A stretch of 64,000 bases of DNA from Candidatus Wolframiiraptor sinensis (lineage in GTDB: Archaea > Thermoproteota > Nitrososphaeria_A > Caldarchaeales > Wolframiiraptoraceae), in the NCBI GenBank assembly GCA_023261815.1, contig JALNKA010000001.1:97347-161346 (forward strand). The letters run 5' to 3'. The position numbers were made by a program, and so were the translations under genes. This document shows, one piece after another, positions 1 to 64,000 of this stretch; within the stretch, counting starts at the first letter, position 1, and every line of letters begins with the position of its first letter. The notes beneath the pieces were generated by a model. That model searched no databases. It had not been told where the DNA came from and saw nothing but the letters and a program-made list of their open reading frames with translations.

Positions 1-1354
1 GTTTGCGAGAATGTTCTATAGAAGGCCTCTCCCCGCGTTGAACGCAAAGGCCGGGATAGCGCTGATAGATGAGGCGGCGGGCATACCTGTACCAATACTC
101 CTAGGATTCAAGAAGAGGTTCTGGAGGGCAGTATACTCATCGACTATTCACGGCTATGAGGGGGCCGGCAGGGGGTTCATGGTCAGGCTCCTCACGAGGC
201 TCAGGAGCGAGTTCCGCCAAGACTTCATGGAGCTTGAGATGAGGGAGCCGATAAGATACGGCGATGGAGACCCTGTTGAGTCTTGGCTCTATGACGTCCT
301 GCTCCTCGACTCGGAGCCGGCGATCCTAGATCGCGAGGAGCTGAATCTGAAGCCCGGGGACTGCGAATACGCCGAGCTCGACAAGGATAAGTTGTTCGCG
401 GAGGATGAGCACATCCTTAGGCAGCTTATAGGGCTCTACGTCCTAACGCACTACAGGAATAGGCCGAATGACGTCGCCATGCTCGCGAATGCTCCGCACC
501 ACATGATAAGAGCGCTGCTATCGCCCAGCGGAAAGGTCCTCGCCGCGCTGCACCTCTGCCTTGAGGGAGATCTCTCAGACGAGCTGCTACGCGAGATAGA
601 GGAGCTGCCGAAAGGCCACATGATCCCCTCCGTGATAAGCCGCTATTACCCCTACATGAGGAGCTTCGGTAGGCTCAGAGGCCTCAGGGTCGTCAGGATA
701 GCTGTTCATCCATCGCTCTGGGGCAGGGGCTTCGGCTCGCATATTCTCCAAAAGCTGTGCGAGGAGCTTGAAGCGAAGGGCTTTGACTGGGTTGGAGCCG
801 GATTCGGCGCTAGCCCACAGCTTCTCAGATTCTGGTTCAAAAACGAATTCTATCCCGTGGCCATAGGGCCTCTGAGAAACAAGGTCTCCGGCGAGTTCAG
901 CGTGATGGTCGTGAGGCCATTAACCCAGAAGGCCGAGAGGTTCATCGAGGAGCTCGGAAGAGAGTTTAGGCTCAGGCTGATAAGCGGCCTCTCGGACCCA
1001 TACTTCGACATGGATCTCGAGACCGCCTGGCTACTCCTATCAAAGACCCACGGAAGCTATAGGCCCAAGCCGTATTTCAGGGGATCTCAGCGGATGAGGC
1101 TCGAATCCTACCTGAGGGGGTACGTGAACTATGAGGGCGCATCCGACGCGATCAGGTGCTTGGTCGAAGCACATTTCCTATCAACTGGGAATGAGCGGGC
1201 CGGGCTTCCGGAGAAGGCTGAAAAGCTCTTGATAGCTAAGACGCTTCAGGGGAGGAGATGGGATCAGGTGGCCAAGATTCTTAGGGAGAAGCCGGAGGAG
1301 CTCATAGGTGTGATGAAGGAGGCGGTCATAAAGCTATCAGAGCACTACTTATGA
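1..1354 (+). CDS. tmcA: tRNA(Met) cytidine acetyltransferase TmcA, C-terminal ~447 aa; the 5' end lies outside the window
   Basis: The ORF is open to position 1. It has the end of a helicase-like domain (HGYEGAGRGF) followed by a GNAT acetyl-CoA motif (RIAVHPSLWGRGFGSHIL) and a basic C-terminal tRNA-binding tail. Confidence 0.7.
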   Translation, partial: FARMFYRRPLPALNAKAGIALIDEAAGIPVPILLGFKKRFWRAVYSSTIHGYEGAGRGFMVRLLTRLRSEFRQDFMELEMREPIRYGDGDPVESWLYDVLLLDSEPAILDREELNLKPGDCEYAELDKDKLFAEDEHILRQLIGLYVLTHYRNRPNDVAMLANAPHHMIRALLSPSGKVLAALHLCLEGDLSDELLREIEELPKGHMIPSVISRYYPYMRSFGRLRGLRVVRIAVHPSLWGRGFGSHILQKLCEELEAKGFDWVGAGFGASPQLLRFWFKNEFYPVAIGPLRNKVSGEFSVMVVRPLTQKAERFIEELGREFRLRLISGLSDPYFDMDLETAWLLLSKTHGSYRPKPYFRGSQRMRLESYLRGYVNYEGASDAIRCLVEAHFLSTGNERAGLPEKAEKLLIAKTLQGRRWDQVAKILREKPEELIGVMKEAVIKLSEHYL

Positions 1355-1424
1355 GCTAGAGCCGCTCATCCGCTCAAAAATATCAAGACAAGAAAATCAA
1401 GAGCTGAGAAACCCTCAGTGCCCC

Positions 1425-2541
1425 GTGATCTCAATAGTTTATGTATGTGACCATAGATTATGTAGGGATGATATTTATCGTGATTATACCTCTCATTCAT
1501 CGACTTTGGATTTAGCTATAATCGCCATCGGGATCGGCTATTTTCTTACATTCCTGATGGGATTGCTCTCGGCGGGAATGATGCCGCGACTCCATGCGAT
1601 ACATCCGTGGGCGCTAGGGTCATTTCCATAAGGAACGCGCTCATACTCTTCGCGGTTTTCACGAGCCTCGGAGCGCTAACTCAGGGATACATGGTCATGA
1701 AGACCATCGGGAGGGGCGTGGTGCCGGCCATAGACCTGCTCGGAGTCCTGATAACGGTCTCGGTGGCATTCGCCTGGATAATGTTCTGCAATTACTATGG
1801 ACTCGAGATCTCCGTCACGCACTCGATAATAGGCGCCGTCCTGGGCTATGGAATCGCCGCATACAGGCTCGAGCGAGTCAACTGGAGCCTCATGTACAAC
1901 ATAATCGCGAGCTGGATAGCATCCCCCCTTCTAGCGCTGCTCATGGCCTACCTCGTCTACAAGCTTATCGCACGCGCGGTTAAGGGATATAGCTTGATGG
2001 CAACAAGGCTTATGCCAGCTCTACTCATAGCGACTCTCTGCTACTCCGCATACGCCTTCGGCACCAACGACATAGCGAACGCGACGGACGTCTATGTGAC
2101 GGTCAGCCAGATAGTCTTCGGGGGGATGCCGGAGCAGAATGTAATGCTCATCCTCGCTGCGCTGGGAAGCATCGGGGTGGCAGCTGGAGGATTCCTCCTA
2201 GGAGCTAGGGTCATAGGAACCGTGGCCTTCAAGATAACCAGGCTGGACCGATCTCGGGCTTCGCGGCCGAGCTCTCAAACGCTTTCATAGTTCACATGTT
2301 CACGACGATACCATATTTCCTACTCGGATACGGGATACCGATCTCGACGTCGCTCGCGGGGGTTGGCGCGGTGATAGGAGTTGGCCTCGCGATGTACAGG
2401 TCCGCCGGCGTGAACAAGAGAACTGTTCTAAAGCTCTTCATGGCCTGGATAGGAACCGTCACGGTGACAGCGCTCGCGAGCTACATTCTCTACACGCTAA
2501 TCGCTCCAATTACAGGCCCCATACTCAAACCAAAAGTTTAA
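1425..2541 (+). pseudogene. pit: PiT-family inorganic phosphate transporter, split into three ORFs by two apparent 1-nt deletions; may be an assembly artefact
   Basis: The PiT signature GxNDxAxxxxTSVG...AVFxxLGA appears (as GGNDAATPCDTSVGARVISIRNALILFAVFTSLGALTQG) only when reading passes from frame 0 (1425..1631) into frame 2 near 1575-1580. The C-terminal motif GFAAELSNAFIV...GIPISTS is recovered by a second shift near 2245-2250 that joins ORF 1607..2290 to ORF 2296..2541. Confidence 0.6.
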
Positions 2542-2600
2542 TTATAGTCTATGACGGAGGGTTTCAGAGGAGGTGGTTTTGGCGTTTAAAAGGCCATCCG

Positions 2601-3257
2601 ATGATCTGGATTGGCAGAAAAAGGGAGCGGGAGATGCTGAAGCTCTCCAAGCTACACTTCAACAAGGTCATGGAGCTCACGAAAACATTCAAGGAATATA
2701 TCGCCCTATACTCCGATTGCAGGCCCGAGGAATATTCCAGCAAGTATCAGCTGATCTTCAAGCTCGAGAGGGAGGCGGATGAGGAGAAGGAGAAAATACT
2801 CTCGGAGGTCTCGAGGGGGCCGTTCCACCCGATAGACCGCGAAGACATAATAGGCCTAGTCCTAGCGATCGACGATATAGCGGCTGACCTGAAATCGGCT
2901 TCCCGGAAGCTCCTATACACGGACTCGAGGAATGTGCCCGAGCCCGTTAGAAGGAAGCTCAATGGCCTCGCGAATCTCATGATGGAGATCGTCGAGAGGC
3001 TGGAAGATGCTCTCAGCGCGCTGATAGACGGGTCAAAGGACGCGCTGGGTCTCGCAGACCTAGTCGAGCGAAAGGAGGAGATAGATGAGTTCAGACACGA
3101 CCTGATAAGCGATGTGCTGATTTGGGGCGGCTCATCGGGGAAGCTCAGCGACGTCCTGATGGTGAAGGAGGCTGTGGAGAGTATCGAGAACGCGTCGGAT
3201 AGGGCTGAGGATGTCGCCGACCTCATAAGAAGAATAACGATTACTAGGACCTTGTAG
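2601..3257 (+). CDS. PhoU-like DUF47-family protein, the usual accessory protein of Pit transporters
   Basis: Lies immediately downstream of pit and has the typical helical DUF47/PhoU-like composition. Confidence 0.7.
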   Translation: MIWIGRKREREMLKLSKLHFNKVMELTKTFKEYIALYSDCRPEEYSSKYQLIFKLEREADEEKEKILSEVSRGPFHPIDREDIIGLVLAIDDIAADLKSASRKLLYTDSRNVPEPVRRKLNGLANLMMEIVERLEDALSALIDGSKDALGLADLVERKEEIDEFRHDLISDVLIWGGSSGKLSDVLMVKEAVESIENASDRAEDVADLIRRITITRTL

Positions 3258-3648
3258 CCTCGCCCATGGCTTCCTGCTCCTCCCTGAGCTTAAGAGCCTC
3301 CTCCACGGCTTTCTTAACAACGCCCTCCCCTATCTCCCTGAAAGCCCTAACTCTGAGGCTCGAGTAGTCCCAGATTATCCTTCCCTCTGATACGGTATAT
3401 GGGGCCTCTATTCTGACCAGATCGCCCTTAGATAGAGCGAGGTATTTGACGAAGGCCTCGTAGAGCACCGTGTTGAGCTCGCCCGCCGCCCTCGCGACCT
3501 CCTTAACATCAACCTCGCCGGACTTTACTTTCTGGGAGAGCTGGGCGAAGAGAACCCTCCTAACCCTATTCGCGTATGCGCCTGTAAGGACTATCCCCGT
3601 TCTCATAATCTGCTTTTCTTCGGGTTTGCCAGCCCCCTCCATAACCAA
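3244..3648 (-). CDS. hypothetical protein
   Basis: 134-aa ORF with protein-like composition; I do not recognise a family. Confidence 0.4.
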   Translation of the reverse strand: MVMEGAGKPEEKQIMRTGIVLTGAYANRVRRVLFAQLSQKVKSGEVDVKEVARAAGELNTVLYEAFVKYLALSKGDLVRIEAPYTVSEGRIIWDYSSLRVRAFREIGEGVVKKAVEEALKLREEQEAMGEATRS

Positions 3649-3732
3649 GTATATGATAATGTTAGCAGGCTTATAAGCGATCGAGACCCGGTAATCGGAA
3701 GACTTACATTATGCGCGTATACTGCTTATTTC

Positions 3733-4380
3733 ATGGCCATCCTCGGCGAGAGGGAGAGAAGGTACCTCAAATCCAAGTTCGAGAAGGAGCTCTCGGGCAG
3801 GGTTAGGCTCATCGTCTTCACGCAGGAGTTCGAGTGCGAGTACTGCGCTGAAGTCAGGGGTCTCGCAGAGGAGATAGCGGAGCTAGATGATAGGATAAGC
3901 GTCGAGGTCCACGACTTCCAGTCGGACAGGAGCCTAGCCGAGAGGCTTAAAGTGGATAAGATACCTGCCCTGCTGCTCTTCGGCGAGAAAGAATATGGTG
4001 TCAGGTTCTTCGGTATCCCGAGCGGATACGAGTTCACCACGCTCATCGATGACATCATCCAGGTCTCGAGGGGCTCTTCAAGCCTTCCTGCAAGCCTCAG
4101 GGAGAAAATTAGGCAGATAGATCGCCCCATTCACATACAGGTCTTCGTTACGCCGACTTGCCCCTACTGCCCAATAGCCGTTAAAACAGCTCATCAAATG
4201 GCCATAGAGAACGCGAACATCACCTCGGACATGATCGAGATCCTCGAGTTCCCCCACCTCGCCCACAAATACCAGGTCATGGCAGTGCCGAAGATCGTGA
4301 TCAACGATAGGGTCAGCTTCGAGGGAGCATTACCCGAGCCGATATTCGTCGAGTACGTCCTAGCCGCGGTGAAAAGCTAA
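3733..4380 (+). CDS. protein disulfide oxidoreductase with two thioredoxin-fold units
   Basis: Two CxxC motifs (CEYC and CPYC) in tandem Trx-like halves, as in the Pyrococcus PDO family. Confidence 0.75.
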   Translation: MAILGERERRYLKSKFEKELSGRVRLIVFTQEFECEYCAEVRGLAEEIAELDDRISVEVHDFQSDRSLAERLKVDKIPALLLFGEKEYGVRFFGIPSGYEFTTLIDDIIQVSRGSSSLPASLREKIRQIDRPIHIQVFVTPTCPYCPIAVKTAHQMAIENANITSDMIEILEFPHLAHKYQVMAVPKIVINDRVSFEGALPEPIFVEYVLAAVKS

Positions 4381-4416
4381 GCTTAAGCCAGGCCAGCATT
4401 ACGGGTCTAATGAAAG

Positions 4417-4785
4417 ATGTCTCTCGCGAGAATCCCCATAAAGATCGAGATAGAGGGGCTTGGAGAGCTCGATGGAGAGCTGATCAGGTTTCACGCTCCG
4501 CTAACAGTAAACGCCCTCGTCAGGATGCTTCCGATAAGTGGCGCGATCGCCAAATGGGATTACGCGATATACTTTCAGGCTCCGCTTGAGAGGGGGGCTG
4601 AGAAGCCGGTGAGCCGCGTGAGCGCGGGCGACATCCTCTACTGGCCTCCGGGAAGCTGCGTGGCGCTAGCCTTCGCCGAGGCCACTCCACCGGCTCAAAT
4701 GACTAGGATAGGCAGATATCAAGCCGACTATGAGAGGCTCAGGGATATCCGAGTGGGAGCGAGAATAATGATTAGGAAGGCCTAG
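4417..4785 (+). CDS. hypothetical protein
   Basis: 122-aa ORF with coding-like composition; function unknown. Confidence 0.35.
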   Translation: MSLARIPIKIEIEGLGELDGELIRFHAPLTVNALVRMLPISGAIAKWDYAIYFQAPLERGAEKPVSRVSAGDILYWPPGSCVALAFAEATPPAQMTRIGRYQADYERLRDIRVGARIMIRKA

Positions 4786-4788
4786 AGC

Positions 4789-5133
4789 TCACTTCTTTTT
4801 AGGCTTCTTCACCTTGACCTCGGCGAGCGCCTCCTTCACCGGCGCGTAGATCTTAAGCCTCCTATCCCCTACGATCAGCTTAACATAGCCTTTTCCGGCG
4901 AGATCGCGGAGAACCTGCCTGGCGATCGAGATCCTTACCCCAAACTTCTCAGCAAGAAGATTAGGTGTCACGTATGGTTGATCCCTCAGGAATTCTAGAA
5001 CCTCATCGGTCGGCGGTGGGATCACGCTGGCAACAGCCTTCTCCTTAACCTTGGAGCCGGCGGCTGCTCCGCCCTCCCGCGCTCTCGCGGCCTTCTTCTC
5101 AAGCTGGCTCAAGCTCGGCTTCTTCGGCGGCAT
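4789..5133 (-). CDS. rps25e: 30S ribosomal protein S25e
   Basis: The sequence MPPKKPS...VLEFLRDQPYVTPNLLAEKFGVRISIARQVLRDL is the S25e fold. An internal ATG at 5133 is preceded by GGAGGTG. The longer annotated ORF to 5298 is an upstream extension. Confidence 0.85.
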   Translation of the reverse strand: MPPKKPSLSQLEKKAARAREGGAAAGSKVKEKAVASVIPPPTDEVLEFLRDQPYVTPNLLAEKFGVRISIARQVLRDLAGKGYVKLIVGDRRLKIYAPVKEALAEVKVKKPKKK

Positions 5134-5232
5134 GACCGCACCTCCCCGCTGGAAGAAGCCAATACTCTTCATAAATATTTTCCAAGGAGGCGGTAATAGT
5201 CTAATCCAGCCAAATATGTAATAGGCCTTGGC

Positions 5233-6063
5233 GTGAGGCTGAGGGATTACTTGGCAGAGAGCATTCGGGAGGCTCCCATCGAGCACCTCCCATCCCATGC
5301 GAAGTTAATCGATAAGGTGGCCCTCGTCAGGCTGAGGGAGGAGATTGAGGGGCTGAAGCACGAGATAGGCGAGCTCATCCTCAGATTCTATAATGCTCGA
5401 GCCGTGTATCTTGTGCGGGGCGTTGAGGGTGTTGAAAGAAGGCCCCGCCTCGAGCTGATAGCAGGCGACCCCATCCGAGAGATAACGCACCGCGAATATG
5501 GCTGCATCTTCAAGCTAGATCTCACGCAGCTGATGTTCTGCCTCGGCAACAGCTTCGAGAGATTGAGGGTGGCTGGATTGACGGGCGAGGGCGAGGTCGT
5601 TGTGGACATGTTCGCTGGCGTGGGGCAATTCGCGATACCGGTAGCGGTTCTCGGAGAGCCCGAAAAGATCTATGCCATCGAGATAAACCCGCTCGCGCAT
5701 AGATATCTCCTGGAGAACGTGCGCCTGAATGATGTGGGCGATAGGGTTGAGGCGATTCTGGGTGATTGCAGGGAGATCGCGCCGAGAATGCTTAGCGGCG
5801 CCGCCGATAGGGTCATTATGGGGTATTTCGGGGGCACGATCGAGGCGCTCCGCGCGGCGCTATCAGCTCTGAAGCCGGAGGGCGGAATAATTCACTTCCA
5901 CGAGCTCGCTAGAAGAGGCGGCGAAGAGAACCTCGTGAAAGAGTTGCTGGAAACCGCCGCGAGCCACGGGTTTCACGCGCGATTGCTATTGTGGAGGAAG
6001 GTCAAGAGCTACTCGAGGACGAGGAACCACATCGTGATAGACTTTTTCGCGGCCAGAGCTTAG
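5233..6063 (+). CDS. Trm5/Taw2(TYW2)-family SAM-dependent tRNA methyltransferase
   Basis: Has the VVDMFAGVGQFAIP motif (D-x-F-A-G-x-G) and the NP motif EINPLAHRYL of the Met-10+ / Trm5 family. Confidence 0.65.
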   Translation: MRLRDYLAESIREAPIEHLPSHAKLIDKVALVRLREEIEGLKHEIGELILRFYNARAVYLVRGVEGVERRPRLELIAGDPIREITHREYGCIFKLDLTQLMFCLGNSFERLRVAGLTGEGEVVVDMFAGVGQFAIPVAVLGEPEKIYAIEINPLAHRYLLENVRLNDVGDRVEAILGDCREIAPRMLSGAADRVIMGYFGGTIEALRAALSALKPEGGIIHFHELARRGGEENLVKELLETAASHGFHARLLLWRKVKSYSRTRNHIVIDFFAARA

Positions 6064-6223
6064 ACCGCCAAACCGCGCTAGCGGTAGAGCGGAGCCGGGA
6101 ACATCGTCCTTGCGCGGAGGTATTCTCGTGAAACTACCGAGGAGGTAATGGGCTTGAAGATGAAGCATCGCGGCAGCGTGTTCCACAATCTTTATTAATG
6201 GTGGCCATGACTTCGGATTGGTA

Positions 6224-7216
6224 ATGCGGCTTAATCTTTCCAGGAGGATTTTCATCAAGCTAGCGGGAGGATTGGCTTTAGCATCTCTGGGCTTGGGAGC
6301 GCTGGGGTATTCGCTTGGATGGTTTAGTCCTTGGGAGCAAGCAGTCTTCGAGAAAGAGAGTAGAAACACTTTGCGCGCCGATGGCGAGAGGTCTCTAGTA
6401 TCCTTTGTCAGGGGTCGAGATGCTCGTGAGATGGTGAGGGCCGCGGTAGAGATCATAGGTGGCATCGAGGGGGTCGTGAAGCCGGGATCTAGGGTCCTAA
6501 TCAAGCCTAATGTCGGGTTTAACAGGGTGGAGGCGGTAACATCGCCCGAGATATTGGGCGCGGTGATAGAGCTGGTTAAAGAGGCCGACCCGGCGGACAT
6601 AATCGTAGCCGAGAGCGCCGTTCGCGGCTACGATACATCGAGCAACTTTGATAGAGTTGGGGTAAGAGAGGTTGCCAGGGAGCTGGGCGTCCGCCTGATA
6701 GATCTAGATAAGGAGGATAGGGCTGTCAAGACTAAGATTAGGGGGAGGGTTCTTCAGGAGGTTTCAGTCTTCAAGCAAGCGCTCGATGCCGACGTCATAA
6801 TAAGCGTGCCAAAGCTCAAGAGGCATTCGCAAGCAGTAGTCACGATCTCGCTGAAGAACATGATGGGCATAATGCCGGATGATCAGAAGGGAATGTTTCA
6901 CGTTCTCGGATTGGATCAGTGCATAGCCGACCTCAACACAGCGTTCAAGCCGGATCTGGCGATAGTGGACGCGATCGAGGTCATGACGGTCAGCGGCCCC
7001 GGGATGGGCAAGATGGTCCCGGGAAACGCGGTATTGGCGAGCAGGGATCCAGTGGCATTGGATCTCGTGGCCGCGGAGTACCTATTCAAGCTCGAGGGGC
7101 ACGCGGATCCACTCAGAGCCGCGATGAATGTTCCGCACATAAGGCTGGCGGCGGAGCTCGGCGTGGGCACGAACGACATATCGAGAATAGAACTGATTAG
7201 AAGGGAGCCGGGTTGA
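6224..7216 (+). CDS. DUF362-domain protein with a twin-arginine (Tat) signal peptide
   Basis: N-terminal SRRIFIKLAGGLALASLG Tat motif, and a DUF362-like core (VLIKPNVGF...TSPEILGAVIELV...VPKLKRHS). ATG at 6224. Confidence 0.6.
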   Translation: MRLNLSRRIFIKLAGGLALASLGLGALGYSLGWFSPWEQAVFEKESRNTLRADGERSLVSFVRGRDAREMVRAAVEIIGGIEGVVKPGSRVLIKPNVGFNRVEAVTSPEILGAVIELVKEADPADIIVAESAVRGYDTSSNFDRVGVREVARELGVRLIDLDKEDRAVKTKIRGRVLQEVSVFKQALDADVIISVPKLKRHSQAVVTISLKNMMGIMPDDQKGMFHVLGLDQCIADLNTAFKPDLAIVDAIEVMTVSGPGMGKMVPGNAVLASRDPVALDLVAAEYLFKLEGHADPLRAAMNVPHIRLAAELGVGTNDISRIELIRREPG

Positions 7217-7821
7217 TCAGCCGGAGGAGCCTTCTCAGGGCGATGCTGGGAGCTCTCCTCGTGCCCCTCGCAGGGGTATCAATAGCAGCCTTGCCGAGCA
7301 GGAGGGTTGTGCGGCCCCCGGGCGCAATCGAGGAGGAGCGCTTCCTAGAGATCTGCGTTCGATGTGGAGCATGCATCGAGGCCTGCTTCAGGGATGGGCG
7401 AGGGACGCTGGAGCCATGCGGGCTTCCAGATGGCCCGCCGCTAATAGGAACCCCTAAAGTCAATCCGCTTAGAGCTCCATGTGAGGCTCTTTATGGAAAA
7501 TGCGAGAATAAGTTGCCATGTATCAGGTCCTGCCCCACGGGCGCCCTGAAGTGGGTCGAGCCGGATGAGATAAAGCTCGGGTCCGTAAAATGGAGTCCAA
7601 GGCTCTGCATCGCCTTCCTCGGAGGAACATGCCTCGTCTGCGCCGAGGTATGCCCAGTGCCAGGCGCAATAACTCCGGAGGGTAGAATCCCGATCTTCCA
7701 CCTCGATAGATGCGTGGGATGTGGGCGGTGCGTATACGCGTGTCCAGCTGATCCAAAGGCTCTAGTCCTCGTGCCGGATGGGGAGGTGAGGTATCGCTGG
7801 CGAAGAGGCTCATCAAGATAA
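7213..7821 (+). CDS. Tat-exported polyferredoxin, NapG/MauM-like
   Basis: SRRSLLRA Tat motif and four Cys clusters (CVRCGACIEAC, CIRSCP, CLVCAEVCP, CVGCGRCVYACP). The TTG start overlaps the DUF362 stop. Confidence 0.6.
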   Translation: MISRRSLLRAMLGALLVPLAGVSIAALPSRRVVRPPGAIEEERFLEICVRCGACIEACFRDGRGTLEPCGLPDGPPLIGTPKVNPLRAPCEALYGKCENKLPCIRSCPTGALKWVEPDEIKLGSVKWSPRLCIAFLGGTCLVCAEVCPVPGAITPEGRIPIFHLDRCVGCGRCVYACPADPKALVLVPDGEVRYRWRRGSSR

Positions 7822-7994
7822 ACCTGCTCATAATCGCGATTGCAATCGCCATTTATCTAGCGCTGAACCTATCGGGCATAGCGAGAGGAGCATATTGCTC
7901 GCTATCAGCCGGGGGCGTAACTTTCCTGTGCCCGCTCGGCTTTCTCCAGCGCCCCGGGCTCGCTGGGGCATCATCCTGCGCGATAATCATAGGC

Positions 7995-8588
7995 GTGGCC
8001 GCGGTATTGATGGCAATACTGCTCTTAGGGAGATTCTTCTGCGGCTGGATCTGCCCCATGAGCATAGTGCTCCGCCTCCTGGGCAGTAAAGGTGCGGGGG
8101 GTAACGGCCGCCTATACATCCCCGCATTCTCGGTGAGCCTAGCCCTCATCCTACTCGCATCATGGATCATGGGATTCCCCGTATTCTGCATCATATGCCC
8201 CATCGGCATCGTAAGCAGGCTCATAATCTCGGCGCTAAGCGGGATATTGGATATATGGGGCATACTGTGGGGGGCAGCTATCTTCACGGCCACCATTACG
8301 CTGATCAAGGCGCGCGCATGGTGCAATGGCCTATGCCCATTGGGCGCGCTCCAAACGCTTCTAAGCCCTCTCAAATTAACGAGAATAAAGGCATCCCATG
8401 AATGTAAAAAGTGCAATGCTTGTGTCGAAGCCTGCCCGCTGAAGCTCGAGATTCATGAGGATCGCAGAGCTGATCAGATGAGCTGCACCACGTGCTTGGA
8501 ATGTGTTAAAACATGCCCATTTAACGCACTTAAGCTAGTCGTGATCCGCCCCCTCTCATCAGACAAATCTGGCGCGAAGAAGGAGTAA
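7995..8588 (+). CDS. NapH/MauN-like integral-membrane 4Fe-4S protein; the 5' end is uncertain
   Basis: FCGWICP and CNGLCPLGALQ motifs plus two CxxCxxCxxxCP motifs. The reading frame stays open and hydrophobic back to about 7803 without a canonical start codon. Confidence 0.6.
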   Translation: MAAVLMAILLLGRFFCGWICPMSIVLRLLGSKGAGGNGRLYIPAFSVSLALILLASWIMGFPVFCIICPIGIVSRLIISALSGILDIWGILWGAAIFTATITLIKARAWCNGLCPLGALQTLLSPLKLTRIKASHECKKCNACVEACPLKLEIHEDRRADQMSCTTCLECVKTCPFNALKLVVIRPLSSDKSGAKKE

Positions 8589-8604
8589 TCAGCTGTTGCA
8601 AAAG

Positions 8605-8610
8605 TTTTTT
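8605..8610 (+). terminator. oligo-T tract downstream of the NapH-like gene
   Basis: A T6 run 19 nt after the stop codon, in an AT-rich spacer between convergent genes. Confidence 0.35.
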
Positions 8611-8689
8611 GGGGAGCACTTCGCAAAAATTAAAACAGCATCCTGTTGCAATAATACTTCAAATTTTCACGCGAAATTGAGGCGCGTAT

Positions 8690-9124
8690 CTAGATTATTA
8701 TGCTTGCGGCGTTGGCTATTCTGGGCCAGCGCTCCGCAGCCTCCCTCGCCACGGGCCCCTTGATCTCCGTCGCCTTGAGATCGCCCTCGGGCGTGACTAA
8801 AACCGCCGCGGTATCCTCAAACATTATCCAAGTTCCATCGGGTCTCCTGTAGGGCTTCTTCTGCCTTATTATCACGGCATGCATTGGCTTCTTCCTCAGA
8901 TCTATCGGCCCCTTCTTCACGGTAACGGATACCAAGTCTCCAACGGCCGCGCATGGATGCCTTCTCCTCCTAGTCTTGATGCCATGCACCTGTATTATCT
9001 TGAGAAGCTGGGCGCCGGAGTTATCGGCGCATGGGATGAGCGAGCCCACGTTAATGGTTCTAGGTATGTCGGGCCTTCTCTCGAGAATCCCCACGGCTGC
9101 TACGGCCCTGCTCCTCTTTGACAT
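8690..9124 (-). CDS. rpl14: 50S ribosomal protein L14
   Basis: Strong uL14 similarity across the whole protein (for example GSLIPCADNSGA, TPEGDLKATEIKGPVAREAAE). Confidence 0.9.
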   Translation of the reverse strand: MSKRSRAVAAVGILERRPDIPRTINVGSLIPCADNSGAQLLKIIQVHGIKTRRRRHPCAAVGDLVSVTVKKGPIDLRKKPMHAVIIRQKKPYRRPDGTWIMFEDTAAVLVTPEGDLKATEIKGPVAREAAERWPRIANAASIII

Positions 9125-9164
9125 GCCGCACCTCCTCCTCCAAGATCTCGGGGGCTTTTAAGGA

Positions 9165-9497
9165 TCACTTTCCCTCGAGCTTCTCGATTACCACGAAATG
9201 GACGGTCTTGCTGAGCGGCCTGCACTCCGCGATTCTCACCCTATCCCCTTCCTTAACGTCCATGCACGGCGGGAGATGGGCTGGTATATTGCTCCTCCGC
9301 CGCTCATAGCGCTTATACTTCCTAACATAGTGAAGATATTCCCTCCTGACTATCACGGTCTTCGCCATCCTCTTCTTGTGGATGACCCCCGTGAGAATGA
9401 TTCCCCTAATCTTAAGGTGGCCGTGGAATGGGCATTTCGGGTCATCGCACTCCCTCTCCGGGGGCTTAACCGGTATCCCTATGTTCCTCGCGGGCAT
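9165..9497 (-). CDS. rps17: 30S ribosomal protein S17
   Basis: The uS17 pattern ([23 protein letters not shown]...[18 protein letters not shown]). Confidence 0.9.
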
Positions 9498-9575
9498 GCT
9501 CGTATCACCCTATCCTCCATAGCGCCGGTGCTGGGGCTGACTCGGAGCAGCCTCCTAAATAACGTTTCCAGACTC

Positions 9576-9863
9576 CTACCACCTCCTCAGCCTCCTCTTC
9601 AACCTCTCCTCCGGCCTGCCGACCAGAATCCTTCCATCTACCAGAACTTTCTCCCCCGAGGGTAACTCGAATATAAACCTGTAAGCGTTCTTCGGCAGGC
9701 TCACGATCCTGCCATCATCTCTCAGCATTCTCAGCATATTCCTGGTCTCCCCGATGATCTCGCCGGCGTGCGCGAGGCCCACCCTCAGGGGCATAGCTTT
9801 GGCCCTGAGGCCCAGAAGCTCATGCCTCGGCAGATTTCTCGGGGTCAGCGTCCTAATCTTCAT
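9576..9863 (-). CDS. rnp1: RNase P protein component 1 (p29/Rpp29)
   Basis: Rpp29 signature (GEIIGETRNMLRMLRDDGRIVSLPK...VDGRILVGRPEERLK) and the conserved position directly upstream of rps17. Confidence 0.75.
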   Translation of the reverse strand: MKIRTLTPRNLPRHELLGLRAKAMPLRVGLAHAGEIIGETRNMLRMLRDDGRIVSLPKNAYRFIFELPSGEKVLVDGRILVGRPEERLKRRLRRW

Positions 9864-9886
9864 CGCGGAGAGTATGCTCAGGCAGC

Positions 9887-10609
9887 TTAAATCTCGATCG
9901 CGAGATCGGGGTTTAGGAGGATTATCGAGGAGCTCTCAGGCTCATAGGCCATCTGAACTCCTCTGACCTCGAGCCCGGCCGCATGTGCTCTCGCTATTAG
10001 ACTGCATAACGCTGGATCCGCCTCGTAGTTGAGCTTGAAGCCCCTGATATTAGGTATGGCCGCGATGAAGGCGATGATAGCCCGTGCGCCGCGCTCGACC
10101 AGCCCCATCATCTCCCCCACCTGTTTTACCGCTCTCGTGGATGGGCAGTCGGGATAAGAGGCGTAATCGCCAAGCCTGAGAGCCGCGCTCTTGAGCTCCA
10201 GGATCAAGTCCGCGCCCTCGCGTGACATCAAGTAGTCTATTCTCGCCCCAGCGAGTGGGATATTTCTTCTCGAGATCTGATAGCCCTCGAGCCATGGGAT
10301 GAGACCTCGATTAACCGCCTCCTCGAAAGCTCTCGACTGGAGGTACGTATCTACTACAGCGGCGAGCCCGTCCTCGGAGATCGCGAAAAGTCTTCTCCGA
10401 AGTTTCTCCGGCCTCACGGTCGGCGCGCAGAACCCTCTCCTCCCTCGCACGATGTACTCCAGAAGTCTCCCGGTATTCTGCAGGAATACGAGATCCTCCT
10501 GATCATCAATCTTCACCCTGATCGTAAACCTGTTCAATCTCTCGAGTATCAGGCACTCCTCTACGCCCTGTAAAACCAGTAGCCTAGAGTATTCGCGGGC
10601 GGGGCACAA
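9887..10609 (-). CDS. sfsA: SfsA-family (sugar fermentation stimulation protein) nuclease-like protein
   Basis: The SfsA N-terminal pattern (ERLNRFTIRVKI...FLQNTGRLLE) in a protein of the expected ~240 aa. Confidence 0.65.
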   Translation of the reverse strand: MCPAREYSRLLVLQGVEECLILERLNRFTIRVKIDDQEDLVFLQNTGRLLEYIVRGRRGFCAPTVRPEKLRRRLFAISEDGLAAVVDTYLQSRAFEEAVNRGLIPWLEGYQISRRNIPLAGARIDYLMSREGADLILELKSAALRLGDYASYPDCPSTRAVKQVGEMMGLVERGARAIIAFIAAIPNIRGFKLNYEADPALCSLIARAHAAGLEVRGVQMAYEPESSSIILLNPDLAIEI

Positions 10610-10619
10610 AGCCTAGCCC

Positions 10620-11828
10620 TCAAGATAATTCGAGAAGCATTTTCACCCCTTCTCTAATTCTCCGGATATCCTCCTCGCTCGCGGAGCCTTGGAATTCTAT
10701 CTTGTCAATGATCTTAAAGCCGACGCTCGCAAGCTTCTCAGAGATCTTTCTCGCGGCGGCGGGGCCCCAGCCATACGACCCTATCACGAGCACGGGCTTC
10801 TGCGGAATCTTCCTAGAGATTAAATCCACCAGATGCTCAAGCGGCGGATAAACTCCAGCTTCATACGTCGTCGCGGCGATGATTATTGCCCTCGAGTCCA
10901 TAGCATCGCTCAGTATCTCCGAGAACGGCGGCTGGCTCGAGTCGTTGAACCTGTAGAAGATCGCTCTGCCTCCCAGCCTCTCAACCTCATTCGCCGCGAT
11001 GGCCGCGGCCGCCTCAAGCAAGCGATACATGGAGCCGGTGATGATCAGGATCTTATTGCCATCGGGGCGGCCCTCAGCCAAGCTCCTGTAGTAATCGATG
11101 ATCAGCTGCGGATTCCTCCTCCAGATGAGCCCATGAGCTGGCGCGAGCATCCCTATGCTCAGCTTAAGGCTCTGAATTTTCTCTATGTTCCGGGTTATGT
11201 GCTGCCTGTAAAATCCTATTATGTTCGCGACGTATTTCCTGACGCTGGGCAGGTACTCCTTCACGACGCTTTCATCATCATCGAATATTGCTCTAGGTGT
11301 AGAATATCCTCCAAAGACATCACACGTTATCAGCGCCCTCCGGTCCGGGAGGTAGCTCATTATGGTCTCGGGCCAGTGGAGCCATGGCGTATAAATTATC
11401 TTGATCTTCTCGCCCGCCAACGCGAGCTCCTCCCCATCCTTCACGAGCCTAAATCTCGGAGCTATCCTGTAGAATGTCTCGATCATGGGCTTGGCCATGG
11501 GATGGGCTACGACCTCCGCCCTAAACCCGTTTGCCTCGAGAACTTTCGGGAGGGAGCCTGAGTGATCCGGCTCAGCATGATGAACTATCACATGCGTTAT
11601 ATCTTTCAGGTCCACGATCCCCATAATTGCCTCAATCAGGCCGTCGGCGTAGATGCTCTTCCAGCCGTCGAAGAGAACCGCGCCGCTATCCCCCACGAGT
11701 AGATACGCGTTATAAGTCACCTTCTCCGGTATACTCCAGATGCCCTCAAAATACTCGATATCCACATCATCAATTCTCAGCAGGTGAAATCCGGGCTCAA
11801 TCTCCTGAGATAAGACTCTCGAAGCCAT
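10620..11828 (-). CDS. fprA: flavodiiron protein (FprA; metallo-beta-lactamase plus flavodoxin domains)
   Basis: The diiron motif HHAEPDHSG and a C-terminal flavodoxin-like domain. Confidence 0.85.
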   Translation of the reverse strand: MASRVLSQEIEPGFHLLRIDDVDIEYFEGIWSIPEKVTYNAYLLVGDSGAVLFDGWKSIYADGLIEAIMGIVDLKDITHVIVHHAEPDHSGSLPKVLEANGFRAEVVAHPMAKPMIETFYRIAPRFRLVKDGEELALAGEKIKIIYTPWLHWPETIMSYLPDRRALITCDVFGGYSTPRAIFDDDESVVKEYLPSVRKYVANIIGFYRQHITRNIEKIQSLKLSIGMLAPAHGLIWRRNPQLIIDYYRSLAEGRPDGNKILIITGSMYRLLEAAAAIAANEVERLGGRAIFYRFNDSSQPPFSEILSDAMDSRAIIIAATTYEAGVYPPLEHLVDLISRKIPQKPVLVIGSYGWGPAAARKISEKLASVGFKIIDKIEFQGSASEEDIRRIREGVKMLLELS

Positions 11829-11993
11829 TTTTCAAACACTCTCCAATCGCAGAATCTCGCATAAAATGGGGAAGAATTGGTGTGGGGAAAGAATAGGGGG
11901 TTGCCGGCTCCTCAGAGCCCACACAAGCTGCAGTATTCTCCTGCCGGAACCTTTTCAGCCTTAACATCGAGTTCAACCTCTGAGGCGTTGCCA

Positions 11994-12412
11994 TTAGATT
12001 TCCTCGAGGAGGCTTGTGAAGAAATCGTGGTGCTCCTCCTCATCCGCGAGTATCTTCTCGAAGAGCGTTGCAGTTGTCGTGTCGCTAAGTCCCGGGCTTT
12101 CTGGATTATCTGCTTATAGAGCTTTATCGCCTTCTCCTCATCCTTGACATCCTGCTCGATCATCTCCTTGAGGGTCTTCCCGACGTTTATGGGATCGGGC
12201 TGGGTCGTCGGGGTGCCTCCGAGGTAGTTCAGCCTCTCAGCTATCATCTCGGCGTGCTTCATCTCGGTTATCGCGATCTTTTTCAGCTCATCGCTCACCG
12301 CGAATCCCTTGACTCCTTTCCACTGGACGTGCTGCCACATGTATTGTATCGAGACTTGGAGCTCCCTAGCGATGGCCGCATTCAGCAAATCGAGAAGCTC
12401 CTTGGACGACAT
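11994..12412 (-). pseudogene. bacterioferritin/Dps-like ferritin-fold protein with an apparent 1-nt deletion near 12091-12096
   Basis: The N-terminal portion (TEMKHAEMIAERL...) is in frame A. The conserved C-terminal helix (ATLFEKILADEEEHHDFFTSLLEEI, ending at stop 11994) is in the +1 frame after a cccggg run. Confidence 0.6.
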
Positions 12413-12437
12413 AGCCGATCACCGGCTTCAATGAGAT

Positions 12438-13097
12438 TTAAAGCTTCTTGTAGCAGAACCACCAGTCATAGCACTCGATCTCCTTGGCCCTCGCTTTTTC
12501 GAGCCTCTCCTTGGCGGTCTTCTCGTCGCGCGGCGGCGGGATTATCACCTTATCCCCGATCAGCTCGTTATTCGGCCAGTTGGCCGGCATGGCGACCTTC
12601 TTCTCATCCGAGATCTGGAGTGCCTTGACGATCCTCAGTATCTCGTCCATGTTTCGGCCTATCTCCTGCGGATAATATAGTATCGCCCTCACGATGCCCT
12701 CGGGATCGATTACGAATACAGCTCTAACGGTGTTGGTTCCCTTCCCAGGATGTATCATACCCAGCATGCAGGCTATCTTCCCCTGATCGTCGGCGATTAT
12801 CGGGAACTTGATCTCGACGCCGAGCTTCTCCCCGATCCACTCGACCCATTTGATATGAGAGAATACTTGGTCTATGCTGAGGCCTATGAGCTCGCAGTTT
12901 AGCCTCTTGAACTCTTCATATCTCTTCTGGAACGCAACGAATTCCGTCGTGCAAACAGGCGTGAAATCGGCTGGATGCGAGAACAATACTACCCACTTGC
13001 CCTTATAGTCGTCCGGGAATCTTATCACGCCATGAGTCGTCTGAGCTTCGAAGCTCGGAACCTTTTCACCCAATAACGGAATGCTTGGACGCTCCAT
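12438..13097 (-). CDS. peroxiredoxin (Prx6/1-Cys-type archaeal Prx)
   Basis: FTPVCTTE peroxidatic-cysteine motif with a full-length Prx fold. Confidence 0.9.
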
Positions 13098-13121
13098 TTT
13101 TCACCACCTCATTCCACGTTG

Positions 13122-13132
13122 CGTATATATTA
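13122..13132. promoter_or_regulatory. palindromic TATA box (CGTATATATTA) shared by the divergent prx and lrp genes
   Basis: Centred about 26 nt upstream of the lrp ATG at 13153 and about 30 nt upstream of the prx start at 13097 on the opposite strand. Both genes therefore look leaderless. Confidence 0.5.
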
Positions 13133-13152
13133 TGGCCGAAATCATAAATTTT

Positions 13153-13575
13153 ATGGTTCGAATATCGGACCAGGAACTCCTAAAGATGTTGATGGAAAAT
13201 GCAAGGATGTCCTACGTCGAGATCGCGAGGGCGCTGAATGTATCGGAGGCGGCGGTGAGGAAGAGGGTTAAGCGTCTCGAGAATCTTGGAATCATTAGTA
13301 GATACACGATAGAGGTGGATCCTAGGAAGCTGGGCTACGAGGTTGTGGCGATCATAGGCTTGGACGTGGATCCGGAGCACCTACTCTCGGTAATGGATGA
13401 ATTAAAGAAGCGGGAGGAGGCAGTGAGGCTCTATCTGACGAGCGGAGATCACATGCTCGTGGCGGAGTGCTGGTTTAAGAGCTCCCAAGAGCTCTCGAGC
13501 TTCATCAGGAGGCTCGAGTCCAGGGAGGGTGTCAAGAGAGTCTGCCCAGCAATAGTCTTGGAGAGGCTCAAGTAA
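13153..13575 (+). CDS. lrp: Lrp/AsnC-family transcriptional regulator
   Basis: HTH (SYVEIARALNVSEAAVRKRVKRLE) plus a RAM domain. I take the start at ATG 13153 rather than at the longer upstream extension of the annotated ORF. Confidence 0.85.
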   Translation: MVRISDQELLKMLMENARMSYVEIARALNVSEAAVRKRVKRLENLGIISRYTIEVDPRKLGYEVVAIIGLDVDPEHLLSVMDELKKREEAVRLYLTSGDHMLVAECWFKSSQELSSFIRRLESREGVKRVCPAIVLERLK

Positions 13576-13588
13576 AATGATTGGGGTC

Positions 13589-13792
13589 CTAGAGCTTTAT
13601 CCCCCTCTCCCTGAGCATCGTCAATATTCTCGCGATTCTCCTCCTCACGTTTCTTATCTGGGCTGTTTTCTCCAATCCGCCGCCAGCGGTCGTTTTGCTC
13701 CTGATTAGCGCGAGCTCCGCCCGGAGCCTATCGAGCTCGCTTATCAGCTCCTCGCTACTCTTTTCCCTCAGCTCCCTCACCTCTCTCACCAA
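13589..13792 (-). CDS. rpl29: 50S ribosomal protein L29
   Basis: uL29 signature (ELRELREKSSEELISELDRLRAEL...IRNVRRRIARILT). Confidence 0.85.
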   Translation of the reverse strand: MVREVRELREKSSEELISELDRLRAELALIRSKTTAGGGLEKTAQIRNVRRRIARILTMLRERGIKL

Positions 13793-14414
13793 ACTCGACC
13801 ACCTCCATCTCGCCCGGCTCCCGCGCCACCACCCTTATCTCCTCGGGCATCGGCGCATCAGGCGGATAGATCTTCACCTTTATCCCATATATTCCCGGCT
13901 TCAGTAGTATCGTCGCCTTACCAACCTTGATGTACTTGAGCGCTGGGTCGCCGGACTTCGGCATTATCCCGGCCGTGTACTTCTCAGTTCTATGTCTGGC
14001 CGAGGTCAGCTTACCGCTTATCTCGATCTCAACTCCCCGGGCTCCGGCCTCCATGATCCTCCTCAAAGCCCAGAAGGCCACTCTCCTATGCCTTACACCT
14101 CTCTCCATCGCCTGGGCAATCCTGTAGGCCATGACCTGCGGATTCAGCTCCGGAACCTCTATCTCGGCGACCGTGACATTCGGGTTCTCAACGCCGAACC
14201 TCTTCTCGAGCTCCTCGGTTATCTCCCTAATCGTCCTCCCCCTAGGCCCGATAACCCTGCCCGGCCTCATAGCGTAGATCGTGACCCTAGTTCCCATCGG
14301 CGTGAATGTTATATCGACCCCCCCGAAGCCGGCATCTTTCAGCTTCTCAGCCAGATACTCGTGGATCTCGGCCTTCTTTATCTTGCTGGATAAGATATTC
14401 TTGATCGCCGACAT
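13755..14414 (-). CDS. rps3: 30S ribosomal protein S3
   Basis: uS3 KH domain and C-terminal domain, with a Gly/Glu-rich tail. It overlaps rpl29 by 38 nt. Confidence 0.9.
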   Translation of the reverse strand: MSAIKNILSSKIKKAEIHEYLAEKLKDAGFGGVDITFTPMGTRVTIYAMRPGRVIGPRGRTIREITEELEKRFGVENPNVTVAEIEVPELNPQVMAYRIAQAMERGVRHRRVAFWALRRIMEAGARGVEIEISGKLTSARHRTEKYTAGIMPKSGDPALKYIKVGKATILLKPGIYGIKVKIYPPDAPMPEEIRVVAREPGEMEVVEFGERGEGAEGKE

Positions 14415-14415
14415 C

Positions 14416-14883
14416 TCAGCGCCTCACCTCTCCTATCACCTCAATATGAACTAGCTGCTTATCGTAGGGCGTGGCCCTCCCGAAAGCCCTGGGCATGAAC
14501 TTGCTAATCCTCCTAGCCTTATGAGCGGCCGCGTGGACTATGACGACCTCATCCGGGTCAAGGCCCTTGAAGTCGGCATTAGCCTCCAAGCTCTCCAGAA
14601 GTTTGAGCATGTGCTTGGCGACCTTCACGGGGTATCCTCCAGCCCCCCTGGTCTCGCTATGATGAGCTCTATTCTTCTTGTACCTGCGGTAGGGTATCAT
14701 CCTCCTCATAGCTATAACATCCTCCATTAGCTTCCTAGCCTCTGGTATCGTCAATCCTATGATCGCCCTACAAACCTCCCTAGACCACTTAGGAGATACA
14801 TCAATCTCCCTCAAGCTAGCCTTGACCGTTCTCGCCTCATCCAGCTCCTTAACCGAGTAGCCCCAATGAGGCATCCCGAGCAC
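14416..14883 (-). CDS. rpl22: 50S ribosomal protein L22
   Basis: uL22 similarity (for example KASLREIDVSPKWSREVCRAIIG). Confidence 0.9.
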   Translation of the reverse strand: MLGMPHWGYSVKELDEARTVKASLREIDVSPKWSREVCRAIIGLTIPEARKLMEDVIAMRRMIPYRRYKKNRAHHSETRGAGGYPVKVAKHMLKLLESLEANADFKGLDPDEVVIVHAAAHKARRISKFMPRAFGRATPYDKQLVHIEVIGEVRR

Positions 14884-14924
14884 CCTTAGCCTCCCTTCCG
14901 ACCCCTTTTCCGCAAGCCATTCTT

Positions 14925-14932
14925 GAGACCTC
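14925..14932 (-). promoter_or_regulatory. TATA box (TTTAAATA on the minus strand) of the rpl22-rps3-rpl29 operon
   Basis: About 40 nt upstream of the rpl22 start, in a 270-bp non-coding spacer. Confidence 0.4.
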
Positions 14933-15155
14933 TATTTAAAGCGTGACCTAGTTTGGTCATAGCAGAACGAGCAGAATTTTCAATCTAGCTAGTAAGGTTA
15001 TAAGATTGAAGGGGGAAAAGAGGGTGGTGAGGGGCATCTGGACAGTCCTTATTAATCTTTGAATGAGCCCGGCGAGAGGAGATGCTAGTGCTTCCTAATC
15101 TTTTCGGCAGGAATTTTGGGAAAAGAAATTTAGGAAGATCTTTAGGAAAAAAGCC

Positions 15156-16751
15156 TTGGCAAGGCGCGCTATGAAGCTCTCGGAGCTACTCTTTCTCGAG
15201 GGCCCACCTCCATTCTTAGAATCTCGTGGTAAGCTTGAAGAGATTCTTCGGAGGGCTGAGCTTCCTCTCGACCTTGAGCTCCGAGCTCTTACGAGAGAGA
15301 ATCTTGAGGCACTTGCGAGCATCTCGATCGAGGTGCTCAGGCCCGATGAGCGTAAGCAATTCTTTGAGATTCTGGTCAAGCTCTTGAGAGAGGAGGGCAA
15401 TGAGCTTCACGGAGTTTTCGAGCCTAAAATAATCGTTGAAAGAGCGGAGAATCGGAGAGGCTTCCATGAAGTTATCTCGGCGATCGATTTGAGAAGCGCT
15501 GAGCTCGAGGCGGACAGGTGTCTTAGGTGCAGAATCCCCAGATGCGTTAACGCGTGCCCCGTGAAGTTTCCGGTTCCAGCATTTTTGAAGGCTGCGGCAA
15601 GCGGCAAGCATGATGTGGCGTATAAGATATCCCTGACCATATATCCGACTCTCGGAATCTGCGGTAGAATATGTATTGGCTTCTGCGAGACTGCCTGCAC
15701 TCTTAATCAAGTATTCGGGAACCCCGTTAGGATTAGGATGGTTAAGCGCGCAGTCGCAGACGCGGTGTCAATGGGGGATAACCTACCTAAGCCTAGGCCG
15801 CGCTCCGGGTTTAAGGTTGCGATAATAGGCTCCGGCCCCGCGGGGATTACCGCGGCATATCACCTGAGGCTCATGGGCCACGATGTTACGATCTTCGAGG
15901 CCGGGAAGAAGCCTGGGGGCAGGCTCATTGACGCGATACCAGAGTTTAGATTACCCTCACACATCGTTGAGAAAGAGGTTGGGATATTGAGCATGCTTGG
16001 GGTGGAGTTTGGGCTGGAAGTAAAGCTCGGCCGAGACATGACCATTGATGATCTTTTCAAGGAAGGGTATGAGGCGGTTTTTATAGCGGTGGGCGCGGGC
16101 GAGTCCAATGTTCCTCGGATAAAGGGGAGCGAGCTGGATGGTGTTCACGCTGCGTTGGAGTTCCTGAAGCTTGTCAAGGCGGGCGTCATCAATTCCATCT
16201 CGGGCAAAGTCTGGGTTATCGGCGGAGGTAATGTGGCGATGGATGCGGCTCGAACAGCGTTGAGGCTGGGAGCAGACTCGGTCAAGATAATGTATCGGAG
16301 AAGCGCGGAGGAGATGCCCGCTAGGAAGGAGGAGGTCGAGGAGGCAATTAACGAGGGAATAGAGATAATGTTTCTCACGCAGCCCATAGAGCTGATAGGC
16401 GATAGGCGGCTCCGAAAAATAAGATGCATCAGGATGATGCTTGGGGAGCCGGGGCCGGATGGCAGGAGAATGCCCATACCGGTAGAGGGCTCCGAGTTCG
16501 AGGTCGAGGCCGATCACGCGATATTCGCGACAGGTGAAGCTCCCTCAACAAGATGGCTCTTGGAAAAAGATGGAATAGAGGTTATGGAGGATGGAAGGAT
16601 AAAGGTTAATGAGAGATTAGAGACTAGCAGGCGCGGGGTATTCGCGGGCGGAGACGCCGTTAGAGGCCCCTCGCTTTACAGCATAGCATCAGCTGATGGA
16701 ATAAAGGCTGCCAGGGAGATTGACCGGTATCTGAGGAGCCTTTCTTCCTAG
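15156..16751 (+). CDS. GltD/SudA/NfnB-like NAD(P)H oxidoreductase (FAD/NAD(P)-binding plus an N-terminal 2x[4Fe-4S] region), with an extra ~100 aa N-terminal extension
   Basis: Cys motifs CLRCRIPRCVNACP and GICGRICIGFCETAC, followed by GSGPAG and GGGNVAMD dinucleotide-binding motifs. Confidence 0.75.
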   Translation: MARRAMKLSELLFLEGPPPFLESRGKLEEILRRAELPLDLELRALTRENLEALASISIEVLRPDERKQFFEILVKLLREEGNELHGVFEPKIIVERAENRRGFHEVISAIDLRSAELEADRCLRCRIPRCVNACPVKFPVPAFLKAAASGKHDVAYKISLTIYPTLGICGRICIGFCETACTLNQVFGNPVRIRMVKRAVADAVSMGDNLPKPRPRSGFKVAIIGSGPAGITAAYHLRLMGHDVTIFEAGKKPGGRLIDAIPEFRLPSHIVEKEVGILSMLGVEFGLEVKLGRDMTIDDLFKEGYEAVFIAVGAGESNVPRIKGSELDGVHAALEFLKLVKAGVINSISGKVWVIGGGNVAMDAARTALRLGADSVKIMYRRSAEEMPARKEEVEEAINEGIEIMFLTQPIELIGDRRLRKIRCIRMMLGEPGPDGRRMPIPVEGSEFEVEADHAIFATGEAPSTRWLLEKDGIEVMEDGRIKVNERLETSRRGVFAGGDAVRGPSLYSIASADGIKAAREIDRYLRSLSS

Positions 16752-17434
16752 CGGTACTCTAGGACTACCATGACGTGGTCGCGCTCATACGGCTCGAGGG
16801 AGATCACCTCGATGGGCTTGAGCCCGTTTTTCTCGAGCACCTCGACCTCCCTCTTGTAGATCACCTCGGGCTCCTGGACGCTGTCTATGCTTCTCGCCTT
16901 GACGGCTAGGTAGCCGTGGCCGCCGCTCCTGAGCATCAACCTCGCATTGTCTGAGAATAGCTTCGCCTGCTCCGGCTGCGCCACGTCGCAGTAGATGACA
17001 TCCACCTCTCCAACGATCGGCGCGTAGGCCTCCGGTTTTCTAGCATCTCCGAAGATAGGGGTGACGTTCATCCTCTTATCTGAGACGTTTCGCTTAAACT
17101 GTATCATGACCCTGGCGGCGAACTCAACTCCATATAGCACACCTCTCTCGCCTATTATGTCAGAGACGTGGCTCGACGTCGTCCCGGTGGCCGTTCCGAG
17201 GTATAGAACTCTCGAGCCGGGCTTGATGAACATGTTCTCCATGCCCTTCATTATGGCCGCGGCCAGCTTGCTCCGATATGGTATCCAGCTCCGATACTCC
17301 TCGCCCCTTATCCTGTAAAGCTTCTCGCCATAGACCTGAACTCCTGGAACAAGGTTCCTCGTGGCGAGCACTTTCTCCTCATCTTTTATCCAGTAGACCC
17401 CCTCGAACTTCTCATGAGGTATGAGTTCCACCAT
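16748..17434 (-). CDS. flpA: fibrillarin (rRNA/tRNA 2'-O-methyltransferase)
   Basis: Full-length fibrillarin similarity (VLYLGTATGTTSSHVSDI). Confidence 0.9.
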   Translation of the reverse strand: MVELIPHEKFEGVYWIKDEEKVLATRNLVPGVQVYGEKLYRIRGEEYRSWIPYRSKLAAAIMKGMENMFIKPGSRVLYLGTATGTTSSHVSDIIGERGVLYGVEFAARVMIQFKRNVSDKRMNVTPIFGDARKPEAYAPIVGEVDVIYCDVAQPEQAKLFSDNARLMLRSGGHGYLAVKARSIDSVQEPEVIYKREVEVLEKNGLKPIEVISLEPYERDHVMVVLEYR

Positions 17435-17491
17435 GCTTCCTAACCACCTCTACGTAATGGCAAGCATCATAATTATCTTTCGTCTCCGGTG

Positions 17492-19312
17492 TTAGAGCAC
17501 CGTCACGCTTTTAGCGAGGTTTCGGGGCTTGTCGGGATCCAGCCCCCTCTCCAACGCCAAGTAATATGCTAAGAACTGGAATGGGATGACGTATATTATC
17601 GGGCTCAGGATCTCGTGCACCCTCGGGAGGCCGAGCCACCAATCCGAGTTCTCCTTCAGCTCATTATCGCCCTCCGTTCCGACACAGTATATCCTCGCGC
17701 CTCTAGCCTTCATCTCCATGATGTTTCCGAGTATGTGCTTTCGGGTGGAGTCATGTGGGGCGATGAAGAATACCGGGTAGCCATTCTCGATCACGCTTAT
17801 CGGCCCATGCTTGCTCTCCCCGGCGGGATATGCTATGCATGGTATGTAGCTGAGCTCCATGACCTTGAGCCTCGCCTCAAGCGCGGTCGCGTAGCTTATC
17901 CCCCTTCCGAGGAAGAATATGCTCCGCGCGCTCGCGAGCTCCTTTGCCAGTTCCCTCACCGGCTCATCCGAGATCTTTAAGGTCTTCTCGACGAGGTCTG
18001 GAAGCTTTCTAAGCTCATCATTAAGCTCATCTATCTCGTATTGAGCGAGCTTCCCCCTTCTCCTAGCTAGGCGGAGGGCCAGCTGCGCCAGGACTGTTAG
18101 CTGAGCCGTGAAGGTCTTTGTGGCGGCGACCCCGATCTCCGGGCCGGAGTTCTGGAGCACGTATGCTCTCGATATTCTCGTCAGGGTGGAGCCAACGACG
18201 TTCGTGACGGCGAGTATGGTCGCGGCGGTCATCCTCGCGTAATCCACAGCTGTCAAGACGTCCGCGGTCTCCCCAGACTGGCTCACCGCCAATATTATGG
18301 CGTCAATGCTGATTGATTTCCCATAATTCTCGATGAACTCTGATGCTATTACGGGGATCGTGGTGAGCCTGGCAATCTTCGAGAACATGTAAGACGCGGC
18401 CACGCATGCGTTATACGAGGTCCCGGCGGCGAGGAGGAATACATCCTTACCCTTATCTAGGAACTCCGTTAGGAGCTCCAGGTACTTCTCCTGCGCCTTA
18501 AGAGCCTCCCTTATTGTCTGAGGCTGCTCATATATCTCCTTCAAGGTGAAGTGAGGATACCCGGACTTCTCCGCCTCTTCTATCGTCCAGCTCAGCTCAA
18601 TTATCCTCTTCTCGACCTCAACGCCGGAGTCGATCTTGAATACCCTGGCCTCGGAGGGCGTTATGTACCCGGCCTCGCCATTATCTAGGAATATCGCTCT
18701 ACGAGTATGCTCTATAAAGGCCGCGACATCGCTCGCGATGAAGTTCACGCCATCTCCGAGTCCGATTACGAGCGGCGACTCATTTCTTGCGAAAACTATC
18801 TTGTCAGGTTCCTTGGGCGATATAATCGCGAGGGCGTAGCTCCCTTTAAGCCTCCTAACGGCGGCCATAGTCGCCTCAAGCAAGCTCTTGCCGAGCTTCA
18901 AGTTCTCCTCTATGAGGTGCGCGATAACCTCGGTGTCGGTCTTGGATCTGAAAACGTGCCTCCTGTCAATTAGCTCCTCCTTGAGCTCGAGGAAGTTCTC
19001 TATCACGCCATTATGGACGATGGCCACAATGCCGTTGCAGTCGAGATGAGGGTGAGCATTAACCTGGCTCGGCGCTCCATGAGTCGCCCACCTAGTATGA
19101 GCTACCCCGATCGATCCGGGTAGATCATCGAGGTTCAGCCTAGCATGTATTTCATCGATTTTCCCGGAGTCCTTCTTGAGGTGGATCGCCCCTTCATGGA
19201 TTGTTGCGATTCCAGCCGAGTCGTATCCCCTATACTCGAGTCTTTTCAGCCCCCTGTGGAGCATGGGCGCGGCTTTTCCAGCGCTCAGCGCGCACCCTAT
19301 GATCCCGCACAT
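17492..19312 (-). CDS. glmS: glutamine--fructose-6-phosphate aminotransferase
   Basis: N-terminal MCGIIG nucleophile and two SIS domains. Confidence 0.9.
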   Translation of the reverse strand: MCGIIGCALSAGKAAPMLHRGLKRLEYRGYDSAGIATIHEGAIHLKKDSGKIDEIHARLNLDDLPGSIGVAHTRWATHGAPSQVNAHPHLDCNGIVAIVHNGVIENFLELKEELIDRRHVFRSKTDTEVIAHLIEENLKLGKSLLEATMAAVRRLKGSYALAIISPKEPDKIVFARNESPLVIGLGDGVNFIASDVAAFIEHTRRAIFLDNGEAGYITPSEARVFKIDSGVEVEKRIIELSWTIEEAEKSGYPHFTLKEIYEQPQTIREALKAQEKYLELLTEFLDKGKDVFLLAAGTSYNACVAASYMFSKIARLTTIPVIASEFIENYGKSISIDAIILAVSQSGETADVLTAVDYARMTAATILAVTNVVGSTLTRISRAYVLQNSGPEIGVAATKTFTAQLTVLAQLALRLARRRGKLAQYEIDELNDELRKLPDLVEKTLKISDEPVRELAKELASARSIFFLGRGISYATALEARLKVMELSYIPCIAYPAGESKHGPISVIENGYPVFFIAPHDSTRKHILGNIMEMKARGARIYCVGTEGDNELKENSDWWLGLPRVHEILSPIIYVIPFQFLAYYLALERGLDPDKPRNLAKSVTVL

Positions 19313-19397
19313 CGCTCCCGATTTGTTGGAGGCTATCCGCCTTAAGGCTTTAACTATTCTAGAGCTTCAGTGAGTCAGCTCTCTAATGAGTAGAATC

Positions 19398-21704
19398 TTA
19401 GTCAGCCTCCAGATATCCGGCGGCATAAACTTGACCAACGGCGGTTCCACCATCTCCAGGTGGAATCGCCTCATTCGCTCGGATCCTGAGCCCCGAGGCG
19501 CGCTCTATCGCCGATAATATTATGCGGTTGACCGCGGCCCCACCTGAGATGCATATAGTTTTAACACCCAGCTCGCGTGCTTTCTCGGCCGCGGCGAGCC
19601 CGAGGCATTCTCCCAGCACGTATTGCGCCGTGTAGGCTAGATCATGTCTTGAGTTGTTGTCAAGATTCTCCACAAGGGCTCTCATGATCTCGCCGGTCAT
19701 TATGATGAGCGCGCCGCCCTTATCGGAGATGAAGTTATCTAAGCTCTCAATTATCGGCTCTCCGCCATGGGACGCCTCCTCCAGCATTATCGCCGGCTCA
19801 CCCTCATATGTTCTCTCGAAGCAGAGGTTTAGGAGGGCTGAAACGCTGTCCAAGAACCTGCCGGTGCTGGATGTCATGGGCCCCCTTCTCTGCCTGATCT
19901 GGGATAGAACAGCATTGAGCTCCTTGGCCCCATGCTTGAGCCCTCTTAGGAGGCCGCGCTTCCGAATGAACAATTCAACTTCATCTAAATCCATGAACTT
20001 GGAGAGAATTGATGCGAGCATTCTGACGGGTCTGATAGCTGCCAGGTCTCCGCCGGGCATAAGCGAGTATTCTAGGAATCCGGCGCGCTTGAATGCTCCA
20101 TCAGCCCATGTCAAGATCTCGCCTCCCCAGATTGCTCCATCAAGCCCGTAGCCCGCGCCGTCGATCATTATGCCCACAGCAGGCTCCTCTGGGTCGTGGC
20201 CCATCTCAGCCATGACGGAGGCGAAGTGAGCTAAATGATGTTGAACCAGCCTCAGCTCGAGCCCATTGCCGGACGCGTATTTCTCCGCGGCCTTCCTTGA
20301 ATGATAGGCTGGATGAAGATCAGCTGCGATTATGGACTTCCTCTCCTTCAGGCCATAGCACTCCGCGAGGAACTCTAGGTTGCTGATATGCTCCTCGAGC
20401 ACCTTGGGGTTATCCATATCCCCGGAGTATGGGGCTAAAATTATCTTGTCGTCGAATCCAACAGCGCCATTAGTCTCGAGATCTCCTCCAAATGCTATTA
20501 CGGGCTTCCTGAGATTATGCCTGAGCTTGAGAATTCTCGGAGCATAACCTCTCCCATATCGTAGGATCACGAGGCCGCCGTGTGTCGGCCTAACAACAGA
20601 GTCGTCAACTCTGTGAACTATCCTCCTATTATGGGTTAAGATGTAGTCAGCTATGCTCGTGAGCTCCCTTAGCCTCGAGTCATCGCTTATCATCGGGTCG
20701 CCGTGAACATTCCCGCTGGTCATCACGAGGAACTTATCCCTGGTCTCCATGAGGAGCAGGTAATGGAGCGGAGTATATGCGAGCATTATTCCGAGGCTAC
20801 GAAGCGATGGGGCCACGTAGTCGGAGACAGGGCAGCCCTCCCTCCTCGGGAGGATTATTATGGGCTTGATGAATCCGGAGAGCAGCTCGATCAAGTCATC
20901 GGGTATCTCGACTAGCTTACTCGCGACCTCCAGGTTGAGCGCCATTATCGCGAAAGGTCTCCTAGGCCTTCTCTTCCTCCTCCTGAGCTCCGACACGACA
21001 TCATCATCGCTCGCGAGGCAGGCTATATGGTAACCGCCAATTCCCTTAACCGCGACGATCATCCCCTCATCGATGAGCCTCGCCGCCTCACTCAGCGGAT
21101 CTTCGACCTCAACTCTCTCCAGATTCCTATCTAGGAGGAATAGCTTGGGGCCGCATCTAGGGCAGCTTATCCCCTGAGCATGATATCTCCTCTCATTCCA
21201 GAGATCATTATACTCGCTTAAGCACTCGCCGCATAATGGGAAGTCCCTCATCGCGGTATTCTCCCGATCATAGGGCGGCCTGTAGATCATCGAGTACCTG
21301 GGCCCGCACCAGGCGCAGCTGTTGAATGGGTACCTATACCACCTGCTCGCGGGGTTCACTACCTCCTCCAAGCAGTGATTGCATGCCGCAATGTCCTGCG
21401 GAATCTCCGAGGCCATAACTCTCTCACTGCCGCTATCGAGAATCATGAAGTCTTGGAAGCCCGCTGGCTCCAGCTCCTCGATCCTCACGACCTCGAGCTT
21501 GGCCGGCGGAGGATGCTTACTCCGAAGCAGCCTGAGGAACTCATTAACGCGATCATCCTCCGACTCGATGACAATCTCGACCTCGCCGCCGCCGAGATTT
21601 CTCACATATCCCCTCACGCCCGCGATCTTCGCTATTCTCTTGACGAAGGGCCTGAATCCCACGCCCTGAACCATCCCAGTAACGTAGATCCTCAAAGCTC
21701 TCAT
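19398..21704 (-). CDS. hypF: [NiFe] hydrogenase maturation carbamoyltransferase HypF
   Basis: Acylphosphatase domain, two Zn-finger CxxC pairs, and YrdC and Kae1-like domains (768 aa). Confidence 0.9.
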   Translation of the reverse strand: MRALRIYVTGMVQGVGFRPFVKRIAKIAGVRGYVRNLGGGEVEIVIESEDDRVNEFLRLLRSKHPPPAKLEVVRIEELEPAGFQDFMILDSGSERVMASEIPQDIAACNHCLEEVVNPASRWYRYPFNSCAWCGPRYSMIYRPPYDRENTAMRDFPLCGECLSEYNDLWNERRYHAQGISCPRCGPKLFLLDRNLERVEVEDPLSEAARLIDEGMIVAVKGIGGYHIACLASDDDVVSELRRRKRRPRRPFAIMALNLEVASKLVEIPDDLIELLSGFIKPIIILPRREGCPVSDYVAPSLRSLGIMLAYTPLHYLLLMETRDKFLVMTSGNVHGDPMISDDSRLRELTSIADYILTHNRRIVHRVDDSVVRPTHGGLVILRYGRGYAPRILKLRHNLRKPVIAFGGDLETNGAVGFDDKIILAPYSGDMDNPKVLEEHISNLEFLAECYGLKERKSIIAADLHPAYHSRKAAEKYASGNGLELRLVQHHLAHFASVMAEMGHDPEEPAVGIMIDGAGYGLDGAIWGGEILTWADGAFKRAGFLEYSLMPGGDLAAIRPVRMLASILSKFMDLDEVELFIRKRGLLRGLKHGAKELNAVLSQIRQRRGPMTSSTGRFLDSVSALLNLCFERTYEGEPAIMLEEASHGGEPIIESLDNFISDKGGALIIMTGEIMRALVENLDNNSRHDLAYTAQYVLGECLGLAAAEKARELGVKTICISGGAAVNRIILSAIERASGLRIRANEAIPPGDGGTAVGQVYAAGYLEAD

Positions 21705-21759
21705 GAGGTGCCCGGTGGAGAATGGTATCGGGGAGAATAAAAACTAGATCGGAGACCCC

Positions 21760-23058
21760 TCATTCATTGATTATCCTCAGCTTGATAACGTGGACTGAGC
21801 ACGAGATGCATGGATCATAGTTCCTTATCGTCATCTCCACAATCCGCTGCGCAGTCTCCGGCGGCCCTTTCACGATCAGATCCCCAACCTTGAATATGTC
21901 CTCCTCCATCGCCATGTAGTTCTGGGTTGTCGGCGGGATGATGTTCGCGTAAACTATTCTGCCCAGCTCATCTATCCTGTAGCGGCGATAAAGCATCCCC
22001 CTTGGAGCCTCGACTATCGCCGCCGCCTCACCAGCCCTCACCCTCGCATCAACGTATGGCGTCTGCGGCTCGGAGTACTCCTCAACGAGCCTCCCAACCT
22101 CGATTATCGAGTGAAGATTCTCGGCGGCCCTCGCAACGATGCTCTGATAAGTATTCTTGAGCGGAGCCCTATAGCCCGCCGCCTCGAGAACATCTCTAAC
22201 CTCGGGTGCTAGGAGGTCATAGTTTAGGTTGAATCTCGCGATGGGGCCCGTGATGTAGGGCTTGCCGTTCCTCAGCCTGTAATGGAGCCCATTCGAGTAC
22301 ATCTTTTGCTCGACGGTGATGTTCTCCTCGAAGGAGTCCTCGGGAAACTCCCAGCCAAGATTATTCGCGACCAATCCCTCAAGTATCGGATATTCCTTTC
22401 TGCCTTTCAGGGACATTAGTGTCATGTCGTACTGGATGTCAGGCAGATCCATGTTGAGCACGAATTCCAAGAGCTCTTCCCCCTTCCTCCTGATCTCCTC
22501 ATAGTTGCGTGATAATGGCTCAAGCTCCTCCTTTCTGATGATCCTATAGAGCCCTCCAATCCTGAAGCCTATCGGATGGATTGCTCTGCCGCCGATTATC
22601 TCTATTGCTCTATTGCCCCAGTCCCTTACGGCGATCGCGTTCCTGACGAGGTTGGGGTAATCCTTCGCCATCTCGAGCGCCGAGTGATATCCGAGGAAGT
22701 CCGGCGCATGGAGGAAGGCGAAGTGCAGGACATGACTCTCAATCCACTCGCCGTAAAAGGCTATTTTTCTCAGCACCTGTATCTCCTCCGGGACATTTAT
22801 CTCGAGTATCTTCTCCATGGCCCTGCAAGCAGCGAAGATATAGGCCAGCGGGCATATCCCGCAGATCCTCGCCGTTATATCAGGCGCCTCAAGATATGAT
22901 CTTCCACGGAGAAATGCCTCGAAGAATCTGGGAGGCTCGAATATATTGACCTCGACGTAGTCTATCTTGCCGTTCTTCACTCTTACCCAGACTCCTCCTT
23001 CGCCCTCGACCCTCGCCAGCTGGCTGACTTTTATCTCGAAGCTCTTATCCCCGCTCAT
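21760..23058 (-). CDS. hydA: sulfhydrogenase (group 3b [NiFe] hydrogenase) alpha / large subunit
   Basis: RICGICP at the N-terminus and DPCISCSVH at the C-terminus, which are the Ni-Fe ligand motifs. Confidence 0.85.
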   Translation of the reverse strand: MSGDKSFEIKVSQLARVEGEGGVWVRVKNGKIDYVEVNIFEPPRFFEAFLRGRSYLEAPDITARICGICPLAYIFAACRAMEKILEINVPEEIQVLRKIAFYGEWIESHVLHFAFLHAPDFLGYHSALEMAKDYPNLVRNAIAVRDWGNRAIEIIGGRAIHPIGFRIGGLYRIIRKEELEPLSRNYEEIRRKGEELLEFVLNMDLPDIQYDMTLMSLKGRKEYPILEGLVANNLGWEFPEDSFEENITVEQKMYSNGLHYRLRNGKPYITGPIARFNLNYDLLAPEVRDVLEAAGYRAPLKNTYQSIVARAAENLHSIIEVGRLVEEYSEPQTPYVDARVRAGEAAAIVEAPRGMLYRRYRIDELGRIVYANIIPPTTQNYMAMEEDIFKVGDLIVKGPPETAQRIVEMTIRNYDPCISCSVHVIKLRIINE

Positions 23059-23830
23059 ACCTCTCTAGGAACCTCCTTAAGGGCTCAGACCAGCTACTAA
23101 AATTCCTCAACTTGAGGATGACCTCCTCCCTTGGAAGCCCGATCTCCTCGAATCCCCTAGCGAGCGCCTCGGGCTTCGGGTCGATCATCGGGCCAAAGCA
23201 CCCATAGCATCCGCGAGCATAACTTGGGCAGAGGGCGCCGCATCCCTCAACCATTATCGGCCCGAGGCATGGTGTGCCTCGTGACACCATCACGCAGACA
23301 TTTCCCCTGCGCTTGCATTCTTGGCATAGGCTCTCGAGCCTGTGATAGGGCCTCTTCCCGACAAGCACCTGCTTCAAGACGCTCAGGAGCTGGAGCCTAT
23401 TAACTGGGCAGCCGCTGACCTGATAATCCACCTTAATGTGCTCGGATATCGGGGTGGTCTTATCAAGGCTGTTAATCCACTCGGGCCTGGGGTAAACTTG
23501 TCTGACGACATCCCCATGATCCATCCAGTTTCTCAGCGACTGAGGCCCGCCATGGACTGCGCAGGTGCCTATCGGGATCACGATCTTCGAGTTTCTCCTG
23601 ATGCTCTTTACAACCTCCATCTCGTGGGGCGTTGGGATCGATCCCTCGATTAAAGCGACATCATAGGGCCCTGGATCAATCCTGCTGCTGGCCTCGAGGA
23701 AATACGCGATCTCGACCTTCTCAATTATCGAGAGCAGGTCTTCTCCTAGGTTTATCAGCTCATCTTGGCATCCGCTGCATGAAGAGAATTTGAAGACCGC
23801 CAGCCTCAGCTTTCCACCATTCCTGCTCAT
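23045..23830 (-). CDS. hydD: sulfhydrogenase delta / [NiFe] small subunit
   Basis: SCSGCQ, GTCA and GCP cluster-binding motifs. Confidence 0.8.
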   Translation of the reverse strand: MSRNGGKLRLAVFKFSSCSGCQDELINLGEDLLSIIEKVEIAYFLEASSRIDPGPYDVALIEGSIPTPHEMEVVKSIRRNSKIVIPIGTCAVHGGPQSLRNWMDHGDVVRQVYPRPEWINSLDKTTPISEHIKVDYQVSGCPVNRLQLLSVLKQVLVGKRPYHRLESLCQECKRRGNVCVMVSRGTPCLGPIMVEGCGALCPSYARGCYGCFGPMIDPKPEALARGFEEIGLPREEVILKLRNFSSWSEPLRRFLERYERG

Positions 23831-23833
23831 ATC

Positions 23834-24661
23834 TCATCCACCCAGAAGTATTTTTTTAATGAGCCAGTACGGGAACACGGGTCCATTCTTGCGAACGAAG
23901 TAGGGGCCCACCTGGCAGTGGCCGCATAGACCGACTCCGCATTTCATCCTCCTCTCCAGGGAGAGGTAGATTTGATTCTCCTTAAACCCGACTTCCTCGA
24001 GGGCCTTGACCGTGAAACGCATCATTATCTCGGGGCCGCAAACGAGCGCAATAGTCTTTTCAATATTTATCCTAGCCATGGGTATGAGCTCGGTGACGAC
24101 GCCGACGTTATCCCTCCAAGTTTCATCGGGGTGATCAACCGTTAGCAGGAACTCTGTGTTCGGTATCTCCCTATATCGGTCGAACTCATAGCGGTAGAGA
24201 AGGAGGTTAGGCGTCCTCGCACCATAAAGTATGGTGAGCTTACCATATTTTTCTCGGTTTTTCTCGATCTCCAAAATGACCCCCCGGAGTGGAGCTAGCC
24301 CAATCCCGCCGGCCACTATGAGAACATCCTTTCCCACAAGCCTCTCAAGAGGCCAGCCCTTGCCATAAGGCCCCCTTAGGCCCACAATACTTCCCTCGCT
24401 CAGCTTAAACAGGTAATCTGTTAGGGCGCCCACGGACCTCACCGTCTGGACTATGATCCCGCCCTCTTCGCAGCCGCAGATGGAGACCGGTGTCTCGCCT
24501 ACGCCGGGAACATAAATCTCCGTGAATTGTCCGGGTTTAGGCTGCTCCACGAGCCCCCCATGAACTCTGAAGTAAAAGGTCTTGGTATCCGGCGTCTCCG
24601 GCACAACCTTAACTATCTCGGCTCTGCCAGGCGCCATGAGGGTTCTAACTATCTCTTGCAC
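23834..24661 (-). CDS. hydG: sulfhydrogenase gamma subunit (FAD/NAD(P)-binding with 2Fe-2S, PyrK-like)
   Basis: PyrK-like fold ending in a C-terminal CGVGLCGHC motif. GTG start. Confidence 0.8.
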   Translation of the reverse strand: MQEIVRTLMAPGRAEIVKVVPETPDTKTFYFRVHGGLVEQPKPGQFTEIYVPGVGETPVSICGCEEGGIIVQTVRSVGALTDYLFKLSEGSIVGLRGPYGKGWPLERLVGKDVLIVAGGIGLAPLRGVILEIEKNREKYGKLTILYGARTPNLLLYRYEFDRYREIPNTEFLLTVDHPDETWRDNVGVVTELIPMARINIEKTIALVCGPEIMMRFTVKALEEVGFKENQIYLSLERRMKCGVGLCGHCQVGPYFVRKNGPVFPYWLIKKILLGG

Positions 24662-25739
24662 CTCGTCTCCACCTCCTTAACCACATCTCTCACAACCTGC
24701 CTGACATCTATTCCCGCGGGGCACCACGTTATACATCTGCCGCACCCCACGCAGCCGAACGTTCCAAATTGCCTAAGCCAGTACACGAACTTGTGAAGAA
24801 CCCAGTGCCTATACCTAGCATAGAGACTTTTCCTGAAATGTCCTCCCGCAACCTGCGCGTAGCTGTAGCTGTGGCATCCATCTCAGATTCTAATACGTTT
24901 CGCCGATCCATCGAGCTCCGGCTCATCGAGCACGTCGAAGCAGAAGCACGTGGGGCAGACCATGTTGCAGTTCGCGCAGCCGAAGCATTTCTCAGCAGTC
25001 TTCCTGTAAACCTCAGAATTCATCCCTATCTCAAGGGTTTCAGGGAGGTTTTCCAGCGTGAACTCAACTCGAGCTCTCTTGGACGCCTCCAGCATGAGTT
25101 CCTTAAACCGGTCAACCTGCTCATCCTCAGCCGGCCTGAGATTAAGCTCGCTGAGAACATCCACGCCAAGATCGCTTCCCGGCTGAAAGATGACGACGCC
25201 ATCGCCAATTCTGGTGTAGGCTATGTCAAATCCCTTGAACGCGAAGGGGCCGGTGCCCATGGTCGCGCAAAAACAAGTCCCGCCGGGCTCTACGCAGTTC
25301 TCAACTATGAGGAGCAGGTCCTTCCTAACTTTTCTGTAATACTCGTCTCCCAGCTCGCCTTGAACACCATCCATAATGCTTATCGCGGCGAGATCGCAGG
25401 GCTTTATGCCGAAGAAAGCCGTCTTAACAAACTCTAAGCTCGGGTACTCCACGCTCAGATCAGGCTTGATGACGAATAGGAGAAGCTCGGGGGGATATAG
25501 GAATCTCTTCGGCGAGTCCGGGCCGTTCCTGAACCTGCCACCATTATTGGCGACGCGATAATATCCGGGAGCCTGCTCATCCCCATAGCCGTAAGTAATC
25601 TCGTCAATGTCTCGAGCCTAATAGCTGAATCCACGAGCTTAGGCCCTATAACCCGATAACCCCTAGAAGTCACAGCCTTAAATAGCGCCCTAAGCTCATA
25701 CTCTATTCCAGAGTAAATCGGCCCACGAAACAACACTTG
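24649..25739 (-). pseudogene. hydB: sulfhydrogenase beta subunit HydB, with a 1-nt deletion near 25607-25616 and an in-frame TGA (24873-24875) at a conserved Trp position
   Basis: Frame A reads continuously as YRVANNGGRFRNGPDSPKRFLYPPELLLFVIKPDLSVEYPSLEF...CPTCFCFDV...RIRI-TGA-DGCHS...HWVLHKF...GCVGCGRCITWCPAGIDVRQV, ending at stop 24649. The N-terminal 45 aa (MLFRGPIY...SAIRLE) are in a different frame. Confidence 0.65.
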
Positions 25740-25747
25740 TCCCGGAA

Positions 25748-25765
25748 AGGTATAAAAGGTATAAA
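25748..25765 (-). promoter_or_regulatory. tandem direct repeat of AGGTATAAA, giving two TATA boxes upstream of hydB
   Basis: Two adjacent 9-bp copies. The distal copy is centred about 25 nt upstream of the hydB GTG/TTG start, consistent with a leaderless transcript. Confidence 0.45.
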
Positions 25766-25913
25766 GTTGTTATGATTTTAACTTTTCTTTTCTCAACGAT
25801 TCTAGGACTTCAAAATTGTTGCGAATTTGATAAGGTGGTGGCAGGAGGTCGTCCATAAACTGTGGCCACGACCCGCTCGACACTGTGGATGTGATTAAGA
25901 GATCTTTACCATC

Positions 25914-26902
25914 CTATGATTGGGCCATCATCAGCCCCTTCAAGTTCGCACTTTCCACACTCACCATGTCACGGCTCAATTTGACGTTCATGTCTATTAT
26001 TATCTCCGCGATCTCAGCTGAGAGCTCGGCCTGCCTCTTCATGCTCCATATAAACTGCGTGAAGTTCGGGCAAAGCACGTTCACATCACACTTAATCGAC
26101 TTATACCTTAGTTGGTCTACGAGCTCGCTCTCCCCGAATTCCAGGTCCTCGAAATACTTCCTTATGGCCTCATTGGCCAGCTTAACATCCCTCGAGAATA
26201 GGGCTTTCATGACTTTTTCGCGAATATCTCTGCACCGCTCATAATATTTCGTCAATTTTGAAGCGTTTCTTGATCCAGCTCAACCTCGCAAGTTAGTATC
26301 TTTAGGACGCTTCTGGCGCCTAGTTTGGATAAATCTGCCATCCTCTCGAGACAGTATCCCACTATCGCGAGGAAGGATATCTCTGAGGACCGCGTAACCC
26401 CGAGCTTCTCGGCAAAGCCTTTCTTCTTATGAGCTATCGAAAGCGCCCTGGAAAACAGGTAGTAGAGCCTATTGACCTCCTCATCCCTGATCATTACCGT
26501 TTTGGCCAGCTCCCGGTTTCCCTCGATGAACGCCCTGAAATACTCCTCTTGCATAGATGAGGCCAAATTACATATTCTCTCCAGAATCGAGTATATTGGA
26601 GACTTAAGGACATCCAGCATGCATTGTAGAATGACATGCTGCTCATTTTCATCCATTATGGAAACCCCGGTCAATAGTTTCGCCGCCTCGCGAATTTCCT
26701 TAATATGCCTATAATTCAAGCGGGTCTCCGAGGAGACCTCAATCAAATCGACACCGGCAATATAGCTTCCAACAATCAGCCTATGCAGGAGGCCGGGCTG
26801 ATCGCATAAATCCGCGTTTATCCTGCATGCTTCAAGAACGTAATCCGAGCCAGCCTGGGCGGGCCAAAGAATGAGCGAGCCATCATGAGCCTCCTCAACC
26901 AC
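25914..26902 (-). pseudogene. PhoU-domain protein (two PhoU repeats) split by a 1-nt deletion at the A-run 26255-26258
   Basis: PhoU repeat (ELAKTVMIRDEEVNRLYYLFSRAL...YCLERMADLSK) in ORF 26252..26902. The second repeat continues in ORF 25914..26255 in the -1 frame. Confidence 0.55.
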
Positions 26903-27037
26903 GAGGATATCCCCCCGCTGAAGGTTATGCTCCCTAACCCACCAATAAGGTAAAGATATCGCTTAGAGTCCCCTTACCGACACGCTGTATTTTGCGCTGC
27001 TCCATCATATCCATTAGATATATGATATATATCGAGT

Positions 27038-27080
27038 CCTCTTGATACTTATCCGATGTTCTCGGATAAGTATCAAGAGG
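27038..27080. promoter_or_regulatory. perfect 19-bp inverted repeat with a 5-nt spacer (CCTCTTGATACTTATCCGA-TGTTC-TCGGATAAGTATCAAGAGG)
   Basis: Read directly from the sequence. It sits at the 5' end of the nuoE-like gene, just downstream of an AT-rich divergent promoter region (TAGATATATGATATATATCGA). Confidence 0.7.
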
Positions 27081-27485
27081 AACGGGGAAAGGAATTCGGC
27101 GAATCTTATCGAGTCTTTGCAAAAGCTGCAGGAGAGATATGGGTTCTTGCCGAAGGACGCTCTAATGAAGCTTTCCAAGGATGTGGGAGCTCCTTTGAGC
27201 AGGATATTCGGCGTCGCGACTTTCTATCACCAGTTTAAGCTGGAGTCGCCTGGAAAAGTCCTGATCTCGGTTTGCATGGGAACAGCATGCCATCTTAGGG
27301 GCGATGCCAACAACTACGAGTTCCTGAGGAGGTTTTTAAGAATAGCACCAGGCAAATCCGTCAGCGATGATGGCCTATTCTCCTTAGAGAAGGCTAGGTG
27401 CTTCGGCTGCTGTAGCCTGGCCCCAGTAGTGAGAGTTGGCGATAAGCTCATCGGCAAGGCCACGCCCAGGAGCTTCAGAGAATAA
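27042..27485 (+). CDS. NuoE/HoxE/HydC-like thioredoxin-fold [2Fe-2S] protein; the start is uncertain
   Basis: GVATFYHQF...CMGTACHLRG...CFGCCSLAPV motifs. The annotated TTG start lies inside the palindrome. An alternative ATG at 27056 in another frame gives a NuoE-like MFSDKYQEERGKEF start, which would need a frameshift. Confidence 0.7.
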   Translation: MILIRCSRISIKRNGERNSANLIESLQKLQERYGFLPKDALMKLSKDVGAPLSRIFGVATFYHQFKLESPGKVLISVCMGTACHLRGDANNYEFLRRFLRIAPGKSVSDDGLFSLEKARCFGCCSLAPVVRVGDKLIGKATPRSFRE

Positions 27486-27549
27486 TCTCCCAGGTAAGGG
27501 AGTCGATCTTGAGGGAGGAGACTGTTCGCGGAGCTGGAGGCGATAAAAC

Positions 27550-29523
27550 ATGATGAGACAGGAGTATTGGACGCTAATGGATCCATGCTGCGATTACTGC
27601 CTTCATTCGGCGAGCAATCCTTGCGTGAAGTATGTTGTCTGCCGGGTGCGCGGGCCATTCTGTCACAAGAGCGTGATGTGCAGGAATAGGAGGCAGCAGA
27701 GGATCAAGAAGGTGCTCTATGGTCCGCAGGGCGTTAGAATCAATGTCGGCGCGTCGAGTTGCGGCTTGGCCGCTGGGGCTGAGAAGGTTCTCGAAGCGGT
27801 GAAGGATAATCTCAGGTCTATGGGTGTGGAGGCGGAAGCCTCTGCAGTGGGCTACCTGGGATTATGCTTCATGGAGCCCTTCATCGAGATACGCAGCGAG
27901 GATGGCCCCTCCCCGATTTACGGCCATGTATCCCCGGATAATGTTGGTGAAATATTTGCAAAGTATTTTGAGGAGGGTAGCGTGGATGGCGCATTTGAGA
28001 TCAGAAGGCGCACAGGCAGATTCAAGGACGAGGATAAGGTTCCATTACTTGATGAGCTCGATGTATGGAGGAAGCAGGTAAAATGGGTTTCTAGGAACTG
28101 CGGAGTGATTAACCCGGAGTCGATTGAGGAGTACATCGTCTCGGGCGGATATGAGGGGCGCTCGAGAGCGCTAATGATGAAACCCGAGGAGGTTATAGAG
28201 GAGATCAGGTTATCGGGGCTTAGAGGCAGGGGCGGAGCCGGATTCCCAACCTGGCTCAAGTGGAAGGTGTGCCGAGAGCAGCCATCTAAGGAGAAGTACA
28301 TCATCTGTAATGCCGATGAAGGGGATCCGGGAGCTTTCATGAATAGGCTGCTCGCGGAGTCCGATCCACATAGAGTTCTGGAGGGCCTCATAATTGCCGG
28401 CTACGCGATAGGAGCCTCTCATGGCGTGATATTCGTTAGGGCTGAGAAACCCCTCATGGCCGCCAGACTCGAGAAGGCCGTGGAAGATGCTCGCAGATGG
28501 GGCCTCTTGGGTGAGAACATTCTAGGGACTGGATTCAATTTCGACGTGAGGGTGATGAGGAGCGCCGGCGCATTCGTATGTGGAGAGGAGACGGCGATGA
28601 TAGCGGCCATAGAGGGGAGGCGGGCGATGCCTAGGCAGAGGCCTCCCTACCCGGCTTCGAAGGGTCTCTGGGATAAGCCGACGGTAGTCAATAATGTCGA
28701 GACGCTGGCACACGTCGCGACGATAATGGCTCATGGATGGCAGGAGTTCGCGAAGTACGGCACCGAGCGGAGTAGGGGGACGAAGATGTTCTGCGTAACC
28801 GGTGGCGTGAAGAGAACTGGTGCATTCGAGGTCCCCATAGGAACCACCATCAGAACCCTCGTGTGCGATATAGCTGGAGGGCCGCATGAGGGCAGGAAGA
28901 TAAAGGCGGTCCAGATAGGCGGCCCATCAGGCGGCTGCCTCCCGGAGAGGCTATTCGATCTGCCCATCGATTATGAGAGCCTCCAAGAGGCCGGCGCGAT
29001 AATGGGCTCCGGGGGATTGGTCGTGATAGACGACTCCAATTGCATGGTTGATGTCGCCAGATACTTCACGTCATTCACGCTGGCGGAGTCATGCGGCAAA
29101 TGCGTGCCATGTAGAACAGGCACGAAGACCCTGTATGATCGCTTATCAGCCATAGTTGAGGGGCTGGGCGATCCAGATGATCTGCGGCTGCTGGAAGAGG
29201 TTGGAACGATGATGAAGGATGCGGCCCTATGCGCACTGGGCGGAACAGCGCCCAATCCGATACTATCCTCGCTCAAGTACTTCAAAGACGAGTATGAGGA
29301 GCATATAGTGGGGAAGAGGTGCCCGGCGAAGGTTTGCAGCAAGCTCGTGACATACAATATAAACAGAGAGCTTTGCGTCAAGTGCGGGTTATGCGCTAAA
29401 TCATGCCCAGCAAACGCGATAATTAAAACCGACGATGGATTCTTCGCGGTTGATCAGCATAAGTGCATCAAGTGCGGCACATGCTTCATCACATGCCCGA
29501 GGGACGCTGTTGAGAAGAGGTGA
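27550..29523 (+). CDS. NuoF/HoxF/HydB-like NAD(P)H-binding flavoprotein with an N-terminal Trx-like domain and C-terminal 2x[4Fe-4S]
   Basis: GLRGRGGAGFPT (NADH), the FMN and N3 cluster region (ESCGKCVPCR), and C-terminal CVKCGLCAKSCP / CIKCGTCFITCP. The true start may instead be ATG 27676. Confidence 0.85.
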   Translation: MMRQEYWTLMDPCCDYCLHSASNPCVKYVVCRVRGPFCHKSVMCRNRRQQRIKKVLYGPQGVRINVGASSCGLAAGAEKVLEAVKDNLRSMGVEAEASAVGYLGLCFMEPFIEIRSEDGPSPIYGHVSPDNVGEIFAKYFEEGSVDGAFEIRRRTGRFKDEDKVPLLDELDVWRKQVKWVSRNCGVINPESIEEYIVSGGYEGRSRALMMKPEEVIEEIRLSGLRGRGGAGFPTWLKWKVCREQPSKEKYIICNADEGDPGAFMNRLLAESDPHRVLEGLIIAGYAIGASHGVIFVRAEKPLMAARLEKAVEDARRWGLLGENILGTGFNFDVRVMRSAGAFVCGEETAMIAAIEGRRAMPRQRPPYPASKGLWDKPTVVNNVETLAHVATIMAHGWQEFAKYGTERSRGTKMFCVTGGVKRTGAFEVPIGTTIRTLVCDIAGGPHEGRKIKAVQIGGPSGGCLPERLFDLPIDYESLQEAGAIMGSGGLVVIDDSNCMVDVARYFTSFTLAESCGKCVPCRTGTKTLYDRLSAIVEGLGDPDDLRLLEEVGTMMKDAALCALGGTAPNPILSSLKYFKDEYEEHIVGKRCPAKVCSKLVTYNINRELCVKCGLCAKSCPANAIIKTDDGFFAVDQHKCIKCGTCFITCPRDAVEKR

Positions 29524-29529
29524 TGTTGG

Positions 29530-30147
29530 ATGAAGATCAAGATAAACGGATTGGAGGTTGAGGCCAAGGAGGGCGAGAGAATACTCGATGTAGCTGATCG
29601 CCTAGGAATCAGGATACCAACCTTATGTTATCTCAGGGGCATATATGAGGGTGCCTCCTGCAGGATATGCGTCGTCGAGCTGAATAATGGGAAGCTCATA
29701 CCTGCATGCGCATACGAAGTATCCGACGGCCTCGTGCTCAGCACGGATACTCCTAGGATTAGAGAGAGCAGGCGCCTAACCCTGGAGCTGCTGCTCTCCG
29801 CCCATAGAATCTCATGCCAAGATTGCCCCAAGAAGGGAGAATGCGCCCTAGTAGAGTTATGCTCAGAGTACGGCGTCGAGGGGATACCGGTCTGCGCCGA
29901 ATGCTCCCTCCACGAAGAGGACTGCTTCCTCGGGAGAGGCGAGATCTGCTTGGGCCCGATCACAATCAGCGGCTGCAAAGCTGAATGTATTCGTGATGGA
30001 AAGCCGTGCGAGGGATGTAGGGGCCCCGTCACTAGGAGAGACGTGTTAGAGCGGGGTCGAGCAATATACCTCGAGCATGGCATACCGCTTGAAATGTTCT
30101 CGAGAAGCTCAAGATCTACTGCGCCTCCTCACGCGAATTCGATCTAA
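29530..30147 (+). CDS. HydA/NuoG/HoxU N-terminal-type iron-sulfur protein (2Fe-2S ferredoxin plus His-ligated 4Fe-4S) as a stand-alone 205-aa protein
   Basis: C33-x10-C44-x2-C47-x12-C60, then H92-x3-C-x2-C-x5-C, then a non-canonical 8-Cys segment. Confidence 0.7.
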   Translation: MKIKINGLEVEAKEGERILDVADRLGIRIPTLCYLRGIYEGASCRICVVELNNGKLIPACAYEVSDGLVLSTDTPRIRESRRLTLELLLSAHRISCQDCPKKGECALVELCSEYGVEGIPVCAECSLHEEDCFLGRGEICLGPITISGCKAECIRDGKPCEGCRGPVTRRDVLERGRAIYLEHGIPLEMFSRSSRSTAPPHANSI

Positions 30148-30184
30148 TTCGTGAACGCCTCATGGTGAGTGAGGTGATCGAGAA

Positions 30185-31474
30185 ATGATGAGCATCTCGG
30201 GTATTGATAGGATAGTGGGCCACGCCACCCTGGACGTGGATATCGATGGAGGAGCGCTGAATGCGCGTTTCAAGGTACTGAATGATCCGCGTTTCATAGA
30301 GGCCATAGTGATCGGCAAGAAGTACCATGAAATTCCGTCAATCGTTTCGAGGATATGCGGGCCTTGCAGCGTCAGCCACACGATAACCGCCATAATGGCC
30401 GTGGAGAAAGCTCTCGGGATAAGCGTCCCCGAGCCCGTGAAGATCCTCAGGAAGATAGCCGTGCTCGGAGAGGTGGCAGAAAATCACCTACTGCATCTCA
30501 CGCTCGTCGTCATGCCGGAATACTTTGGATACGATGATCTTCTCGAGGTCGCGAAGTACAAGCCCGAATCCCTCAGGAAGATACTGCTCATCAGATCCCA
30601 GCTTTCCAAGGTGATGGAAATGATATCAGGGAGGCTCGTCCACCCAAGCGCGCTATCAATAGGCGGGTTCACGAGAATGCCTGGAGAAGCGAGGCTCGAG
30701 GATGCAAAGAGCATCTTGAAGGAGATCAAAAGCAGGATAAGCGAGATCGTAGAGCTATTCCTCGAGACGGAGTTCCCCGAGTTTGAGGTATTAATGGAGG
30801 CCTGTGCATCCCTCAAGGACGGCTACCTCTACATCGGCGATGAGATCATCACCTCAGATGAGCGCGAGGTTAGAGCCGAGGACTATAAGAGAATATTCAT
30901 AGAGGATGTACAGCCTTACACAACTTCAAAGAGCGTAACGCTCGAGGGAATGCCAGTATACGTTGGGCCTAGGGCCAAGGTAAACTTGAAAGCGGACCTG
31001 CTTTCAGATCAGGCTAAGTCTTATCTCAAAATGAGGAGCTTCCCCCTGAGAAGCCCGTTCGATAATCTCCGGGCGCAAGCCATCGAGCTAATTCACTGCA
31101 TAGATGCCATGCAGATGTTGATCGAGGATGTGGCGAGCATTTCCAGCATAGGATCCGAGCAGAGAGAATCTAGGATCATGGCCAGAGAGGGGGCTGGAGT
31201 TGGCGTGTCCGAAGCTCCACGCGGCCTACTAATACACCATTACGAGTTTAATCGATGGGGGAATGTCATCTACGCAAATGTGATAACGCCGACGACGATA
31301 AACTCCAGGCACGTGGAGGTCGCCGCCCTAGAATTAATCAGGCACTACTTCTACGAGGACATGCCGGTCAAAGAGATAGAGCGCTATCTAAGAAAGCTCG
31401 TGCAAGCGTTTGACCCGTGCCTAGGCTGCGCAACCCACTCCGTCAAGATAAACATCAGGGGGCTCAAGCCATGA
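30185..31474 (+). CDS. [NiFe] hydrogenase large subunit (group 3, HoxH-like)
   Basis: RICGPCSVSH (L1) and DPCLGCATH (L2) ligand motifs; 429 aa. Confidence 0.85.
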   Translation: MMSISGIDRIVGHATLDVDIDGGALNARFKVLNDPRFIEAIVIGKKYHEIPSIVSRICGPCSVSHTITAIMAVEKALGISVPEPVKILRKIAVLGEVAENHLLHLTLVVMPEYFGYDDLLEVAKYKPESLRKILLIRSQLSKVMEMISGRLVHPSALSIGGFTRMPGEARLEDAKSILKEIKSRISEIVELFLETEFPEFEVLMEACASLKDGYLYIGDEIITSDEREVRAEDYKRIFIEDVQPYTTSKSVTLEGMPVYVGPRAKVNLKADLLSDQAKSYLKMRSFPLRSPFDNLRAQAIELIHCIDAMQMLIEDVASISSIGSEQRESRIMAREGAGVGVSEAPRGLLIHHYEFNRWGNVIYANVITPTTINSRHVEVAALELIRHYFYEDMPVKEIERYLRKLVQAFDPCLGCATHSVKINIRGLKP

Positions 31475-32859
31475 GAATCGGGATTTACTCGTTCGGCGGA
31501 TGTGAGGGCTGCAGATACTGGCTAATAGACTCCCTTCTGAGGATATGCGGGGAGCTGGGCGCCGAGATAGCCTACGAGCCGCTCATAGGCCTCTCCAAGG
31601 AAAGCCCGGAATACGATGCGGTGGTAATCGAAGGGGCTGTTTGCACGGAGGAGGATCTCGAGAAGATTCGAGGTCTGAGATCGCGGGCGAAATACGTCAT
31701 AGCCCTGGGGTCATGCGCCCTTCTAGGCGGGGTGCCGGGCAATAAGAGGTTCGCGGACCAGCATGCTGTTGAAAGAGTTTACCTCGGCAAACCTCTGCCG
31801 AAAAAGCCCCTCGACGTGAAGCCCGCAATCGCTCATGTGCGAGTGGACTACTGGATTAGAGGCTGCCCCCCGAACCGGGAAAACTTTGAGAAAGTCTTTC
31901 GAGCGATAATCTCCGGTATAGCCTCCGGAGAGCCGTTCAAGCTCCATGAGAGGCGCATAGAGTTCTGCAGGGATGAGTTCGCCAAGATCGAGGGAAGCGT
32001 GCTCAGGCTCGATGGAGACAAGTGCATAGTCTGCGGGAGATGCGTGGGCGTATGCGAGAAAATGGGAGTCTACGCGATAGACTTCGCCTACAGGAGCGTG
32101 AGCACGATGGTGACAACGCCCTTCGAGCTGCCATTCGATGAGAGCGCGTGCGTGCTATGCGGCCAGTGCGCGCTGGTCTGCCCGGTCGGCGCCATGCGCG
32201 AGAGAAGCGACTTGGAGAAGGTTCAGAGAATGCTGGCCAAGCCCACGGCGTTGAAGGCGTACATCGAGCCGGAGAGCCTGGCGGCCATGTCCAGCTACTT
32301 CAACCGCGAGGTTGAGGTAATAGTCGGAGCATTACTCGCGAGGGGCTTCGAGAGCGTCGCGATGTACGTGCCGGAGCCCCGCGCCGATGCCGATAAGCCG
32401 CTGATCCCCATGAGCGAAGCTGAGCGGAGGTTCGTCAACCTGCTTCATCCCGGGTTGGCTGAGAAGCTCTCGGATCCCCCAGCTCTGCCAATCGGCTCAT
32501 CAGTCCTGATAACACCATGTCTGGCCAAGAAGGCGCAGGCACGCGAGGGGGTGGTCTTAACGACGCGGGAGGCGATCAAGCTCATCTCCAGCGTGGACTT
32601 GGATGAGGTTGATGAGGTCTCGCCGATAACGCCCGCCAAGATGGGCGGAGCCTACGGGGAAGTTCATGGACCGGATGCCGTGATCAGGTTCTTGGATGAA
32701 TGCGCCGAGGGGCTGAGCGTCAGGGAGCCGACAGTGCTGAAAATATGTCCCGGCGGATGCATCAGAGGTGGTGGGCAGCCATATTACAGCGAGGACCTGT
32801 ATCGGAGGATGAGCAAGGCGGCGGCGAAGATATCCTCCGCGCTCATGGCCGTCGGCTAA
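31471..32859 (+). CDS. [NiFe] hydrogenase small subunit (HoxY-like) fused to a 2x[4Fe-4S] ferredoxin and a reduced, Cys-depleted [FeFe]-hydrogenase H-domain-like C-terminus
   Basis: MRIGIYSFGGCEGC...GSCA...GCPP (proximal cluster). Then CIVCGRCVGVCE and CVLCGQCALVCPVG. Then EKVQRMLAKPTALKAYIEP..., ITPCLAKK (L2-like), VVLTTRE and ICPGGCIRGGGQP (L3-like). There is no cysteine where the L1 TSCCPGW motif is expected. Confidence 0.8.
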   Translation: MRIGIYSFGGCEGCRYWLIDSLLRICGELGAEIAYEPLIGLSKESPEYDAVVIEGAVCTEEDLEKIRGLRSRAKYVIALGSCALLGGVPGNKRFADQHAVERVYLGKPLPKKPLDVKPAIAHVRVDYWIRGCPPNRENFEKVFRAIISGIASGEPFKLHERRIEFCRDEFAKIEGSVLRLDGDKCIVCGRCVGVCEKMGVYAIDFAYRSVSTMVTTPFELPFDESACVLCGQCALVCPVGAMRERSDLEKVQRMLAKPTALKAYIEPESLAAMSSYFNREVEVIVGALLARGFESVAMYVPEPRADADKPLIPMSEAERRFVNLLHPGLAEKLSDPPALPIGSSVLITPCLAKKAQAREGVVLTTREAIKLISSVDLDEVDEVSPITPAKMGGAYGEVHGPDAVIRFLDECAEGLSVREPTVLKICPGGCIRGGGQPYYSEDLYRRMSKAAAKISSALMAVG

Positions 32860-33350
32860 GAGGGCCGCGAAAAGTTCGATGGATTGCGCTTGAGGAATCG
32901 GGATACTTCCTCCAAAATTTTTGGGATTGCTTTCTCCACCTCAACGCTCAATTTTATTCCCGGGCTTATGTCCTTGACCCCCACGCCGATCAAGAAGATC
33001 CTTCGGGGCATTTTCTCCCCGAATAGCTCATAGCCCAGCTTTATGGCCGAGACCACATCGATGTCATGCAGCGATTGGATCTCATCCATGGATCCTTGAG
33101 TGAGTTCCCCTAGATCGATCACGACAACCTCTCCGGGGGCTAGTCCCGATTTTATGGAATCTATTATCACCACTTCATCGAACTCCATGATCTCATCGAG
33201 TAGCGCGAAGACGTTTGAGCCGCTCTCGAAGATTCTCACCTCGGCGGGCATCTCGCGCTCGAGCAGGATCTCGCCCACGATTAAGCCGACAGCATCATCG
33301 CCCATCAGCCTGCTGCCAACGCATAGGATTAAAGTCCTTTGAGCCCCCAT
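32856..33350 (-). CDS. hydrogenase maturation endopeptidase (HycI/HoxW family)
   Basis: The ILCVGSRLMGDDAVG motif typical of hydrogenase C-terminal proteases. Confidence 0.8.
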   Translation of the reverse strand: MGAQRTLILCVGSRLMGDDAVGLIVGEILLEREMPAEVRIFESGSNVFALLDEIMEFDEVVIIDSIKSGLAPGEVVVIDLGELTQGSMDEIQSLHDIDVVSAIKLGYELFGEKMPRRIFLIGVGVKDISPGIKLSVEVEKAIPKILEEVSRFLKRNPSNFSRPS

Positions 33351-33409
33351 TCTGAGCAGCTAAATCCAATCGAGCGATATAGCTGTTTAGCGAGCGATCT
33401 CTGCAGAGG

Positions 33410-34474
33410 CTAGCAGATTCTCGGAATCGGGTCTCCAATGGGCATCGGCAGATACCTTAATCCGCCTATCTCGGTCTCGACCACGACGCCCTCATGCTCG
33501 CCCGAGAACCACCCTATGATCTCGGCCTCGCGGCCCATCGGGTGGGATCGAAGAGCTTCCAGAACATCTTCCGCGAACTTCTCGGAGACCGCTAAGACCA
33601 CTCTTCCCTCGCATGCCAGTTCAAGGGGGTCTATGCCGAGTATCTCGCAGCCGGTTCTCACCTCATCGCGGATCGGTATGAGTGCCTCTTTAACCAAGAT
33701 GCCGAAGCCCGTGGCCTCGCTCCACTCGTTTAGAAGCGCCGCCAACCCTCCTCTCGTTGGATCCTTCGCCGCTAGGACTCCTCCAGCCTCGAGAGCCCTC
33801 TCCATTAGGTGGTTTAATGGCGCGGTGTCGGATCTTAGGCCCGGCGCCTCGAAGCCAAGCTCACCCCTCGCGGCTATTATCGTCATTGCGTGATCTCCGA
33901 TGGGCCCTGAAACTATCAGCCTATCTCCCGGTTTTATATTTCGTGGATCAAGCCACCTCGATCTCAGGGACCTGCCATCAGATGCCGCCTTCTCCAAGTT
34001 CTTGTCCAGATGCGGGCTTCTCCTCCCGATGCCGGCCGTATTGATTATCATCTCATCGAGCTTTCCCCTCTCGACGACCTTCGTGTCTCCTGTCACGATC
34101 TCGACTCCCGCCTCCTCGGCAGCCTCCTCCATGCTCGATAATATTCTATCGAGCTTCTCGATCTCGAATCCTTCCTCGATCACGAGGGCGCATGAGATCG
34201 CCAGCGGCTCGCTCCCGATCACGGAGAGGTCGTTCACGGTCCCTGAGATGCTCAGCCTCCCGATATCCCCTCCGGGGAAGAAGAGGGGCTTAACCGTGTA
34301 TGAGTCTGTCGTGAAGGCTATTCCGTTGACCACGGCTGAGTCCGTGAGAAGCGTAAGAGGGATTTCAACGCTTCTCCTCTGCTTGAACCTCGGTAGAATG
34401 TGCTCCTTGATGAGCTTGTGCATGTATAGGCCGCCAGCACCATGCGCTATGCTTATCTTCTCATCCGCCTTCAC
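33410..34474 (-). CDS. hypE: hydrogenase maturation protein HypE
   Basis: AIR-synthase-related fold ending in the conserved C-terminal PRIC. Confidence 0.9.
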   Translation of the reverse strand: MKADEKISIAHGAGGLYMHKLIKEHILPRFKQRRSVEIPLTLLTDSAVVNGIAFTTDSYTVKPLFFPGGDIGRLSISGTVNDLSVIGSEPLAISCALVIEEGFEIEKLDRILSSMEEAAEEAGVEIVTGDTKVVERGKLDEMIINTAGIGRRSPHLDKNLEKAASDGRSLRSRWLDPRNIKPGDRLIVSGPIGDHAMTIIAARGELGFEAPGLRSDTAPLNHLMERALEAGGVLAAKDPTRGGLAALLNEWSEATGFGILVKEALIPIRDEVRTGCEILGIDPLELACEGRVVLAVSEKFAEDVLEALRSHPMGREAEIIGWFSGEHEGVVVETEIGGLRYLPMPIGDPIPRIC

Positions 34475-34496
34475 CAGCGAAGCCCACCCCCAAACC

Positions 34497-35675
34497 TCAT
34501 AACCTCCTTACATATTTTGTTCCATGATTTATCCTGCATGCTTCACTCATACACCTGAAATCCTTGACGAGAATCCTGTTCTGCGCCCAGATCCTGCATG
34601 TTCCCTCAAGCCCCACCATCGGTGGGCCGATCGGGGTTGATGGCGTGCACGCCTTCATGTATAACGGGCAGTCCGGTGGATTTATTATCCCCTTTATTAT
34701 CTCGGCGCATCTGGCCTCTTGCGGGAAGTAGTCTCCCCCACCGCGCTCTAGCCCGTAAACCCGCCTCGCGTCGTCCTGGGAGAACTTCTCCTTGAGATTC
34801 ATCGCGCTCGCGGGTATGATCGCGACCCCCCTCCAGTAGCCATCCTCGAAATCGAAGACCTCTTGTAGCGCTTTCTGCGCCTTCAGGTTTCCTTCCCACG
34901 TCACGGATCTCACGTACTCGTTTTCCATTCTCGGAACATTCTCCCTCAACTGCTTGAGGATCATGTATATGGCTACAAGGACATCTATGGGCTCGAATCC
35001 CGCGAAGACCATGGGCTTCCCGCACTTATCGAAGTACGGCTTATACGCCCTCATGCCGCTCACGGTCGAGGCATGGCCTGGGTTTATGAAAGCATCTATC
35101 TCGAGATCCTCAGATTCGGCTAGAAACCCCACCGCCGGCGGAACATACCTATGAGCCGAGAGAACCTTAAGATTTCTCGGAAGGCCTTTCAGAATATAGT
35201 ACGCTACTGTGGGCGCAGTCGTCTCGAATCCAGCTCCCAAGAAGACGTACTCGCTATCAGGATTGCTGCTGGCGATCCTAACGGCGTCCATGAAGCTGTA
35301 CACGACCCCGACCTTCCCTCCATCGGCCGCGCAGTCCTCGAGCGAGATCATCCTCGAGCCCTTTGCCCTCGACACGTCGCCGTATGTGAGGACGTTGATT
35401 CCATCTAGTGCGAGCTTCACCGCCACGTCTATATCAGATGCGGGGGTTATGCAGACGGGGCACCCGGGTCCACCCCTAACCTCGATATTATCCGGGAGGA
35501 GAGCCCTAATACCCCAGTGAGTTATAGTCCATTCATGAGTTCCGCACACGTGCATTATCCTTATCTTTGGAAGATCCCTCGCGAGATCCCAAATCCTCGC
35601 GACTAACTTTCTAGCTAGAGCCGGGTCCCTATATCTCGAGAGAACGGCTTTCATGGGATCGGCGGAATCCACCAT
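34497..35675 (-). CDS. hypD: hydrogenase maturation protein HypD
   Basis: CGTHE and GPGCPVC motifs. Confidence 0.9.
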   Translation of the reverse strand: MVDSADPMKAVLSRYRDPALARKLVARIWDLARDLPKIRIMHVCGTHEWTITHWGIRALLPDNIEVRGGPGCPVCITPASDIDVAVKLALDGINVLTYGDVSRAKGSRMISLEDCAADGGKVGVVYSFMDAVRIASSNPDSEYVFLGAGFETTAPTVAYYILKGLPRNLKVLSAHRYVPPAVGFLAESEDLEIDAFINPGHASTVSGMRAYKPYFDKCGKPMVFAGFEPIDVLVAIYMILKQLRENVPRMENEYVRSVTWEGNLKAQKALQEVFDFEDGYWRGVAIIPASAMNLKEKFSQDDARRVYGLERGGGDYFPQEARCAEIIKGIINPPDCPLYMKACTPSTPIGPPMVGLEGTCRIWAQNRILVKDFRCMSEACRINHGTKYVRRL

Positions 35676-35760
35676 TCCTAATCACGCAGTCATACTAACT
35701 TGGGCGCAGCGATAATAAAGGTTTAACCCTCAGCTTTCTCATGATTTAGCGGGCTCCTAG

Positions 35761-36252
35761 ATGAGCTGGAGGGAGAGGCTCGAGCAGATCCTCAACAGCG
35801 TATCGGTGAGCGGCGGAGACCTGGTTATCGTCGGGATAGGAAACACGCTTCGCGGAGATGATGGAGTTGGAGTCGAGCTCGCAAGAATCCTGAAAGAGTC
35901 CATGAAGAGCGAGCGCGCAAAAGTATTCATCGTGGAGGATAAAGTTGACCTAATTCCGAAAATGCTGAGGGATGTGAATCCCGGGATCATTCTGCTCTTG
36001 GATGCGGCGGACTTCGGAGGCAGGCCAGGAGAGATCAGAATCATGAAGCTTGAGGAAGCCTCGAGAAAAGCCATCTCGACGCATGAACTGCCCCTAGACC
36101 TTATCATGAAAGCAGCCGGAATAAGCGCACCGGCATACGTCCTAGGAATACAAGTTGAAAACCTAGAATTTGGAAAGGAAGTGAGCCCCCAAGTTAAGGC
36201 AGCGGCGAATGAGGTTGCGAGCCTCCTATTAAAGCTCGTGGTGAGCTTGTGA
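35761..36252 (+). CDS. hydrogenase maturation endopeptidase (HycI family), second copy
   Basis: GIGNTLRGDDGVG motif. Lies immediately upstream of the group-4 hydrogenase cluster. Confidence 0.8.
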   Translation: MSWRERLEQILNSVSVSGGDLVIVGIGNTLRGDDGVGVELARILKESMKSERAKVFIVEDKVDLIPKMLRDVNPGIILLLDAADFGGRPGEIRIMKLEEASRKAISTHELPLDLIMKAAGISAPAYVLGIQVENLEFGKEVSPQVKAAANEVASLLLKLVVSL

Positions 36253-36329
36253 TATTACTGCGTTATAAACTCCGCATGCGCCGAGACTAAACTTAAATTT
36301 GGGTTACCGGACTGTAGTGTTGACCTTTC

Positions 36330-36659
36330 ATGGAGGAGCTCATCATCGCGCTTACCGTAACATTTCTTGTGATCCTCCTCATTTATCTCTTAGGCGGCAG
36401 GTTATCCGTTAAGGCTCCTAAAAGCAGGATGAAGCTCGAGCCCTATGCTTGCGGGGAGAGCCTTCCCCCGGCTAGAAGTCCGATAAGGCTACTCTTTTTC
36501 AACTTTGCCGCGCTATTCCTAGTATTCGATGTCATCGCCCTCTTCCTGGCATTCACGATAAATATTCCGCCAGCATATAAGCCCGGAGTAATCAGCCTTC
36601 TCATGCTTTACATGCTCGTGCTCGGGATCGCGATCCAGCTCCTGGGAAGAAGGAGGTGA
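36330..36659 (+). CDS. NuoA/ND3-like membrane subunit
   Basis: Three TM helices and the LEPYACGE motif. Confidence 0.75.
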   Translation: MEELIIALTVTFLVILLIYLLGGRLSVKAPKSRMKLEPYACGESLPPARSPIRLLFFNFAALFLVFDVIALFLAFTINIPPAYKPGVISLLMLYMLVLGIAIQLLGRRR

Positions 36660-36666
36660 ATGCCAT

Positions 36667-37107
36667 TTGGGCCTTGTCGAGAAGCTCGTGAGAAAATGTA
36701 GGGCGAGAAGCCCTTGGATACTCCTATTCGATACCGGAGCATGCAATGCATGCGATATAGAGATCGCCGCTTGCCTCACACCGCGCTATGATGTCGAGAG
36801 ATTCGGGGTTCTCGCGAAAGGCAGCCCTAGGCACGCGGACATACTCGTCATTACCGGGCCCGTTACCAGGCAGGTCAGGGATAGGCTCATTAGGATCTAT
36901 GAGCAAATGCCGGAGCCGAAGTACGTGGTCGCCGCAGGCACCTGCGCTACAAGCGGCGGGGTATACTGGGGGTGCTACAATACGTATCCGAGCCTTGACT
37001 CCGTCATTCCGGTTCATGCGTATGTCTCGGGTTGCCCAGTGAAGCCTGAGGCGATTCTGAGGGCGATCAGCGTGCTCGTCGAGAAGATCGAGAAGGGGGA
37101 GGCTTAA
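36667..37107 (+). CDS. NuoB/PSST-like (group-4 hydrogenase small subunit type)
   Basis: DTGACNACDIE, GTCATSGG and GCPVKPE cluster N2/proximal-cluster motifs. Confidence 0.85.
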   Translation: MGLVEKLVRKCRARSPWILLFDTGACNACDIEIAACLTPRYDVERFGVLAKGSPRHADILVITGPVTRQVRDRLIRIYEQMPEPKYVVAAGTCATSGGVYWGCYNTYPSLDSVIPVHAYVSGCPVKPEAILRAISVLVEKIEKGEA

Positions 37108-37108
37108 G

Positions 37109-37579
37109 TTGAGCGAGGAGGGTCTTCTCAGAAAGATTACTGAGAGATTTGGAGATAAGATAATTGAAGCTAAGGTTCTCGGGAAGAGAAGGGTCTCCAT
37201 CCTAGTTTCTCCTGATGCTTACAAGGATGTCGTGAGATATGCCGCCCAAGATCTCGGCTTGGAGTTTCTCAGCTGCCTGAGTGGGGTTGATCGGGGAGAT
37301 AGCCTTGAGGTCGTGGTGCACTTGGGATACTCGATGCACGTGCTCATCAAAACCCGCGTCTCTAAGGATGATCCAGCCGTGGACTCGATAACCGATATTC
37401 TCCCAGCCGCGAGCCTCTACGAACGGGAAATACATGATCTGCTGGGCATCGCATTCAAGGGCCACCCGAATCTCAAGAGGATCTTCTTGCCCGAGGATTG
37501 GCCCGAAGGAGTTTACCCGCTTAGGAAGGATTACTCTCCAGAGCATCCAAAGCCATTGAGGGGTGGTGAGGCCGTGTGA
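37109..37579 (+). CDS. NuoC (30 kDa)-like subunit
   Basis: NuoC fold (ERExHDLLGIxFxGHP). Confidence 0.8.
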   Translation: MSEEGLLRKITERFGDKIIEAKVLGKRRVSILVSPDAYKDVVRYAAQDLGLEFLSCLSGVDRGDSLEVVVHLGYSMHVLIKTRVSKDDPAVDSITDILPAASLYEREIHDLLGIAFKGHPNLKRIFLPEDWPEGVYPLRKDYSPEHPKPLRGGEAV

Positions 37580-38769
37580 ACTTCGAGGTTCCGATAGGCC
37601 CCCAGCACCCAATACACGTCGAGCCCCTGATGCTCAGGCTGAAGGTCGAGGGGGAGCTGATAGTAGACGCCGACGTAGATGTCAGCTATATTCATAGGGG
37701 CATCGAGAAGGCTCTCGAGCTCAGGCCATATATTCAGGGACTCTACCTCGTTGAAAGAATATGCGGCATATGCAATGCCGCTCAATCGCTCTGCTACTGC
37801 CTCAATGTCGAGCAGCTTCTCGGCAAGGAGGCTCCCCCTAGGGCGAGGTATCTCAGGATCGTGGTGGAGGAGCTTAGCAGGATTCACAGCCACCTCCTCT
37901 GGCTCGGCCACTACCTCCACACGCTGGGATTTGAGACCCTCTTCATGTACTTCTGGAGGGATAGGGAGAGGGTAATGGACATGCTGGAGCTCATCACGGG
38001 TAATAGAGTCACCACGGCCTATAACACGATAGGCGGAGTGAGGAGGGATCTGCCTCCGGGTGCGGAGCAGAAGCTCAGGAGAACATTGGATTACATCGAG
38101 GAGAGAGTGCGCTACTATGAGAAGGTGATAGACTCGGAGCCGACCATCCTCGCGAGAACTCAGCGGGTTGGGATCCTCAAGCCGGGAGATGCGGTGAGAA
38201 TGGGCGTCACGGGCCCGCACCTAAGAGCCTCAGGAATAAAGCACGATGTCAGGCTCGATGACCCGTATAGCGGGCATGATGAAATCCCGTTCAACGTCAT
38301 CACGTGGGACACGTGCGATTGCTACGCCAGAGTGAAGGTTAGGCTCAGGGAAACCAGCGAATGCGTGAACATGATACGCTATGCTCTCGATCACATGCCA
38401 TCCGGCGACTATAGGCTGAAGATCCCGCCGTTCTTCAAAGCCCCTCCCGGGGAGTCGTTATCGAGGGTTGAGGCGCCGAGGGGCGAGCTCGTCCATTACT
38501 CGATCTCGGATGGCGGTGATAGGCCATACAGGTATAGGGTTAGGACGCCGACGCTCGCGAACCTCCTATCCGTAGTAGAGATGCTCAGGAGCAGGGGCGA
38601 CTACGAGGTCTACATAGCCGATGTCCCGGCGATCCTCGGCGGAATAGATCCATGCATATGCTGCAGCGCGAGGATCTTGATCACCGACGAGGCCAAGAAA
38701 AGGAGGATGATCACGACGCTCGACGACATCATAAGATTCTCGCGCGGAAGGAGGGTTGAGAGAAGATGA
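37576..38769 (+). CDS. NuoD-like / group-4 [NiFe] hydrogenase large subunit with Ni-Fe ligand cysteines retained
   Basis: ERICGIC near residue 61 and DPCICCSAR near 38647-38673. Both Cys pairs that true NuoD has lost are present here. Confidence 0.8.
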   Translation: MNFEVPIGPQHPIHVEPLMLRLKVEGELIVDADVDVSYIHRGIEKALELRPYIQGLYLVERICGICNAAQSLCYCLNVEQLLGKEAPPRARYLRIVVEELSRIHSHLLWLGHYLHTLGFETLFMYFWRDRERVMDMLELITGNRVTTAYNTIGGVRRDLPPGAEQKLRRTLDYIEERVRYYEKVIDSEPTILARTQRVGILKPGDAVRMGVTGPHLRASGIKHDVRLDDPYSGHDEIPFNVITWDTCDCYARVKVRLRETSECVNMIRYALDHMPSGDYRLKIPPFFKAPPGESLSRVEAPRGELVHYSISDGGDRPYRYRVRTPTLANLLSVVEMLRSRGDYEVYIADVPAILGGIDPCICCSARILITDEAKKRRMITTLDDIIRFSRGRRVERR

Positions 38770-39731
38770 TCGAGAAGATCCTTGCCACGGTATTCTTCCC
38801 CGGAGCAATCTTCATACTGGCGGTCTCGCTCTTTTACGAGTGGGTTGATAGAAAGCTGTATGCGAGGTTCCAGAACAGGGTTGGCCCCCATCTGGCGGGC
38901 CCCTTTGGGCTCTTCCAGCCGATCGCGGACCTCATCAAGCTACTCTCGAAGGAAGATATCGTTCCAATGGCCACCGATAGGTTCCTCTTCACGCTGACGC
39001 CGATTCTAGCTCCAGCCCTGATCCTCTTCGCCTGCATGTTCCTGCCAGTGGCCGGGCCATCCGGCATAATCTCGTTTGAGGGAGACCTGATAGCAGTGAT
39101 AGCACTTCTCTCGATCTATACGATAACGGTGTATCTCGCCGGCGAGGGCTCGAATAACAGGTTCGCCTCTGTGGGCGCTGTCAGGGCCGCTGTCCAGCTG
39201 CTGGGCTACGAGATACCGCTGACGCTCAGCCTCCTGAGCGTGGCCTTAGCCGCGGGCTCGCTGAGTATTCGCGGAATAGTTGAGGCTCAGGCAGAGAGAG
39301 GTCTCTGGTTCATCGCCGGAATACAGGCAATAGGTTTCGCAATCTTCATCATTGCATCGCAGGCCGAGATGGAGAGGATACCATTCGATATACCGGAGGC
39401 CGAACAAGAGATAGTCGCCGGGTGGGAGGTCGAGTACTCCGGGAAAAGGCTTGCATTATTCAGGCTCTCAAAGGATCTCGAGCTATTCCTCCTCTCGGGG
39501 CTCGGCGCCGCGGTATTCCTGGGAGGCCCAATAGGCCCGGTGATACCGGGGCTCGAGCCGATGCTCTACACAATCTACTTCATCCTGAAGTCCATAATAG
39601 TCCTCGCGATATTCACTTTGGTCAGGGCCCTTTTCGCGAGGCTCAGGATCGATCAAATGGTCTCCTTCTCATGGAGGTATCTCATGCCCCCGGCCATGAT
39701 TCTCATAATCCTGACGGAGGTGATCATGTAG
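38766..39731 (+). CDS. NuoH/ND1-like membrane subunit
   Basis: Eight-TM NuoH pattern ([14 protein letters not shown]). Confidence 0.85.
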
Positions 39732-39733
39732 GG

Positions 39734-40084
39734 ATGAAGGTTCCCGGGCGCCTAGTGGCGGAGGCCCTGAAAAGCTTGTTCAGGAGAAGGGCCACGATTC
39801 TCTACCCATACAGGGAGCTCGACAAAGTTCATCTACCCGAGGGATTCAGGGGAAGAATAGAGTTCGATCGCTCGAAGTGCATCGGGTGCCAGCTCTGCTT
39901 CAGGGTCTGTCCCGCGAAGGCCATCGAGATCGTAGATGATGAGAAGGGAAAGAGGCCGATCTTCTACATCTACAGGTGCATATACTGCGCTCAGTGCGCC
40001 GAGGTCTGCCCGACCAAGGCGATAAGCATGAGCAAGATCTTCGAGAACATCGCCCTAAGAAAGGAGGACATGGTGGTGAGATGA
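39734..40084 (+). CDS. NuoI (TYKY)-like 2x[4Fe-4S] subunit
   Basis: [12 protein letters not shown] and [12 protein letters not shown] motifs. ATG at 39734 directly after the nuoH stop. Confidence 0.85.
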
Positions 40085-40326
40085 TGGAAGCAGTTCTCCA
40101 CATAGCGATGATAGCGCTCACACTCGTCTTCGCGATAATGGCCGCCGAGCTGAAGGACATGATGAAAGCCGTGCTCGCGTTCATGTGCGCGAACATAACC
40201 ATGGCCGCGATATTCTACCTCCTTGGAGCGCCATACCTCAGTGTTTTCCAGCTGCTAGTGTACGCGGGCGCGGTCACGATACTCCTTCTAGCAACGATAC
40301 ATGCTGGCGAGGAGAGGGGTGACTGA
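40081..40326 (+). CDS. NuoJ/ND6-like N-terminal half (3 TM)
   Basis: Small hydrophobic protein in the NuoJ position. Its ATG overlaps the nuoI stop. Confidence 0.5.
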
Positions 40327-40327
40327 G

Positions 40328-40585
40328 ATGGAGATTACGAGAATAGCCGCCGCGATACTCGCGATACTCCTAGCAGCAACTTTACTGGCCTACTCGCCTA
40401 AAATAATCCAGAACATCCGGGCGCCGAGCCTCGAGCCCACGAGGATCGAGGAGAACCCGCAGTTCCTCTGGGCTAATCGCTGGCTCGACCTCCTAGTCCA
40501 GGCATTCATGCTCTTTGCGGTCATCGCGGCGGTCTCCGCCCAGCTTAGGAGGGATATGGGCTCCCGGAGGGCGGAAGGAGAATGA
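40328..40585 (+). CDS. NuoJ/ND6-like C-terminal half (2 TM)
   Basis: A second small membrane protein, one nucleotide after the previous stop. Together the two are NuoJ-sized. Confidence 0.45.
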   Translation: MEITRIAAAILAILLAATLLAYSPKIIQNIRAPSLEPTRIEENPQFLWANRWLDLLVQAFMLFAVIAAVSAQLRRDMGSRRAEGE

Positions 40586-40902
40586 GCCTCCACGAGATCT
40601 ATTTCGCGGGCTCCCTTCTCCTGATAGTCGCCGGTCTCTACGCGATCGCATCGAAGAGGCATCTGGTCAAGATCGTGATAGGTCTCGAGGTCGTGACTCT
40701 GGGAGTGAACTTGGCGATAGCATCCATGGGTGTGAGGATAGTGGATGGCGCCCTTGTGATGGATGCTCTGGCCCAGAGCATGATCGCGATCTCGATAGCG
40801 GTGGCCGCGGCGATAACCGCATTAGCCCTATCAATAGCCCTAAACATCTACAGGCATTATGGGACATTCGACATCAGGAAGCTTAGGAGGCTGAGATGGT
40901 GA
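40582..40902 (+). CDS. NuoK/ND4L-like subunit
   Basis: Three-TM protein with the conserved Glu-containing helices (GLEVVTLGVNLA). Confidence 0.75.
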   Translation: MSLHEIYFAGSLLLIVAGLYAIASKRHLVKIVIGLEVVTLGVNLAIASMGVRIVDGALVMDALAQSMIAISIAVAAAITALALSIALNIYRHYGTFDIRKLRRLRW

Positions 40903-42455
40903 TAATCGTGAATCCTCTTAACATAATCTTGATCCTGATCGGAGCCGCGTTCCTCATCGTAATCCTCGACCCGATCTTCAGGAGGGCGAGGTTAATAGAG
41001 TTCGGGGGCGTGATCGCGAGCCTCGCGTTCACCGCGACGCTGATAATCTTGGCGATTGAGGCGGCAGCCGGGGCCACAGCTAGAACGGTGATATTCGGTC
41101 CGGATTCCCCTTTAACAGCCTCGCTCAAACTCGACGCACTAAGCATCTACCTCTCGATGATCTTCTCCGGCCTCGGCCTCATGGCCTCAATATACTCGAT
41201 CAGATACATGCTCTTCGATGTCGAGCATCTGCCCCTCGATGACCTCCTCTGGACCAGGAGAAGAGAGCTGGGCTTTGACAGATACTATGCCCTCCTCCTG
41301 ACACTGGTCGCGGGGATGATCGGCGTCACCATGGCAAACGATTTCTTCACGCTCTACGTATTCTGGGAGCTCATGGCGATCTCATCATATTCGCTCGTCG
41401 CTTTCAGGAAGTGGTCTTGGGAGGCGGTCGAGGCGGGCTTCAAGTATCTCGTAATGAGCACCCTCGGATCGCTCGCAGCGCTCCTCGGGATAGCCCTGCT
41501 CTATGGGCTCGCTGGCTCGCTCCGATTCGACGCCGTAAGGGCCGCGGTCTTCGGCGGAAACATTGCGGCCACATTCTCCCTCGCGATGATCGTGATAGGC
41601 TTCGGCGTAACGGCCGCGATCGTCCCATTCCACTCCTGGCTCCCCGACGCGCACTCCGCAGCGCCAACCCCCATCGTAGTCCTATCCGGGGTCGTGATCA
41701 AAACCGGCGTCTACGCGATACTCTGGTCCATGTTCAGGGTATTTGGCCCGGCAACATACGGCTTCGGCCCAATCCTGATAGGCCTCGGCATCCTTACGAT
41801 GAGCTTCGCCAACATCGCCGCCCTGATGCAGACGGATATCAAGAGATTTCTAGCATACTCGAGCATAGCCAACATAGGTTACATAGTCATGGGGCTGGGG
41901 CTCGCAGCCCACATCCTGAAAGCACATCCATCCGAGATCGGGCCAGCGGCTCTCGCGCTAGCCGGAGTACTCCTCCACGTGCTCAACCACGCGCTCGGAA
42001 AGGGCCTCTCATTCCTCTCAGCAGGATGTTACATAATCAGGACGGGATCCAGAGAGATAGGAAGCCTCGAGGGAGTCGGGCCCAGAATGCCCATAACAAC
42101 GGCATCGCTCGGAGTTGGGCTACTGAACCTCGCCGGAGTCCCGCCGCTGAGCGGATTCTGGAGCAAGCTCCTCATAATCTCGGCCGGCCTCGGTGTTCCC
42201 TCGGACAACCTGATGCTCGCGGCGACGATAATCTTCATACTGAACAGCATCTTAGCGGCCGGCGGCTACCTCTGGCTCCTCCAAAGGCTGGCCTTCAAGA
42301 GACCGGGATCGAGCGGGGCTTACGGGGAGATTAAGGAGGCGCCCCCGCTCATGCTAGCGCCCCTAATAATCCTCGCGGCCGCCTGCATAATGGTCACGCT
42401 CATGCTGAACCCGATCCTCCAGTTCATACAAAATATCCTGGAGGTGATCATGTGA
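40896..42455 (+). CDS. NuoM/ND4-like (Mrp antiporter-like) subunit
   Basis: FHSWLPDAHSAAPTPIVVLSGVVIKTG motif. Confidence 0.75.
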   Translation: MVIIVNPLNIILILIGAAFLIVILDPIFRRARLIEFGGVIASLAFTATLIILAIEAAAGATARTVIFGPDSPLTASLKLDALSIYLSMIFSGLGLMASIYSIRYMLFDVEHLPLDDLLWTRRRELGFDRYYALLLTLVAGMIGVTMANDFFTLYVFWELMAISSYSLVAFRKWSWEAVEAGFKYLVMSTLGSLAALLGIALLYGLAGSLRFDAVRAAVFGGNIAATFSLAMIVIGFGVTAAIVPFHSWLPDAHSAAPTPIVVLSGVVIKTGVYAILWSMFRVFGPATYGFGPILIGLGILTMSFANIAALMQTDIKRFLAYSSIANIGYIVMGLGLAAHILKAHPSEIGPAALALAGVLLHVLNHALGKGLSFLSAGCYIIRTGSREIGSLEGVGPRMPITTASLGVGLLNLAGVPPLSGFWSKLLIISAGLGVPSDNLMLAATIIFILNSILAAGGYLWLLQRLAFKRPGSSGAYGEIKEAPPLMLAPLIILAAACIMVTLMLNPILQFIQNILEVIM

Positions 42456-44452
42456 TGAGCCTCGAGCTCTGGGCTATGCAGGCCTGGGCTAGCTGGATTA
42501 TACCGCTGGTCGGCGCACTGCTGACGCCACTTCTCGCCAGGATCGGCGGCAGGGCGAGGGATTATGGAGCCGTGGCATTCTCATTCCTCGCGATGCTGAT
42601 GACCTTGAGCCTGATACCGCTATTGTTCGAGGATGTTAGCTGGCCTTTGAGGAGCCAGGTTTCATGGGTGCTTCTGCCGGAAGCGCCGGCGCTCTCGGAG
42701 ATAAAGGCCGGGATTATGCTCGACCCGCTCAGCATAATAATGGCTAACATCGTCTCGGCGGTCAGCTTCCTGATAATGGTCTACTCTCTCGGATACATGC
42801 ACGGGGACCCGGGCCTCACGAGATACTGGTTCTTCATGAACTTCTTCATCGCGAACATGCTCCTCCTAGTGCTCGCCGACAACCTCATTCTCATGCTGGT
42901 CGGCTGGGAGGGCGTGGGCCTCTGCAGCTACGCGCTCATAGGCTACTGGTATCAGGACTCGAGGGGGGGCTGGCTGCACTACTGGGTCGGCGAGCCGCCA
43001 GAAACTTACCCGCCATCACACTGCGGCATGAAGGCCTTCATGGTAACTAGGCTCGGAGATCTCTTCATGATCGCGGGGATACTGATCCTAGCGGCCGCCG
43101 TCAAGACCGTGAGCTTCCCAGAGCTCATACACGCCGACTCGCTAGCCCCAGCGGACCTTAGATGGCTCCTCCCGATCTCCCTCATACTGATCCTCGGCGG
43201 GGCCGTGGGCAAGTCGGCTCAGCTGCCGCTAATGGAGTGGCTCCCGGACGCGATGGCCGGCCCATCATCCGTCAGCGCGCTGATCCACGCTGCCACGATG
43301 GTTAAGGCCGGGGTATACCTCGTCGCGAGGCTCTTCCCCATAGCTGTCAGCTGGAGCGCGAGCCTGCCGGCGACGATGAGCTTCTTCTATACGGTCATGT
43401 GGATCGGGGCTTTAACGGCATTCATCGCCGCTAGCCAGGCAATAGTCTCCACCGAGCTCAAGAAGGTTCTAGCATACTCGACCGTCAGTCAGATAGGATA
43501 CATGATGATGGCCCTCGGCGCCGCCGGCCTCTCGGCCGAGATAATAAGCGGATATATGGCCTCGATATTCCACATGATGAATCACGCTGTCTTTAAGGCT
43601 GCACTCTTCCTCGCGGCCGGCTCGATAATTCACGCATCAGGATCGAGGTTCCTGAGGGATATGGGCGGCCTCCGGAAAAGCATGCCGATAACGTTCTACA
43701 GCACGCTTCTCGCGACCCTAGCTCTCATGGGCCTACCCCCCTTCGGCGGATTCTGGAGCAAAGACCTAGTCCTCTCAGCAGCATTATCCTCCGGAGAATA
43801 TGCGGTCTTCATTCTCGGCTTAGCCACGGCGATCCTAACAGCATTCTACAGCATCAGGATGATAGGGCTGGCCTTCTACGGCGGGAAGCGCGAGAAGGCA
43901 CATGAGGCGCCGAGGATCATGTGGGCGCCATACTTGATTCTAGCGGCTCTCAGCCTCGCGCTGGGCCTGATCGCCCCTATGCTCGAGGGATTCCTCGAGG
44001 AATCCCTATCACGCATCCTACCCATCCACGCGCATAAGGTGGGCGAGACTCATGGAGCGCAGTTCATCATCCCGCTGGCATCGATTATCGCCATCATCGT
44101 TGGAGCGGCTCCAGCCTACCTGATCTACGTGAGGAGGGTTAAGAGCTCGGAGGAGATAGTCGAGAGGCGCGGCTACATGAGGGTGCTCAGGACACTACTG
44201 GTTAGAAGATACTACATCAATGCCTTCTACTACAGGGCCATCGCCTATCCCTCAATAAGGCTCGGTTGCGCGATCCAGAGAGCATTCGAGTCCAGGGTGA
44301 TAGAGGGAATGAATGAAGCGCTATCCATCGGAGCGAGAAGATTCTCTGACATCATTAGGAGGGTGCACACGGGCTTATTGAACCACTATGTTATTGGGCT
44401 CATCCTCGGTGCCCTAATACTCATAATCCTAATCCTGGCTGGAGGTGCCTGA
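42452..44452 (+). CDS. NuoL/ND5-like antiporter subunit with a long C-terminal extension
   Basis: 666 aa with the WLPDAMAGPSSVSALIHAATMV motif and a C-terminal amphipathic arm. Confidence 0.8.
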   Translation: MMSLELWAMQAWASWIIPLVGALLTPLLARIGGRARDYGAVAFSFLAMLMTLSLIPLLFEDVSWPLRSQVSWVLLPEAPALSEIKAGIMLDPLSIIMANIVSAVSFLIMVYSLGYMHGDPGLTRYWFFMNFFIANMLLLVLADNLILMLVGWEGVGLCSYALIGYWYQDSRGGWLHYWVGEPPETYPPSHCGMKAFMVTRLGDLFMIAGILILAAAVKTVSFPELIHADSLAPADLRWLLPISLILILGGAVGKSAQLPLMEWLPDAMAGPSSVSALIHAATMVKAGVYLVARLFPIAVSWSASLPATMSFFYTVMWIGALTAFIAASQAIVSTELKKVLAYSTVSQIGYMMMALGAAGLSAEIISGYMASIFHMMNHAVFKAALFLAAGSIIHASGSRFLRDMGGLRKSMPITFYSTLLATLALMGLPPFGGFWSKDLVLSAALSSGEYAVFILGLATAILTAFYSIRMIGLAFYGGKREKAHEAPRIMWAPYLILAALSLALGLIAPMLEGFLEESLSRILPIHAHKVGETHGAQFIIPLASIIAIIVGAAPAYLIYVRRVKSSEEIVERRGYMRVLRTLLVRRYYINAFYYRAIAYPSIRLGCAIQRAFESRVIEGMNEALSIGARRFSDIIRRVHTGLLNHYVIGLILGALILIILILAGGA

Positions 44453-44455
44453 AAA

Positions 44456-45940
44456 ATGATGGACGCGCATCACCTGCTCCTCCAATCCATAATCGCCCCT
44501 CTCATAGCCTCGCCGATAATCCTGGCACTCGGCGGCAGGTTCGGGAGAAAGGTTGGCTGGGTCGCGCTGATCCCGCTAGTCTATTCCGTGTTATGCCTAA
44601 TCACCGCGGGATACGTGGTCCATGAATCCGGCTCGCCACTCCAGGCATCCTATCCATGGGTTCAGCTCCTCGGAGACTTCATACTCCTCTTCGACGGCTT
44701 GAGCGGCCCAATCGCCATGACGATCGCTGTGGTCGGGCTCCTAGCATGCATCTACTCGATCGCCTACATGGATCTCCGCGATGGATGGGGAGGCTACTTC
44801 TCCTTATACCTCCTCTTCGACGCTGGCATGCTAGGTGCAGCTCTCTCCGCGAACCTTGCAGCCTTCTTCATCTTCATCGAGCTCATGCTGATAGCATCAT
44901 GGCTCCTGATAGCATTATGGGGCGGTGAGGATAGATGGCGCGCGGCCCTCAAATACTTCCTCTACACTAAGGCGGGAGCCTTGATCCTCTTGGCAGGCAT
45001 AGGGCTAACATACTCCATCGTGGGAACGCTGAACATCCTCGAGCTCGCCTCGAAGGCCGCCGGCCTGAGCTCTTCCATGATCTCCCTAATAGCCTCGCTG
45101 ATGATAGTAGGCTTCCTCGTTAAGATGGCGATCTTCCCGCTCCACTCCTGGCTTCCCGACGCCTACGTCCAGTCTCCAGCCCCCGTTACGGCGATATTCT
45201 CGGCTGGGACCGGCATAGGGGGCTACGCTGCTCTTAGGATAATCTACACCGCCTTCCCGCAAATGATCTCGCAGAGGGGCTTCATGCTCGCGCTGCTCGC
45301 CCTCGCCCTGATAACGATGATCTACGGCGGATACCTGGCCCTCGCGCAGAACAATCTGAAGAGGCTTCTAGCGTATTCCAGCATAAGCCAGATGGGCTAC
45401 ATGCTTCTCGGCGTAGCCTCGGCTTCAATCATAGGGCTGGCCGGAGCCGCGCTGATATACGTGGCCCACAGCCTCTCGAAGGCTATACTTTTCATGATCT
45501 CGGGAATGCTCTCTAGGACCATTGGCACAGATAACTTGGACGAGCTCGGCGGCCTAGCCGGAAGAATGCGAGCCATGAGCATAGCCTTCATGGTGGGATT
45601 CCTGAGCCTGATGGGCTATCCGCCGCTCCTCGGATTCTGGGGGGAGCTCCTCATCTTCGCCGGATCGATATACTCAGCGCTCCACCCCCCATTCGATGCG
45701 CTGAGGCTCGTGCTAACGATGATCGCGATAATCTTCTCGCTGATCACCGCGGGATACGGGCTCTGGGCAATAAGAAGAAGCTTATTTGGGGAGGAGTCCG
45801 AGGCCGTGAGAAGAAGCGGGCCCGAGCCGCGGCTCATGCTAGCGCCCATAATCGCCTCCGCAATACTCTTGGCGGCTCTGGGAATCTACCCGACCATGTT
45901 GACGAAGCTCCTTGAAACCTTGGCCTTAATCCTCGGCTAG
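44456..45940 (+). CDS. NuoN/ND2-like antiporter subunit
   Basis: LHSWLPDAYVQSPAPVTAIFSAG motif. Confidence 0.75.
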   Translation: MMDAHHLLLQSIIAPLIASPIILALGGRFGRKVGWVALIPLVYSVLCLITAGYVVHESGSPLQASYPWVQLLGDFILLFDGLSGPIAMTIAVVGLLACIYSIAYMDLRDGWGGYFSLYLLFDAGMLGAALSANLAAFFIFIELMLIASWLLIALWGGEDRWRAALKYFLYTKAGALILLAGIGLTYSIVGTLNILELASKAAGLSSSMISLIASLMIVGFLVKMAIFPLHSWLPDAYVQSPAPVTAIFSAGTGIGGYAALRIIYTAFPQMISQRGFMLALLALALITMIYGGYLALAQNNLKRLLAYSSISQMGYMLLGVASASIIGLAGAALIYVAHSLSKAILFMISGMLSRTIGTDNLDELGGLAGRMRAMSIAFMVGFLSLMGYPPLLGFWGELLIFAGSIYSALHPPFDALRLVLTMIAIIFSLITAGYGLWAIRRSLFGEESEAVRRSGPEPRLMLAPIIASAILLAALGIYPTMLTKLLETLALILG

Positions 45941-46150
45941 GCTCATGGCCTCCTCGATCGCTCTCAGCATCTCGAGAGCGCTCTTCTCATCTAGGACCCT
46001 TATCGCATATCCCGCGTGGACTAGGACGTAGTCGCCCACTCCGGCGTCAACCATCGCCAAGATAACCTCCCTCCTAACACCATTGCCGAAGTCCACGACC
46101 CCGATATCCCCCTTTACCTCGACGACCTTGCCGGGAACTGCGTAGCACAT
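45926..46150 (-). CDS. hypC: hydrogenase maturation chaperone HypC
   Basis: MCYAVPGKVVEV N-terminus in a 74-aa protein. Confidence 0.85.
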   Translation of the reverse strand: MCYAVPGKVVEVKGDIGVVDFGNGVRREVILAMVDAGVGDYVLVHAGYAIRVLDEKSALEMLRAIEEAMSLAED

Positions 46151-46187
46151 CCAGGATAATGGGGATCCAGCCGCCTATTAAGGAACT

Positions 46188-46595
46188 CTAATGGATGGGC
46201 ATAATCATGTAGGTCAGCTGCTTTATCCTCCCAATACCCCTCAGCCTTCTAACAAGCTCCTTGATCTCGGAGGCCCTACCCCGGACGGCCACGACGAGCA
46301 GGCAATCCTCTTCCGAGAGATGAATGTGGAGGCTCGATGGTATGAGCTTCAGGAACTCGTGCTGGGCATCGGTCAGCTTCTCCTCGATGCCATGCTCCTC
46401 GTGAGAGTAGTGGATGAGAATCGCGCCGGCAACCTCCTCATCAGCAATCCTCCAGGAGTTCATCGCGATGAAGCCCCTCACAGCTTCTTGAATCGCCTGA
46501 GATCTAGACGCTATCCCAAGATCCCCGATAATCCTATCGAATGTCTTCAGGAGGTCCTCGGGAAAGGAGACGCCCGTCCTAATAATCCTCCCCAT
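46188..46595 (-). CDS. nikR: nickel-responsive regulator NikR
   Basis: Ribbon-helix-helix N-terminus and a Ni-binding C-domain (HYSHEEH...HIHLSEEDC). Confidence 0.8.
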   Translation of the reverse strand: MGRIIRTGVSFPEDLLKTFDRIIGDLGIASRSQAIQEAVRGFIAMNSWRIADEEVAGAILIHYSHEEHGIEEKLTDAQHEFLKLIPSSLHIHLSEEDCLLVVAVRGRASEIKELVRRLRGIGRIKQLTYMIMPIH

Positions 46596-46645
46596 AATGC
46601 TGGGTTATGGTGCTCGGCTCTTATAACGATATTCCAGCCGCCCCC

Positions 46646-47071
46646 TCAGGGACCCTCGACGAGCTCCTCCTCGAAGAGCTCCGCCAAGCTCATTCTCATG
46701 ATCCTCCTCGCGTCCTCTTCTGCCGAGTTCAGCGATCTCTCAAGCTCGGATAAAATGCTCCTCCTAGCTCTGAGCTCAAGCCTTCTAAGGCCCAGCGCGA
46801 ACACCGCTTTCAGATCTGGCCCCTCAACGATCTCTATATTCAGCTTTCCGAGCGTGCACCCGGTGATGTACTGGATGCCGTCCGCGAAGCACGTGTACGG
46901 CGTGGAGATCTTTGGGACGATTATCCTCGCCCTCATCTTGAAGGGATCGTATCCCAGCGCCTCGATCGCCCTGAGCCCAGCCCTGACGCCTAGAGCTAGG
47001 AATGGGCCGATGTGGCAGTGGAGCATTGACGCTTCCTCCAGAATCCTATCGAGAATGTTCGATGGCTTCAT
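46646..47071 (-). CDS. FmdE/FwdE-domain protein
   Basis: MLHCHIGPFLALGVRAG and CFADGIQYITGCTLGK motifs. Confidence 0.65.
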   Translation of the reverse strand: MKPSNILDRILEEASMLHCHIGPFLALGVRAGLRAIEALGYDPFKMRARIIVPKISTPYTCFADGIQYITGCTLGKLNIEIVEGPDLKAVFALGLRRLELRARRSILSELERSLNSAEEDARRIMRMSLAELFEEELVEGP

Positions 47072-47889
47072 GCACGCCTCCCCGCTGCCAAGCTCGCCCT
47101 CAGCCTAGAGTAGGCTGACGCGGCCAGCAAAATAATCAGGGCAGCGATCGTTATACATGAACCCGCCGGCAGATCATATAGGAAACTCATTAAGAGGCCC
47201 ATGGAGGCCGATGCGGATCCAAAGATCCATGAGGCGGCGATAATGCCCTTCATGTTAGCCTGTAGCTGGAGCGAGGCCGCGGCCGGCACGTAGAGAAGCG
47301 AGAAGACGAGAAATCCCCCCGTCATCCTGAGGGCCAGGGTCACCGTCATCCCCGCTATCACGAGCATCGCGTACTTGTATGCCTTGACGTTAACTCCCTC
47401 AGCCTCGGCCAGCCTGATGTCGAATAATATCGAGCTTATCTTCCCCCAGAAGATGATTAGGAGGGACAGGACGATCATCGATGCGAGGAGGAGGTAAGCT
47501 ATGTACGTCGGCCTGATCGCGAGGATGCTGCCCCAGAGGAGCTGGCCCACGCTCTCGATCATCAGCGCGGGCCCCGGCGCCGAGATTATGAATATGAAGG
47601 CCAGGGCATTATACAGGGAGAAGAGGGTCATCGAGGCAAGGTCGATGGGTATTCTGAGGTGGTCTGCCAGCGGCCCAAGTATCATCGCGGTCACTATTGC
47701 GAGGAGCATCGCAAGAGAGATTATGTCGGCGCCGAGGGCGAGGGCTAGAGCTGATCCGGCTAGAGCCGCGTGAGCCATCGAAAAAGCCATGGTTGTGAGC
47801 TTGAGCCTGTTGCATATGGCCCCCACCACGCCGCATAATCCTCCGGCCAGCACGCCGCCGATTATCGAGCTAATGAGTAGCATGAGCAT
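47068..47889 (-). CDS. metal ABC transporter permease (ZnuB/TroC-like)
   Basis: ABC-3 family topology and sequence. Confidence 0.8.
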   Translation of the reverse strand: MLMLLISSIIGGVLAGGLCGVVGAICNRLKLTTMAFSMAHAALAGSALALALGADIISLAMLLAIVTAMILGPLADHLRIPIDLASMTLFSLYNALAFIFIISAPGPALMIESVGQLLWGSILAIRPTYIAYLLLASMIVLSLLIIFWGKISSILFDIRLAEAEGVNVKAYKYAMLVIAGMTVTLALRMTGGFLVFSLLYVPAAASLQLQANMKGIIAASWIFGSASASMGLLMSFLYDLPAGSCITIAALIILLAASAYSRLRASLAAGRRA

Positions 47890-48586
47890 CCCTCATGATC
47901 ACCTGACTCACTCGCCCATCCACCACCCGGATAACCAAGTCGGCGTCCATAGAGGAGTAGTCCAAGTCATGGCTGACGAGCAGTATAGTGCAGCCGCCTC
48001 TCAGGAGGCCCGGGAAGATCTCGCCGACTATGTATGAGCGTGTTTCTAGGTCTATCGCGCTGAAAGGCTCATCCAGCAATAGCAGCTTGGGCTCCCGGAC
48101 GATGGCCCTCGCGAGCAACACCTTCTGCTGCTGGCCGCCGCTGAGCTTACCAAATGGCTTATCAGCGTGATCCATCATCCCGAGCAGCTCAAGTGCTCGA
48201 TCGACCTTCTTCCAGCCGCTCTCCAAGAGCCTGCCAGAGAAGCTGCTTGACGCCAGCCCCATCGCGACAACTTCCCTGGCCGTGAAGGGCTCTATTGGGG
48301 GCTTCATGAAGTCCTGGGGGAGATATGATGATAGGGCCCTAGCCTTCGAGGCCTCTGCGGGGATATTGTACCCGAGGACCTTTATCCTCCCGCTACGCGG
48401 CTTCAATAATCCGAGAATAGTCTCGAGGAGCGTGGTCTTGCCGGCGCCATTCGGCCCGACGATCAGCGCCAGAGACCCGACGGGTATCCTCAGCGTGACA
48501 TCCCTTAGAGCGGGCCTCTTCTCGCCATAATAGTATGTTGAGACCGAGTCCAATTCCACGGCATTTTGTTCTAAGCCTTTCTCCAT
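47870..48586 (-). CDS. metal ABC transporter ATP-binding protein (ZnuC/TroB-like)
   Basis: Walker A (GPNGAGKTT), signature (LSGGQQQ) and Walker B (LLLLDEP) motifs. Confidence 0.85.
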   Translation of the reverse strand: MEKGLEQNAVELDSVSTYYYGEKRPALRDVTLRIPVGSLALIVGPNGAGKTTLLETILGLLKPRSGRIKVLGYNIPAEASKARALSSYLPQDFMKPPIEPFTAREVVAMGLASSSFSGRLLESGWKKVDRALELLGMMDHADKPFGKLSGGQQQKVLLARAIVREPKLLLLDEPFSAIDLETRSYIVGEIFPGLLRGGCTILLVSHDLDYSSMDADLVIRVVDGRVSQVIMRDAHATH

Positions 48587-49536
48587 CTCCTCACCACCAG
48601 GACATATGCCAGGATTATGGATTCGGCCGCAGCCACGGCCGCGAGGCAGTAGCTCAGAGCACGGTAGAACTCGGCCTCCGCCCTAGCCCTCGATAAATCC
48701 CTCCTAACCTCGAGCACGTCAAGCGAGCTGAGGAGCTTTTCCGCATTCCTCCTCATCAAGTCTATCAGGGTCTTGGTCTCAGGCTCGACTCCCGGGAAAT
48801 TGGATAGGACCACGTGGACCGCGCCGATCATTCCCGCGAGGTTTTCTCCGAGCTCGATGCCGCTCTGTAGATTGCTTACCACCACGGCGACATCATTCTC
48901 TCTCCCGATTTTTACTAGTTTCTCGACGTCTGCGGATGATACCTTCTCGGGCGGGCCGAAGGATCCCGCGATCTTGAAGCCGAGCCACTCGACGAAATCC
49001 CTTTGCCACTCCATCACGATGACGTTAATCGAGGAGGCGCCCCTATTCCCAGCCTCATTCATTATCCTCCGCGCCGCCTCATCGAGCTCCATAAGCCTCT
49101 GCTCGAGCCTAGCGGACACATCTAGCCCCAGCCTAGAGCTAAGCGCGCCCGCAACCTCCTCATAGTATCTTCTCACTCCATTGGGCGTGGACCAGCCGCC
49201 CGAGATCTTGATTAGCTCCGCGCTCGATCCGGAGGCCTCGTAGAGCTGGCTAAGCCATCCTTCCATGCCGTGATAAAAGATCAGCTTGGCCCTCGAGATC
49301 GCGTAGACGTCACTCGGCTTCACGTCATAATGTGCCGGGCAGATCGTCGGGCTGACCAGGATGATGACCTCGACATCATCCCCGGCCAGGTCCTCGATTA
49401 CGCTGCCGAGAACGCTGGTTGTCGCAACCACTAAGGGCTTTTCGCCGGCAACCGGCTGGATAGCGGGGAGCCAGCTGGCGAGCACCAGCAGGATCAGGAT
49501 TATGATCGGGGGAGCCGCCCCTCTTAGTAACACCAT
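48571..49536 (-). CDS. metal ABC transporter substrate-binding protein (TroA/ZnuA-like) with an N-terminal TM anchor and a C-terminal hydrophobic tail
   Basis: Cluster-A-1 SBP-like fold in operon context. Start taken at the internal Met after the poorly coding 5' extension. Confidence 0.65.
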   Translation of the reverse strand: MVLLRGAAPPIIILILLVLASWLPAIQPVAGEKPLVVATTSVLGSVIEDLAGDDVEVIILVSPTICPAHYDVKPSDVYAISRAKLIFYHGMEGWLSQLYEASGSSAELIKISGGWSTPNGVRRYYEEVAGALSSRLGLDVSARLEQRLMELDEAARRIMNEAGNRGASSINVIVMEWQRDFVEWLGFKIAGSFGPPEKVSSADVEKLVKIGRENDVAVVVSNLQSGIELGENLAGMIGAVHVVLSNFPGVEPETKTLIDLMRRNAEKLLSSLDVLEVRRDLSRARAEAEFYRALSYCLAAVAAAESIILAYVLVVRRWRKA

Positions 49537-49583
49537 GATGGGATAATGGTAACATGCTGTATTTAACCATCGACGCGCGAGGA

Positions 49584-50063
49584 TCACGTAATCTCATAGA
49601 GGTATATTTTGTGGGGTCTCCCGTTAATGCTCGATCTCATGATCGTGATCTCGGAGGGTTTTAGGGATGGAATGGGGAAGTCGTGGCAGATTATTCTCGA
49701 GCCCCTTCTGAGCGAGAGGAGCTTCGGCTTGAGGTCTTTCAGCGTCTCCGGGAGCAGGTAAAGCGTGATGACATCGGCGGCGGAGAAATCGAATTCGTAG
49801 AGGTTTCCATGGATTATTCTCGCCTTATCGTGGAGAAGCCTATCGCGTATGATGCTCATGGATTTCCTGAAGAGATTCTCATCAAGCTCGACGCCGATTG
49901 CCCTGCAGCGATAATCCTCGGCCGCGGACACCACTATCCTGCCATCGCCGGATCCAAGATCGATGAGAAGCTCGTCGGGCCTCGGGTCCGCGATCGCCAG
50001 CATCCTCCTAACCACGTCAAGAGGTGAAGGGACGAAGGGGATTCTTCCCCCACCCCTTCTCAT
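49584..50063 (-). CDS. small class I SAM-dependent methyltransferase
   Basis: LIDLGSGDGRIV motif I. Confidence 0.6.
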   Translation of the reverse strand: MRRGGGRIPFVPSPLDVVRRMLAIADPRPDELLIDLGSGDGRIVVSAAEDYRCRAIGVELDENLFRKSMSIIRDRLLHDKARIIHGNLYEFDFSAADVITLYLLPETLKDLKPKLLSLRRGSRIICHDFPIPSLKPSEITIMRSSINGRPHKIYLYEIT

Positions 50064-50124
50064 GCCAGCAAATCCTGAGGCCCGCCCTCACTATAAACCT
50101 TGTTCAACGCAAGCTTTTCATAGC

Positions 50125-51018
50125 TTATTCATGTGGCGAGAGAAGAGCGGCGCCGACTGTTATCAATATTATCCCGAGTATGGTCTCGAGTCCAGGCCTC
50201 TCCCTCAGCCTGACCGCGGCGATGATCCCGGCGAAGACGGGCGTGGTGGCCGACAGCGGGCCAACGATATTCGCTCTCGAGAGGTCTAGGCCTATCAGGT
50301 AGAGCATGTCTCCGAGGCCGACCCCGAGAATGCCGCCGATCGACGCGAAGATCATCTCCCTTCCCCTCATGCCGAGTATCGAGGCCCTGGTGTTGCTCGA
50401 GAGCATGCTGTAAAGGCCGAGGAATGGGAGGAGGACCAGCATCCTGAAGAAGGCCAGGAAGATCGGGTCCACCATCGGTATTACGCGCTTGAAAAGAGCG
50501 ATTCCAATTGCCCAGAAGAGGGAGGTTAGGAGTGAGGCGGCGAGGCCTATTCTCTCATCTCCGCTAGCGCCCCCAGGCTCTAGAGATCTCGAGATCAGCC
50601 ATATCGCCGCGACGATCATCAGGGTTCCGAGGATGACTTCGAGGCTGAATGGCTCTCCAAGAAACCATGCGCTCATCGGTAGGAGGAAGATTGGATAGGA
50701 GTAGGCTATGGGCACAGCTCGCGAGACCCCTATATTCCTCAATCCGAGGAAGTAAAGCGTGTCGCCGATAAGCCATGAAATTATCGAGGCCACGATGATC
50801 TGGCCCGCGATCACGGTGTCGAGCATTAAGAGCGAGTTCGGGCTTCCAAGGAGAAGCACCATCAGAAATAGGAATATCGTGGCCGGGATGCTGCGGATGA
50901 AGTTTAGGCCTATGGGATTCACACTCTTCATGCTGCTCTTGTAGAAGCCGGCTCCAGCCGCCCAGCAGAAGGCTGCTAAAAGCGCGAGCGCCTCTCCGAG
51001 CATCCTCGAAAATTTCAT
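50125..51018 (-). CDS. EamA/DMT-family transporter
   Basis: Ten predicted TM helices in two EamA repeats. Confidence 0.7.
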   Translation of the reverse strand: MKFSRMLGEALALLAAFCWAAGAGFYKSSMKSVNPIGLNFIRSIPATIFLFLMVLLLGSPNSLLMLDTVIAGQIIVASIISWLIGDTLYFLGLRNIGVSRAVPIAYSYPIFLLPMSAWFLGEPFSLEVILGTLMIVAAIWLISRSLEPGGASGDERIGLAASLLTSLFWAIGIALFKRVIPMVDPIFLAFFRMLVLLPFLGLYSMLSSNTRASILGMRGREMIFASIGGILGVGLGDMLYLIGLDLSRANIVGPLSATTPVFAGIIAAVRLRERPGLETILGIILITVGAALLSPHE

Positions 51019-51122
51019 GAAGCCATAATATTGACTGGCCAGCCTGCACGCGCGTAGATTCACTTAAGAGCTCGAAAGACGTCATGTGGCCCGTGGTGCG
51101 GGTCGGCGCGGGGTGAATTCGC

Positions 51123-51824
51123 GTGGAGGTTTATGTTGGGACCTCGGGCTGGATGTATGACTGGAACTCCGGCGGGACGCTGGACTGGTATCTCGAGAAC
51201 TCGGGGCTCAACGCGGTGGAGCTCAACGCATCCTTTTACAGGTTTCCATTCCCATCCCAGGTTTTGGGATGGGCTAGGAGGAGGGCCGGAGTCAGGTGGG
51301 CGGTCAAGGTCCACAGATCCATAACGCATCTGAGGAAGCTCTCGGATAATGCTCTCGAGACGTGGAGAAAGTTTCACAGGATTTTCCAGCCGCTGGATGA
51401 TCGCGTGGACTTCTACCTCTTCCAGATGCCGCCCAACTTCTCGGCTTCGGAGGCGAGCATCGCTAGGGTGAGGAGGTTTATCGCGGAGTCCGGGCTTGGA
51501 GGAAGATTCGCGATAGAGTTCAGGCATGAGAGCTGGTTCAGCCGCGAGCTCGCGGAGATGATATCCGGCATGGGAGCCACTTACGTCTCCGTGGACTCGC
51601 CCATGGGATCCTTCATACACTCGAGCGGCAGCGTGATCTACCTGAGGATGCATGGGAGGTCGAGCTGGTATGCTCACGATTACTCGGTCGAGGAGCTCTC
51701 CGAGATCGCGGAGACGATACTCTCGCTCAAGCCCAGCAAGGTTTACATATTCTTCAACAACGATCACTGGATGCTCGAGAACGCGAGGCTAATGCTGGGG
51801 CTCCTGAGGCATGGCCTCGGCTAA
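51123..51824 (+). CDS. DUF72 (YecE-like) family protein
   Basis: VGTSGWMYDW...NASFYRFP motifs of DUF72. Confidence 0.8.
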   Translation: MEVYVGTSGWMYDWNSGGTLDWYLENSGLNAVELNASFYRFPFPSQVLGWARRRAGVRWAVKVHRSITHLRKLSDNALETWRKFHRIFQPLDDRVDFYLFQMPPNFSASEASIARVRRFIAESGLGGRFAIEFRHESWFSRELAEMISGMGATYVSVDSPMGSFIHSSGSVIYLRMHGRSSWYAHDYSVEELSEIAETILSLKPSKVYIFFNNDHWMLENARLMLGLLRHGLG

Positions 51825-51857
51825 ACGAATATTACCCCCATCCGCCGATTACTCAGC

Positions 51858-52142
51858 GTGGTCAAGGTAGTTAAGAGGGATGGGAGCGAGGAGGAGTTCG
51901 TCCCGGAGAAGATAGTCGTGAGCTGCCTAAAGTCCGGAGCAACCCCCGAGGCCGCGAGAAAAATCGCTAAGATAATCGAGGGCAGGATTCTCGAGAGGGG
52001 ACTGGAAAAGGTAAACGCTTTCGATCTGACCAAGTGGATACTGGAGCTCCTCAGGAAGGAGAATGAGGAGTGGTATAGGAACTGGATAATATTCGATAAG
52101 GCGGTTAAGAGGCGGGACACCGAGAAGGAGCTGAAGAAGTAG
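51858..52142 (+). CDS. ATP-cone domain protein
   Basis: VVKRDGSEEEFVPEKIVVSCLKSGATPEAARKIAKIIE resembles the ATP-cone of NrdR/RNR. Confidence 0.55.
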   Translation: MVKVVKRDGSEEEFVPEKIVVSCLKSGATPEAARKIAKIIEGRILERGLEKVNAFDLTKWILELLRKENEEWYRNWIIFDKAVKRRDTEKELKK

Positions 52143-52232
52143 AGCATCGCTAAGAATACTCCAAGGGCCGGAGCCCCAGCCGCGCGATTAGTTACACTTA
52201 TATCTCGGGCTCCATAACAATATTATACGAAT

Positions 52233-52727
52233 ATGGGAAGGAAGGCTCGAGAAATAGTTGAGAAGGCTGGAGTAAAGGTCGATGAGCTCATCGAGATGCT
52301 GAAAAAGGCTTATGCCGATGAGTGGATAGCCTTCTACTATTACAATCTCTTGGCTAAGCTGGCCAAGGGCATCGGCTCCACGGAGATCGCGGATCAGATA
52401 AAGAAGATAGCGGATGAGGAGCTCGAGCACCAGTCGGAGCTTGCCGATAGGATCATCCAGCTCGGCGGAGAGCCTCCGAGAAGATTCGAGGATTTAGTTA
52501 AGATCGCGAACTGCCCATACGTCGAGGTTCCGAAGAACACTGGCGACTTAAAAGCAGTGGTCAGGGCGATAATCGAGGCGGAGGGATGCGCGATCGAGGC
52601 CTACGATAAGATACTGAAATGGCTGAAGGATGTTGGCCCCGACCCTGTAACCTTCCACGTCATCAGGCACATACTGCAGGAAGAGGTCGAGCACGAGGAC
52701 TTATTCGAGACAATCCTGGGAGAGTAG
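52233..52727 (+). CDS. ferritin-like / Dps-like diiron protein
   Basis: Four-helix ferritin-like pattern with E-x-x-H pairs (EELEHQ, EEVEHE). Confidence 0.65.
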   Translation: MGRKAREIVEKAGVKVDELIEMLKKAYADEWIAFYYYNLLAKLAKGIGSTEIADQIKKIADEELEHQSELADRIIQLGGEPPRRFEDLVKIANCPYVEVPKNTGDLKAVVRAIIEAEGCAIEAYDKILKWLKDVGPDPVTFHVIRHILQEEVEHEDLFETILGE

Positions 52728-52763
52728 GCGCATTCTCCAAAACCCCAATTCTTTTTCATATTC

Positions 52764-54026
52764 CTATCCTCTCAGTATCTTTAGCCTCGAGAGCTCATCG
52801 GCGAGTATCGGTAGAAATGCTCCCACATCTGATATGACGCCGATTGATTGGGCCGTCCCCCTATCCACGAGCTTGAGGACGACCGAGGGGTTGATGTCCA
52901 CGCACACGACCTTGGCGGTTGATGGGAGCATGTTCCCGACGGCGATTGAGTGGAGCATCGAGGCCAGCATGAGCACCATGCTAGCGTCCTTCAAGTGCCT
53001 CCTATACTCCCTCTGCGACTCGACCACGTCTGTTATCACGTCTGGTATCGGGCCATCATCGCGAATCGAACCAGCGAGCACATAAGGAATGCCATGGACG
53101 ATGCACTCATAGAATATCCCCTTCTTTAAGACGCCCTTCTCTACGGCGCCCCTAAGACCGCCGCATTTCATGATCTCGTTTATGGCGGCCAGGTGATTCC
53201 TGCTCCCGCCGGGCATCCTCACGCCCTCATCGACCTTGAATCCCAGAGATGTTCCGAAGAGAGCGTACTCCACGTCATGGACCGCGAGCGCGTTACCGGA
53301 GAGCAACGCATCAACGAAGCCCATTCTTATTATCCTCGCGAGGTGCTCCGCGGCTCCTGTGTGGACGATGGCCGGCCCAGCGACCACGACTATCTTCCCG
53401 CCCAACTCCTTAACCCTAACCATCTCAAGAGCTATCTTCTTGACTATCGTGGGCGTCGGCTTCTCGGAAGAAGCCCTGCTACTCATGAACTCGAAGATGC
53501 CCGCGCCGGCCCTAGGGTACTCGGGGGGCTTGACGCGAACCCCCTCCTCTCCGACCACTATCAAATCTCCCTTCTTGACCTCCCTGATCGACTTGCAGTA
53601 AGCCCTCTCTTCCAGCGGATCCACGACTATCACCTTATCCATGCAGATGTTCTCGACCTCGATCCACCTGCCCTTATAGCGTATCCAAGTCGGGTGATTT
53701 GTCGTCGCGTAGAACCCGTCTGGGAGGACCATGTCGCGGGGCGCGGGCTCCAGCTTGACGTCAGAGATCTTTTCCGTCACCGCTCCGAGGGATCTCAGCT
53801 CTCTAAGGATTAGCTCGAGGTGCGCCGCGCTCTTCCCGATAATCAGCATCCTCGCGTAGCTAGGTTCATCCTTCCTTTTTCCAATCCTGAAGTCGAGGAC
53901 CTCGAATTCCCCGCCGAGATCCATGATCCTGTCAAAGATCTTCGGGAGTATGTGGGAGTCTATTAGATGACCTTCAAGCTCTATGATCTCCGAATACTTT
54001 TCTTCCGAGTCGTGGAAGGTGGTCAC
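52764..54026 (-). CDS. TIGR00300 / LOR-SDH conserved-region family protein (possibly ornithine cyclodeaminase-like)
   Basis: Overall resemblance to the archaeal ~420-aa family with a Rossmann-like C-terminal half. Weakly supported. Confidence 0.45.
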   Translation of the reverse strand: MTTFHDSEEKYSEIIELEGHLIDSHILPKIFDRIMDLGGEFEVLDFRIGKRKDEPSYARMLIIGKSAAHLELILRELRSLGAVTEKISDVKLEPAPRDMVLPDGFYATTNHPTWIRYKGRWIEVENICMDKVIVVDPLEERAYCKSIREVKKGDLIVVGEEGVRVKPPEYPRAGAGIFEFMSSRASSEKPTPTIVKKIALEMVRVKELGGKIVVVAGPAIVHTGAAEHLARIIRMGFVDALLSGNALAVHDVEYALFGTSLGFKVDEGVRMPGGSRNHLAAINEIMKCGGLRGAVEKGVLKKGIFYECIVHGIPYVLAGSIRDDGPIPDVITDVVESQREYRRHLKDASMVLMLASMLHSIAVGNMLPSTAKVVCVDINPSVVLKLVDRGTAQSIGVISDVGAFLPILADELSRLKILRG

Positions 54027-54104
54027 CTCTCACGCGCACCAGCCTCCCTCGCGGGACGATAAACAATTTCACACGATATTTTAATCCTTCTCTCGTCATC
54101 GCCT

Positions 54105-54770
54105 TTAACGCCTGATGCGCCCCTCCTCCAGCACTATCACCTCATCCGGCTCCAACTCATCCGGCAGCTCTCCGCCCCCATGAGATGCTATCACGATTCC
54201 AGCGCCGTTTCTCCTCCTCTCTTGAAGGGCTGCGGCCACAAGCCTGGATCTCTCACTATCTAGGTGGGCGAACGGCTCATCGAGGAGTATTAGCTCGGGC
54301 TCAACCGCTAGGGCGCGGGCGATCGCGACTAGCTGTGACTGGCCCGTCGAAAGCTCCTTAGCATTCTTATCCGCCAGCTCCATGAGCTCGAGCTCCTTCA
54401 TGATTATCTCCGCTCTCTCGGCAACATTTCTCGAGTCGAGCCCTCTGATCCTGAGAGGATAAGCGATGTTCTCGAGAACGCTTCCGCGGATCAAGATGGG
54501 CTTCTCATGAACGTACGTGATCTTCCTCCTAGCCGCGATCTTCTCGGCCTCACTCATTTCCCAGAAGCTTTGACCATCCACGATGACATCGCCGCGCAGG
54601 GGTCTATAAAGCAGGGCCGCTATCTTAAGGAGCGTAGTCTTGCCGCTGCCATTATGGCCCGAGACGAGAATAACTCTTCCCGATGTGAGCTCAGCCGAGA
54701 TGTTTTCCAGCGCCCACGCCGCCATGCCGGGGTACTTGTGCCAAATGCCCCTCAGCTCGATGACCATCAC
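54105..54770 (-). CDS. ABC transporter ATP-binding protein (tungstate/molybdate WtpC/TupC-like)
   Basis: GHNGSGKTT, LSTGQSQ and LILLDEP motifs in a short (~220 aa) form. Operon context. Confidence 0.75.
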   Translation of the reverse strand: MMVIELRGIWHKYPGMAAWALENISAELTSGRVILVSGHNGSGKTTLLKIAALLYRPLRGDVIVDGQSFWEMSEAEKIAARRKITYVHEKPILIRGSVLENIAYPLRIRGLDSRNVAERAEIIMKELELMELADKNAKELSTGQSQLVAIARALAVEPELILLDEPFAHLDSERSRLVAAALQERRRNGAGIVIASHGGGELPDELEPDEVIVLEEGRIRR

Positions 54771-55453
54771 TGCGCTCTCACCCCCATCAAGATCTTAACG
54801 GATATCGCGGTCATGATCATGAGCACTAGGAGTATGATGCCGAGTATTATGGCGCTTTCGAATTCGCCTCGAGCCACGTCGAGCGCTATCGCCGTCGTCA
54901 TAACCCTCGTGAAGCCCCTGATGTTCCCGCCCACCATCATGGCGATGCCGAGCTCTCCAACAGCCCTCGAGAACCCCATTATCGTCGAGGCCGCGACTCC
55001 GGGCGCCGACTCCCGGAGAACGAGCATCATGGCTTGAGACCTGCCCGCTCCAAGGCTTAGCGCGAGCTCGAGATAAGATGTTGCGATGCCCCTAAGAGCC
55101 CTATAACACGTCGAGATTATAAGGGGTGTTATGAGAATTGCTTGGCCGATTATGATCGCCTGGGGCGTATAGAGGAGCTTGAGGAAGCCGAGGGGACCCG
55201 AGCTACTGAGAAGAAGGAAGAGCAGCAGGCCGAGGAGAACAGTCGGCATCCCTACCAGCGACTCGATGAGCGCCTCGAGAACAACAACTCTCCTCCTAAG
55301 TGAGAGGAGGTATGCGGCTGGAATGCTCCAAGAGGCGGATAAAAGAGTCGCGAAGCCGGAAACGTAAATCGACCTAAGGGACACATCTAGGATCTCGGAG
55401 AATACTTGGCTCATGGGAAGCCCACCTCCATGCCAGATGCAAACTCGCTCCAC
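54767..55453 (-). CDS. ABC transporter permease (WtpB/TupB/ModB-like)
   Basis: Six TM helices and the EAA-like loop (ALSLGAGRSQAMMLVLRESAP). Confidence 0.75.
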   Translation of the reverse strand: MERVCIWHGGGLPMSQVFSEILDVSLRSIYVSGFATLLSASWSIPAAYLLSLRRRVVVLEALIESLVGMPTVLLGLLLFLLLSSSGPLGFLKLLYTPQAIIIGQAILITPLIISTCYRALRGIATSYLELALSLGAGRSQAMMLVLRESAPGVAASTIMGFSRAVGELGIAMMVGGNIRGFTRVMTTAIALDVARGEFESAIILGIILLVLMIMTAISVKILMGVRAQ

Positions 55454-56322
55454 AAATCCCCGAGTTTCTCAATATTCTCATCGGCCGGGCGGAATAGCGG
55501 CTGCCCATACTCTCTCTCGCCGAACACTCTTATCTGATCCTGATTCTCTTGAAGAAACTTTAGGAAGAGCAGGGCATACCTCTTCTCGTCTCCGGAGCAG
55601 GCTTTAGCAACATAGGCCGAGTATATGTTGATCATATCCGGATCATCCGGGCTCGCGTAGAGGATGACGAGGCTTGGGAGCTTCCCCTCGCTTTTCAGCC
55701 TAAGATATGAGCCGATATCTGCCAGAGAGTAGGCTGAGAGCTCATTCGCGATTATCAGGGTCTGCTCCATCCCTGCAGCGGCCTCCCTGTACCATCCTCC
55801 GCCGGCGGGATTTAGTCCAGCCCTACCCCAAATCCCCAGCTCCCTGAGATGCGTTCCCGATAAATCGCCTCTACTGATGAAGATTATTTTGCCCGATTCG
55901 CCGGCCGAGTAGATCCTCCTGAAGGCCTCGATGACGCTTCTCGATCCCCTGACCTCCGCCGGATCCCCTTCGGGCCCCACTATGATAAAGTAATTATATG
56001 CGAATATCACGCCCGCCTCGAGCACGCCCCTCTCCACGTACTGCTTTTCGAGACTCGGCGCATGGGCGAGCACGGCGCAGGCATCGCCGCGCTCAGCGTA
56101 TTTAAGTGCGGCACCAGTTCCAGCCGCTATGAACTCGATCCTAACCCCGGGATACTTTTCCTCGAATTTTCTTTTGAGCTCGTCGAGGAGCCCAGTGGCG
56201 TATAGCGATGTGGTGGTCGCTATCCTGATCCTCACCTCGCTGGATAGGAGCACGTGAGCGGATCCCGCCACGATCGCCGCAGCCAAGATCATGGCAAGCG
56301 CGATGAGCCTCCGGGAGATCAT
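55411..56322 (-). CDS. tungstate/molybdate-binding periplasmic protein (WtpA/TupA/ModA family) with a signal anchor
   Basis: TTTSLYATGLLDEL and the surrounding PBP type II fold. Confidence 0.65.
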   Translation of the reverse strand: MISRRLIALAMILAAAIVAGSAHVLLSSEVRIRIATTTSLYATGLLDELKRKFEEKYPGVRIEFIAAGTGAALKYAERGDACAVLAHAPSLEKQYVERGVLEAGVIFAYNYFIIVGPEGDPAEVRGSRSVIEAFRRIYSAGESGKIIFISRGDLSGTHLRELGIWGRAGLNPAGGGWYREAAAGMEQTLIIANELSAYSLADIGSYLRLKSEGKLPSLVILYASPDDPDMINIYSAYVAKACSGDEKRYALLFLKFLQENQDQIRVFGEREYGQPLFRPADENIEKLGDLWSEFASGMEVGFP

Positions 56323-56372
56323 GCAAGTTTGCCGCGACACCTCGCCACCGAAGGCTTATTGAGCATTTTGAC

Positions 56373-56394
56373 CGTTATCCGAAAACCAATAACG
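56373..56394. promoter_or_regulatory. inverted repeat CGTTAT-N10-ATAACG between the divergent wtpA and modE-like genes
   Basis: Seen directly in the sequence. It is followed by the TATA-like CTTATAGC (56395-56402), and the half-sites resemble E. coli ModE operator half-sites. Confidence 0.5.
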
Positions 56395-56416
56395 CTTATA
56401 GCGCCCATCGCGCCCG

Positions 56417-57457
56417 ATGTGGTTGATGGCGAGGATCACGATTAGATTCGAGTGCATGGTTGAGCTTGGTGGAAGGCCTGTTCTCGACCGGCTCTCCGCG
56501 CAGGTTCTCAGGGCCATAGATGAGCGGCTCTCGATAATCGCGGCATCCAGGGCTCTCGGAATACCATACACGAGCATATGGGAGATAATCTCGAGGATCG
56601 AGAGGCTTGCCGGCGGCCGTATAGTTATCGCTAGAAGAGGTGGGCTGGGCGGTGGAGGCGCCAGATTAACCGCCCTCGGGAGAAGGCTTCTCAACGCATA
56701 TGAGGAGGGGGTTAGGATGCTCGCGACCGCCGGACTCCACGCGCCGCTGCACCCTTCATCGAGCCCGCAGCTTCTCATGGCCCATAGCAGCGACCCGCTT
56801 CTTGACATGATTCTAGAGAGGCTTTCGCATGAGGGCTGCTCGGCGAGATGCTTCTGCGTGGGCTCCGGCTTATCGCTCGCCATGCTCTCCCTCGAGGAGG
56901 CCGATGTCGCGGGAATACACCTCTACGACCCCCAAACTGGGTCATATAATGAGCCGTATCTCGAGAGATTCTGGCTCCGGGATAAGGTTGCGAGGCTCGG
57001 CGGATATGAGAGGCAGCTCGTCATGGCGTATGGCGAGCGGGTGAGAGCGAGAAGCCTAGACGAGATCTTGAAGGCCCTTCTCTCGGGGGAGCTGAGACTC
57101 GCGAACCGGAATCGGGGCTCCGGGACGAGGATCCTTATCGACCACCTCCTCGAGCAGGCTGGAAAAAATGTCGGCGCTGACCCGAGGCGCGTTAGGGGAT
57201 ATGAGAAGGAGCATTACACGCATGAGGAGGTTGCGAGGAGTATTGCGTCCGGAGACGCTGACGCCGGGTTGCTGCTGAGATGCGTGGCGGACGAGCATGA
57301 TCTCCCATGGATGCACGTCGCGTGGGAGCGCTACGAGTACTATGCCCTGAGGTCCCGAGCTGGAGGAGAGGGGGTTCAGAGGCTGAAGCAGATCCTTGAG
57401 TCGAGCTGGCTCGACGACGCGCTTTCATCAAAACCCGGATACAGAAAAATTGATTGA
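56417..57457 (+). CDS. ModE-like regulator: N-terminal ModE/LysR-type HTH plus a C-terminal periplasmic-binding-protein-like domain
   Basis: LSAQVLRAIDERLSIIAASRALGIPYTSIWEIISRIE (ModE N-domain), then a PBP-like domain. Confidence 0.6.
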   Translation: MWLMARITIRFECMVELGGRPVLDRLSAQVLRAIDERLSIIAASRALGIPYTSIWEIISRIERLAGGRIVIARRGGLGGGGARLTALGRRLLNAYEEGVRMLATAGLHAPLHPSSSPQLLMAHSSDPLLDMILERLSHEGCSARCFCVGSGLSLAMLSLEEADVAGIHLYDPQTGSYNEPYLERFWLRDKVARLGGYERQLVMAYGERVRARSLDEILKALLSGELRLANRNRGSGTRILIDHLLEQAGKNVGADPRRVRGYEKEHYTHEEVARSIASGDADAGLLLRCVADEHDLPWMHVAWERYEYYALRSRAGGEGVQRLKQILESSWLDDALSSKPGYRKID

Positions 57458-57471
57458 AGGTGGAGAGGGCC

Positions 57472-58515
57472 CTAGTAGAGTCTCGGCTTAGGTATTCTCA
57501 GGAATCTCCTGATTCCAGCGAGCACCTCGCTCTTCCCGCCGATGAGTGCTATCAGGTCGTATGCGGCTTTAGCGATGATCTTGCCGGAAATGCTTATGCT
57601 CGGCGCCAGCTGGAGCTCTATCTCGCCGAACCTTATGTCGGGGAAAGCCTCAGGCCCTGAGTTATATGATTGAATTGCGGCTCTAGGCAGGTTTGGATCC
57701 CGCTTCGGCACATCAAGGCAATCATCCTGGCTTGAGGGGATATCGCGGCTTCTGAGAATGAGCGCTGACCACTCCCTTTTCCCGATCCTCGCAACGTAGG
57801 CTATGGCGCCCAGCTCGGGATCCCTGAGATCCTCCGGCTTAACCCCGAGCTTCGAGACATACTGCCCATCTATCTTGAATGAGATGTGATCGCTCGAAAC
57901 CCTCAGCCTATCTCTGGGGATCTCGACGAAGTAGTGTATCGGCTCAGCCCTCCTCTTCACGGGAACTAGAGCTGTTCCTGTGCCCACCCCGCTCACCGGA
58001 ACCTGGGCCAAAACCCATGGATTCACCCTAACAGGATACTCGCCGACCAAGGCATCAATGATTCTAAGCCTCATGAATCCCTTCCTCGACTCGAGGAGCC
58101 TGATCTCTCGGCGGACCTGAGCCTCAAGCCGCGCTCCGAGAAGATTATCATCGGCGCGAATCCGCCCCTCTAGCACAGCCCTCCCAGAATCCACCTCGAT
58201 AATCCTGTGCTCTCCGGGATCTATTCCCTCGGGGCAGAACCATTCCTCAAAGGTCTCAGGCTTCTTGTAGAAGAAGTTCCTCTCAGGGGAGATCCAGAGT
58301 CTGAGCCCGCCAGTGTTCCACTCATTCCTCGATAGCACGCTCTCCAACTTGGGATTAACCCATAGTAGATTGGGCGATGAATCGAGGAAGATGCCCAGCA
58401 CCCTAGCTCCCCTCTCGCATACGACGATCCTACAATTCTTATCATGGAGAACAGCGCTCTTGGAGAACCGATCGATTACCCCGACGAGCTCCTCCAAGCT
58501 AATCGACTCGCTCAT
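57472..58515 (-). CDS. hypothetical protein (347 aa)
   Basis: Long ORF with coding-like composition; no family recognised. Confidence 0.4.
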   Translation of the reverse strand: MSESISLEELVGVIDRFSKSAVLHDKNCRIVVCERGARVLGIFLDSSPNLLWVNPKLESVLSRNEWNTGGLRLWISPERNFFYKKPETFEEWFCPEGIDPGEHRIIEVDSGRAVLEGRIRADDNLLGARLEAQVRREIRLLESRKGFMRLRIIDALVGEYPVRVNPWVLAQVPVSGVGTGTALVPVKRRAEPIHYFVEIPRDRLRVSSDHISFKIDGQYVSKLGVKPEDLRDPELGAIAYVARIGKREWSALILRSRDIPSSQDDCLDVPKRDPNLPRAAIQSYNSGPEAFPDIRFGEIELQLAPSISISGKIIAKAAYDLIALIGGKSEVLAGIRRFLRIPKPRLY

Positions 58516-58665
58516 ACCTACACTGGCTGGAGCTATAGCTCATAAATTAATTTTAATTTCATCATGAGCGTCATCCACAGCGCTAATTGATGCTGCCTAA
58601 TACCCCGAAATCCATTAAACGCATAAGTTTTTAAACAATCACCTCAAAGGTCTTGATGAGAGGGC

Positions 58666-59103
58666 GTGAGCATCTTCCAGAAATTTGCGAAAAAGTATTT
58701 CGATGAATCTTTGAGGGATCTCGAGAGAGCTAAAAGAGCGTTCATGATCGAAGACTACCCTCAAGCAGTCTTCTACGCTCAGCAATCGCTGGAGAAGGGC
58801 GTCAAGGCGATGCTGGAGGTGAGGAGGCGCATCGTATACAATCATGGCCCCGAGCTGATAGGGGTATTCGCTGAGGTATTCGAGAGCGAGTGGCGACGGG
58901 AATTCGATCACATTATGGAGGCTCTCGAGTATCTCATGGAGTATTATACTAGGGCTAGATATCCATTCTTGATGAGGGGTGAGGTGCTGGGGCCGGATGA
59001 TATCGTGACGAGGAGTGTGGCCGAGAGGGGAATCGCGCTGGCGGAGAGGGCGCTGGAGGTGGTGCGAGATTATCTCGCGAGAAGAGGCATTATCGGCGGT
59101 TGA
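58666..59103 (+). CDS. HEPN-domain protein (toxin-antitoxin-type)
   Basis: HEPN fold with a C-terminal R-x4-H-like region (YYTRARY). Paired with the MNT gene. Confidence 0.7.
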   Translation: MSIFQKFAKKYFDESLRDLERAKRAFMIEDYPQAVFYAQQSLEKGVKAMLEVRRRIVYNHGPELIGVFAEVFESEWRREFDHIMEALEYLMEYYTRARYPFLMRGEVLGPDDIVTRSVAERGIALAERALEVVRDYLARRGIIGG

Positions 59104-59107
59104 GAGG

Positions 59108-59569
59108 GTGCTGGAGGCGAGAGGCAAGCGCTTAAAATCTCTCGTGATATTTGGAAGTAGCATCTACAGTCCATTGAAAGCGAGAGACGTGGATTTGCTC
59201 GTGGTCACCGATAGAATAGCTGATGCCGACGAGAAATGTGCTCTCGAGTTTGAGATTGCTAGAGCGCTGAGAGCGGTACATCCTAAAATGCCGATTGACA
59301 TAATAGTATTTGATGAGTGCTCCTTCAGGGAAAATTTGGAGCCAGGCACCTTGCTATCAGGCCTAATAGCCGGCTATGAGATCATTTATGACGAGCTGGG
59401 ATTGAATGACTTAATCGTCGAGCTCGCGAAGAGCATTGCCAGCAGCGAGTACATAGTGCAGAAGAGCGGGAAAAGAATAAACTTATCAGCTCTTGCTAGA
59501 GCGAGACTCAGAGCGTTGGGCGCGGGATTCGCAGAAAAGCGCGAGCAGGATGAGATTCATCAAGACTGA
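59108..59569 (+). CDS. minimal nucleotidyltransferase (MNT); the start is uncertain (GTG 59108, or an upstream overlap from 59015)
   Basis: GSSIYSPLKARDVDLLVV nucleotidyltransferase motif. Confidence 0.65.
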   Translation: MLEARGKRLKSLVIFGSSIYSPLKARDVDLLVVTDRIADADEKCALEFEIARALRAVHPKMPIDIIVFDECSFRENLEPGTLLSGLIAGYEIIYDELGLNDLIVELAKSIASSEYIVQKSGKRINLSALARARLRALGAGFAEKREQDEIHQD

Positions 59570-59574
59570 TTTCG

Positions 59575-60333
59575 CTAAATCTGGTCGGGGGGAACCTTGT
59601 CCGGCGCGTGAGCGACCCTATACTTCAGGCCGTACTTCTTTAGTCTCTCGACGACATGCGGGTAGAGTATGAGCTCCTCTATCTCCGCCTCCTCCGCCAG
59701 CTTCTCATCTATCTCGGCGAGCCTGATCATAAGCTCCTTTAAGCTCTCCTCTGTCGAGAATGATGTCATTATTGATGGGTGGCAGCTCACTCCAGCCTTA
59801 AGCAGGTTTTTCAGAGAATTCAGCTGAAGATCGAATCCTCTCGGATCCGCTCCCGTGAGCATGTGGAACTCGTTCTCATTGCATCCCTTTAGGGATACCC
59901 TGACATGGAGAAAGTCATAGCCGGATAACCGGGACGCATAGCCCTCGTCATGGCCTATCAGGATGCCGTTGGTTTCGAGTATGAATAACAACCCTTTTCC
60001 GGAAAGCTGGTCTAGAACTCTCAGCAGGTGCTCCCTGCCTATCGTCGGCTCGCCGCCGCTGATCCTGGCCTGGCTGACACCCCTGCTCCTAGAGAGGCTG
60101 AGAAGCCTAGTAGCAACATCCTCGGGCTCATGGAATGCTCCAACCTTGAGCGGCCTCAATCTAACATTATCTGATACCCAGCAGAATTTGCAGAAGAGTC
60201 CGCATCCGACGCAGTCCGCGGTCACTATGCCGCCATACCATCTATCGACGCGAAACCTGTAGTATTTTCTCTCATAGCCCCTCGCGACGTGCTTCTCGAG
60301 CATTAGATGGGTTTTCACGGGATCATAGCCCAC
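59575..60333 (-). CDS. radical SAM protein
   Basis: CGLFCKFC (C-x3-C-x2-C) motif plus the glycine-rich SAM region. Confidence 0.7.
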   Translation of the reverse strand: MGYDPVKTHLMLEKHVARGYERKYYRFRVDRWYGGIVTADCVGCGLFCKFCWVSDNVRLRPLKVGAFHEPEDVATRLLSLSRSRGVSQARISGGEPTIGREHLLRVLDQLSGKGLLFILETNGILIGHDEGYASRLSGYDFLHVRVSLKGCNENEFHMLTGADPRGFDLQLNSLKNLLKAGVSCHPSIMTSFSTEESLKELMIRLAEIDEKLAEEAEIEELILYPHVVERLKKYGLKYRVAHAPDKVPPDQI

Positions 60334-60448
60334 GGGGAAACTTGATAAGCATGCATGCTATTTATCTTTCTCCAACGCGGGATCAATAATGAGCAGCGCA
60401 TGAAACTCTCAAAAGCTCCCTAACGAGCTCATCATTAATGGAGCGGCG

Positions 60449-61477
60449 TTGGAGCTGATCATCGATTGCGGCGATTACAGCCTGAAGAACTCGCTCACAC
60501 CATCATTCATCTCGAGCCTATATGAGAGCATCAGACCCGATGCGTGGATTAAGGTTGCTGGCAGGCTCGGCGGCAAGCTGAAGATTGAGCAGAGAGGGAG
60601 AAGGCTCATAATAACATCAACGGCCGAGATCTCCAGGGATGAGCTGGAAAGATTGGCTCTATTCGAGTCCGGATTATGGCGCGAGGAGTTCGAGAGCGGC
60701 ATCAGCAAGTTTCCCCCGAGCTTCAGGGATGCTGTGGAGGCTCTGGCGAAGACTTACCCCGGCGTAAGAATACCGATAGCTCCATGGGATTTCGACTACA
60801 TCCTAGTGGCGGTCCTACTCTCCAAGAGGGCGAACTACGAGATGGTCAGGAGATGGTGCAGAAAGCTCTGGAAAGCATTTGGAGATAATTTGCACAACTT
60901 ATCCTCAGCAGGATCATCAATCTTGAGGAGGATTACTCGTAGCTATCAGCTCGAGGATGCGGCGAGGTCCCTGAGGGACTTGATGAGATTGATGAAGGAG
61001 CCCAGGAGAATTCACAGCGAGATCATCCGGAGATTCGGCGCTCCGCGGGAGCCCCTTTCCGAATACCTGCTGAGCCTGCCACCCGAGATCGCGAGGATTA
61101 TTCTGCTCTCGGCCTGGGGCATCGGGCCGAAGGTTGCTGACTCGACGATACTCTCGACATTCAAAGCCCCACACTTCATACCATGTGATGTTCATCTGAG
61201 AATTTTCGTCGAGAGGTTGTCGCTGGTAGAGGATTTCAAGATGCCCGAGAAGGCTCTTTGCAGGAGATTCCTGTGCGGCGATGAGGGCGCTTGGGGTCTC
61301 GCTCCATGCTCCAGCCGGAGATGCCTACGAGCAATTCTCAGGCCTCTTGGCGACCTCGGAGGATGGATTCAAACACTTATTTACCTCCATGGGAAGGAGT
61401 ATTGTAGATCTGTGAAGCCGCGGTGCGGCGAGTGCCCCTTGAGAAGATTGTGCTCGAGTTCTAGTAGGGCCCCCTAG
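60449..61477 (+). CDS. HhH-GPD DNA glycosylase (endonuclease III-like) with a 4Fe-4S cluster loop and a ~100 aa N-terminal extension
   Basis: HhH region with a GIGPKVAD-type motif, and C-x6-C-x2-C-x5-C (CRSVKPRCGECPLRRLC). Confidence 0.65.
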   Translation: MELIIDCGDYSLKNSLTPSFISSLYESIRPDAWIKVAGRLGGKLKIEQRGRRLIITSTAEISRDELERLALFESGLWREEFESGISKFPPSFRDAVEALAKTYPGVRIPIAPWDFDYILVAVLLSKRANYEMVRRWCRKLWKAFGDNLHNLSSAGSSILRRITRSYQLEDAARSLRDLMRLMKEPRRIHSEIIRRFGAPREPLSEYLLSLPPEIARIILLSAWGIGPKVADSTILSTFKAPHFIPCDVHLRIFVERLSLVEDFKMPEKALCRRFLCGDEGAWGLAPCSSRRCLRAILRPLGDLGGWIQTLIYLHGKEYCRSVKPRCGECPLRRLCSSSSRAP

Positions 61478-61478
61478 T

Positions 61479-61871
61479 TCATGGCAGGGATACTTGGAGG
61501 AACTCATCCTTCGCGGAATGCTTTCTCAGGATCTCGGCCATTTTCACAGCCGCTGCTAGGAGCATCTCATATAGTTCTCCGGCGCTTATCCCAGCATCCT
61601 CGCACCTCTCCTCATCCAATGAGTATGGAGCTCTAACCCATATCGTTAAGATCTCACCAATGATTGCCACTCTGAGATGCGGGAGGCCCATGACGGCCAT
61701 CTCGCGCGATGGCATTAGAGCATAGCCCTCAGCCCTCTTCTCGGGATTCAGGCCGGCGGATCTTCCCGCCTCCAGAATTTCCTCGGTGATTTCCTCGACG
61801 CGCTCCGGCGAGGCTTTCAGCGTTATGTGAATCCTCGCCAGCCCATCCCTCATCTCCTCAATTCCGCTCAT
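61479..61871 (-). CDS. hypothetical protein
   Basis: 130-aa ORF; no family recognised. Confidence 0.4.
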   Translation of the reverse strand: MSGIEEMRDGLARIHITLKASPERVEEITEEILEAGRSAGLNPEKRAEGYALMPSREMAVMGLPHLRVAIIGEILTIWVRAPYSLDEERCEDAGISAGELYEMLLAAAVKMAEILRKHSAKDEFLQVSLP

Positions 61872-61895
61872 CTCGCAGACGTCCTCCAGAGCATT

Positions 61896-62159
61896 TTAGC
61901 CCTGCTGCATCTGAAATCTGAGCTTATTGAGGTCGGGGTCTCCGCTAAACACCCTCATCAAAGCATACAGGTGATCTGTTGAGATGAATTTCTCCAGGCT
62001 TGCCTCGCTTTTTCCGAGATCCGCCTTGTATCTCGTCTCCACCCTTATCAATCCTCTTTCGGCGAGCAGCTTCTCAGCGGCGGGCAAGGCTGATGCGGCC
62101 TTGCCCATCTCCTCCAAGCTCATACCTCTAATGCCCCATAAGCAGGTTAGAGTATCCAT
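61896..62159 (-). CDS. hypothetical protein
   Basis: 87-aa ORF in the same frame as 61479..61871, separated by a single TAA. Confidence 0.35.
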   Translation of the reverse strand: MDTLTCLWGIRGMSLEEMGKAASALPAAEKLLAERGLIRVETRYKADLGKSEASLEKFISTDHLYALMRVFSGDPDLNKLRFQMQQG

Positions 62160-62351
62160 TAGATCGCTCTCCCACGCGGATCCATAGAGCAGTAAAAGGG
62201 CTCTTAGATATCCGCGGCCGTGCGCTCAACAACACCTCTGCCCTCAGATCCCAGAACCTCTCTTATAGCACGCTCCATCTCTCCGCTCATGCCTCTTCTC
62301 CCAGATTACCGGGATCTAAGCCCTTTTAAGTGTTTGGATGTCTCTAAGTCG

Positions 62352-63539
62352 TTAGGATGCATCGGTGTAATCCGTGAAGGTCCATGAGGCTCGATCCAGC
62401 AGTATCTCTCTGAGTATCCTTTTCGAGTATTCTGGCTCGAGCTGGAGCATTAGCGCAGCGAGGTGCTTGCAGAAGCTCAGCGCGTCCTTCATCCTCGCCC
62501 AGTCGGCGCAATCATGGATAATCATCTTCCTCTCCAGGTCTATGAAGACCTTGTATTCCTTGACTCTCGCTGATAAGATGTTCGCGGTCTTCTCCAGAAC
62601 CTCTATCTCCCCTCCGCCCATCTCTCTAGCCCTCCTGAGCCTAGCCTCATTCGTCAGGAGCTTCAGCATCTCCTCGACGCTGTCCGGGATCCTCTCAGGC
62701 GGGAGCATTTGAGAGAGCTTGGGATGCTCCGCGGCGCCGCGCCTCAGATTCTCCTCCACTTTCTCGAGAACCCTCCTCTGAGCCGGAGTTATTATCCCGA
62801 GTATCTCGAGCACCTGCAGGGCATCATGAACAGCATATCCCTTGAAATGATTATTGAAGTAGCCGTAGACGCTCTTCACCCTCACAGATACCTCGATTAT
62901 CCTGGGCTTCCAGGCCTCAAGCTCCTCCCTGCTATAATGGTAATAGTACCACGGTCTCTTCCCCCTGCCATGCCATCTCATGTAGGCGAAGTCGGCGGTG
63001 ATGTGTATCTCCGGCGGGAGAAGCGGCTCATCAACAATCGTGTAAGCGACATTATACCTAGACAGGATGCTCATCACATCGCTCCTCAACCACGACTCAT
63101 CCCTGAATTCTATGGCGAACTGGTATTCTCCTGGCAGCTCCGCGAGAAACTTCTCGAGAACATCAGCGCCCTCCTCGTACTCGAATTTCGGGGGCAGCTG
63201 GATGAGCAGGGGGCCGAGCTTCCCCGAATCCCTCAGGGGCCTCAGCAGATCAAGAAACCTGGCCAAGTCCTTCAGAGCGCCCTTCCCCGGATCAAGCTTC
63301 TTCTCATGCGTTATGATGGAAGGTATCTTCGCCGCAAATATGAATCCTCTTGGGGTGTGCCGCGCGAGCCCCTCAACGACCTTGAGATCCGGATAGGAGT
63401 AGAAGGTCGAATCCATCTCAGCGGTATCGAAGACGCTGCAGTATTTCTGGAGCTTACTCTCCTCCCGCTCGTAGAATACTCCCTCCCAGTCCCTGTAGCT
63501 CCAGCCGCTCGTCCCTATTCTGATCAAGCCTGGTATCAC
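62352..63539 (-). CDS. DUF72 family protein with a ~140-aa C-terminal extension
   Basis: IGTSGWSYRDW...FYSYP DUF72 motifs, then an extra helical C-terminal domain. Confidence 0.75.
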   Translation of the reverse strand: MIPGLIRIGTSGWSYRDWEGVFYEREESKLQKYCSVFDTAEMDSTFYSYPDLKVVEGLARHTPRGFIFAAKIPSIITHEKKLDPGKGALKDLARFLDLLRPLRDSGKLGPLLIQLPPKFEYEEGADVLEKFLAELPGEYQFAIEFRDESWLRSDVMSILSRYNVAYTIVDEPLLPPEIHITADFAYMRWHGRGKRPWYYYHYSREELEAWKPRIIEVSVRVKSVYGYFNNHFKGYAVHDALQVLEILGIITPAQRRVLEKVEENLRRGAAEHPKLSQMLPPERIPDSVEEMLKLLTNEARLRRAREMGGGEIEVLEKTANILSARVKEYKVFIDLERKMIIHDCADWARMKDALSFCKHLAALMLQLEPEYSKRILREILLDRASWTFTDYTDAS

Positions 63540-63616
63540 GGGTTGGAATCCGAATCCACGAGATATAAATTTCCGGGATGACCCTTGAGATGTTAGAGCC
63601 TGCGGGATGCGCGAGG

Positions 63617-64000
63617 CATGGCAGAGATAATAATCGGATGTGGGGGATGGAGCTACTTCCAGGCGTTGGGCGTGGATCCGCTGAAGCTCTATTCGCTGGC
63701 ATTCAGGTTCGTCGAGGTGAACTCCACGTTCTACAATCTACCGGACGTGGGGACAGTGGCCGCTTGGAGGAGAAGGGTTCCAAGCAGCTTCGAGTTCTCG
63801 GTGAAGGCCAATAGACTCATCACGCACAAGTGGAGGCTGACTCCATCGAGCCAGCTCATAGAGCTGCTGCAAAGGCATCTCGAGCTGTGCGGAATCCTGA
63901 GATCTAGGATAATAGTGCTGGAGGTTCCGAGAAGAGTGCACTTGAAGGAGATAGCGGTCAATCTCTCGAAGATACTTGATCAGGTGGATCTGGGGAATGT
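63617..64000 (+). CDS. DUF72 family protein, 5' portion only; runs off the window end
   Basis: Not in the supplied ORF list because no stop falls in the window. ATG at 63617 gives MAEIIIGCGGWSYFQALG...VEVNSTFYNLP, which has the DUF72 motifs. Confidence 0.6.

Follow-up and report, generated by a model that had tools for sequence, protein, structure and literature searches.

Gene content and maturation genes

The window analysed here, a 64,000-nt stretch of DNA from Candidatus Wolframiiraptor sinensis, an uncultivated hot-spring archaeon of the Caldarchaeales (Wolframiiraptor group), raises the question of how many of its clustered hydrogenases are functional and which metal the neighbouring importer supplies. 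Some 30 kb combine three [NiFe] hydrogenase operons with the majority of the maturation genes and a metal importer linked to NikR. Every gene that an earlier note on this DNA had listed could be found where it had been placed using Pfam and NCBIfam, including three distinct hydrogenase operons, hypC, hypD, hypE, hypF and two different HycI proteases. Both CxxC nickel-iron motifs were present in all three large subunits, which were mutually only 22–29% identical. The genes of the "three hydrogenases" are present, but their function had been overstated: the beta gene of the group 3b enzyme appears dead, the conduit subunit of the hybrid enzyme is frameshifted, and the membrane-bound group-4 enzyme is the sole fully intact hydrogenase of the three. 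All three enzymes and their accessory systems are of known kinds, and the cluster is lineage-specific. Judged from sequence comparison, the region is probably a lineage-specific clustering of [NiFe] structural, maturation and metal-supply genes for three known kinds of enzyme, partly functional in this species.

The maturation genes hypC, hypD, hypE and hypF are intact. The carbamoyltransferase gene hypF (19398..21704, complementary strand, hereafter −) contained five HypF Pfam domains and fell in a sequence cluster named HypF. A hypD-hypE-hycI unit consisted of hypD (34497–35654/35675, −; Pfam HypD, 3.9e-123), hypE (33410–34474, −; Pfam AIRS and AIRS_C) and the terminal gene hycI1 (32856..33350, −), a HyaD/HybD-like maturation endopeptidase (Pfam HycI, NCBIfam TIGR00072); hypE and hypD were 87–91% identical to the sister. 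The hypC chaperone (45926..46150, −) starts with MCYAVPG and scored above the TIGR00074 cutoff. A second HycI-type endopeptidase, hycI2 (35761..36252, forward strand, hereafter +), lies directly upstream of the group-4 operon; its best specific NCBIfam match was the hycI equivalog (92.8 bits, under the 119-bit cutoff), while TIGR00072 was above cutoff. The claim that each protease goes with a different hydrogenase held in related loci: hycI1 accompanies the hybrid operon in the sister locus L095 and both are missing from L096, and hycI2 precedes the group-4 operon also in L096 and L097. HypA, HypB and HydEFG could not be detected in the window by Pfam analysis of most ORFs of at least 100 aa and a six-frame motif scan, in agreement with the note's placing of hypA and hypB outside it, nor in approximately 8–10 kb of flanking contig on either side. 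In the proposed scheme, the Fe(CN)2CO unit would be assembled by HypCDEF and nickel inserted by HypA and HypB, whose genes would lie elsewhere; HycI1 would serve the 3b-like HyhL, and HycI2 would cut the group-4 tail after the Arg of CSAR.

Group 3b sulfhydrogenase and hybrid hydrogenase

The group 3b operon begins with an intact large-subunit gene, hydA (21760..23058, −), carrying the RICGIC and DPCISCSVH motifs. Its best PDB match was the Pyrococcus sulfhydrogenase I alpha subunit (1.4e-63), and its top NCBIfam matches, ShyA/HydA, were under cutoff. The delta and gamma genes hydD (23045–23830, −) and hydG (23834–24661, −) aligned at full length with the sister genes, with Oxidored_q6, NAD_binding_1 and DHODB_Fe-S_bind as their Pfam domains and dN/dS values of 0.07–0.09. 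The earlier note overlooked the damage to the beta gene, hydB (24652..25736, −). Frame analysis, tblastn and nucleotide alignment to the sister genes revealed a pseudogene with two lesions, a 10-nt deletion near 25605–25611 and a TGG>TGA stop at 24883–24885, while the orthologues in two sister species are intact (364 and 363 aa). By this evidence hydB is predicted to be dead; the intact hydG, hydD and hydA could still function, either in the absence of HydB or together with a different partner.

The second operon (27042–32859, +) encodes NuoE-, NuoF- and NuoG-like proteins, a [NiFe] large subunit and a fusion of the small subunit with an H-domain. What the note called a "chimeric" enzyme was published in 2024 as the hybrid [FeFe]/[NiFe] hydrogenase, a combination of group F [FeFe] and group 3f [NiFe] with Thermoproteia among the listed hosts (PMC11216029). 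Pfam and alignment to the sister placed the NuoE-like hydC at 27042–27485 (+, start uncertain) and the NuoF-like hydB' from a true start at about 27577 to 29523 (+), with 2Fe-2S_thioredx, Complex1_51K, NADH_4Fe-4S and Fer4 domains. The NuoG-like conduit gene hydD' (29530..30188, +) is frameshifted relative to the sister by a 1-nt deletion near 30096, another lesion that the earlier note missed. The last ~23 residues are replaced as a result and the ORF now stops at 30147; read in the former frame, the tail retains 68% identity to the sister. The encoded subunit is thus predicted to be without its native C-terminus, a loss of so few residues that it may be tolerated. The group 3 large-subunit gene hyhL (30185..31474, +; RICGPC and DPCLGCATH) is intact, with SHI alpha as best PDB match (6.7e-60). 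According to Pfam, homologues and alignments, the hyhS::hydA fusion (31471..32859, +) joins a [NiFe] small subunit, 2×[4Fe-4S] and an approximately 200-aa [FeFe] H-domain; its AF2 model gave Foldseek matches to HydA and CpI (E 1e-17 to 1e-15). The H-domain motifs P2 and P3, which bind the cluster, and Ser315 were invariant throughout the aligned family, and the five-gene operon was kept in ten distant archaeal loci. From the missing HydEFG it had been concluded that the H-domain is non-catalytic. The absence stands for the window, but the conclusion does not follow and "non-catalytic relic" is unproven, because most archaea with active [FeFe] enzymes are without HydEFG (Greening et al., Cell 2024, PMC11216029). 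In that study, one of the two artificially matured fused proteins tested made H2 rapidly and the other showed low activity only.

Beside the hybrid operon lies an AbrB/MazE-like and PhoU-domain regulator pseudogene (25914..27005, −), identified by tblastn with the intact sister gene (364 aa), which aligned to the window in three frame segments separated by two frameshifts, an extra nucleotide near 26961 and a missing one near 26257. The earlier note had correctly recognised a PhoU-domain pseudogene here, but placed its end at 26902, and by these lesions the full AbrB-PhoU gene appears dead. It is probably not unrelated to the hydrogenases, as had been supposed: the intact gene is divergent from the hybrid operon in L095, and both are missing from L096. 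The divergent promoter region has been cut from ~160 bp in L095 to ~37 bp. Within it, a perfect 19-bp inverted repeat, CCTCTTGATACTTATCCGA-N5-TCGGATAAGTATCAAGAGG (27038..27080), overlies the only in-frame NuoE-like start (TTG, 27042); this repeat does not occur in the corresponding 160-bp intergenic region of L095.

The lesions, mapped by frame analysis, tblastn and nucleotide alignment against intact sister genes, are not assembly errors, because the hydB-PhoU stretch (24600–27000) recurred without any difference (100% identity) in nine other contigs, each assembled independently, and at 99.9% identity in a tenth, and the truncated NuoG-like gene (205 aa) was called in all four MAGs checked. 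They are recent, since hydB, AbrB-PhoU and the NuoG-like gene are intact in sister species and long-term dN/dS values of 0.04–0.12 indicate purifying selection. The cytosolic NAD(P)-linked enzymes would accordingly be either in the course of being lost or working at reduced function. A PHO4 pseudogene was also observed outside the cluster, which suggests general genome decay rather than a specific loss of cytosolic hydrogenases.

Group-4 membrane-bound hydrogenase

The group-4 operon (36330..45940, +) comprises 12 genes with a complete 11-subunit complex-I layout, NuoABCDHIJKLMN. Pfam identified nuoA-like (36330–36659, +), nuoB (36667–37107, +; also above the NCBIfam NuoB cutoff), nuoC (37109–37579, +), nuoH (38766–39731, +), nuoI (39734–40084, +), nuoJ in two pieces (40081–40585, +), nuoK (40582–40902, +) and an antiporter-like gene (40896–42455, +), while NuoL (42452–44452, +) and NuoM (44456–45940, +) were above the curated NCBIfam cutoffs. 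In the NuoD-like large subunit (37576–38769, +), the motifs RICGIC and DPCICCSAR are followed by a 30-aa tail; among 120 relatives, 118 retain both Cys motifs and a cleavable tail. All genes were full length compared with L096, and the 12-gene order with HycI was the same in L096 and L097. The enzyme is thus predicted to be intact, with its nickel-iron ligands kept and a HycI protease of its own. It probably belongs to HydDB subgroup 4g. The complex would oxidise reduced ferredoxin derived from fermentation, producing H2 and pumping ions; the W. gerlachensis orthologue has been described as a ferredoxin-dependent type-4 hydrogenase, "Mbh-Mrp" (Buessecker et al. 2022, PMC9246946).

Metal importer and NikR

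The nikR gene (46188..46595, −) was recognised by Pfam RHH_1 and NikR_C and by the NCBIfam equivalog above cutoff, and alignment with P. horikoshii NikR (2BJ1) revealed that the His3Cys nickel site is kept. Next follow an FmdE-domain gene (46646..47071, −; Pfam FmdE, HCH and CFxDGxQxxTGC motifs, PDB 2GVI at 3.9e-7), encoding a putative cytoplasmic metal-handling partner, and the Pfam-identified importer genes for an ABC-3 permease (47068–47889, −), an ATPase (47870–48586, −) and a ZnuA-family binding protein (48571–49536, −). In five of the seven loci (window, L096, L100, L101 and L104), the FmdE gene lies inside the transporter gene set or adjoins it. The binding-protein family is small (107 matches, all archaeal where a source name was given), and in several lineages its clade has genes for FmdE, NikR or hydrogenases as neighbours. 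Residues C66, P67, H69, D71 and E92 were invariant and H89 was present in at least 90% of the sequences.

A search upstream of 49536, which the note had proposed, found paired GTGTTAC-type half-sites at the importer promoter. This candidate NikR operator, the direct repeat aTGTTAC-N15-GTGTTAC (49527..49555, −), lies between a TATA-like box and the binding-protein start and overlaps the start codon. The published NikR consensus half-site is likewise GTGTTAC (PMC545781). Equivalent direct-repeat half-sites with a 15-nt spacer occur in four loci (window, L099, L101 and L104), the L105 promoter has the palindrome GTATTAC-N14-GTAATAC, and a paired half-site scan over 1.46 Mb of loci gave one unrelated match only. 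No site could be detected in L100, where nikR nevertheless adjoins the importer. Since one half-site falls in binding-protein codons 2–4, the conservation between the window and L099 may reflect coding. The half-sites of the window are direct repeats, unlike the canonical palindrome. NikR control of the importer, as the note had proposed, is supported by the His3Cys site and the half-sites in five loci; the nickel specificity claimed with it is not, and there is a precedent for zinc (PMC3087415). Nickel-bound NikR would repress the FmdE/ZnuA-type importer through paired GTGTTAC half-sites over the transcription and translation starts.

Alternative explanations

It is improbable that all three hydrogenases function and that, together with a nickel importer dedicated to them, they form a complete working H2 module, in which the frame breaks would be tolerated, bypassed by recoding or irrelevant. 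Full-length hydA, hydD, hydG, hyhL, fusion and NuoF-like genes with dN/dS around 0.06–0.10 agree with it, as do the confinement of the NuoG-like lesion to the C-terminal end and the fact that the hydB stop is TGA. Low-level read-through of that TGA could occur, yet the 10-nt deletion stays; no recoding signal was seen, and hydB carries two independent lesions where both sister species retain intact genes. The two further lesions in the adjoining regulator gene and the shrunken promoter region before the hybrid operon argue in the same direction. Still less likely is acquisition of the region as a horizontally transferred genomic island. The content is modular, since the window and L095 both have the hybrid operon together with hycI1 and the PhoU gene, all of them missing from L096, and in L095 an Opp-type transporter occupies the place of the group-4 block. 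However, GC content was 0.50–0.59 throughout with no step at the borders, so that base composition marks nothing as foreign, and neither an integrase nor a bordering tRNA or repeat was noticed. Synteny with sister species extends over both the hypF-hydADGB core and the group4-nikR-importer block, and dS >1 with conserved order fits vertical descent plus local gain and loss.

A stronger competitor, plausible although we do not favour it, is that the importer carries zinc (or manganese or iron), that the NikR-family protein responds to zinc or regulates metals in general, and that proximity to the hydrogenases is coincidental or reflects a demand for zinc, for example that of the HypA zinc site. 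The components are of the ZnuA/ABC-3 family with AztC/AztB and MntC as best NCBIfam matches, and in Methanothermobacter, where NikR lies beside ZnuABC, a zinc-responsive regulator was proposed (Kaster et al. 2011, PMC3087415). Of the seven importer loci, L101 and L104 lacked both nikR and hydrogenase genes within 6 kb, and the same held for L105 in the shorter stretch recovered. Against zinc, the AztC/AztB matches were far under cutoff and covered the N-lobe only (60 vs 350 bits), the conserved candidate ligands C66, H69, D71, E92 and H89 are unlike the usual Zn/Mn ligands, and the C-lobe gave no alignment with solved ZnuA/PsaA-type structures. The exact nickel site kept in NikR likewise favours nickel, as do the three loci with an adjoining nikR, the three with adjoining [NiFe] hydrogenase genes, and the match of the promoter to the published NikR half-site.

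Comparison with known systems

The group 3b operon most resembles P. furiosus sulfhydrogenase I (HydBGDA; PDB 9NEZ/9E1J), the best PDB match to its large subunit, with the same four-gene order and the same domain make-up of delta and gamma; it differs in that the beta gene is a pseudogene. No protease gene adjoins hydA in the window, whereas the relative L099 has one there. The hybrid operon has the five genes of the published enzyme (PMC11216029), namely thioredoxin-like HydC, diaphorase HydB, NuoG-like HydD, HyhL and HyhS::HydA, and its C-terminal fold likewise matches [FeFe] hydrogenases. By comparison, the H-domain here is just ~200 aa long, and in this species the gene for HydD carries a frameshift and the regulator gene upstream of the operon appears dead. 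The H-domain family has PMSEAE where TSCCP is expected and no Cys299-type proton relay, with Ser in place of Cys300, a substitution also seen in A. woodii HydA1 (TSCSPGW).

The group-4 enzyme is orthologous to W. gerlachensis Mbh-Mrp (PMC9246946), with which it shares the proposed role of ferredoxin-dependent, ion-pumping H2 production, and its large subunit falls in one 90% identity cluster with those of W. gerlachensis and W. allenii. In that study the enzyme is compared to Pyrococcus Mbh and is given 10 subunits, whereas the gene content here follows the order NuoABCDHIJKLMN and includes true NuoL and NuoM; unlike Mbh, it has three antiporter-like subunits rather than one, and MrpEFG-like MbhA-C genes were not found in it. 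Complex-I architecture and a ligand-keeping NuoD are shared with the complex-I-like group 4 [NiFe] enzymes of Heimdallarchaeia (Appler et al. 2024, bioRxiv 10.1101/2024.07.04.601786) and with the hypothetical 11-subunit NiFe complex I ancestor (Moparthi & Hägerhäll 2011, PMC3144371), both of which, as here, are without NuoEFG. The importer shares an adjoining nikR and NikR-type promoter half-sites with known nickel importers (NikABCDE, NikMNQO and NiCoT) but lies outside every recognised nickel transporter family. With ZnuABC/TroABC/AztABC it shares the ABC-3 permease and the cluster A-I type binding-protein fold family, and differs from these Zn/Mn importers in its ligand pattern, Cys-Pro-Ala-His...Glu.

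Gene content and maturation functions

Pfam and NCBIfam scans confirmed in place all of the genes that the earlier note had named within the hydrogenase cluster (19398–49587). The genes hypF, hydA, hydD and hydG were located on the minus strand, followed by the NuoE-, NuoF- and NuoG-like genes, a [NiFe] large subunit and a small-subunit fusion on the plus strand. A first HycI protease (hycI1), hypE and hypD were encoded on the minus strand, a second HycI protease (hycI2) and twelve Nuo-like genes on the plus strand, and hypC, nikR, an FmdE-domain gene, an ABC-3 permease, an ATPase and a ZnuA-type binding protein on the minus strand. The G+C fraction was uniform along the window (0.50–0.59). 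Both nickel-iron cysteine pairs and the C-terminal tail were present in all three large subunits, which shared only 22–29% pairwise identity, and the two HycI proteases were 24% identical.

HypA, HypB and HydEFG could be detected neither by Pfam in the window, where most ORFs of at least 100 aa were scanned, nor by a six-frame motif scan of the window, nor in the flanking contig (approximately 8–10 kb on either side). Across this stretch the Hyp pathway was represented by HypC, HypD, HypE and HypF, with HypA and HypB absent, which bears out the earlier statement that hypA and hypB are missing from the window. The sole radical-SAM protein of the window was an unassigned one of 252 aa (59575–60333).

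Proteins of the window recurred with identical sequence on 15–28 hot-spring MAG contigs (GCA_0388..., GCA_0232525... and Logan series) labelled "Nitrososphaerota archaeon" at NCBI, and the JAW* accessions of these MAGs fell inside the accession range of the Tengchong hot-spring MAGs (range from PMC11094006). The cluster consists of known kinds of enzymes, the main one already described in this lineage, and it shows the layout of H2 metabolism in one uncultivated hot-spring lineage. The observation in the earlier note was largely correct; its interpretation could be supported only in part, and it had overlooked a set of recurring lesions.

Several genes outside the cluster were also observed. 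At a distance of 2.6 kb from the cluster lies the gene for a 531-aa GltD/NfnB/SudA-like protein (15156–16751, plus strand; Fer4_20 and Pyr_redox_2 domains). A sulfide dehydrogenase/Nfn-type partner has been mentioned for W. gerlachensis, and this protein may be that partner. An oxidative-stress set, in an anaerobic host, comprised a flavodiiron protein, a ferritin-like protein, a peroxiredoxin, an Lrp/AsnC regulator and a second ferritin/rubrerythrin-like protein (10620–13575 and 52233–52727). A TupA-like tungstate ABC transporter region (54105–57457) encoded an ATPase (54105–54770), a permease (54767–55453) and a binding protein (55411–56340), beside a divergent HTH and PBP_like regulator (56417–57457). 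Wolframiiraptor is reportedly tungsten dependent, which such a transporter fits.

Modular organization in sister species

Comparison with two sister-species loci, L095 (GCA_053498715.1; fusion protein 77% identical to that of the window) and L096 (GCA_053997695.1; group-4 large subunit 79% identical), revealed that the cluster is modular within the family. The gene order in L095 was hypF-hydADGB-AbrB/PhoU-hybrid operon-hycI-hypE-hypD, followed by an Opp-type transporter in place of the group-4 block. The order in L096 was hypF-hydADGB-hypE-hypD-hypC, followed by hycI with the group-4 operon and then nikR-FmdE-importer, and this locus was devoid of the hybrid operon, hycI1 and the PhoU gene. 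The hybrid operon is accompanied by hycI1 and the AbrB-PhoU gene, and the group-4 operon by hycI2 and the NikR-importer block. The Opp/Dpp-type ABC transporter of L095 (14293–21389, after hypD; a 941-aa SBP_bac_5 protein, permeases and two oligo_HPY ATPases), which occupies the place of the window's group-4 operon, may represent a nickel/peptide importer of the NikABCDE type.

Recurring lesions in the cytosolic hydrogenase genes

The group 3b large subunit HydA carried RICGIC and DPCISCSVH, so that the N- and C-terminal CxxC nickel-iron motifs were present; its best PDB match was SHI alpha (1.4e-63), and the top NCBIfam model was ShyA/HydA, scoring under the equivalog cutoff. A complete four-subunit HydBGDA was not encoded, as the beta gene hydB was broken in the window. 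Frame analysis revealed hydB pieces in different frames together with an in-frame stop, and alignment to the sisters, where hydB is intact (364 aa in L095 and 363 aa in L096), assigned these to a 10-nt deletion near 25605 and a TGG to TGA change at 24883–24885. The neighbouring PhoU-domain gene, earlier reported as a pseudogene at 25914–26902, was indeed a pseudogene, although it extended to 27005. Alignment to its intact 364-aa counterpart in L095, which combines an AbrB/MazE-like DNA-binding domain with PhoU domains, revealed the gain of one nucleotide near 26961 and the loss of one near 26257. The NuoG-like gene of the hybrid operon carried a 1-nt deletion near 30096. Since the old frame past this deletion was still 68% identical to the sister and ended in the ATGA overlap with hyhL, this lesion is recent.

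Assembly error was considered as the cause of the frame breaks and could be ruled out, because the lesions recur across assemblies. Over the segment 24600–27000, nine other assemblies matched the window at 100% identity and a tenth at 99.9%; these were drawn from at least two MAG accession series and one Logan assembly. The shortened 205-aa NuoG-like gene was called in all four MAGs checked. Against the sister, dN/dS was 0.04–0.12 in every intact gene, at dS values exceeding 1, and the decay is therefore recent on that timescale; on whether selection has relaxed in the 3b genes the same ratio was uninformative, with dS saturated and all genes in one range. Decay is not confined to the cluster, since a PHO4-family phosphate transporter gene elsewhere in the window is likewise disrupted, and general genome erosion may account for some of the lesions. 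That hydB was lost and the hybrid operon damaged, with the membrane enzyme intact, indicates which hydrogenase the organism cannot do without, and these recurring lesions in cytosolic hydrogenase genes are a new fact.

The PHO4 gene (1500–2560, plus strand) carried at least two frameshifts and adjoined a PhoU_div gene (2601–3257); its region was left empty by gene callers in another MAG (L103). Together with the AbrB-PhoU gene, two decayed phosphate-related genes could be seen within one 64-kb window. Ahead of the NuoE-like gene, the divergent intergenic region measured approximately 37 bp in the window, compared with approximately 160 bp for its L095 counterpart. This shortened promoter region, which separates the NuoE-like gene from the dead AbrB-PhoU gene, holds an inverted repeat (27038–27080; two perfect 19-bp arms, 5-nt loop) that is missing from L095 and covers the only in-frame start of the NuoE-like gene (TTG, 27042). 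Possible readings of the repeat are an operator, a 5' hairpin and a rearrangement scar.

The hybrid [FeFe]/[NiFe] hydrogenase

Pfam domains and gene order resolved the hybrid operon (27042–32859) as thioredoxin-like HydC, diaphorase HydB, NuoG-like HydD, HyhL and an HyhS::HydA fusion. The enzyme, called chimeric in the earlier note, is the hybrid group F [FeFe] and group 3f [NiFe] hydrogenase of Greening et al. 2024, whose hosts include Thermoproteia (PMC11216029). The five-gene order was kept in eight of ten loci of Desulfurococcales, Thermofilum and Bathyarchaeia; in the remaining two, both from Bathyarchaeia, no hyhL was found between the NuoG-like gene and the fusion. In distant lineages the operon was usually not beside hyp genes. 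The idea that hybrid operons are generally accompanied by a PhoU-domain gene was rejected, since none occurred in the ten distant loci and one was present only in the close sister.

The fusion protein had approximately 37 full-length relatives, beyond which its C-terminal half matched bacterial [FeFe] hydrogenases. Its AlphaFold model (mean pLDDT 79; C-terminal domain 85–97) gave HydA of HydABC and CpI as the best structural matches (E 1e-17 to 1e-15). The CpI H-cluster ligands C300, C355, C499 and C503 were checked together with the C299 relay. Invariant within the fusion family were C350 (P2, TPCxAKK), C426 and C430 (P3, CPGGCxxGGGQP) and Ser315, which falls at the C300 position, while M314 falls at C299 and the Cys299 proton relay is missing from the family. 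A serine at the Cys300 position can also be seen in active bifurcating enzymes such as A. woodii HydA1 (TSCSPGW; PDB 7Q4V). The motif TSCSPGW instead of TSCCPGW was observed in 78 of 83 bacterial HydA matches as well as in A. woodii HydA1, which bears on how the missing P1 cysteine of the fusion is read.

The earlier note had regarded the H-domain as a relic and taken the absence of HydEFG maturases as consistent with its being non-catalytic. Their absence from the window stood, but the inference carries little weight, because most archaea with [FeFe] hydrogenases are without HydEFG, and because of two artificially matured fused proteins, both Thermoplasmata homologues, one made H2 rapidly and the other showed low activity only (PMC11216029). 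The invariance of the P2 and P3 cysteines and of Ser315 argues that the H-domain, trimmed and unusual as it appears, is under selection, and its status as a relic is not established.

NikR and its candidate operator

The NikR protein contained a ribbon-helix-helix and a NikR_C domain (Pfam) and scored 111 bits against an NCBIfam equivalog cutoff of 105. Alignment to P. horikoshii NikR (2BJ1) revealed that all four high-affinity nickel ligands (His3Cys) were conserved. A canonical palindromic NikR box in the window was rejected: the operator GTGTTAC-N13/14-GTAACAC had no match with up to three mismatches at any relevant window site, and a search for an E. coli-type box was also empty. No NikR-type sites with up to two mismatches were found at the hydrogenase or hyp promoters.

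Six RTGTTAC heptamers occurred in the 64 kb, of which two, 22 bp apart, were located at 49527–49555, downstream of a TATA-like box and reaching into the start codon of the binding-protein gene. This pair forms a direct repeat with N15 spacing, and its half-site is identical to the consensus half-site published for NikR (PMC545781). When 1.46 Mb of loci were scanned for half-site pairs (four orientations, six spacings, up to one mismatch), four matches were obtained, three of which were the N15 direct repeat at the importer promoter (the window and the homologous loci L099 and L101). The same repeat was present with zero mismatches at the importer promoter of L104, a locus outside that scan. 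Two caveats are that L101 and L104 are related to each other and that in the window and L099 one half-site doubles as codons 2–4 of the binding-protein gene. The palindromic version of the operator was found only in L105 (Bathyarchaeota B24 MAG, LUCB01000012.1), as a perfect GTATTAC-N14-GTAATAC at 1083–1110, just upstream of the TATA-like box of the importer; the annotated start of the ZnuA-type gene there (1294) seems to be approximately 140 nt too far downstream. A third caveat is that L100 had no detectable site at the importer promoter. The half-site pairs at the promoters of the window, L099, L101, L104 and L105, along with the retained nickel ligands, support the earlier suggestion that NikR regulates the importer, and such control is likely. 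A conserved NikR-type operator on this FmdE/ZnuA-type importer is a new fact.

Metal specificity of the importer

The binding protein of the importer (47068–49536, minus strand) belongs to the ZnuA fold family (PF01297, 5.6e-24). Its own family is small (107 matches), and every match whose source was named was archaeal. Only its N-lobe aligned with the solved ZnuA, PsaA and TroA structures, and its scores were far under the Zn/Mn equivalog cutoffs (NCBIfam). The family invariants were C66, P67, H69, D71 and E92, with H89 in at least 90% of sequences. Cluster A-I proteins such as ZnuA, TroA and PsaA carry canonical His/His/His-or-Glu/Asp ligands in both lobes. C66, H69, D71, E92 and H89 do not look like the usual Zn/Mn ligand pattern. 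The known nickel importers NikABCDE, Nik/CbiMNQO, NiCoT and HupE/UreJ lack homology to the ABC-3, ABC_tran and ZnuA components of the window, and only three archaeal Ni/Co families have been listed, none of the ABC-3/ZnuA type (PMC2667541).

Among seven importer loci compared (the window, L096, L099, L100, L101, L104 and L105), the FmdE gene was in or beside the transporter genes in five, nikR was adjacent in three, and [NiFe] hydrogenase genes were adjacent in three. In Methanothermobacter, NikR lies beside ZnuABC and a zinc-responsive regulator was suggested (Kaster et al. 2011, PMC3087415). Of the earlier proposal of nickel uptake dedicated to the hydrogenases, NikR control is thus supported as likely; nickel is a candidate cargo, as is zinc. 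The conserved operator gives rise to a testable hypothesis that we consider possible and on balance doubtful: FmdE and the divergent ZnuA-family/ABC-3 transporter would form an unrecognised NikR-controlled archaeal nickel-uptake system feeding [NiFe] hydrogenases, with a Cys/His-based binding site, FmdE as cytoplasmic nickel acceptor and an operator of GTGTTAC half-sites for which a direct-repeat arrangement is allowed. If the importer is nickel-specific, it would represent a fourth nickel-uptake family of archaea, and FmdE-domain proteins would gain a function.

The membrane-bound group-4 enzyme and known systems

Pfam analysis of the group-4 operon revealed NuoA, B, C, D, H, I, J (in two pieces) and K together with three antiporter-like subunits. 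The 666-aa subunit matched the NuoL model along its whole length (513 bits against a curated cutoff of 407), the 494-aa subunit and NuoB exceeded the NCBIfam cutoffs for NuoM and NuoB, respectively, and NuoD and NuoH were just under theirs. The top-scoring models for the large subunit were FpoD and NuoD, and its best PDB sequence matches were HycE, MbhL and Nqo4. It carried RICGIC and DPCICCSAR followed by a 30-residue tail, as did 118 of 120 relatives, and hycI was upstream of the same 12-gene operon in L096 and in the further homologous locus L097. Given the retained nickel-iron motifs and tail, and a hycI gene preceding the operon, the enzyme is a true group-4 hydrogenase built on a complete complex-I scaffold. 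Assignment to HydDB subgroup 4g, made from literature on related archaea (PMC11094006), would be a guess. This complex-I-shaped, still nickel-dependent hydrogenase adjoins its own protease, chaperone, regulator and metal importer.

The large subunit shares a 90% identity cluster with proteins of Candidatus Wolframiiraptor gerlachensis and W. allenii, which places the organism in the Wolframiiraptor group of the Caldarchaeales. In the literature the W. gerlachensis orthologue goes by the name "Mbh-Mrp" and is described as a 10-subunit enzyme that depends on ferredoxin (PMC9246946). The enzyme has thus been described before, and the Mbh label understates its complex-I character; its full complex-I layout is a new fact. 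Pyrococcus-type Mbh (group 4d) has 14 subunits, with MrpEFG-like MbhA-C and a single antiporter-like MbhH, whereas the window operon encodes three antiporter-like subunits including NuoL and no MbhA-C equivalents. Like the 11-subunit respiratory complex I, the window enzyme has NuoA, B, C, D, H, I, J, K, L, M and N in one operon. However, NuoD of complex I, with its quinone site, lacks the nickel-iron cysteines, while the window NuoD-like subunit keeps all four, and the enzyme is therefore a hydrogenase and not complex I. The Complex-I-like hydrogenases of Heimdallarchaeia are alike, but their membrane arms are shorter (bioRxiv 10.1101/2024.07.04.601786). Moparthi & Hägerhäll 2011, who found neither NuoA nor NuoJ in the hydrogenases then known, proposed an ancestor that the window enzyme resembles (PMC3144371). 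Being close to this predicted 11-subunit nickel-iron ancestor of complex I, and belonging to a lineage with an enrichment culture, it could be studied.

Follow-up and report, generated by a model that had tools for sequence, protein, structure and literature searches.

Two lesions in hydB point to a recently formed hydrogenase beta-subunit pseudogene in a near-clonal lineage of Wolframiiraptor-like hot-spring archaea

In the 64,000-nt stretch of archaeal DNA analysed here (the window), hydB, a gene for the beta subunit of a soluble [NiFe]-hydrogenase, can be read from end to end only by passing a stop codon and a change of frame, and this raises the question of whether the gene has been inactivated, is recoded during translation or has been misread in sequencing. 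Recent inactivation, sequencing error and translational read-through had all been listed in an earlier note on this DNA; the first is upheld by our analysis, and the other two are not. Our data make it very probable that this hydB is a true pseudogene of recent origin, carried by a single near-clonal lineage of Wolframiiraptor-like archaea from hot springs.

The hydB pseudogene lies on the minus strand at positions 24649-25736, running from a GTG start codon (25736-25734) to a terminal TAG stop (24649-24651), with a 13-nt overlap with the GTG start of hydG. Translation of the main minus-strand frame gave a HydB-like protein broken by a single in-frame TGA, as had been noted before, and the N-terminal 47 residues sit in a second frame, in good agreement with the earlier figure of about 45. 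A full-length frame is absent owing to the in-frame TGA and a 10-nt deletion, and fragments of 93, 189 (the longest) and about 45 aa are left, compared with the 365 aa of the intact orthologue. The repaired translation matches PF17179, the Fer4_22 dicluster domain (E=8e-33), and both CxxCxxCxxxCP motifs of this C-terminal domain are invariant in the alignment. A database search returned the 365-aa protein P0001, which is 95% identical to HydB, together with thousands of remoter relatives. The gene order is hydB-hydG-hydD-hydA followed by the HypF gene, all four subunit genes being on the minus strand: hydG (23834-24661) encodes the FAD/NAD(P)-binding, [2Fe-2S] gamma subunit with NAD_binding_1 and DHODB_Fe-S_bind domains, hydD (23045-23830; 261 aa, the same in relatives) the small delta subunit with an Oxidored_q6 domain, and hydA (21760-23058; 432 aa, with a C-terminal DPCxxCxxH motif) the [NiFe] large alpha subunit with a NiFeSe_Hases domain. 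The best NCBIfam match of HydB, HydD and HydA is in each case the corresponding sulfhydrogenase subunit, and the top matches of HydG are AsrB and PRK08345, the sulfhydrogenase gamma model also being matched. Since every score across the operon falls far under its equivalog cut-off (the intact orthologue P0001 reaches 162 bits against 690 and 149 against 750 with the ShyB/HydB models), we class the predicted enzyme as a distant group-3b-type hydrogenase and place its HydB, a remote relation, outside the equivalogs of Thermococcales. The host is a Wolframiiraptor-like archaeon of the Caldarchaeales (Nitrososphaerota) and does not belong to the Thermococcales. The three remaining subunits had been described as intact, which is correct for hydD and hydA but not for hydG, whose tail is altered: an extra A at about 23857, in a run of A, turns the ending ...KKYFWVDEI into ...KKILLGG, so that the last 7 residues differ and hydG and hydD no longer overlap.

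The in-frame TGA occupies positions 24883-24885 on the minus strand, 10 nt away from the 24873-24875 given previously, and replaces the TGG codon of an invariant Trp (W288 in P0001 numbering) at a point in the Fer4_22 domain that has one CxxCxxCxxxCP cluster motif on either side. Trp stood in this column in 39/39 homologues inspected, among them 16/16 aligned homologues and 23/23 genome loci of GTDB species representatives, these loci having been retrieved by a GTDB genome scan with an intact hydB orthologue as query, which found other Wolframiiraptor species and no genome of the window's lineage; the beta subunit of Pyrococcus furiosus sulfhydrogenase I (9nez_B) likewise has Trp there, in 'RRWDSC'. 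In the DNA alignment, the closest intact relative carries TGG, and the window differs by one G-to-A transition. The proposal that the stop falls exactly on a conserved Trp codon through a single TGG-to-TGA change is borne out by these comparisons.

The frame break is of another kind than first described. One missing G had been assumed, and DNA alignments reveal instead a 10-nt gap with its junction at about 25596-25606 on the minus strand. Intact relatives carry two tandem repeat copies, GACGAGATTC followed by GA(C/T)GAGATTC; one copy has been lost, and the window retains a single copy at 25597-25605. The loss shifts the frame by a net -1 and removes 3 conserved residues, so that even the repaired HydB is without three residues present in every homologue. 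We infer that the deletion arose through slipped-strand mispairing at the tandem repeat. The G-to-A transition and the loss of the repeat copy are two independent mutations disabling hydB. Phase variation was also considered for this repeat and rejected; a single copy offers nothing from which the repeat could expand again, and the TGA adds another lesion independent of the first.

Every sequence at hand is a metagenome assembly, and two neighbouring indels, at 26259 in a run of A and at 23857 in a homopolymer, occupy typical error sites; both facts lend something to the view that the hydB lesions are sequencing or assembly errors and that the true gene is intact, a view that we hold to be very improbable. 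The TGA and the 10-nt deletion themselves are not homopolymer events, and the same sequence was recovered repeatedly. In a public collection, 20 contigs encode a HydG protein identical to that of the window, and 10 contigs encode the exact 189-aa hydB fragment. Nine MAG loci were retrieved, each from a different assembly, and match the window at 100% identity over 3.1-12.8 kb; all of them span both lesions except that on the L006 contig, which stops inside hydB before the deletion site. At least nine identical MAGs are available from two WGS series (accessions JALN* and JAW*), of which JAW* falls inside the range of a Tengchong hot-spring data set of 152 metagenomes. The Logan per-run assembly of SRR17794516, built with a different pipeline from the MAGs, shares both the TGA and the deletion and differs by 2 SNPs (25641 and 23696), which makes it a different consensus with the same lesions. 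A full hydB was called by gene callers in none of the lesion-bearing assemblies. Because identical lesions occur across the MAGs and in a SNP-distinct Logan assembly, sequencing or assembly error is excluded as the cause of the hydB lesions, and the error option of the earlier note is contradicted. All lesion-bearing assemblies represent in essence one genotype, so they replicate the measurement and not the evolutionary event.

Could the disrupted gene nevertheless be expressed by recoding? Under such a scheme, UGA would be read as Trp or selenocysteine and ribosomes would shift frame across the deletion to yield a functional beta subunit. The stop does lie exactly on a Trp codon, UGA is the stop codon most easily misread by tRNA-Trp, and the rest of the hydB ORF is still 96% identical at the protein level to intact relatives. 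Stop codon usage in the window is normal, however: TGA ends 17 of the 44 long ORFs, including that of the overlapping neighbour hydG, and is the commonest stop there, and the window holds 179 ordinary TGG codons for Trp. UGA is not reassigned to Trp. On the alignment, selenocysteine at the TGA can be ruled out, as the earlier note rightly anticipated, since the aligned residue is Trp, not Cys, and a Trp column would make selenocysteine senseless. No SECIS was found in the window, in line with what had been noted before; a gathering-threshold Rfam scan of the whole window gave no match, an ARAGORN scan of the window gave no tRNA-Sec, and the RNA fold downstream of the TGA was no better than that of shuffled sequences (z = -0.75). 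Neither the TGA nor the frame break recurs in any orthologue, all orthologues being single-frame, and the comparison with orthologues that had been called for thus shows intact relatives with TGG, none of them sharing the TGA. The frame break is a lineage-specific 10-nt deletion at a site that is not conserved, which argues against a programmed ribosomal frameshift. Two unrelated lesions would have to be bypassed, 3 conserved residues would be missing even after a frameshift, and hydB shows a modest signal of relaxed constraint, drawn from few substitutions. Recoding is therefore extremely improbable in our view, and the read-through once proposed finds neither unusual TGA use nor a conserved recoding site in its favour.

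If hydB is a pseudogene, its relatives should tell when it became one. An intact 365-aa hydB is present in the four relatives L001, L035, L036 and L037, three of which, when aligned to the window DNA, show about 96-97% nucleotide identity; the gene is intact also in Ca. W. gerlachensis and Ca. W. allenii and in remoter Nitrososphaeria and Desulfurococcaceae. Both lesions are fixed in every assembly of the lineage examined and are derived on the window branch. Since hydB is intact in the ~97% relatives and in the other Wolframiiraptor species, the sequences date its inactivation as recent and lineage-specific, later than the separation of lineages that now differ at about 3% of nucleotides. In pairwise comparison with L001, hydB has a dN/dS of only 0.20 and hydG one of 0.15, so that the decay of hydB is slight. 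Counting changes unique to the window at codons where L035 and L037 agree, we found 9 non-synonymous (including the nonsense change) and 9 synonymous changes in hydB, which are few substitutions; the corresponding totals for seven neighbouring genes that are intact are 37 and 122 on the same branch (Fisher p=0.022), and between the two intact relatives the hydB counts are 3 and 18. Five window replacements (P51T, R215K, A227V, M240I and D243N) hit fully conserved sites, defined by agreement among all outgroups and the four intact close relatives. These data suggest modestly relaxed constraint on hydB along the window branch, as far as so few substitutions can indicate.

The damage extends beyond hydB. 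An 18-kb part of the window was compared with L035 and L037 by alignment, and we polarised the neighbouring lesions as derived with W. gerlachensis and W. allenii (three outgroup genomes). Immediately upstream of hydB, an AbrB/SpoVT-PhoU regulator-like gene (25914-27008, minus strand) has had its reading frame split in three, through a +1 insertion at 26962 together with a -1 deletion at 26259; in relatives it is a single 364-aa ORF. The divergent intergenic (promoter) region between this gene and a hoxE-like gene (27013-27080) is about 92 nt shorter than that of relatives, with 24-nt and 68-nt deletions adjoining window-unique stretches of 8 nt and 7 nt in the alignment, so that a net loss closer to 77 nt is possible. 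In the neighbouring soluble hydrogenase, both on the plus strand, the hoxE/nuoE-like gene (27078-27485) has a 1-nt deletion at 27470 that puts 4 residues in place of its last 27, and the hoxU-like gene (29530-30147) has a 1-nt deletion at 30095 that puts 17 out-of-frame residues in place of its last 31. Upstream of hydB, the TATA-box-like element TTTATACCT forms a 9-nt tandem duplication (25748-25765, minus strand), and relatives have one copy. The coding lesions, six frameshift indels plus the nonsense codon, are confined to 23857-30095, and in the 18-kb alignment no such lesion was found in glmS, hypF, hydA, hydD, hoxF, hycI, hypE or hypD, nor in either catalytic subunit of the second hydrogenase. 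The group-4 membrane-bound hydrogenase cluster in the window is apparently intact, as are the hyp maturation genes; a membrane-bound group-4 hydrogenase has been proposed as central to Wolframiiraptor energy metabolism (PMC9246946). In that cluster, the ORFs at 36667-37579 were examined as a candidate split gene, and this was rejected, the ORFs being separate NuoB-like and NuoC-like genes of the group-4 hydrogenase.

What would the loss of hydB mean for the enzyme? The stop lies between the two Cys motifs, so the remaining fragments would be unable to form the dicluster domain, and the sequence predicts that no full-length beta subunit is made. In the P. furiosus sulfhydrogenase, the beta subunit is the [4Fe-4S] relay that links the NAD(P)H/FAD/[2Fe-2S] gamma subunit to the delta-alpha hydrogenase dimer. 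By analogy, a group-3b enzyme without this relay would be unable to couple H2 to NAD(P); as beta serves as the Fe-S relay in P. furiosus, NAD(P)-coupled H2 turnover should be lost here as well, and the soluble NAD(P)-linked hydrogenase cluster may be in early decay.

A different outcome would follow if the lesions are real and the enzyme has been remodelled without losing its function, HydG-HydD-HydA working without beta or with a beta-like Fe-S protein that is encoded elsewhere or taken from the adjacent NuoEFU-type module. Features consistent with this are that hydD and hydA keep their full length and have few non-synonymous changes on the window branch (8 against 21 synonymous), that the start of hydG and the proximal TATA box have both been retained, and that the lineage is abundant enough for repeated assembly into long contigs. 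However, the contrast between hydD plus hydA and hydB (9 and 9) is not significant at these counts, hydG is without its native C-terminus and its hydD overlap, the neighbouring module carries two frameshifts itself, no hydB paralogue was found within the 64-kb window, and the four-gene set is kept in all relatives examined. We consider remodelling quite unlikely, and a recently formed pseudogene remains our preferred explanation for hydB.

The AbrB-PhoU regulator and its promoter region separate the two operons. That lesions cluster around this regulator and the two soluble-hydrogenase operons suggests region-wide relaxed selection. In a more specific scenario, which we regard as unlikely, both soluble NAD(P)-linked [NiFe]-hydrogenase modules would be at an early stage of a decay that spans the region and started with loss of the regulator and promoter; HydD/HydA and HoxH/HoxY would have been kept through too little time for loss, or through a function of the beta-less enzyme. 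Should the beta-less enzyme indeed keep a function, nature would have produced a group 3b hydrogenase derivative with three subunits.

The hydB pseudogene, although ordinary as a kind, is not previously described in the Wolframiiraptor and Caldarchaeales literature examined, and the Wolframiiraptor paper makes no mention of the hydB operon or of any pseudogene. Group 3b and 3d hydrogenases are listed in Caldarchaeales (PMC11094006), and surveys of hot-spring archaea, that study among them, type hydrogen metabolism by the large-subunit gene alone. Such typing would score the present lineage as positive for both 3b and 3d despite a broken beta subunit and frameshifted electron-transfer subunits, and the lineage thus provides a case where typing by large subunit overstates hydrogenase capability. 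It also provides a well-dated gene loss, with intact sisters (~97% identity) in the same data set (JAW* series). Wolframiiraptor has been described as a fermenter relying on membrane-bound hydrogenase (PMC9246946), and the lineage may be used for studying the loss of soluble 'redox-valve' hydrogenases in such a fermenter.

Among known systems, the P. furiosus sulfhydrogenases offer counterparts in domain content and gene order: the beta subunit of sulfhydrogenase I (HydB; PDB 9nez/9nf0, chain B) and ShyB of sulfhydrogenase II have the same AsrA-like and Fer4_22 content, the hydB-hydG-hydD-hydA order is the same, and the Trp at the TGA site is conserved. The match to the P. furiosus beta subunit (E=5e-37) covers residues 78-363. 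In contrast to HydB and ShyB of P. furiosus, the gene studied here is a distant relation, belongs to a Caldarchaeales host and is disrupted. AsrA (TIGR02910) is a member of the same superfamily as HydB, and its system likewise has an AsrB-like partner (HydG matches TIGR02911 with 224 bits); unlike that system, the operon scores below the cut-offs and has [NiFe] small and large subunits in place of AsrC. The orthologues from Wolframiiraptor-clade MAGs are closer, with protein identities of 95-96% for the nearest (P0001/L001, L035 and L037) and 85-88% for Ca. W. gerlachensis (L008) and Ca. W. allenii (L010), and their gene order is the same all the way from glmS and hypF to the end of the second hydrogenase; they differ from the window in that each has TGG, two copies of the repeat and one unbroken frame of 365 aa.

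The lesions were not confined to hydB, the broken beta-subunit gene of the group-3b-type [NiFe]-hydrogenase. The adjoining minus-strand gene (25914-27008), which resembles an AbrB/SpoVT-PhoU regulator, has gained one nucleotide at 26962 (+1) and lost one at 26259 (-1), so that its coding sequence is divided among three frames; its orthologue is a single 364-aa ORF in three close relatives with intact hydB (L001, L035 and L037) and in both Ca. W. gerlachensis and Ca. W. allenii. Compared with close relatives, the divergent intergenic region between this gene and the hoxE-like gene (27013-27080) lacks about 92 nt. Deletions of 24 nt and 68 nt adjoin short stretches, of 8 nt and 7 nt, that only the window has, and these deletions may affect the promoters of both divergent units.

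On the plus strand, two genes of the neighbouring soluble hydrogenase carry lineage-specific 1-nt deletions, at 27470 in the hoxE/nuoE-like gene (27078-27485) and at 30095 in the hoxU-like gene (29530-30147). The C-terminal 27 and 31 residues, respectively, are thereby replaced, and each gene loses its overlap with the next. Within the hydB operon, an additional A in an A-run at 23857 alters the final seven residues of HydG, the gamma subunit encoded on the minus strand, so that hydG and hydD, which overlap in relatives, lie apart in the window. We also observed that a TATA-box-like element, TTTATACCT, immediately upstream of the hydB start, forms a 9-nt tandem duplication (25748-25765) and is present as a single copy in relatives.

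Because the JAW* accession series, from the Tengchong hot-spring data set, includes intact lineages (L001 and L035) as well as the broken one, the two kinds form a natural comparison pair.

Further along the plus strand (36667-45940), NuoB-like, NuoC-like and NuoD/[NiFe]-large-subunit-like genes precede long ORFs. The cluster, which appears intact, probably encodes the membrane-bound hydrogenase of group 4 (Mbh/Mrp-type) that has been described in Wolframiiraptor. The second soluble [NiFe] hydrogenase (27078-32859, plus strand) is of uncommon composition, with the gene order E-F-U-large-small. It comprises NuoE-like and HoxU-like subunits, a NuoF-like subunit that carries a CCxxC prefix domain at its N-terminus and a ferredoxin domain at its C-terminus, and a 462-aa small subunit fused to a 2x[4Fe-4S] domain, together with a large subunit that scores highest against the sulfhydrogenase ShyA, not HoxH.

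Follow-up and report, generated by a model that had tools for sequence, protein, structure and literature searches.

The question raised by this locus is whether its five adjoining genes code for a HydABC-type enzyme that carries a [NiFe] module or for an ordinary HoxEFUYH, and whether the part of it that resembles the H-domain of HydA has a function. The window, that is, the whole 64-kb stretch of DNA that was analyzed, comes from a Caldarchaeales (Wolframiiraptoraceae-like) hot-spring archaeon; we take the Caldarchaeales to be placed in Nitrososphaeria in the GTDB taxonomy. All five ORFs were found where a sequence-only reading had put them, co-oriented on the + strand between 27042 and 32859. 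Their products are, in order, a NuoE-like HydC, a Bfu-type NuoF-like HydB, HydD, a group-3 [NiFe] large subunit, and a fusion protein made of a [NiFe] small-subunit N-domain, a HydA ferredoxin domain, and a HydA H-domain, and this domain content, which that reading had given, was matched by Pfam, NCBIfam, and PDB comparisons. The gaps between genes 1 to 4 are 64, 6, and 37 nt, and the ATG that opens gene 5 (31471) and the stop codon of gene 4 lie in a 4-nt overlap. Synteny had been proposed as a check, and the same five-gene order was found in about 20 archaeal loci of several orders, from Caldarchaeales, Desulfurococcales, Thermofilaceae, Pyrobaculum, Ignisphaera, and Brockarchaeota. This conservation supports the prediction that genes 1 to 5 form a single operon.

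Scaffold subunits and the [NiFe] large subunit

The first gene, hydC (27042 to 27485, + strand), codes for a NuoE/HoxE-like thioredoxin-fold [2Fe-2S] subunit whose length is 147 aa when counted from the TTG at 27042. This start codon is uncertain: the first 12 to 17 residues or so are encoded by a palindrome and are unmatched in the Wolframiiraptor loci. Residues 14-146 correspond to the NuoE-type family PF01257 (E 7e-37) and the translation shows the cysteines as Cx4C...Cx3C. The second gene, hydB (27550 to 29523, + strand), codes for a NuoF-like flavoprotein of 657 aa with matches in Pfam, NCBIfam, and the PDB. It begins with a Cys-rich CCxxC prefix (aa 8-55), and all the features of a Bfu-type B subunit were found in it, namely, a Trx-like domain (about aa 63-180), a core with the FMN/NAD(H) site, SLBB, and an N3-type [4Fe-4S], and a C-terminal 2x[4Fe-4S] region (aa 603-654) that consists of two CxxCxxCxxxCP motifs, with the caveat that C102 in the Trx-like domain is Tyr solely in the window copy. 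Apart from that position in the window copy, the HydB cysteines are conserved across 18 relatives, all 8 C-terminal Cys among them; the C102Y substitution could remove one [2Fe-2S]. The other parts of a Bfu-type enzyme, a NuoE-like [2Fe-2S] C subunit and a HydA/NuoG-type module with [2Fe-2S] and His-ligated [4Fe-4S], are also present, in HydC and in HydD, respectively. In the PDB, aa 64-656 of HydB matched NfnB (9n5u_B, E 6e-206), NiFe-HydB (7t2r_B, E 7.5e-194), and FeFe-HydB (7q4v_B, 7p5h_B, and 8a6t_B, E 1e-178 to 1e-181). The alignments to these and to 8oh5_B run end to end, C-terminal 2x[4Fe-4S] included, and the B subunits concerned represent four families of bifurcating enzymes with solved structures. 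Thus, the extra N-terminal Trx-like domain and the C-terminal CxxCxxCxxxCP pair of HydB type that had been read from the sequence are both there.

The fourth gene, hyhL (30185 to 31474, + strand), codes for a group-3 [NiFe] large subunit of 429 aa (PF00374). It has the group 3 motifs RxCGxCxxxH and DPCxxCxxH as RICGPCSVSH and DPCLGCATH-SVKINIRGLKP with both CxxC pairs intact, and the 11 residues past DPCLGCATH form a C-terminal extension for endoprotease cleavage. The best NCBIfam matches are ShyA/HydA sulfhydrogenase alpha, and in the PDB it matched P. furiosus SHI alpha (9nez_D, E 7e-60), HoxH (5xf9_D, 5e-38), and the A. mobile subunit (7t2r_D, 2e-35). The gene for a HycI-type [NiFe] large-subunit endoprotease (32856 to 33350, - strand; PF01750, E 6e-18) adjoins the cluster, is convergent with the fusion gene with an overlap of 4 nt, and keeps its place in the Wolframiiraptor loci and in L003 (seen in L001, L002, L003, and L084). 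It is followed by the [NiFe] cofactor maturation genes hypE (33410-34474, - strand; PF00586/PF02769) and hypD (34497-35675, - strand; PF01924, E 4e-123), which are syntenic in L001 and L002. A HypF gene lies upstream of the five-gene cluster and a second HycI gene lies downstream.

A separate group 3b operon is found 2 kb upstream of the cluster on the opposite strand. The group 3b sulfhydrogenases (P. furiosus SHI/SHII) are the closest to HyhL and to both pieces of the small subunit described below, but the window cluster does not have the beta and gamma partners (HydB/HydG of sulfhydrogenase).

HoxEFUYH (group 3d) is similar to the window complex in the diaphorase idea. HoxE, the top NCBIfam match of HydC, has a cut-off of 224 bits and scored 121.7; for HoxU the score is 96.6 bits and the cut-off 333. 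Since these matches are far below the cut-offs, this is not an ordinary HoxEFUYH, as had been claimed from gene order and fusion; in addition, an H-domain is present and HyhL is nearer to group 3b. It could still be argued that the products make a simple Hox/SH-like [NiFe] hydrogenase that reduces NAD(P) without bifurcation, in which the HydA parts serve as wiring alone and the H-domain is a structural leftover that holds no cofactor. The HoxE, HoxU, and NuoF models do match weakly but recognizably, C102Y in HydB would fit, and the HydB of the Thermoplasmata relative is only 413 aa long and has no ferredoxin tail, and therefore bifurcation is not obligatory in the hybrid class to which, as described below, both loci belong. 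We consider this explanation improbable because every Hox equivalog score is far under its cut-off and because the window HydB, unlike that of the Thermoplasmata locus, has the complete Bfu architecture with its 8 conserved C-terminal Cys.

Division of HydA and of the small subunit

The third gene, hydD (29530-30147, + strand), had been described as coding for a stand-alone HydA/NuoG N-terminal Fe-S protein. The HydA part of this description holds. Residues 1-125 (29530 to 29904) form a HydA/NuoG-type module for [2Fe-2S] and His-ligated [4Fe-4S], made of PF13510 (Fer2_4) and PF10588 (NADH-G_4Fe-4S_3), in which aa 3-125 align to residues 6-129 of HydA1 7q4v_A (E 1e-25), and the match to positions 2-123 of NCBIfam FeFe_hydrog_A6 has an E of 7e-37. 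What had been missed is the C-terminal part, aa 121-205 (29890 to 30147), which is a group-3 [NiFe] small-subunit medial/distal two-[4Fe-4S] domain with 8 Cys. By BLASTP it is 38% identical (E 4e-9) to the group-3b small subunit that the window itself encodes (aa 168-235), and it matches positions 157-209 of NCBIfam ShyD (E 6e-12) as well as VhuG and the sulfhydrogenase HydD. The ligand residues of HydD, 4 + 4 + 8, are enough for four clusters.

The fifth gene (31471 to 32859, + strand) codes for the 462-aa fusion of small subunit and HydA-like protein. Its residues 1-150 (31471 to 31920) are the [NiFe] small-subunit N-domain with the proximal [4Fe-4S]; PF01058 (Oxidored_q6) matches at aa 11-145 and the proximal-cluster residues C11, C14, C82, and C132 are invariant in the family. 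Residues 174-246 (31990 to 32208) are a HydA-type F-domain with 2x[4Fe-4S] (C185-C195 and C227-C237), which matches positions 137-242 of FeFe_hydrog_A6. From aa 174 to 290 and on, the protein aligns unbroken to residues 135-254 of HydA1 8a6t_A (domain E 1.6e-23) and into the H-domain, and by sequence profile and fold the HydA homology covers aa 174-446. Taken together, HydD and the C-terminal two-thirds of the fusion protein reproduce the domain series of HydA: [2Fe-2S], His-[4Fe-4S], 2x[4Fe-4S], and H-domain. With its C-terminal two-cluster domain on HydD, the small subunit is divided like HydA. As judged from these homologies the split is reciprocal: HydD is the HydA N-terminus with the small-subunit C-domain, and gene 5 is the small-subunit N-domain with the rest of HydA. 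The alignments of gene 3, gene 5, and HydB agree in this, and the view of the locus as a HydABC-type scaffold with a [NiFe] module around which HydA is split is borne out.

HydABC of T. maritima (7P5H) and of A. woodii / T. kivui (7Q4V, 8A6T) has HydB and HydC subunits that are homologous throughout to those of the window. It differs in that the window HydA is split, with the [NiFe] large subunit and the split small subunit between the halves. The bifurcating [NiFe] enzyme HydABCSL of A. mobile (PDB 7T2R/7T30) is from a bacterial host and has no reciprocal split. Its small subunit is separate and, at 179 aa, too short for the medial/distal cluster domain, and the window matches cover only the N-terminal Fe-S modules of its 692-aa HydA. 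The C-terminal part of that HydA is presumably NuoG-like and without an H-domain.

Relation to the published hybrid hydrogenases

The sequence-only reading had pointed to a 2024 study of archaeal hybrid hydrogenases and left open whether this arrangement is among them; it is. A cluster of precisely these five genes, in which HyhS and HydA are fused, was named 'hybrid hydrogenase' (group F [FeFe] / group 3f [NiFe]) by Greening et al. (Cell 2024, PMC11216029), who also published an AlphaFold model of the complex; therefore, the novelty implied for the locus is not supported. The five components, the defining fusion, the four-cluster HydD, and the archaeal hosts are all common to the window locus and that class. 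In the window an N-terminal group-3 small-subunit domain and a C-terminal HydA H-domain are in one polypeptide, and the genes for HyhL, HydB, HydC, and the four-cluster HydD adjoin its gene. These comparisons confirm, at the level of sequence, that the cluster is a member of the group F / group 3f class and that its architecture is already published.

The window locus and the Thermoplasmata hybrid locus are 46% identical in HydD (a full-length match), 33% in HyhL, and 30% in the fusion protein. The gene order of the Brockarchaeota locus is the same as in the window whereas that of the Thermoplasmata locus is rotated. The Thermoplasmata fusion relatives that we found are a long form of 563-580 aa with an H-domain of about 330 aa and 'SWCP' in L1, whereas the window fusion has 462 aa, an H-domain of about 200 aa, and no Cys in L1. 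The small-subunit relay differs too: three [4Fe-4S] are assigned to the fusion protein in PMC11216029, whereas here the medial/distal domain was found on HydD. What goes beyond the published account is the Caldarchaeales host, a class of host that is unnamed in the main text of PMC11216029, the reciprocal split, and the shortest form of the H-domain.

The shortened H-domain and the proposed complex

The rest of the fusion protein, aa 247-462 (32209 to 32859), is a minimized H-domain of about 200 aa and a C-terminal helix; it is about 150 residues shorter than the H-domain of HydABC and CpI and has lost the L1 cysteines. In the PDB, a profile made from the H-domain only (A3, 21 sequences) found nothing but [FeFe] hydrogenases (43 distinct sequences, E 2e-17 to 2e-5), which match in three collinear stretches, and the next match had an E of 0.19. 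The homology is therefore beyond chance, and the case that would have overturned the earlier claim, an ordinary HoxU plus HoxY without an H-domain, was not found. PF02906 (Fe_hyd_lg_C) gave 17.2 bits with the window H-domain, which is below its gathering score of 22.1, and matched 16 of 21 relatives at E <= 0.1.

The window H-domain departs from the motifs of catalytic HydA (L1 TSCCPxW, L2 MPCxxKxxE, L3 ExMxCxxGCxxGGGQP). L1 is IPMSEAE, without Cys, and no L1 Cys is present in any of 36 family members; L2 is TPCLAKKAQ, with Cys and Lys kept and Met replaced by Thr; and L3 is LKICPGGCIRGGGQP, with the motif kept and Met replaced by Lys. C350, C426, and C430 are the counterparts of CpI C355, C499, and C503, and GGGQP is retained, whereas Met314 and the invariant Ser315 are at the positions of CpI C299 and C300. 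Thus, three of the four Cys ligands of the H-cluster are present, as is the CxxxC motif of L3, which is all that the group F screen asked for (PMC11216029); that all of these ligands are conserved was stated there for the modelled Thermoplasmatota enzyme. Across the family, CpI C299 is replaced by M/A/F, C300 by Ser, M353 by Thr, and S232 by Glu, M497 is variable, and K/R is conserved at the K358 position. In the alignment to CpI, the segment with E279/E282/R286 and the segment F417-V423 are missing, and with them the proton pathway and much of the [2Fe] pocket, of which F417-V423 forms a wall. Ser at the CpI-300 position is no proof of cluster loss because it also occurs in bona fide HydA, namely in 7q4v_A (TSCSPGW) and in 78 of the 83 closest bacterial matches.

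This domain had been called an H-domain relic. That it is strongly reduced and without its L1 cysteines is correct, but it is not a decaying relic because it is conserved and under purifying selection (dN/dS = 0.16). P313, S315, E318, C350, C426, and C430 are invariant in the family at identities of 28-96%, and three Cys, a Ser, and a Glu kept at such distances would be needless in the cofactor-free leftover of a plain [NiFe] hydrogenase. By this sequence evidence the H-domain keeps some function.

On the directly observed gene content, domain homologies, cysteine patterns, synteny, and purifying selection we propose that the cluster probably codes for an NAD(H)/ferredoxin-linked, Bfu-type hybrid complex with the [NiFe] H2 site in HyhL and an H-domain that carries Fe-S only. 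A true two-site hybrid, in which the short H-domain binds the full H-cluster (the cubane and a [2Fe]H that is made by an unknown archaeal route), is possible but appreciably less likely; both [FeFe] and [NiFe] H2 sites in one complex have been proposed for group F enzymes. The conserved C350, C426, C430, GGGQP, and K/R at K358, the purifying selection, and the Ser of the solved HydA1 7q4v_A are in its favor. Furthermore, one of two tested Thermoplasmata fusions, Th1, evolved H2 after [2Fe]adt at 5% of CrHydA1 (PMC11216029), so divergence in this class does not preclude catalysis by the H-domain; the longer Thermoplasmata form found here is likewise non-canonical at K358 and M497. However, the second, Th2, was almost inactive. 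Evolution of H2 after [2Fe]adt was reported solely for the Thermoplasmata SG8-5 proteins (PMC11216029). The Thermoplasmata relatives found here are long and keep an L1 Cys, whereas the window H-domain is about 100 residues under that form, has no L1 Cys, has lost pocket wall and proton pathway residues, and has Thr for M353 and a variable M497. HydE, HydF, and HydG were not among the 49 scanned ORFs of the window (nearly all non-overlapped ORFs of at least 200 aa), in which the sole radical-SAM protein, of 252 aa, is not HydE/G-like; since most archaea with active [FeFe] hydrogenases do not have HydEFG, this absence says little.

A sensor or regulator that gates [NiFe] electron flow, as proposed for the HydS-type [FeFe] hydrogenases of groups C/D, is a very remote alternative for the H-domain. 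Putative sensory hydrogenases, like this H-domain, are without the proton-relay Cys. That one module regulates the other is a speculation in PMC11216029, but no PAS or other signalling domain was found in a Pfam domain scan and the pocket residues are unlike those of groups C/D.

In the proposed Bfu-type complex, the five products would assemble as one soluble enzyme of the hybrid class with the [NiFe] center of HyhL as the working H2 site. Electrons would pass from this center to the proximal [4Fe-4S] in the fusion N-domain, to the medial and distal [4Fe-4S] on the HydD C-terminal domain, to the N-terminal part of HydD (His-ligated [4Fe-4S] and [2Fe-2S]), and then to HydB, with its FMN, NAD(H) site, and C-terminal 2x[4Fe-4S], and the [2Fe-2S] of HydC. 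A second arm would branch off at the same junction and end, by way of both clusters in the F-domain of the fusion protein, at the reduced H-domain, which most likely holds a cubane only, with C350, C426, C430, and Ser315 or Glu318 as ligands, and may act as an additional module for electron transfer or for contact with ferredoxin and not as a second H2 site. Electron bifurcation or confurcation that couples NAD(H) and ferredoxin to H2 is probable, and a fermentative hot-spring archaeon might use it to dispose of NADH and reduced ferredoxin as H2, or in reverse.

A conserved archaeal operon of the hybrid hydrogenase type

The sequence-only reading had placed a five-gene operon at this locus, and five + strand ORFs with tight spacing bear this out, the gaps being 64, 6, and 37 nt and genes 4 and 5 sharing 4 nt (ATGA). 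By Pfam and NCBIfam, gene 1 (hydC, 27042-27485) codes for a NuoE/HoxE-like [2Fe-2S] protein, and gene 2 (hydB, 27550-29523) codes for a 657-aa NuoF-like protein that has an additional N-terminal domain and a Cys-rich 'CCxxC prefix' as well as a pair of ferredoxin motifs at the C-terminus. Gene 3 (hydD, 29530-30147; 205 aa) has the Fer2_4 and NADH-G_4Fe-4S_3 modules as in HydA/NuoG, gene 4 (hyhL, 30185-31474) codes for a [NiFe] large subunit in which the two CxxC pairs are present, and gene 5 (31471-32859; 462 aa) codes for a HyhS-HydA fusion in which a [NiFe] small-subunit domain (aa 1-145) is followed by two [4Fe-4S] motifs. Synteny in related genomes had been suggested as a check, and tblastn with the five window proteins as queries found the order hydC-hydB-hydD-hyhL-fusion repeated in about 20 loci, and those of Wolframiiraptor also have hycI, hypE, and hypD after the fusion gene, as does the window. 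Based on this spacing and synteny, we infer that the five genes, which by sequence are conserved as an archaeal operon, are co-transcribed.

A scan of GTDB species genomes showed that the nearest relatives are in Candidatus Wolframiiraptor allenii and W. gerlachensis (77% identity) and that remoter ones are in Desulfurococcales, Thermofilaceae, Pyrobaculum, Ignisphaera, and Bathyarchaeia, while Njordarchaeales and Asgard names appeared among the protein matches. The gene 5 protein is identical in the NCBI MAGs GCA_038833565.1, GCA_038821685.1, and GCA_038838005.1 which, judged by the accession series, would be Tengchong hot-spring MAGs (PMC11094006). Four Bathyarchaeia loci (L009, L016, L023, and L054) have the fusion gene directly after hydC-hydB-hydD with no hyhL between. 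In two of them the fusion gene is split over two frames, and in L009 a large-subunit-like gene (24% identity) lies downstream on the opposite strand. These loci may be decaying copies or a variant type that has no [NiFe] large subunit of its own.

Among recent finds in hydrogen metabolism, hybrid [FeFe]/[NiFe] hydrogenases rank with the more surprising, and the tested proteins are only from Thermoplasmata; this locus widens the class to the Caldarchaeales (formerly Aigarchaeota), that is, to Wolframiiraptoraceae-like hot-spring fermenters. Greening et al. (Cell 2024; PMC11216029) reported five-gene clusters in 21 archaeal genomes, the defining feature being an N-terminal HyhS domain fused to a C-terminal HydA domain and contiguous with HyhL, HydB, HydC, and a four-cluster HydD. 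They named the components group F [FeFe] and group 3f [NiFe] hydrogenases and modelled a five-subunit bifurcating complex (PMC11216029). The earlier interpretation of the window genes as a HydABC-like scaffold carrying a [NiFe] module was right since the same cluster is the published one, and its question whether the archaeal hybrids of the 2024 study include this arrangement is answered: they do (PMC11216029), and hence the arrangement is not new. The window locus belongs to the kind published in 2024, and what is new is the host order, the shortest H-domain (the [FeFe] catalytic-domain homologue), which is without the cysteine of its L1 motif, and a clearer account of how the parent proteins were spliced. 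The main text of PMC11216029 makes no mention of Caldarchaeales, Nitrososphaeria, or Wolframiiraptor.

Our comparison set for the published class was the Thermoplasmata and Brockarchaeota relatives from the search of representative proteins. A Thermoplasmata-type locus (L085, ENA ERZ27248037) differs from the window in its cyclically rotated order, hydC-hydB-fusion-hydD-hyhL, and in its short HydB of 413 aa that has neither the C-terminal ferredoxin domain nor the N-terminal extension, whereas its HydD is 46% identical to that of the window over the full length, small-subunit-C domain included. The Brockarchaeota locus (L086, GCA_017601265.1) has the gene order of the window, with a HycI gene and a gene for a GAF-domain protein in front.

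Parentage of HydD and the fusion protein

Gene 5 ends in an H-domain, which takes up the C-terminal third of the protein. In a phmmer search of the PDB, aa 174-290 aligned to residues 135-254 of HydA1 of the bifurcating hydrogenase 8a6t, and the L2 (ITPCLAKK) and L3 (ICPGGCIRGGGQP) regions were also recovered. A profile of the H-domain alone, built from the window and 20 related loci, matched 43 distinct PDB sequences, all of them [FeFe] hydrogenases, in three collinear stretches (E 2e-17 to 2e-5), and the first match beyond this set was at E 0.19. The AlphaFold2 model of gene 5, made with a 36-sequence family alignment, had a pLDDT of 82.5, with the H-domain mostly above 85 and often above 90. 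The score of the window H-domain with PF02906 is 17.2 bits against a Pfam gathering score of 22.1, and this may be the reason such copies escape annotation. An end-to-end match of genes 3 and 5 to an ordinary HoxU and HoxY, with no H-domain homology, was not what these searches gave, and the finding stands. An ordinary HoxEFUYH is ruled out by NCBIfam scores far under the cut-offs and by the H-domain homology.

The small-subunit pieces were located by using as reference the small subunit of the window's own group-3b hydrogenase (23045-23830, minus strand). Its aa 8-158 aligned to gene 5 aa 1-149 (33% identity, E 4e-21), and its eight-cysteine medial/distal cluster domain, aa 168-235, aligned to gene 3 aa 121-188 (38% identity, E 4e-9), a stretch that is also matched by NCBIfam ShyD, HydD-sulfhydrogenase, and VhuG. 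The counterpart of HydA1 residues 6-129 is gene 3 aa 3-125 and that of HydA1 from 135 onward is gene 5 from aa 174 onward. On the strength of these alignments both parents are reciprocally split: gene 3 is HydA-N joined to small-subunit-C and gene 5 is small-subunit-N joined to HydA-C, with hyhL between them. This split offers a concrete hint of the way in which the two hydrogenase lineages became joined. Greening et al. ascribed the three [4Fe-4S] clusters of the fusion to the [NiFe] small-subunit component (PMC11216029), that is, to a small-subunit relay, whereas we read two of them as the F-domain (2x[4Fe-4S]) of HydA because these two ferredoxin-type clusters align as such and the alignment continues into the H-domain. 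FrhG-type small subunits have a layout like that of the fusion but match far more weakly.

The reduced H-domain and the predicted complex

None of the 36 close family members (413-480 aa) has a cysteine in the L1 motif. With the C. pasteurianum enzyme CpI as numbering reference, C299 is replaced by M, A, or F, and C300, which we take to be a cubane ligand, by an invariant serine (Ser315 of gene 5), while C355, C499, and C503 are retained as the invariant C350, C426, and C430. K358 is K or R, M353 is Thr, M497 is variable, S232 is Glu, and the segments with E279/E282/R286, presumably the proton path, and with F417-V423 are deleted. The domain had been described as a relic, and in the sense of a dead one the evidence speaks otherwise: P313, S315, E318, C350, C426, and C430 are invariant over 28-96% identity and the dN/dS against the 96%-identical relative L084 is 0.16 (13 synonymous and 7 non-synonymous changes), similar to the 0.19 of the small-subunit domain. 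These invariant residues and this dN/dS rule out a decaying pseudodomain. The serine alone is no proof that the cubane is lost because, of the 83 closest bacterial HydA matches, 78 have Ser at the CpI-300 position too, as does the HydA1 chain 7q4v_A (TSCSPGW), whose structure is solved; a literature search on the compatibility of this Ser with activity gave nothing useful.

More HyhS-HydA fusions were obtained from a search of 1.84 billion representatives. Those of 563-580 aa, a Thermoplasmata protein among them, have 'SWCP' in L1 and so keep the C300 equivalent, medium forms of 476-520 aa have 'SWCK/R', the Brockarchaeota fusion has 'PCC', one protein has 'PCS', and the window's family has 'PxSEAE'. 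The window H-domain, without the L1 cysteine, is the most reduced form in this series, which offers natural material on what a minimal H-cluster pocket needs. At the proximal-cluster CxxC site several long-form fusions have a single Cys (e.g. LTSCAGDQ).

It is possible that the short H-domain carries a complete H-cluster. In favor of this, one (Th1) of the two Thermoplasmata SG8-5 fusion proteins tested evolved H2 after addition of [2Fe]adt (PMC11216029). The Thermoplasmata proteins tested and modelled there were probably long forms since the Thermoplasmata relatives in our search were all long. The window form has neither the cysteine that was treated as conserved in PMC11216029 nor most of the [2Fe] pocket. 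On balance it seems somewhat more probable that the short H-domain holds a cubane only, bound by three Cys and Ser or Glu, and that it serves in electron transfer or in ferredoxin contact. HydE, HydF, and HydG were not found among the 49 window ORFs scanned, which is weak evidence either way, and they are missing in most archaeal HydA hosts anyway.

The [NiFe] side of the enzyme has an intact large subunit with a cleavable tail, HycI, HypE, and HypD genes adjoining the operon, a HypF gene upstream, and a second HycI gene. HydB matched end-to-end the B subunits of NfnABC, StnABC, NiFe-HydABCSL, and FeFe-HydABC (E 1e-178 to 1e-206) with its ferredoxin-tail and N3 cysteines all conserved, and HydC is of the NuoE [2Fe-2S] type. 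The five proteins would form a Bfu-type complex, that is, HydABC-like and bifurcating, that couples H2 to NAD(H) and ferredoxin, and the closest functional analogue with a solved structure is the A. mobile NiFe-HydABCSL. Electrons would pass from the [NiFe] site to the proximal cluster, the medial and distal clusters on HydD, the HydD His-cluster, and then HydB and HydC, with the F-domain clusters leading to the H-domain as a side arm. The metabolic model published for the Wolframiiraptoraceae has only a membrane-bound Mbh (PMC9246946), and the predicted soluble NADH/ferredoxin-linked hydrogenase would alter this Mbh-only picture of redox balance.

We tentatively propose, at slightly less than even odds, that the short form (that of the window and of its relatives in Thermoproteia, Bathyarchaeia, and Asgard archaea) has ceased to be a two-site enzyme and works as a bifurcating hydrogenase with [NiFe] as its sole H2 site, its fossil H-domain being cut down to a three-Cys and Ser cubane, and that the graded L1 series ('SWCP', 'SWCK/R', 'PCC', 'PCS', 'PxSEAE'), along with the way HydA and the small subunit are reciprocally split, would record the stepwise swap of one H2-activating metal site for another inside one complex. 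The hybrid class is not uniform, and the idea of two H2 sites in one complex may fail for much of the family because the window form is without the conserved cysteine and most of the [2Fe] pocket.

In hydB, codon 102 (27853-27855) is Tyr (TAC), while it is Cys (TGC) in 17 of 18 relatives and in the 98%-identical L084 copy; this conserved cysteine belongs to the GC(L/I)GxC motif in the N-terminal Trx-like domain. Either this organism lost a [2Fe-2S] ligand of that domain or the codon is a consensus error.

Neighbouring genes

The putative TTG start of hydC coincides exactly with an inverted repeat (27039-27079) whose 18-bp arms match perfectly around a 5-nt spacer (CTCTTGATACTTATCCGA tgttc TCGGATAAGTATCAAGAG), and the start codon of gene 1 is uncertain because of it. 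An AT-rich TATA-like stretch (27014-32) closely precedes the repeat. No shuffle reproduced this palindrome, which could act as an operator or form a 5' hairpin; a conserved operator is rejected as it is not upstream of hydC in related loci and has no further copy within the window. Divergent from the operon is a gene for a PhoU-domain protein (26252-26902, minus strand), by position a candidate regulator. The 140-bp intergenic region between them holds the TATA-like stretch, with the palindrome at its operon-side edge.

A second soluble hydrogenase, a group-3b sulfhydrogenase-type [NiFe] enzyme, is encoded at 21760-25736 on the minus strand, with hypF at 19398-21704. Its large subunit is at 21760-23058, its small subunit at 23045-23830, and its FAD/NAD gamma-like subunit at 23834-24661, while the beta-like Fe-S subunit appears to be broken up over three ORFs that differ in frame (25455-25736, 24883-25452, and 24649-24786), which suggests frameshifts that are either real or assembly errors. 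On the + strand, 35761-45940 codes for the second HycI-like protease followed by a Nuo/Mbh-like cluster with NuoA-, NuoB-, NuoD-, and NuoH-like genes and three antiporter-like subunits. Since the two CxxC pairs (RICGIC, DPCICC) are both retained in the NuoD-like protein (37576-38769), this cluster is a group-4 membrane-bound [NiFe] hydrogenase, and with the hybrid and group-3b loci the window therefore has three different [NiFe] hydrogenases inside a span of 25 kb. Near this hydrogenase island, a GltD/NfnB-like NADPH-dependent Fe-S flavoprotein (15156-16751, + strand) has Fer4_20 and Pyr_redox_2 domains and scores 363 bits with the gltA model, under the cut-off; it is possibly an NAD(P)H/ferredoxin-linked partner, for example a sulfide dehydrogenase or an Nfn-like enzyme.

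Follow-up and report, generated by a model that had tools for sequence, protein, structure and literature searches.

The window, i.e., the whole 64,000-nt stretch of DNA analysed here, carries a hydrogenase operon with the gene order hydC-hydB-hydD-hyhL-hyhS::hydA (27042-32859), in which hydD has the neighbours expected of a gene of this family (Table 1). The reading frame under study, present at 29530..30147 and translating to the 205 aa quoted in the preliminary description, should properly run from 29530 to 30188 with one frameshift, and very likely encodes HydD, the conduit subunit of an archaeal hybrid hydrogenase.

Table 1. Positions of the hydrogenase genes of the window and of the features of hydD
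Feature	Position	Strand	Remarks
Group 3b [NiFe]-hydrogenase large subunit	21760-23058	-	
Group 3b small subunit, unsplit	23045..23830	-	261 aa; Oxidored_q6; same eight Cys in cis at 168-214; internal reference
Group 3b gamma subunit	23834-24661	-	
hydC, NuoE-like, 2Fe-2S_thioredx	27042..27485	+	Pfam; cut by indels relative to L001
hydB, NuoF-like: Complex1_51K, SLBB, NADH_4Fe-4S, 2x Fer4	27550..29523	+	Pfam
hydD ORF as read in the window, 205 aa	29530..30147	+	Last 17 codons out of frame
[2Fe-2S] ligands C33, C44, C47, C60	29626..29709	+	Fer2_4 domain, residues 2-74; invariant in all orthologues covering the region
His-ligated [4Fe-4S] motif H92-x3-C96-x2-C99-x5-C105	29803..29844	+	NADH-G_4Fe-4S_3, residues 81-118; invariant in 93/93
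Small-subunit C-terminal-like domain, part still in frame (residues 115-188)	29872..30093	+	
Eight-Cys segment C122, C125, C132, C140, C149, C153, C160, C163	29893..30018	+	Two [4Fe-4S] predicted, equivalent to medial and distal clusters of [NiFe] small subunit
1-nt deletion relative to L001, shifting the frame	30094..30096	+	Alignment to L001
Genuine C-terminal helices of HydD (shifted frame; VLEKLKIYCASSREFDLIRERLMVSEVIEK, then stop)	30096..30188	+	Stop overlaps hyhL ATG
hyhL, group 3 [NiFe]-hydrogenase large subunit, ShyA-like	30185..31474	+	Pfam, NCBIfam
hyhS::hydA fusion, 462 aa from ATG: small-subunit N-domain with proximal-cluster fold, HydA F-cluster 2x[4Fe-4S], H-domain-like tail	31471..32859	+	
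HycI-type [NiFe] maturation protease	32856..33350	-	Pfam

Other hydrogenase-related genes surround this operon. Upstream, on the opposite strand, lies a second, canonical [NiFe] operon of group 3b (sulfhydrogenase type, 21760..25736), whose beta subunit gene is split by a 10-nt deletion. Downstream, hypE and hypD are found within 33410..36252 (their domains, AIRS in the case of hypE, being read from the counterparts on the L001 contig described below), together with a second HycI-type protease gene (35761-36252). They are followed at 36330..45940 by a complex I-like membrane module with NuoA-like, NuoB-like (Oxidored_q6), NuoD-like (Complex1_49kDa) and NuoH-like subunits and three antiporter-like subunits; no NuoEFG genes were seen in the stretch of this module that was examined.

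The first ~120 residues of HydD are readily recognised. Pfam finds Fer2_4 (8.7e-16) and NADH-G_4Fe-4S_3 (1e-9) there, and both ligand motifs, the [2Fe-2S] one with the spacing C33-x10-C44-x2-C47-x12-C60 and the His-ligated [4Fe-4S] one, read exactly as the preliminary description gave them; another cysteine, C111, varies among orthologues, unlike those of the motifs. The best PDB matches of this region are HydA1 (7q4v residues 6-129, aligned to HydD 3-125, 1.1e-25) and HoxU (5xf9_B, 8e-12), and residues 4-119 also match the HydA of Acetomicrobium mobile (7t2r_A) at 1.8e-20. The region thus corresponds, as had been proposed, to the first two modules of HydA, NuoG (Nqo3) and HoxU, with identical ligand spacing. 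Unlike these proteins, HydD does not continue into a 2x[4Fe-4S] ferredoxin domain, which is encoded in the fusion gene instead. HydD is not a HoxU: no Fer4-family domain matches it in Pfam at E<0.01, and the NCBIfam HoxU model covers only 6-124 of its 238 positions, with 96.6 bits against a cutoff of 333. After residue 118 no Pfam model matches at all, leaving residues 119-205 blank.

This blank region contains the peptide CAECSLHEEDCFLGRGEICLGPITISGCKAECIRDGKPCEGC, with eight cysteines. The preliminary description placed them correctly at residues 122-163, while its spacing (x5 and x8 on either side of C132) was off by one on each side: the true pattern is C-x2-C-x6-C-x7-C-x8-C-x3-C-x6-C-x2-C, and not one beginning x2-x5-x8. 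The proposed check on orthologues gave a clear answer, as all eight cysteines, like the ligands of the His cluster, are invariant in 93/93 of them, down to 39% identity (BLASTP table). They are also nearly invariant in 94 more distant relatives, a pattern that far exceeds chance. When the C-terminal 91 aa alone are compared to the PDB, the matches are exclusively [NiFe]-hydrogenase small subunits, with all eight cysteines aligned to cysteines. The best is the delta subunit of P. furiosus sulfhydrogenase I (9nez_A residues 161-211, 5.6e-10; also 9e15 and 9e1j), and further matches are MvhG/VhuG of the F420-non-reducing hydrogenase (9sw2_E, 5odc_E, 9sfi_I). NCBIfam likewise returns ShyD (1e-13, model positions 158-209 of 240), HydD(delta) (2.8e-10) and VhuG (1.6e-5), and the group 3b small subunit encoded in the window itself aligns to the segment with 38% identity (E 2e-9) and 8/8 cysteines matched. 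HydD shares with SHI delta (9E15/9NEZ) and MvhG (5ODC) not only the register of the eight cysteines, but also the conserved CLGP.T..GC and C.GC.G and the trailing helices. Judged by this homology, the eight-Cys stretch is nothing other than the Fe-S domain with which small subunits of group 3b/3c [NiFe] hydrogenases normally end. It is however detached in HydD from the Oxidored_q6, proximal-cluster N-domain and placed after the 2Fe-2S and His-[4Fe-4S] module.

[quoted passage not shown] By analogy with these homologues, the clusters of the HydD C-domain would be of the [4Fe-4S] rather than the [3Fe-4S] type. As for the ligands, motif comparison with group 1 small subunits leads us to assume, tentatively, that C122/C125/C132/C153 hold the distal and C140/C149/C160/C163 the medial cluster. 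A HydD of ~220 aa would then have conserved ligand sets of 4 + 4 + 8, i.e., sixteen ligands, predicted to suffice for four Fe-S clusters.

The copy of hydD in the window is affected by a frameshift. HydD orthologues are 215-235 aa long, not 205, and the closest database protein (P0001) has 219 aa, is 99% identical over 92% of the query and ends in …GIPLETVLEKLKIYCASSREFDLIRERLMVSEVIEK. The contig bearing P0001 (L001, GCA_038831345.1 JAWBKT010000004.1) matches the window at 97.7% identity along 9.1 kb, has the same gene order and served as the reference for indels. Relative to it, one base is missing from the window at 30095/30096 (GAAACAGTT -> GAAAT-GTT), as a result of which the last 17 residues of the 205-aa ORF (MFSRSSRSTAPPHANSI) are wrong, being read out of frame. 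Reading from 30096 recovers the tail of the orthologues, with a stop at 30186-30188, so that in all ~31 C-terminal residues, which form helices, are replaced; if real, the frameshift could impair the folding of the second HydD module. Other indels of the window relative to L001 lie at 23851, 25596, 26256, 26962 and 27469 (the last in hydC); they comprise single-base changes and one of 10 nt, and the genes broken are hydC, hydD, the sulfhydrogenase beta-subunit gene and a PhoU-family gene.

The frameshift and these further frame-breaking indels would fit a small-subunit-derived domain that no longer serves as a two-cluster relay, having kept one cluster, a [3Fe-4S] or only a role as a structural clamp, or else a copy that is a pseudogene. 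We regard this as improbable. The eight cysteines are invariant across Nitrososphaerota, Bathyarchaeia, Thermoproteales/Thermofilaceae, Desulfurococcales, Sulfolobales, Thermoplasmata and Hadarchaeota, which argues for selection on full ligand sets, and five contigs, which come from one NCBI genome assembly and from three or more sequencing runs, carry intact 219-aa copies of HydD that are 99% identical. As hydC is interrupted as well, this particular copy of the operon could be decaying; mis-sequencing is more likely, and the indels of the window are probably sequencing or assembly errors rather than gene decay, because most of the single-base ones are changes in homopolymer length, typical of sequencing error.

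The wider family of the domain bears on whether the site is peculiar to this lineage. An exhaustive HMMER search, in which the 74-aa domain was run against 1.8 billion representatives, found 412 relatives, and 94 of these were scanned for domains. Oxidored_q6 was present in 86 of the 94, with the match generally at ~140-235 of proteins of ~220-280 aa, i.e., in ordinary small subunits, and the combination of Fer2_4 and NADH-G was found in only four. Some long relatives (P0125, P0128, P0223 and others) are small subunits with C-terminal extensions or a small::large fusion. The preliminary description had suggested a non-canonical, lineage-specific Fe-S or Zn site, and a site of this kind, arisen in the lineage with no counterpart in known families, would agree with the absence of any Pfam model on residues 119-205 and with a spacing that is neither CxxCxxCxxxCP nor rubredoxin-like, neither pattern indeed occurring in the segment. 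It is nonetheless highly improbable, since solved small subunits match significantly and align at all eight cysteines, and since 86 of the 94 relatives scanned are ordinary small subunits. Moreover, the Pfam region is blank because Oxidored_q6 models the N-domain only, and searching PDB and NCBIfam with the segment alone dispels the impression of novelty. An Fe-S nature for the site, as first suggested, is very probably right given the small-subunit homology; Zn finds no support, nor does a rubredoxin or zinc-ribbon identity (two CxxC knuckles, a small beta-hairpin and one metal). Likewise, HydD is not a complete small subunit: it has no Oxidored_q6 and is a fragment homologue.

The missing small-subunit half is found in the fusion protein. 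Oxidored_q6, absent from HydD, is present at its residues 1-142, which align to residues 4-146 of P. furiosus SHI delta and to residues 8-158 of the small subunit encoded in the window. Further on, residues 154/174-290 of the fusion align to HydA 112/135-254 (174-290 corresponding to HydA1 135-254), covering the 2x[4Fe-4S] F-domain and the first part of the H-domain. The ferredoxin segment taken alone matches HydA1 (8a6t residues 139-214, 1e-21), TmHydA (136-210) and CpI (139-216), which confirms that the small-subunit fusion, the second gene downstream of hydD, encodes the two canonical ferredoxin clusters. An FrhG-like origin was considered for this domain, as 6qii_G aligns over residues 2-257 and the C-domain of FrhG is of the ferredoxin type; it was rejected, since the segment matches HydA at the canonical position and FrhG is absent among the 60 matches listed (weakest E ~7e-5). 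That the eight-Cys segment of HydD might itself be an ordinary bacterial-type 2x[4Fe-4S] ferredoxin domain, the third module of HoxU, NuoG and HydA, made odd by insertions or mis-alignment (a possibility that the preliminary description had raised against itself), can be dismissed: eight cysteines would suit two [4Fe-4S] clusters and the ferredoxin domain of HoxU also follows the His-cluster module, but the segment has no Fer4 match at E<0.01, no pair of CxxCxxCxxxC(P) motifs and no ferredoxin fold, its PDB matches are all small subunits, and the true HydA-type ferredoxin domain is found in the fusion gene.

These alignments place a break in HydA at ~125-135 and one in the small subunit at ~146-168, with the four pieces recombined crosswise: HydD consists of the N-terminal part of HydA and the C-terminal part of the small subunit, and the fusion protein of the N-terminal part of the small subunit and the C-terminal part of HydA.

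The tail of the fusion protein resembles the H-domain of [FeFe] hydrogenases, although Pfam Fe_hyd_lg_C gives no match to it at E<0.01. It keeps the cysteines of P2 (TPCLAKK) and P3 (CPGGCxxGGGQP). P1, which reads TSC[CS]PGW in [FeFe] hydrogenases, is replaced in window-type tails by P-x-S-E-A-E, which is conserved and has no cysteine, and ~20-25 residues are deleted after it. The P1 region was compared in the window gene, its orthologues P0269-P0305 and loci L044, L055, L056, L061, L065 and L073. In the window fusion the segment reads P-M-S-E-A-E, without cysteine, and it has none in all 37 close orthologues (P0269-P0305) either; some of these Thermoproteota/Nitrososphaerota-type fusions have only three cysteines in the whole H-domain. 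The Thermoplasmata-type fusions retain a cysteine at P1 (S-W-C; TSWCP or LSWCK), as read from loci other than UBA147, whose contig stops short of the fusion gene. A verdict of degeneracy drawn from the Cys-less P1 had to be softened: enzymes of the HydABC type (e.g., 7q4v) read TSCSPGW, with a serine in the column of CpI C300, and window-type fusions have a conserved serine in that same column.

A scan of one genome per species yielded 78 hydD loci, and synteny was assessed over 82 (the 78 representative genomes plus four contigs with a near-identical gene). Wherever the flanks are present, hydB precedes hydD, which has hyhL, the fusion gene or both as neighbours. The nearest HydD proteins are those of Ca. 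Wolframiiraptor gerlachensis (86%) and W. allenii (83%), in the Nitrososphaerota; other carriers are Thermofilaceae/Thermoproteales, Desulfurococcales, Sulfolobales MAGs, Bathyarchaeia, Thermoplasmata, Hadarchaeota and UBA147 (locus L071). There are two gene orders, hydC-hydB-hydD-hyhL-fusion, as in the window, and fusion-hydC-hydB(long)-hydD-hyhL, in the Thermoplasmata. In six Bathyarchaeia loci (L013, L017, L018, L020, L021 and L026), the fusion gene directly follows hydD with no hyhL between them; in L018, genes for a large and a small subunit lie just downstream on the opposite strand. Public names of the orthologues ("2Fe-2S iron-sulfur cluster-binding protein", "ferredoxin" or "YjgC-like" in the BLASTP table) are uninformative and the C-terminal half is blank in Pfam, which gives the present assignment some value for annotation.

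Greening et al. (Cell 2024, PMC11216029) have already described the family and its four-cluster status, under the name HydD, in hybrid hydrogenases that combine group F [FeFe] with group 3f [NiFe], so that the eight-Cys stretch is explained and not new. HydD is presented there as a NuoG-like conduit subunit with four iron-sulfur clusters, and the window shares with that system the same five genes (hydC, hydB, hydD, hyhL and hyhS::hydA), a HydD of 215-235 aa with sixteen ligands and, in UBA147, the exemplar genome of the paper, a 39%-identical HydD. Differences concern the gene order just mentioned and HydB, which has 657 aa in the window versus ~1,060 aa in Thermoplasmata loci; inspection by eye and the paper (PMC11216029) indicate that the N-terminal region of the UBA147 copy resembles glutamate synthase. 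The nearest named species also differs, being here a Ca. Wolframiiraptor (Nitrososphaerota), and no Nitrososphaeria or Caldarchaeales are named in the text of PMC11216029. The methods of that paper list 7T2R chain A and 5ODC chain E (MvhG) as cofactor templates for HydD; since the latter is MvhG, Greening et al. implicitly used a small-subunit template for it. A term search of the main text finds no statement that the C-terminal half of HydD is the missing half of the small subunit. The same work assigns three [4Fe-4S] clusters of the NiFe component to the fusion protein (PMC11216029), and our alignments suggest that these are one proximal and two HydA-type F-clusters. UBA147 itself (Methanomassiliicoccales archaeon, DAJR01000043.1) has hydB-hydD-hyhL, followed ~500 bp later by a 648-aa fused sulfhydrogenase beta/gamma-like gene, and a complete 257-aa small subunit with the eight-Cys block; its contig begins inside hydB.

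Another point of comparison is the electron-bifurcating HydABCSL of Acetomicrobium mobile (7T2R), which likewise combines a NuoE/NuoF/NuoG-like module with group 3 [NiFe] large and small subunits. In contrast to the window system, its small subunit is short (179 aa, N-domain only) and its HydA a single long chain resembling NuoG. The 91-aa query matched no 7T2R chain, so that a small-subunit C-domain was not seen on the A. mobile conduit protein.

How the pieces would work together can be proposed from these homologies. Module 1 of HydD (residues 1-120) is a detached HydA/NuoG-type N-terminus, predicted to carry one [2Fe-2S] and one His/Cys3 [4Fe-4S] cluster. The eight invariant cysteines of module 2 would ligate two [4Fe-4S] clusters that correspond to the medial and the distal one, the type, number and ligand assignment of these clusters being those predicted from homologues. 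The fusion protein holds the complementary halves, one being the N-domain of the small subunit, where the proximal cluster would sit, and the other HydA from the 2x[4Fe-4S] F-domain on. In the presumed docking geometry, module 2 would pack on the small-subunit N-domain of the fusion and on HyhL, completing a proximal-medial-distal wire from the Ni-Fe site, while module 1 would rejoin the HydA F-clusters and link them to the NuoF/NuoE-like HydB and HydC, whichever way electrons are presumed to flow. HydD, with four clusters, would in this manner physically interlock two hydrogenase-derived halves.

A more specific reading, which we put forward tentatively and consider possible rather than probable, is that of a reciprocal swap at the gene level, in place of a plain fusion of the small subunit to HydA: hydA would have been interrupted between its His-cluster and F-cluster modules by the C-half of the small-subunit gene, hyhL and the N-half of the small-subunit gene, in this order, each wire then needing both polypeptides. 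Were this so, the three [4Fe-4S] clusters attributed to the NiFe component in the 2024 paper (PMC11216029) would be one proximal cluster and the two HydA F-clusters, with the true medial and distal clusters on HydD. Window-type complexes, whose P1 is without any cysteine, may then be [NiFe]-only bifurcating hydrogenases on a fossil HydA scaffold, in which case the small-subunit module of HydD would be the sole productive entry wire.

The eight-Cys stretch in itself matters little: the Fe-S domain is a known one, and its family has been named and credited with four clusters before. If HydD and the fusion protein are recognised as carrying one half of the small subunit each, the origin assumed for the electron wires from the Ni-Fe site changes, as does their route, and such a split would explain why hydD, hyhL and the fusion gene constantly travel together. 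What remains of interest is that the split can be read explicitly as reciprocal and that P1 of the window-type H-domain has no cysteine.

Finally, operons of the Thermoplasmata type were also seen in MAGs named Balneolales, Balneolaceae, Cyclonatronaceae, Gemmatimonadales, Nealsonbacteria and Gammaproteobacteria, mostly from soda-lake sediment (L049, L054, L060, L062, L064, L066, L068, L077, L078, L079 and L081). Their occurrence under bacterial names suggests mis-binning or lateral transfer. Four of these loci (L064, L066, L068 and L077) have a second hydB-hydD(-small-subunit-like) set downstream.
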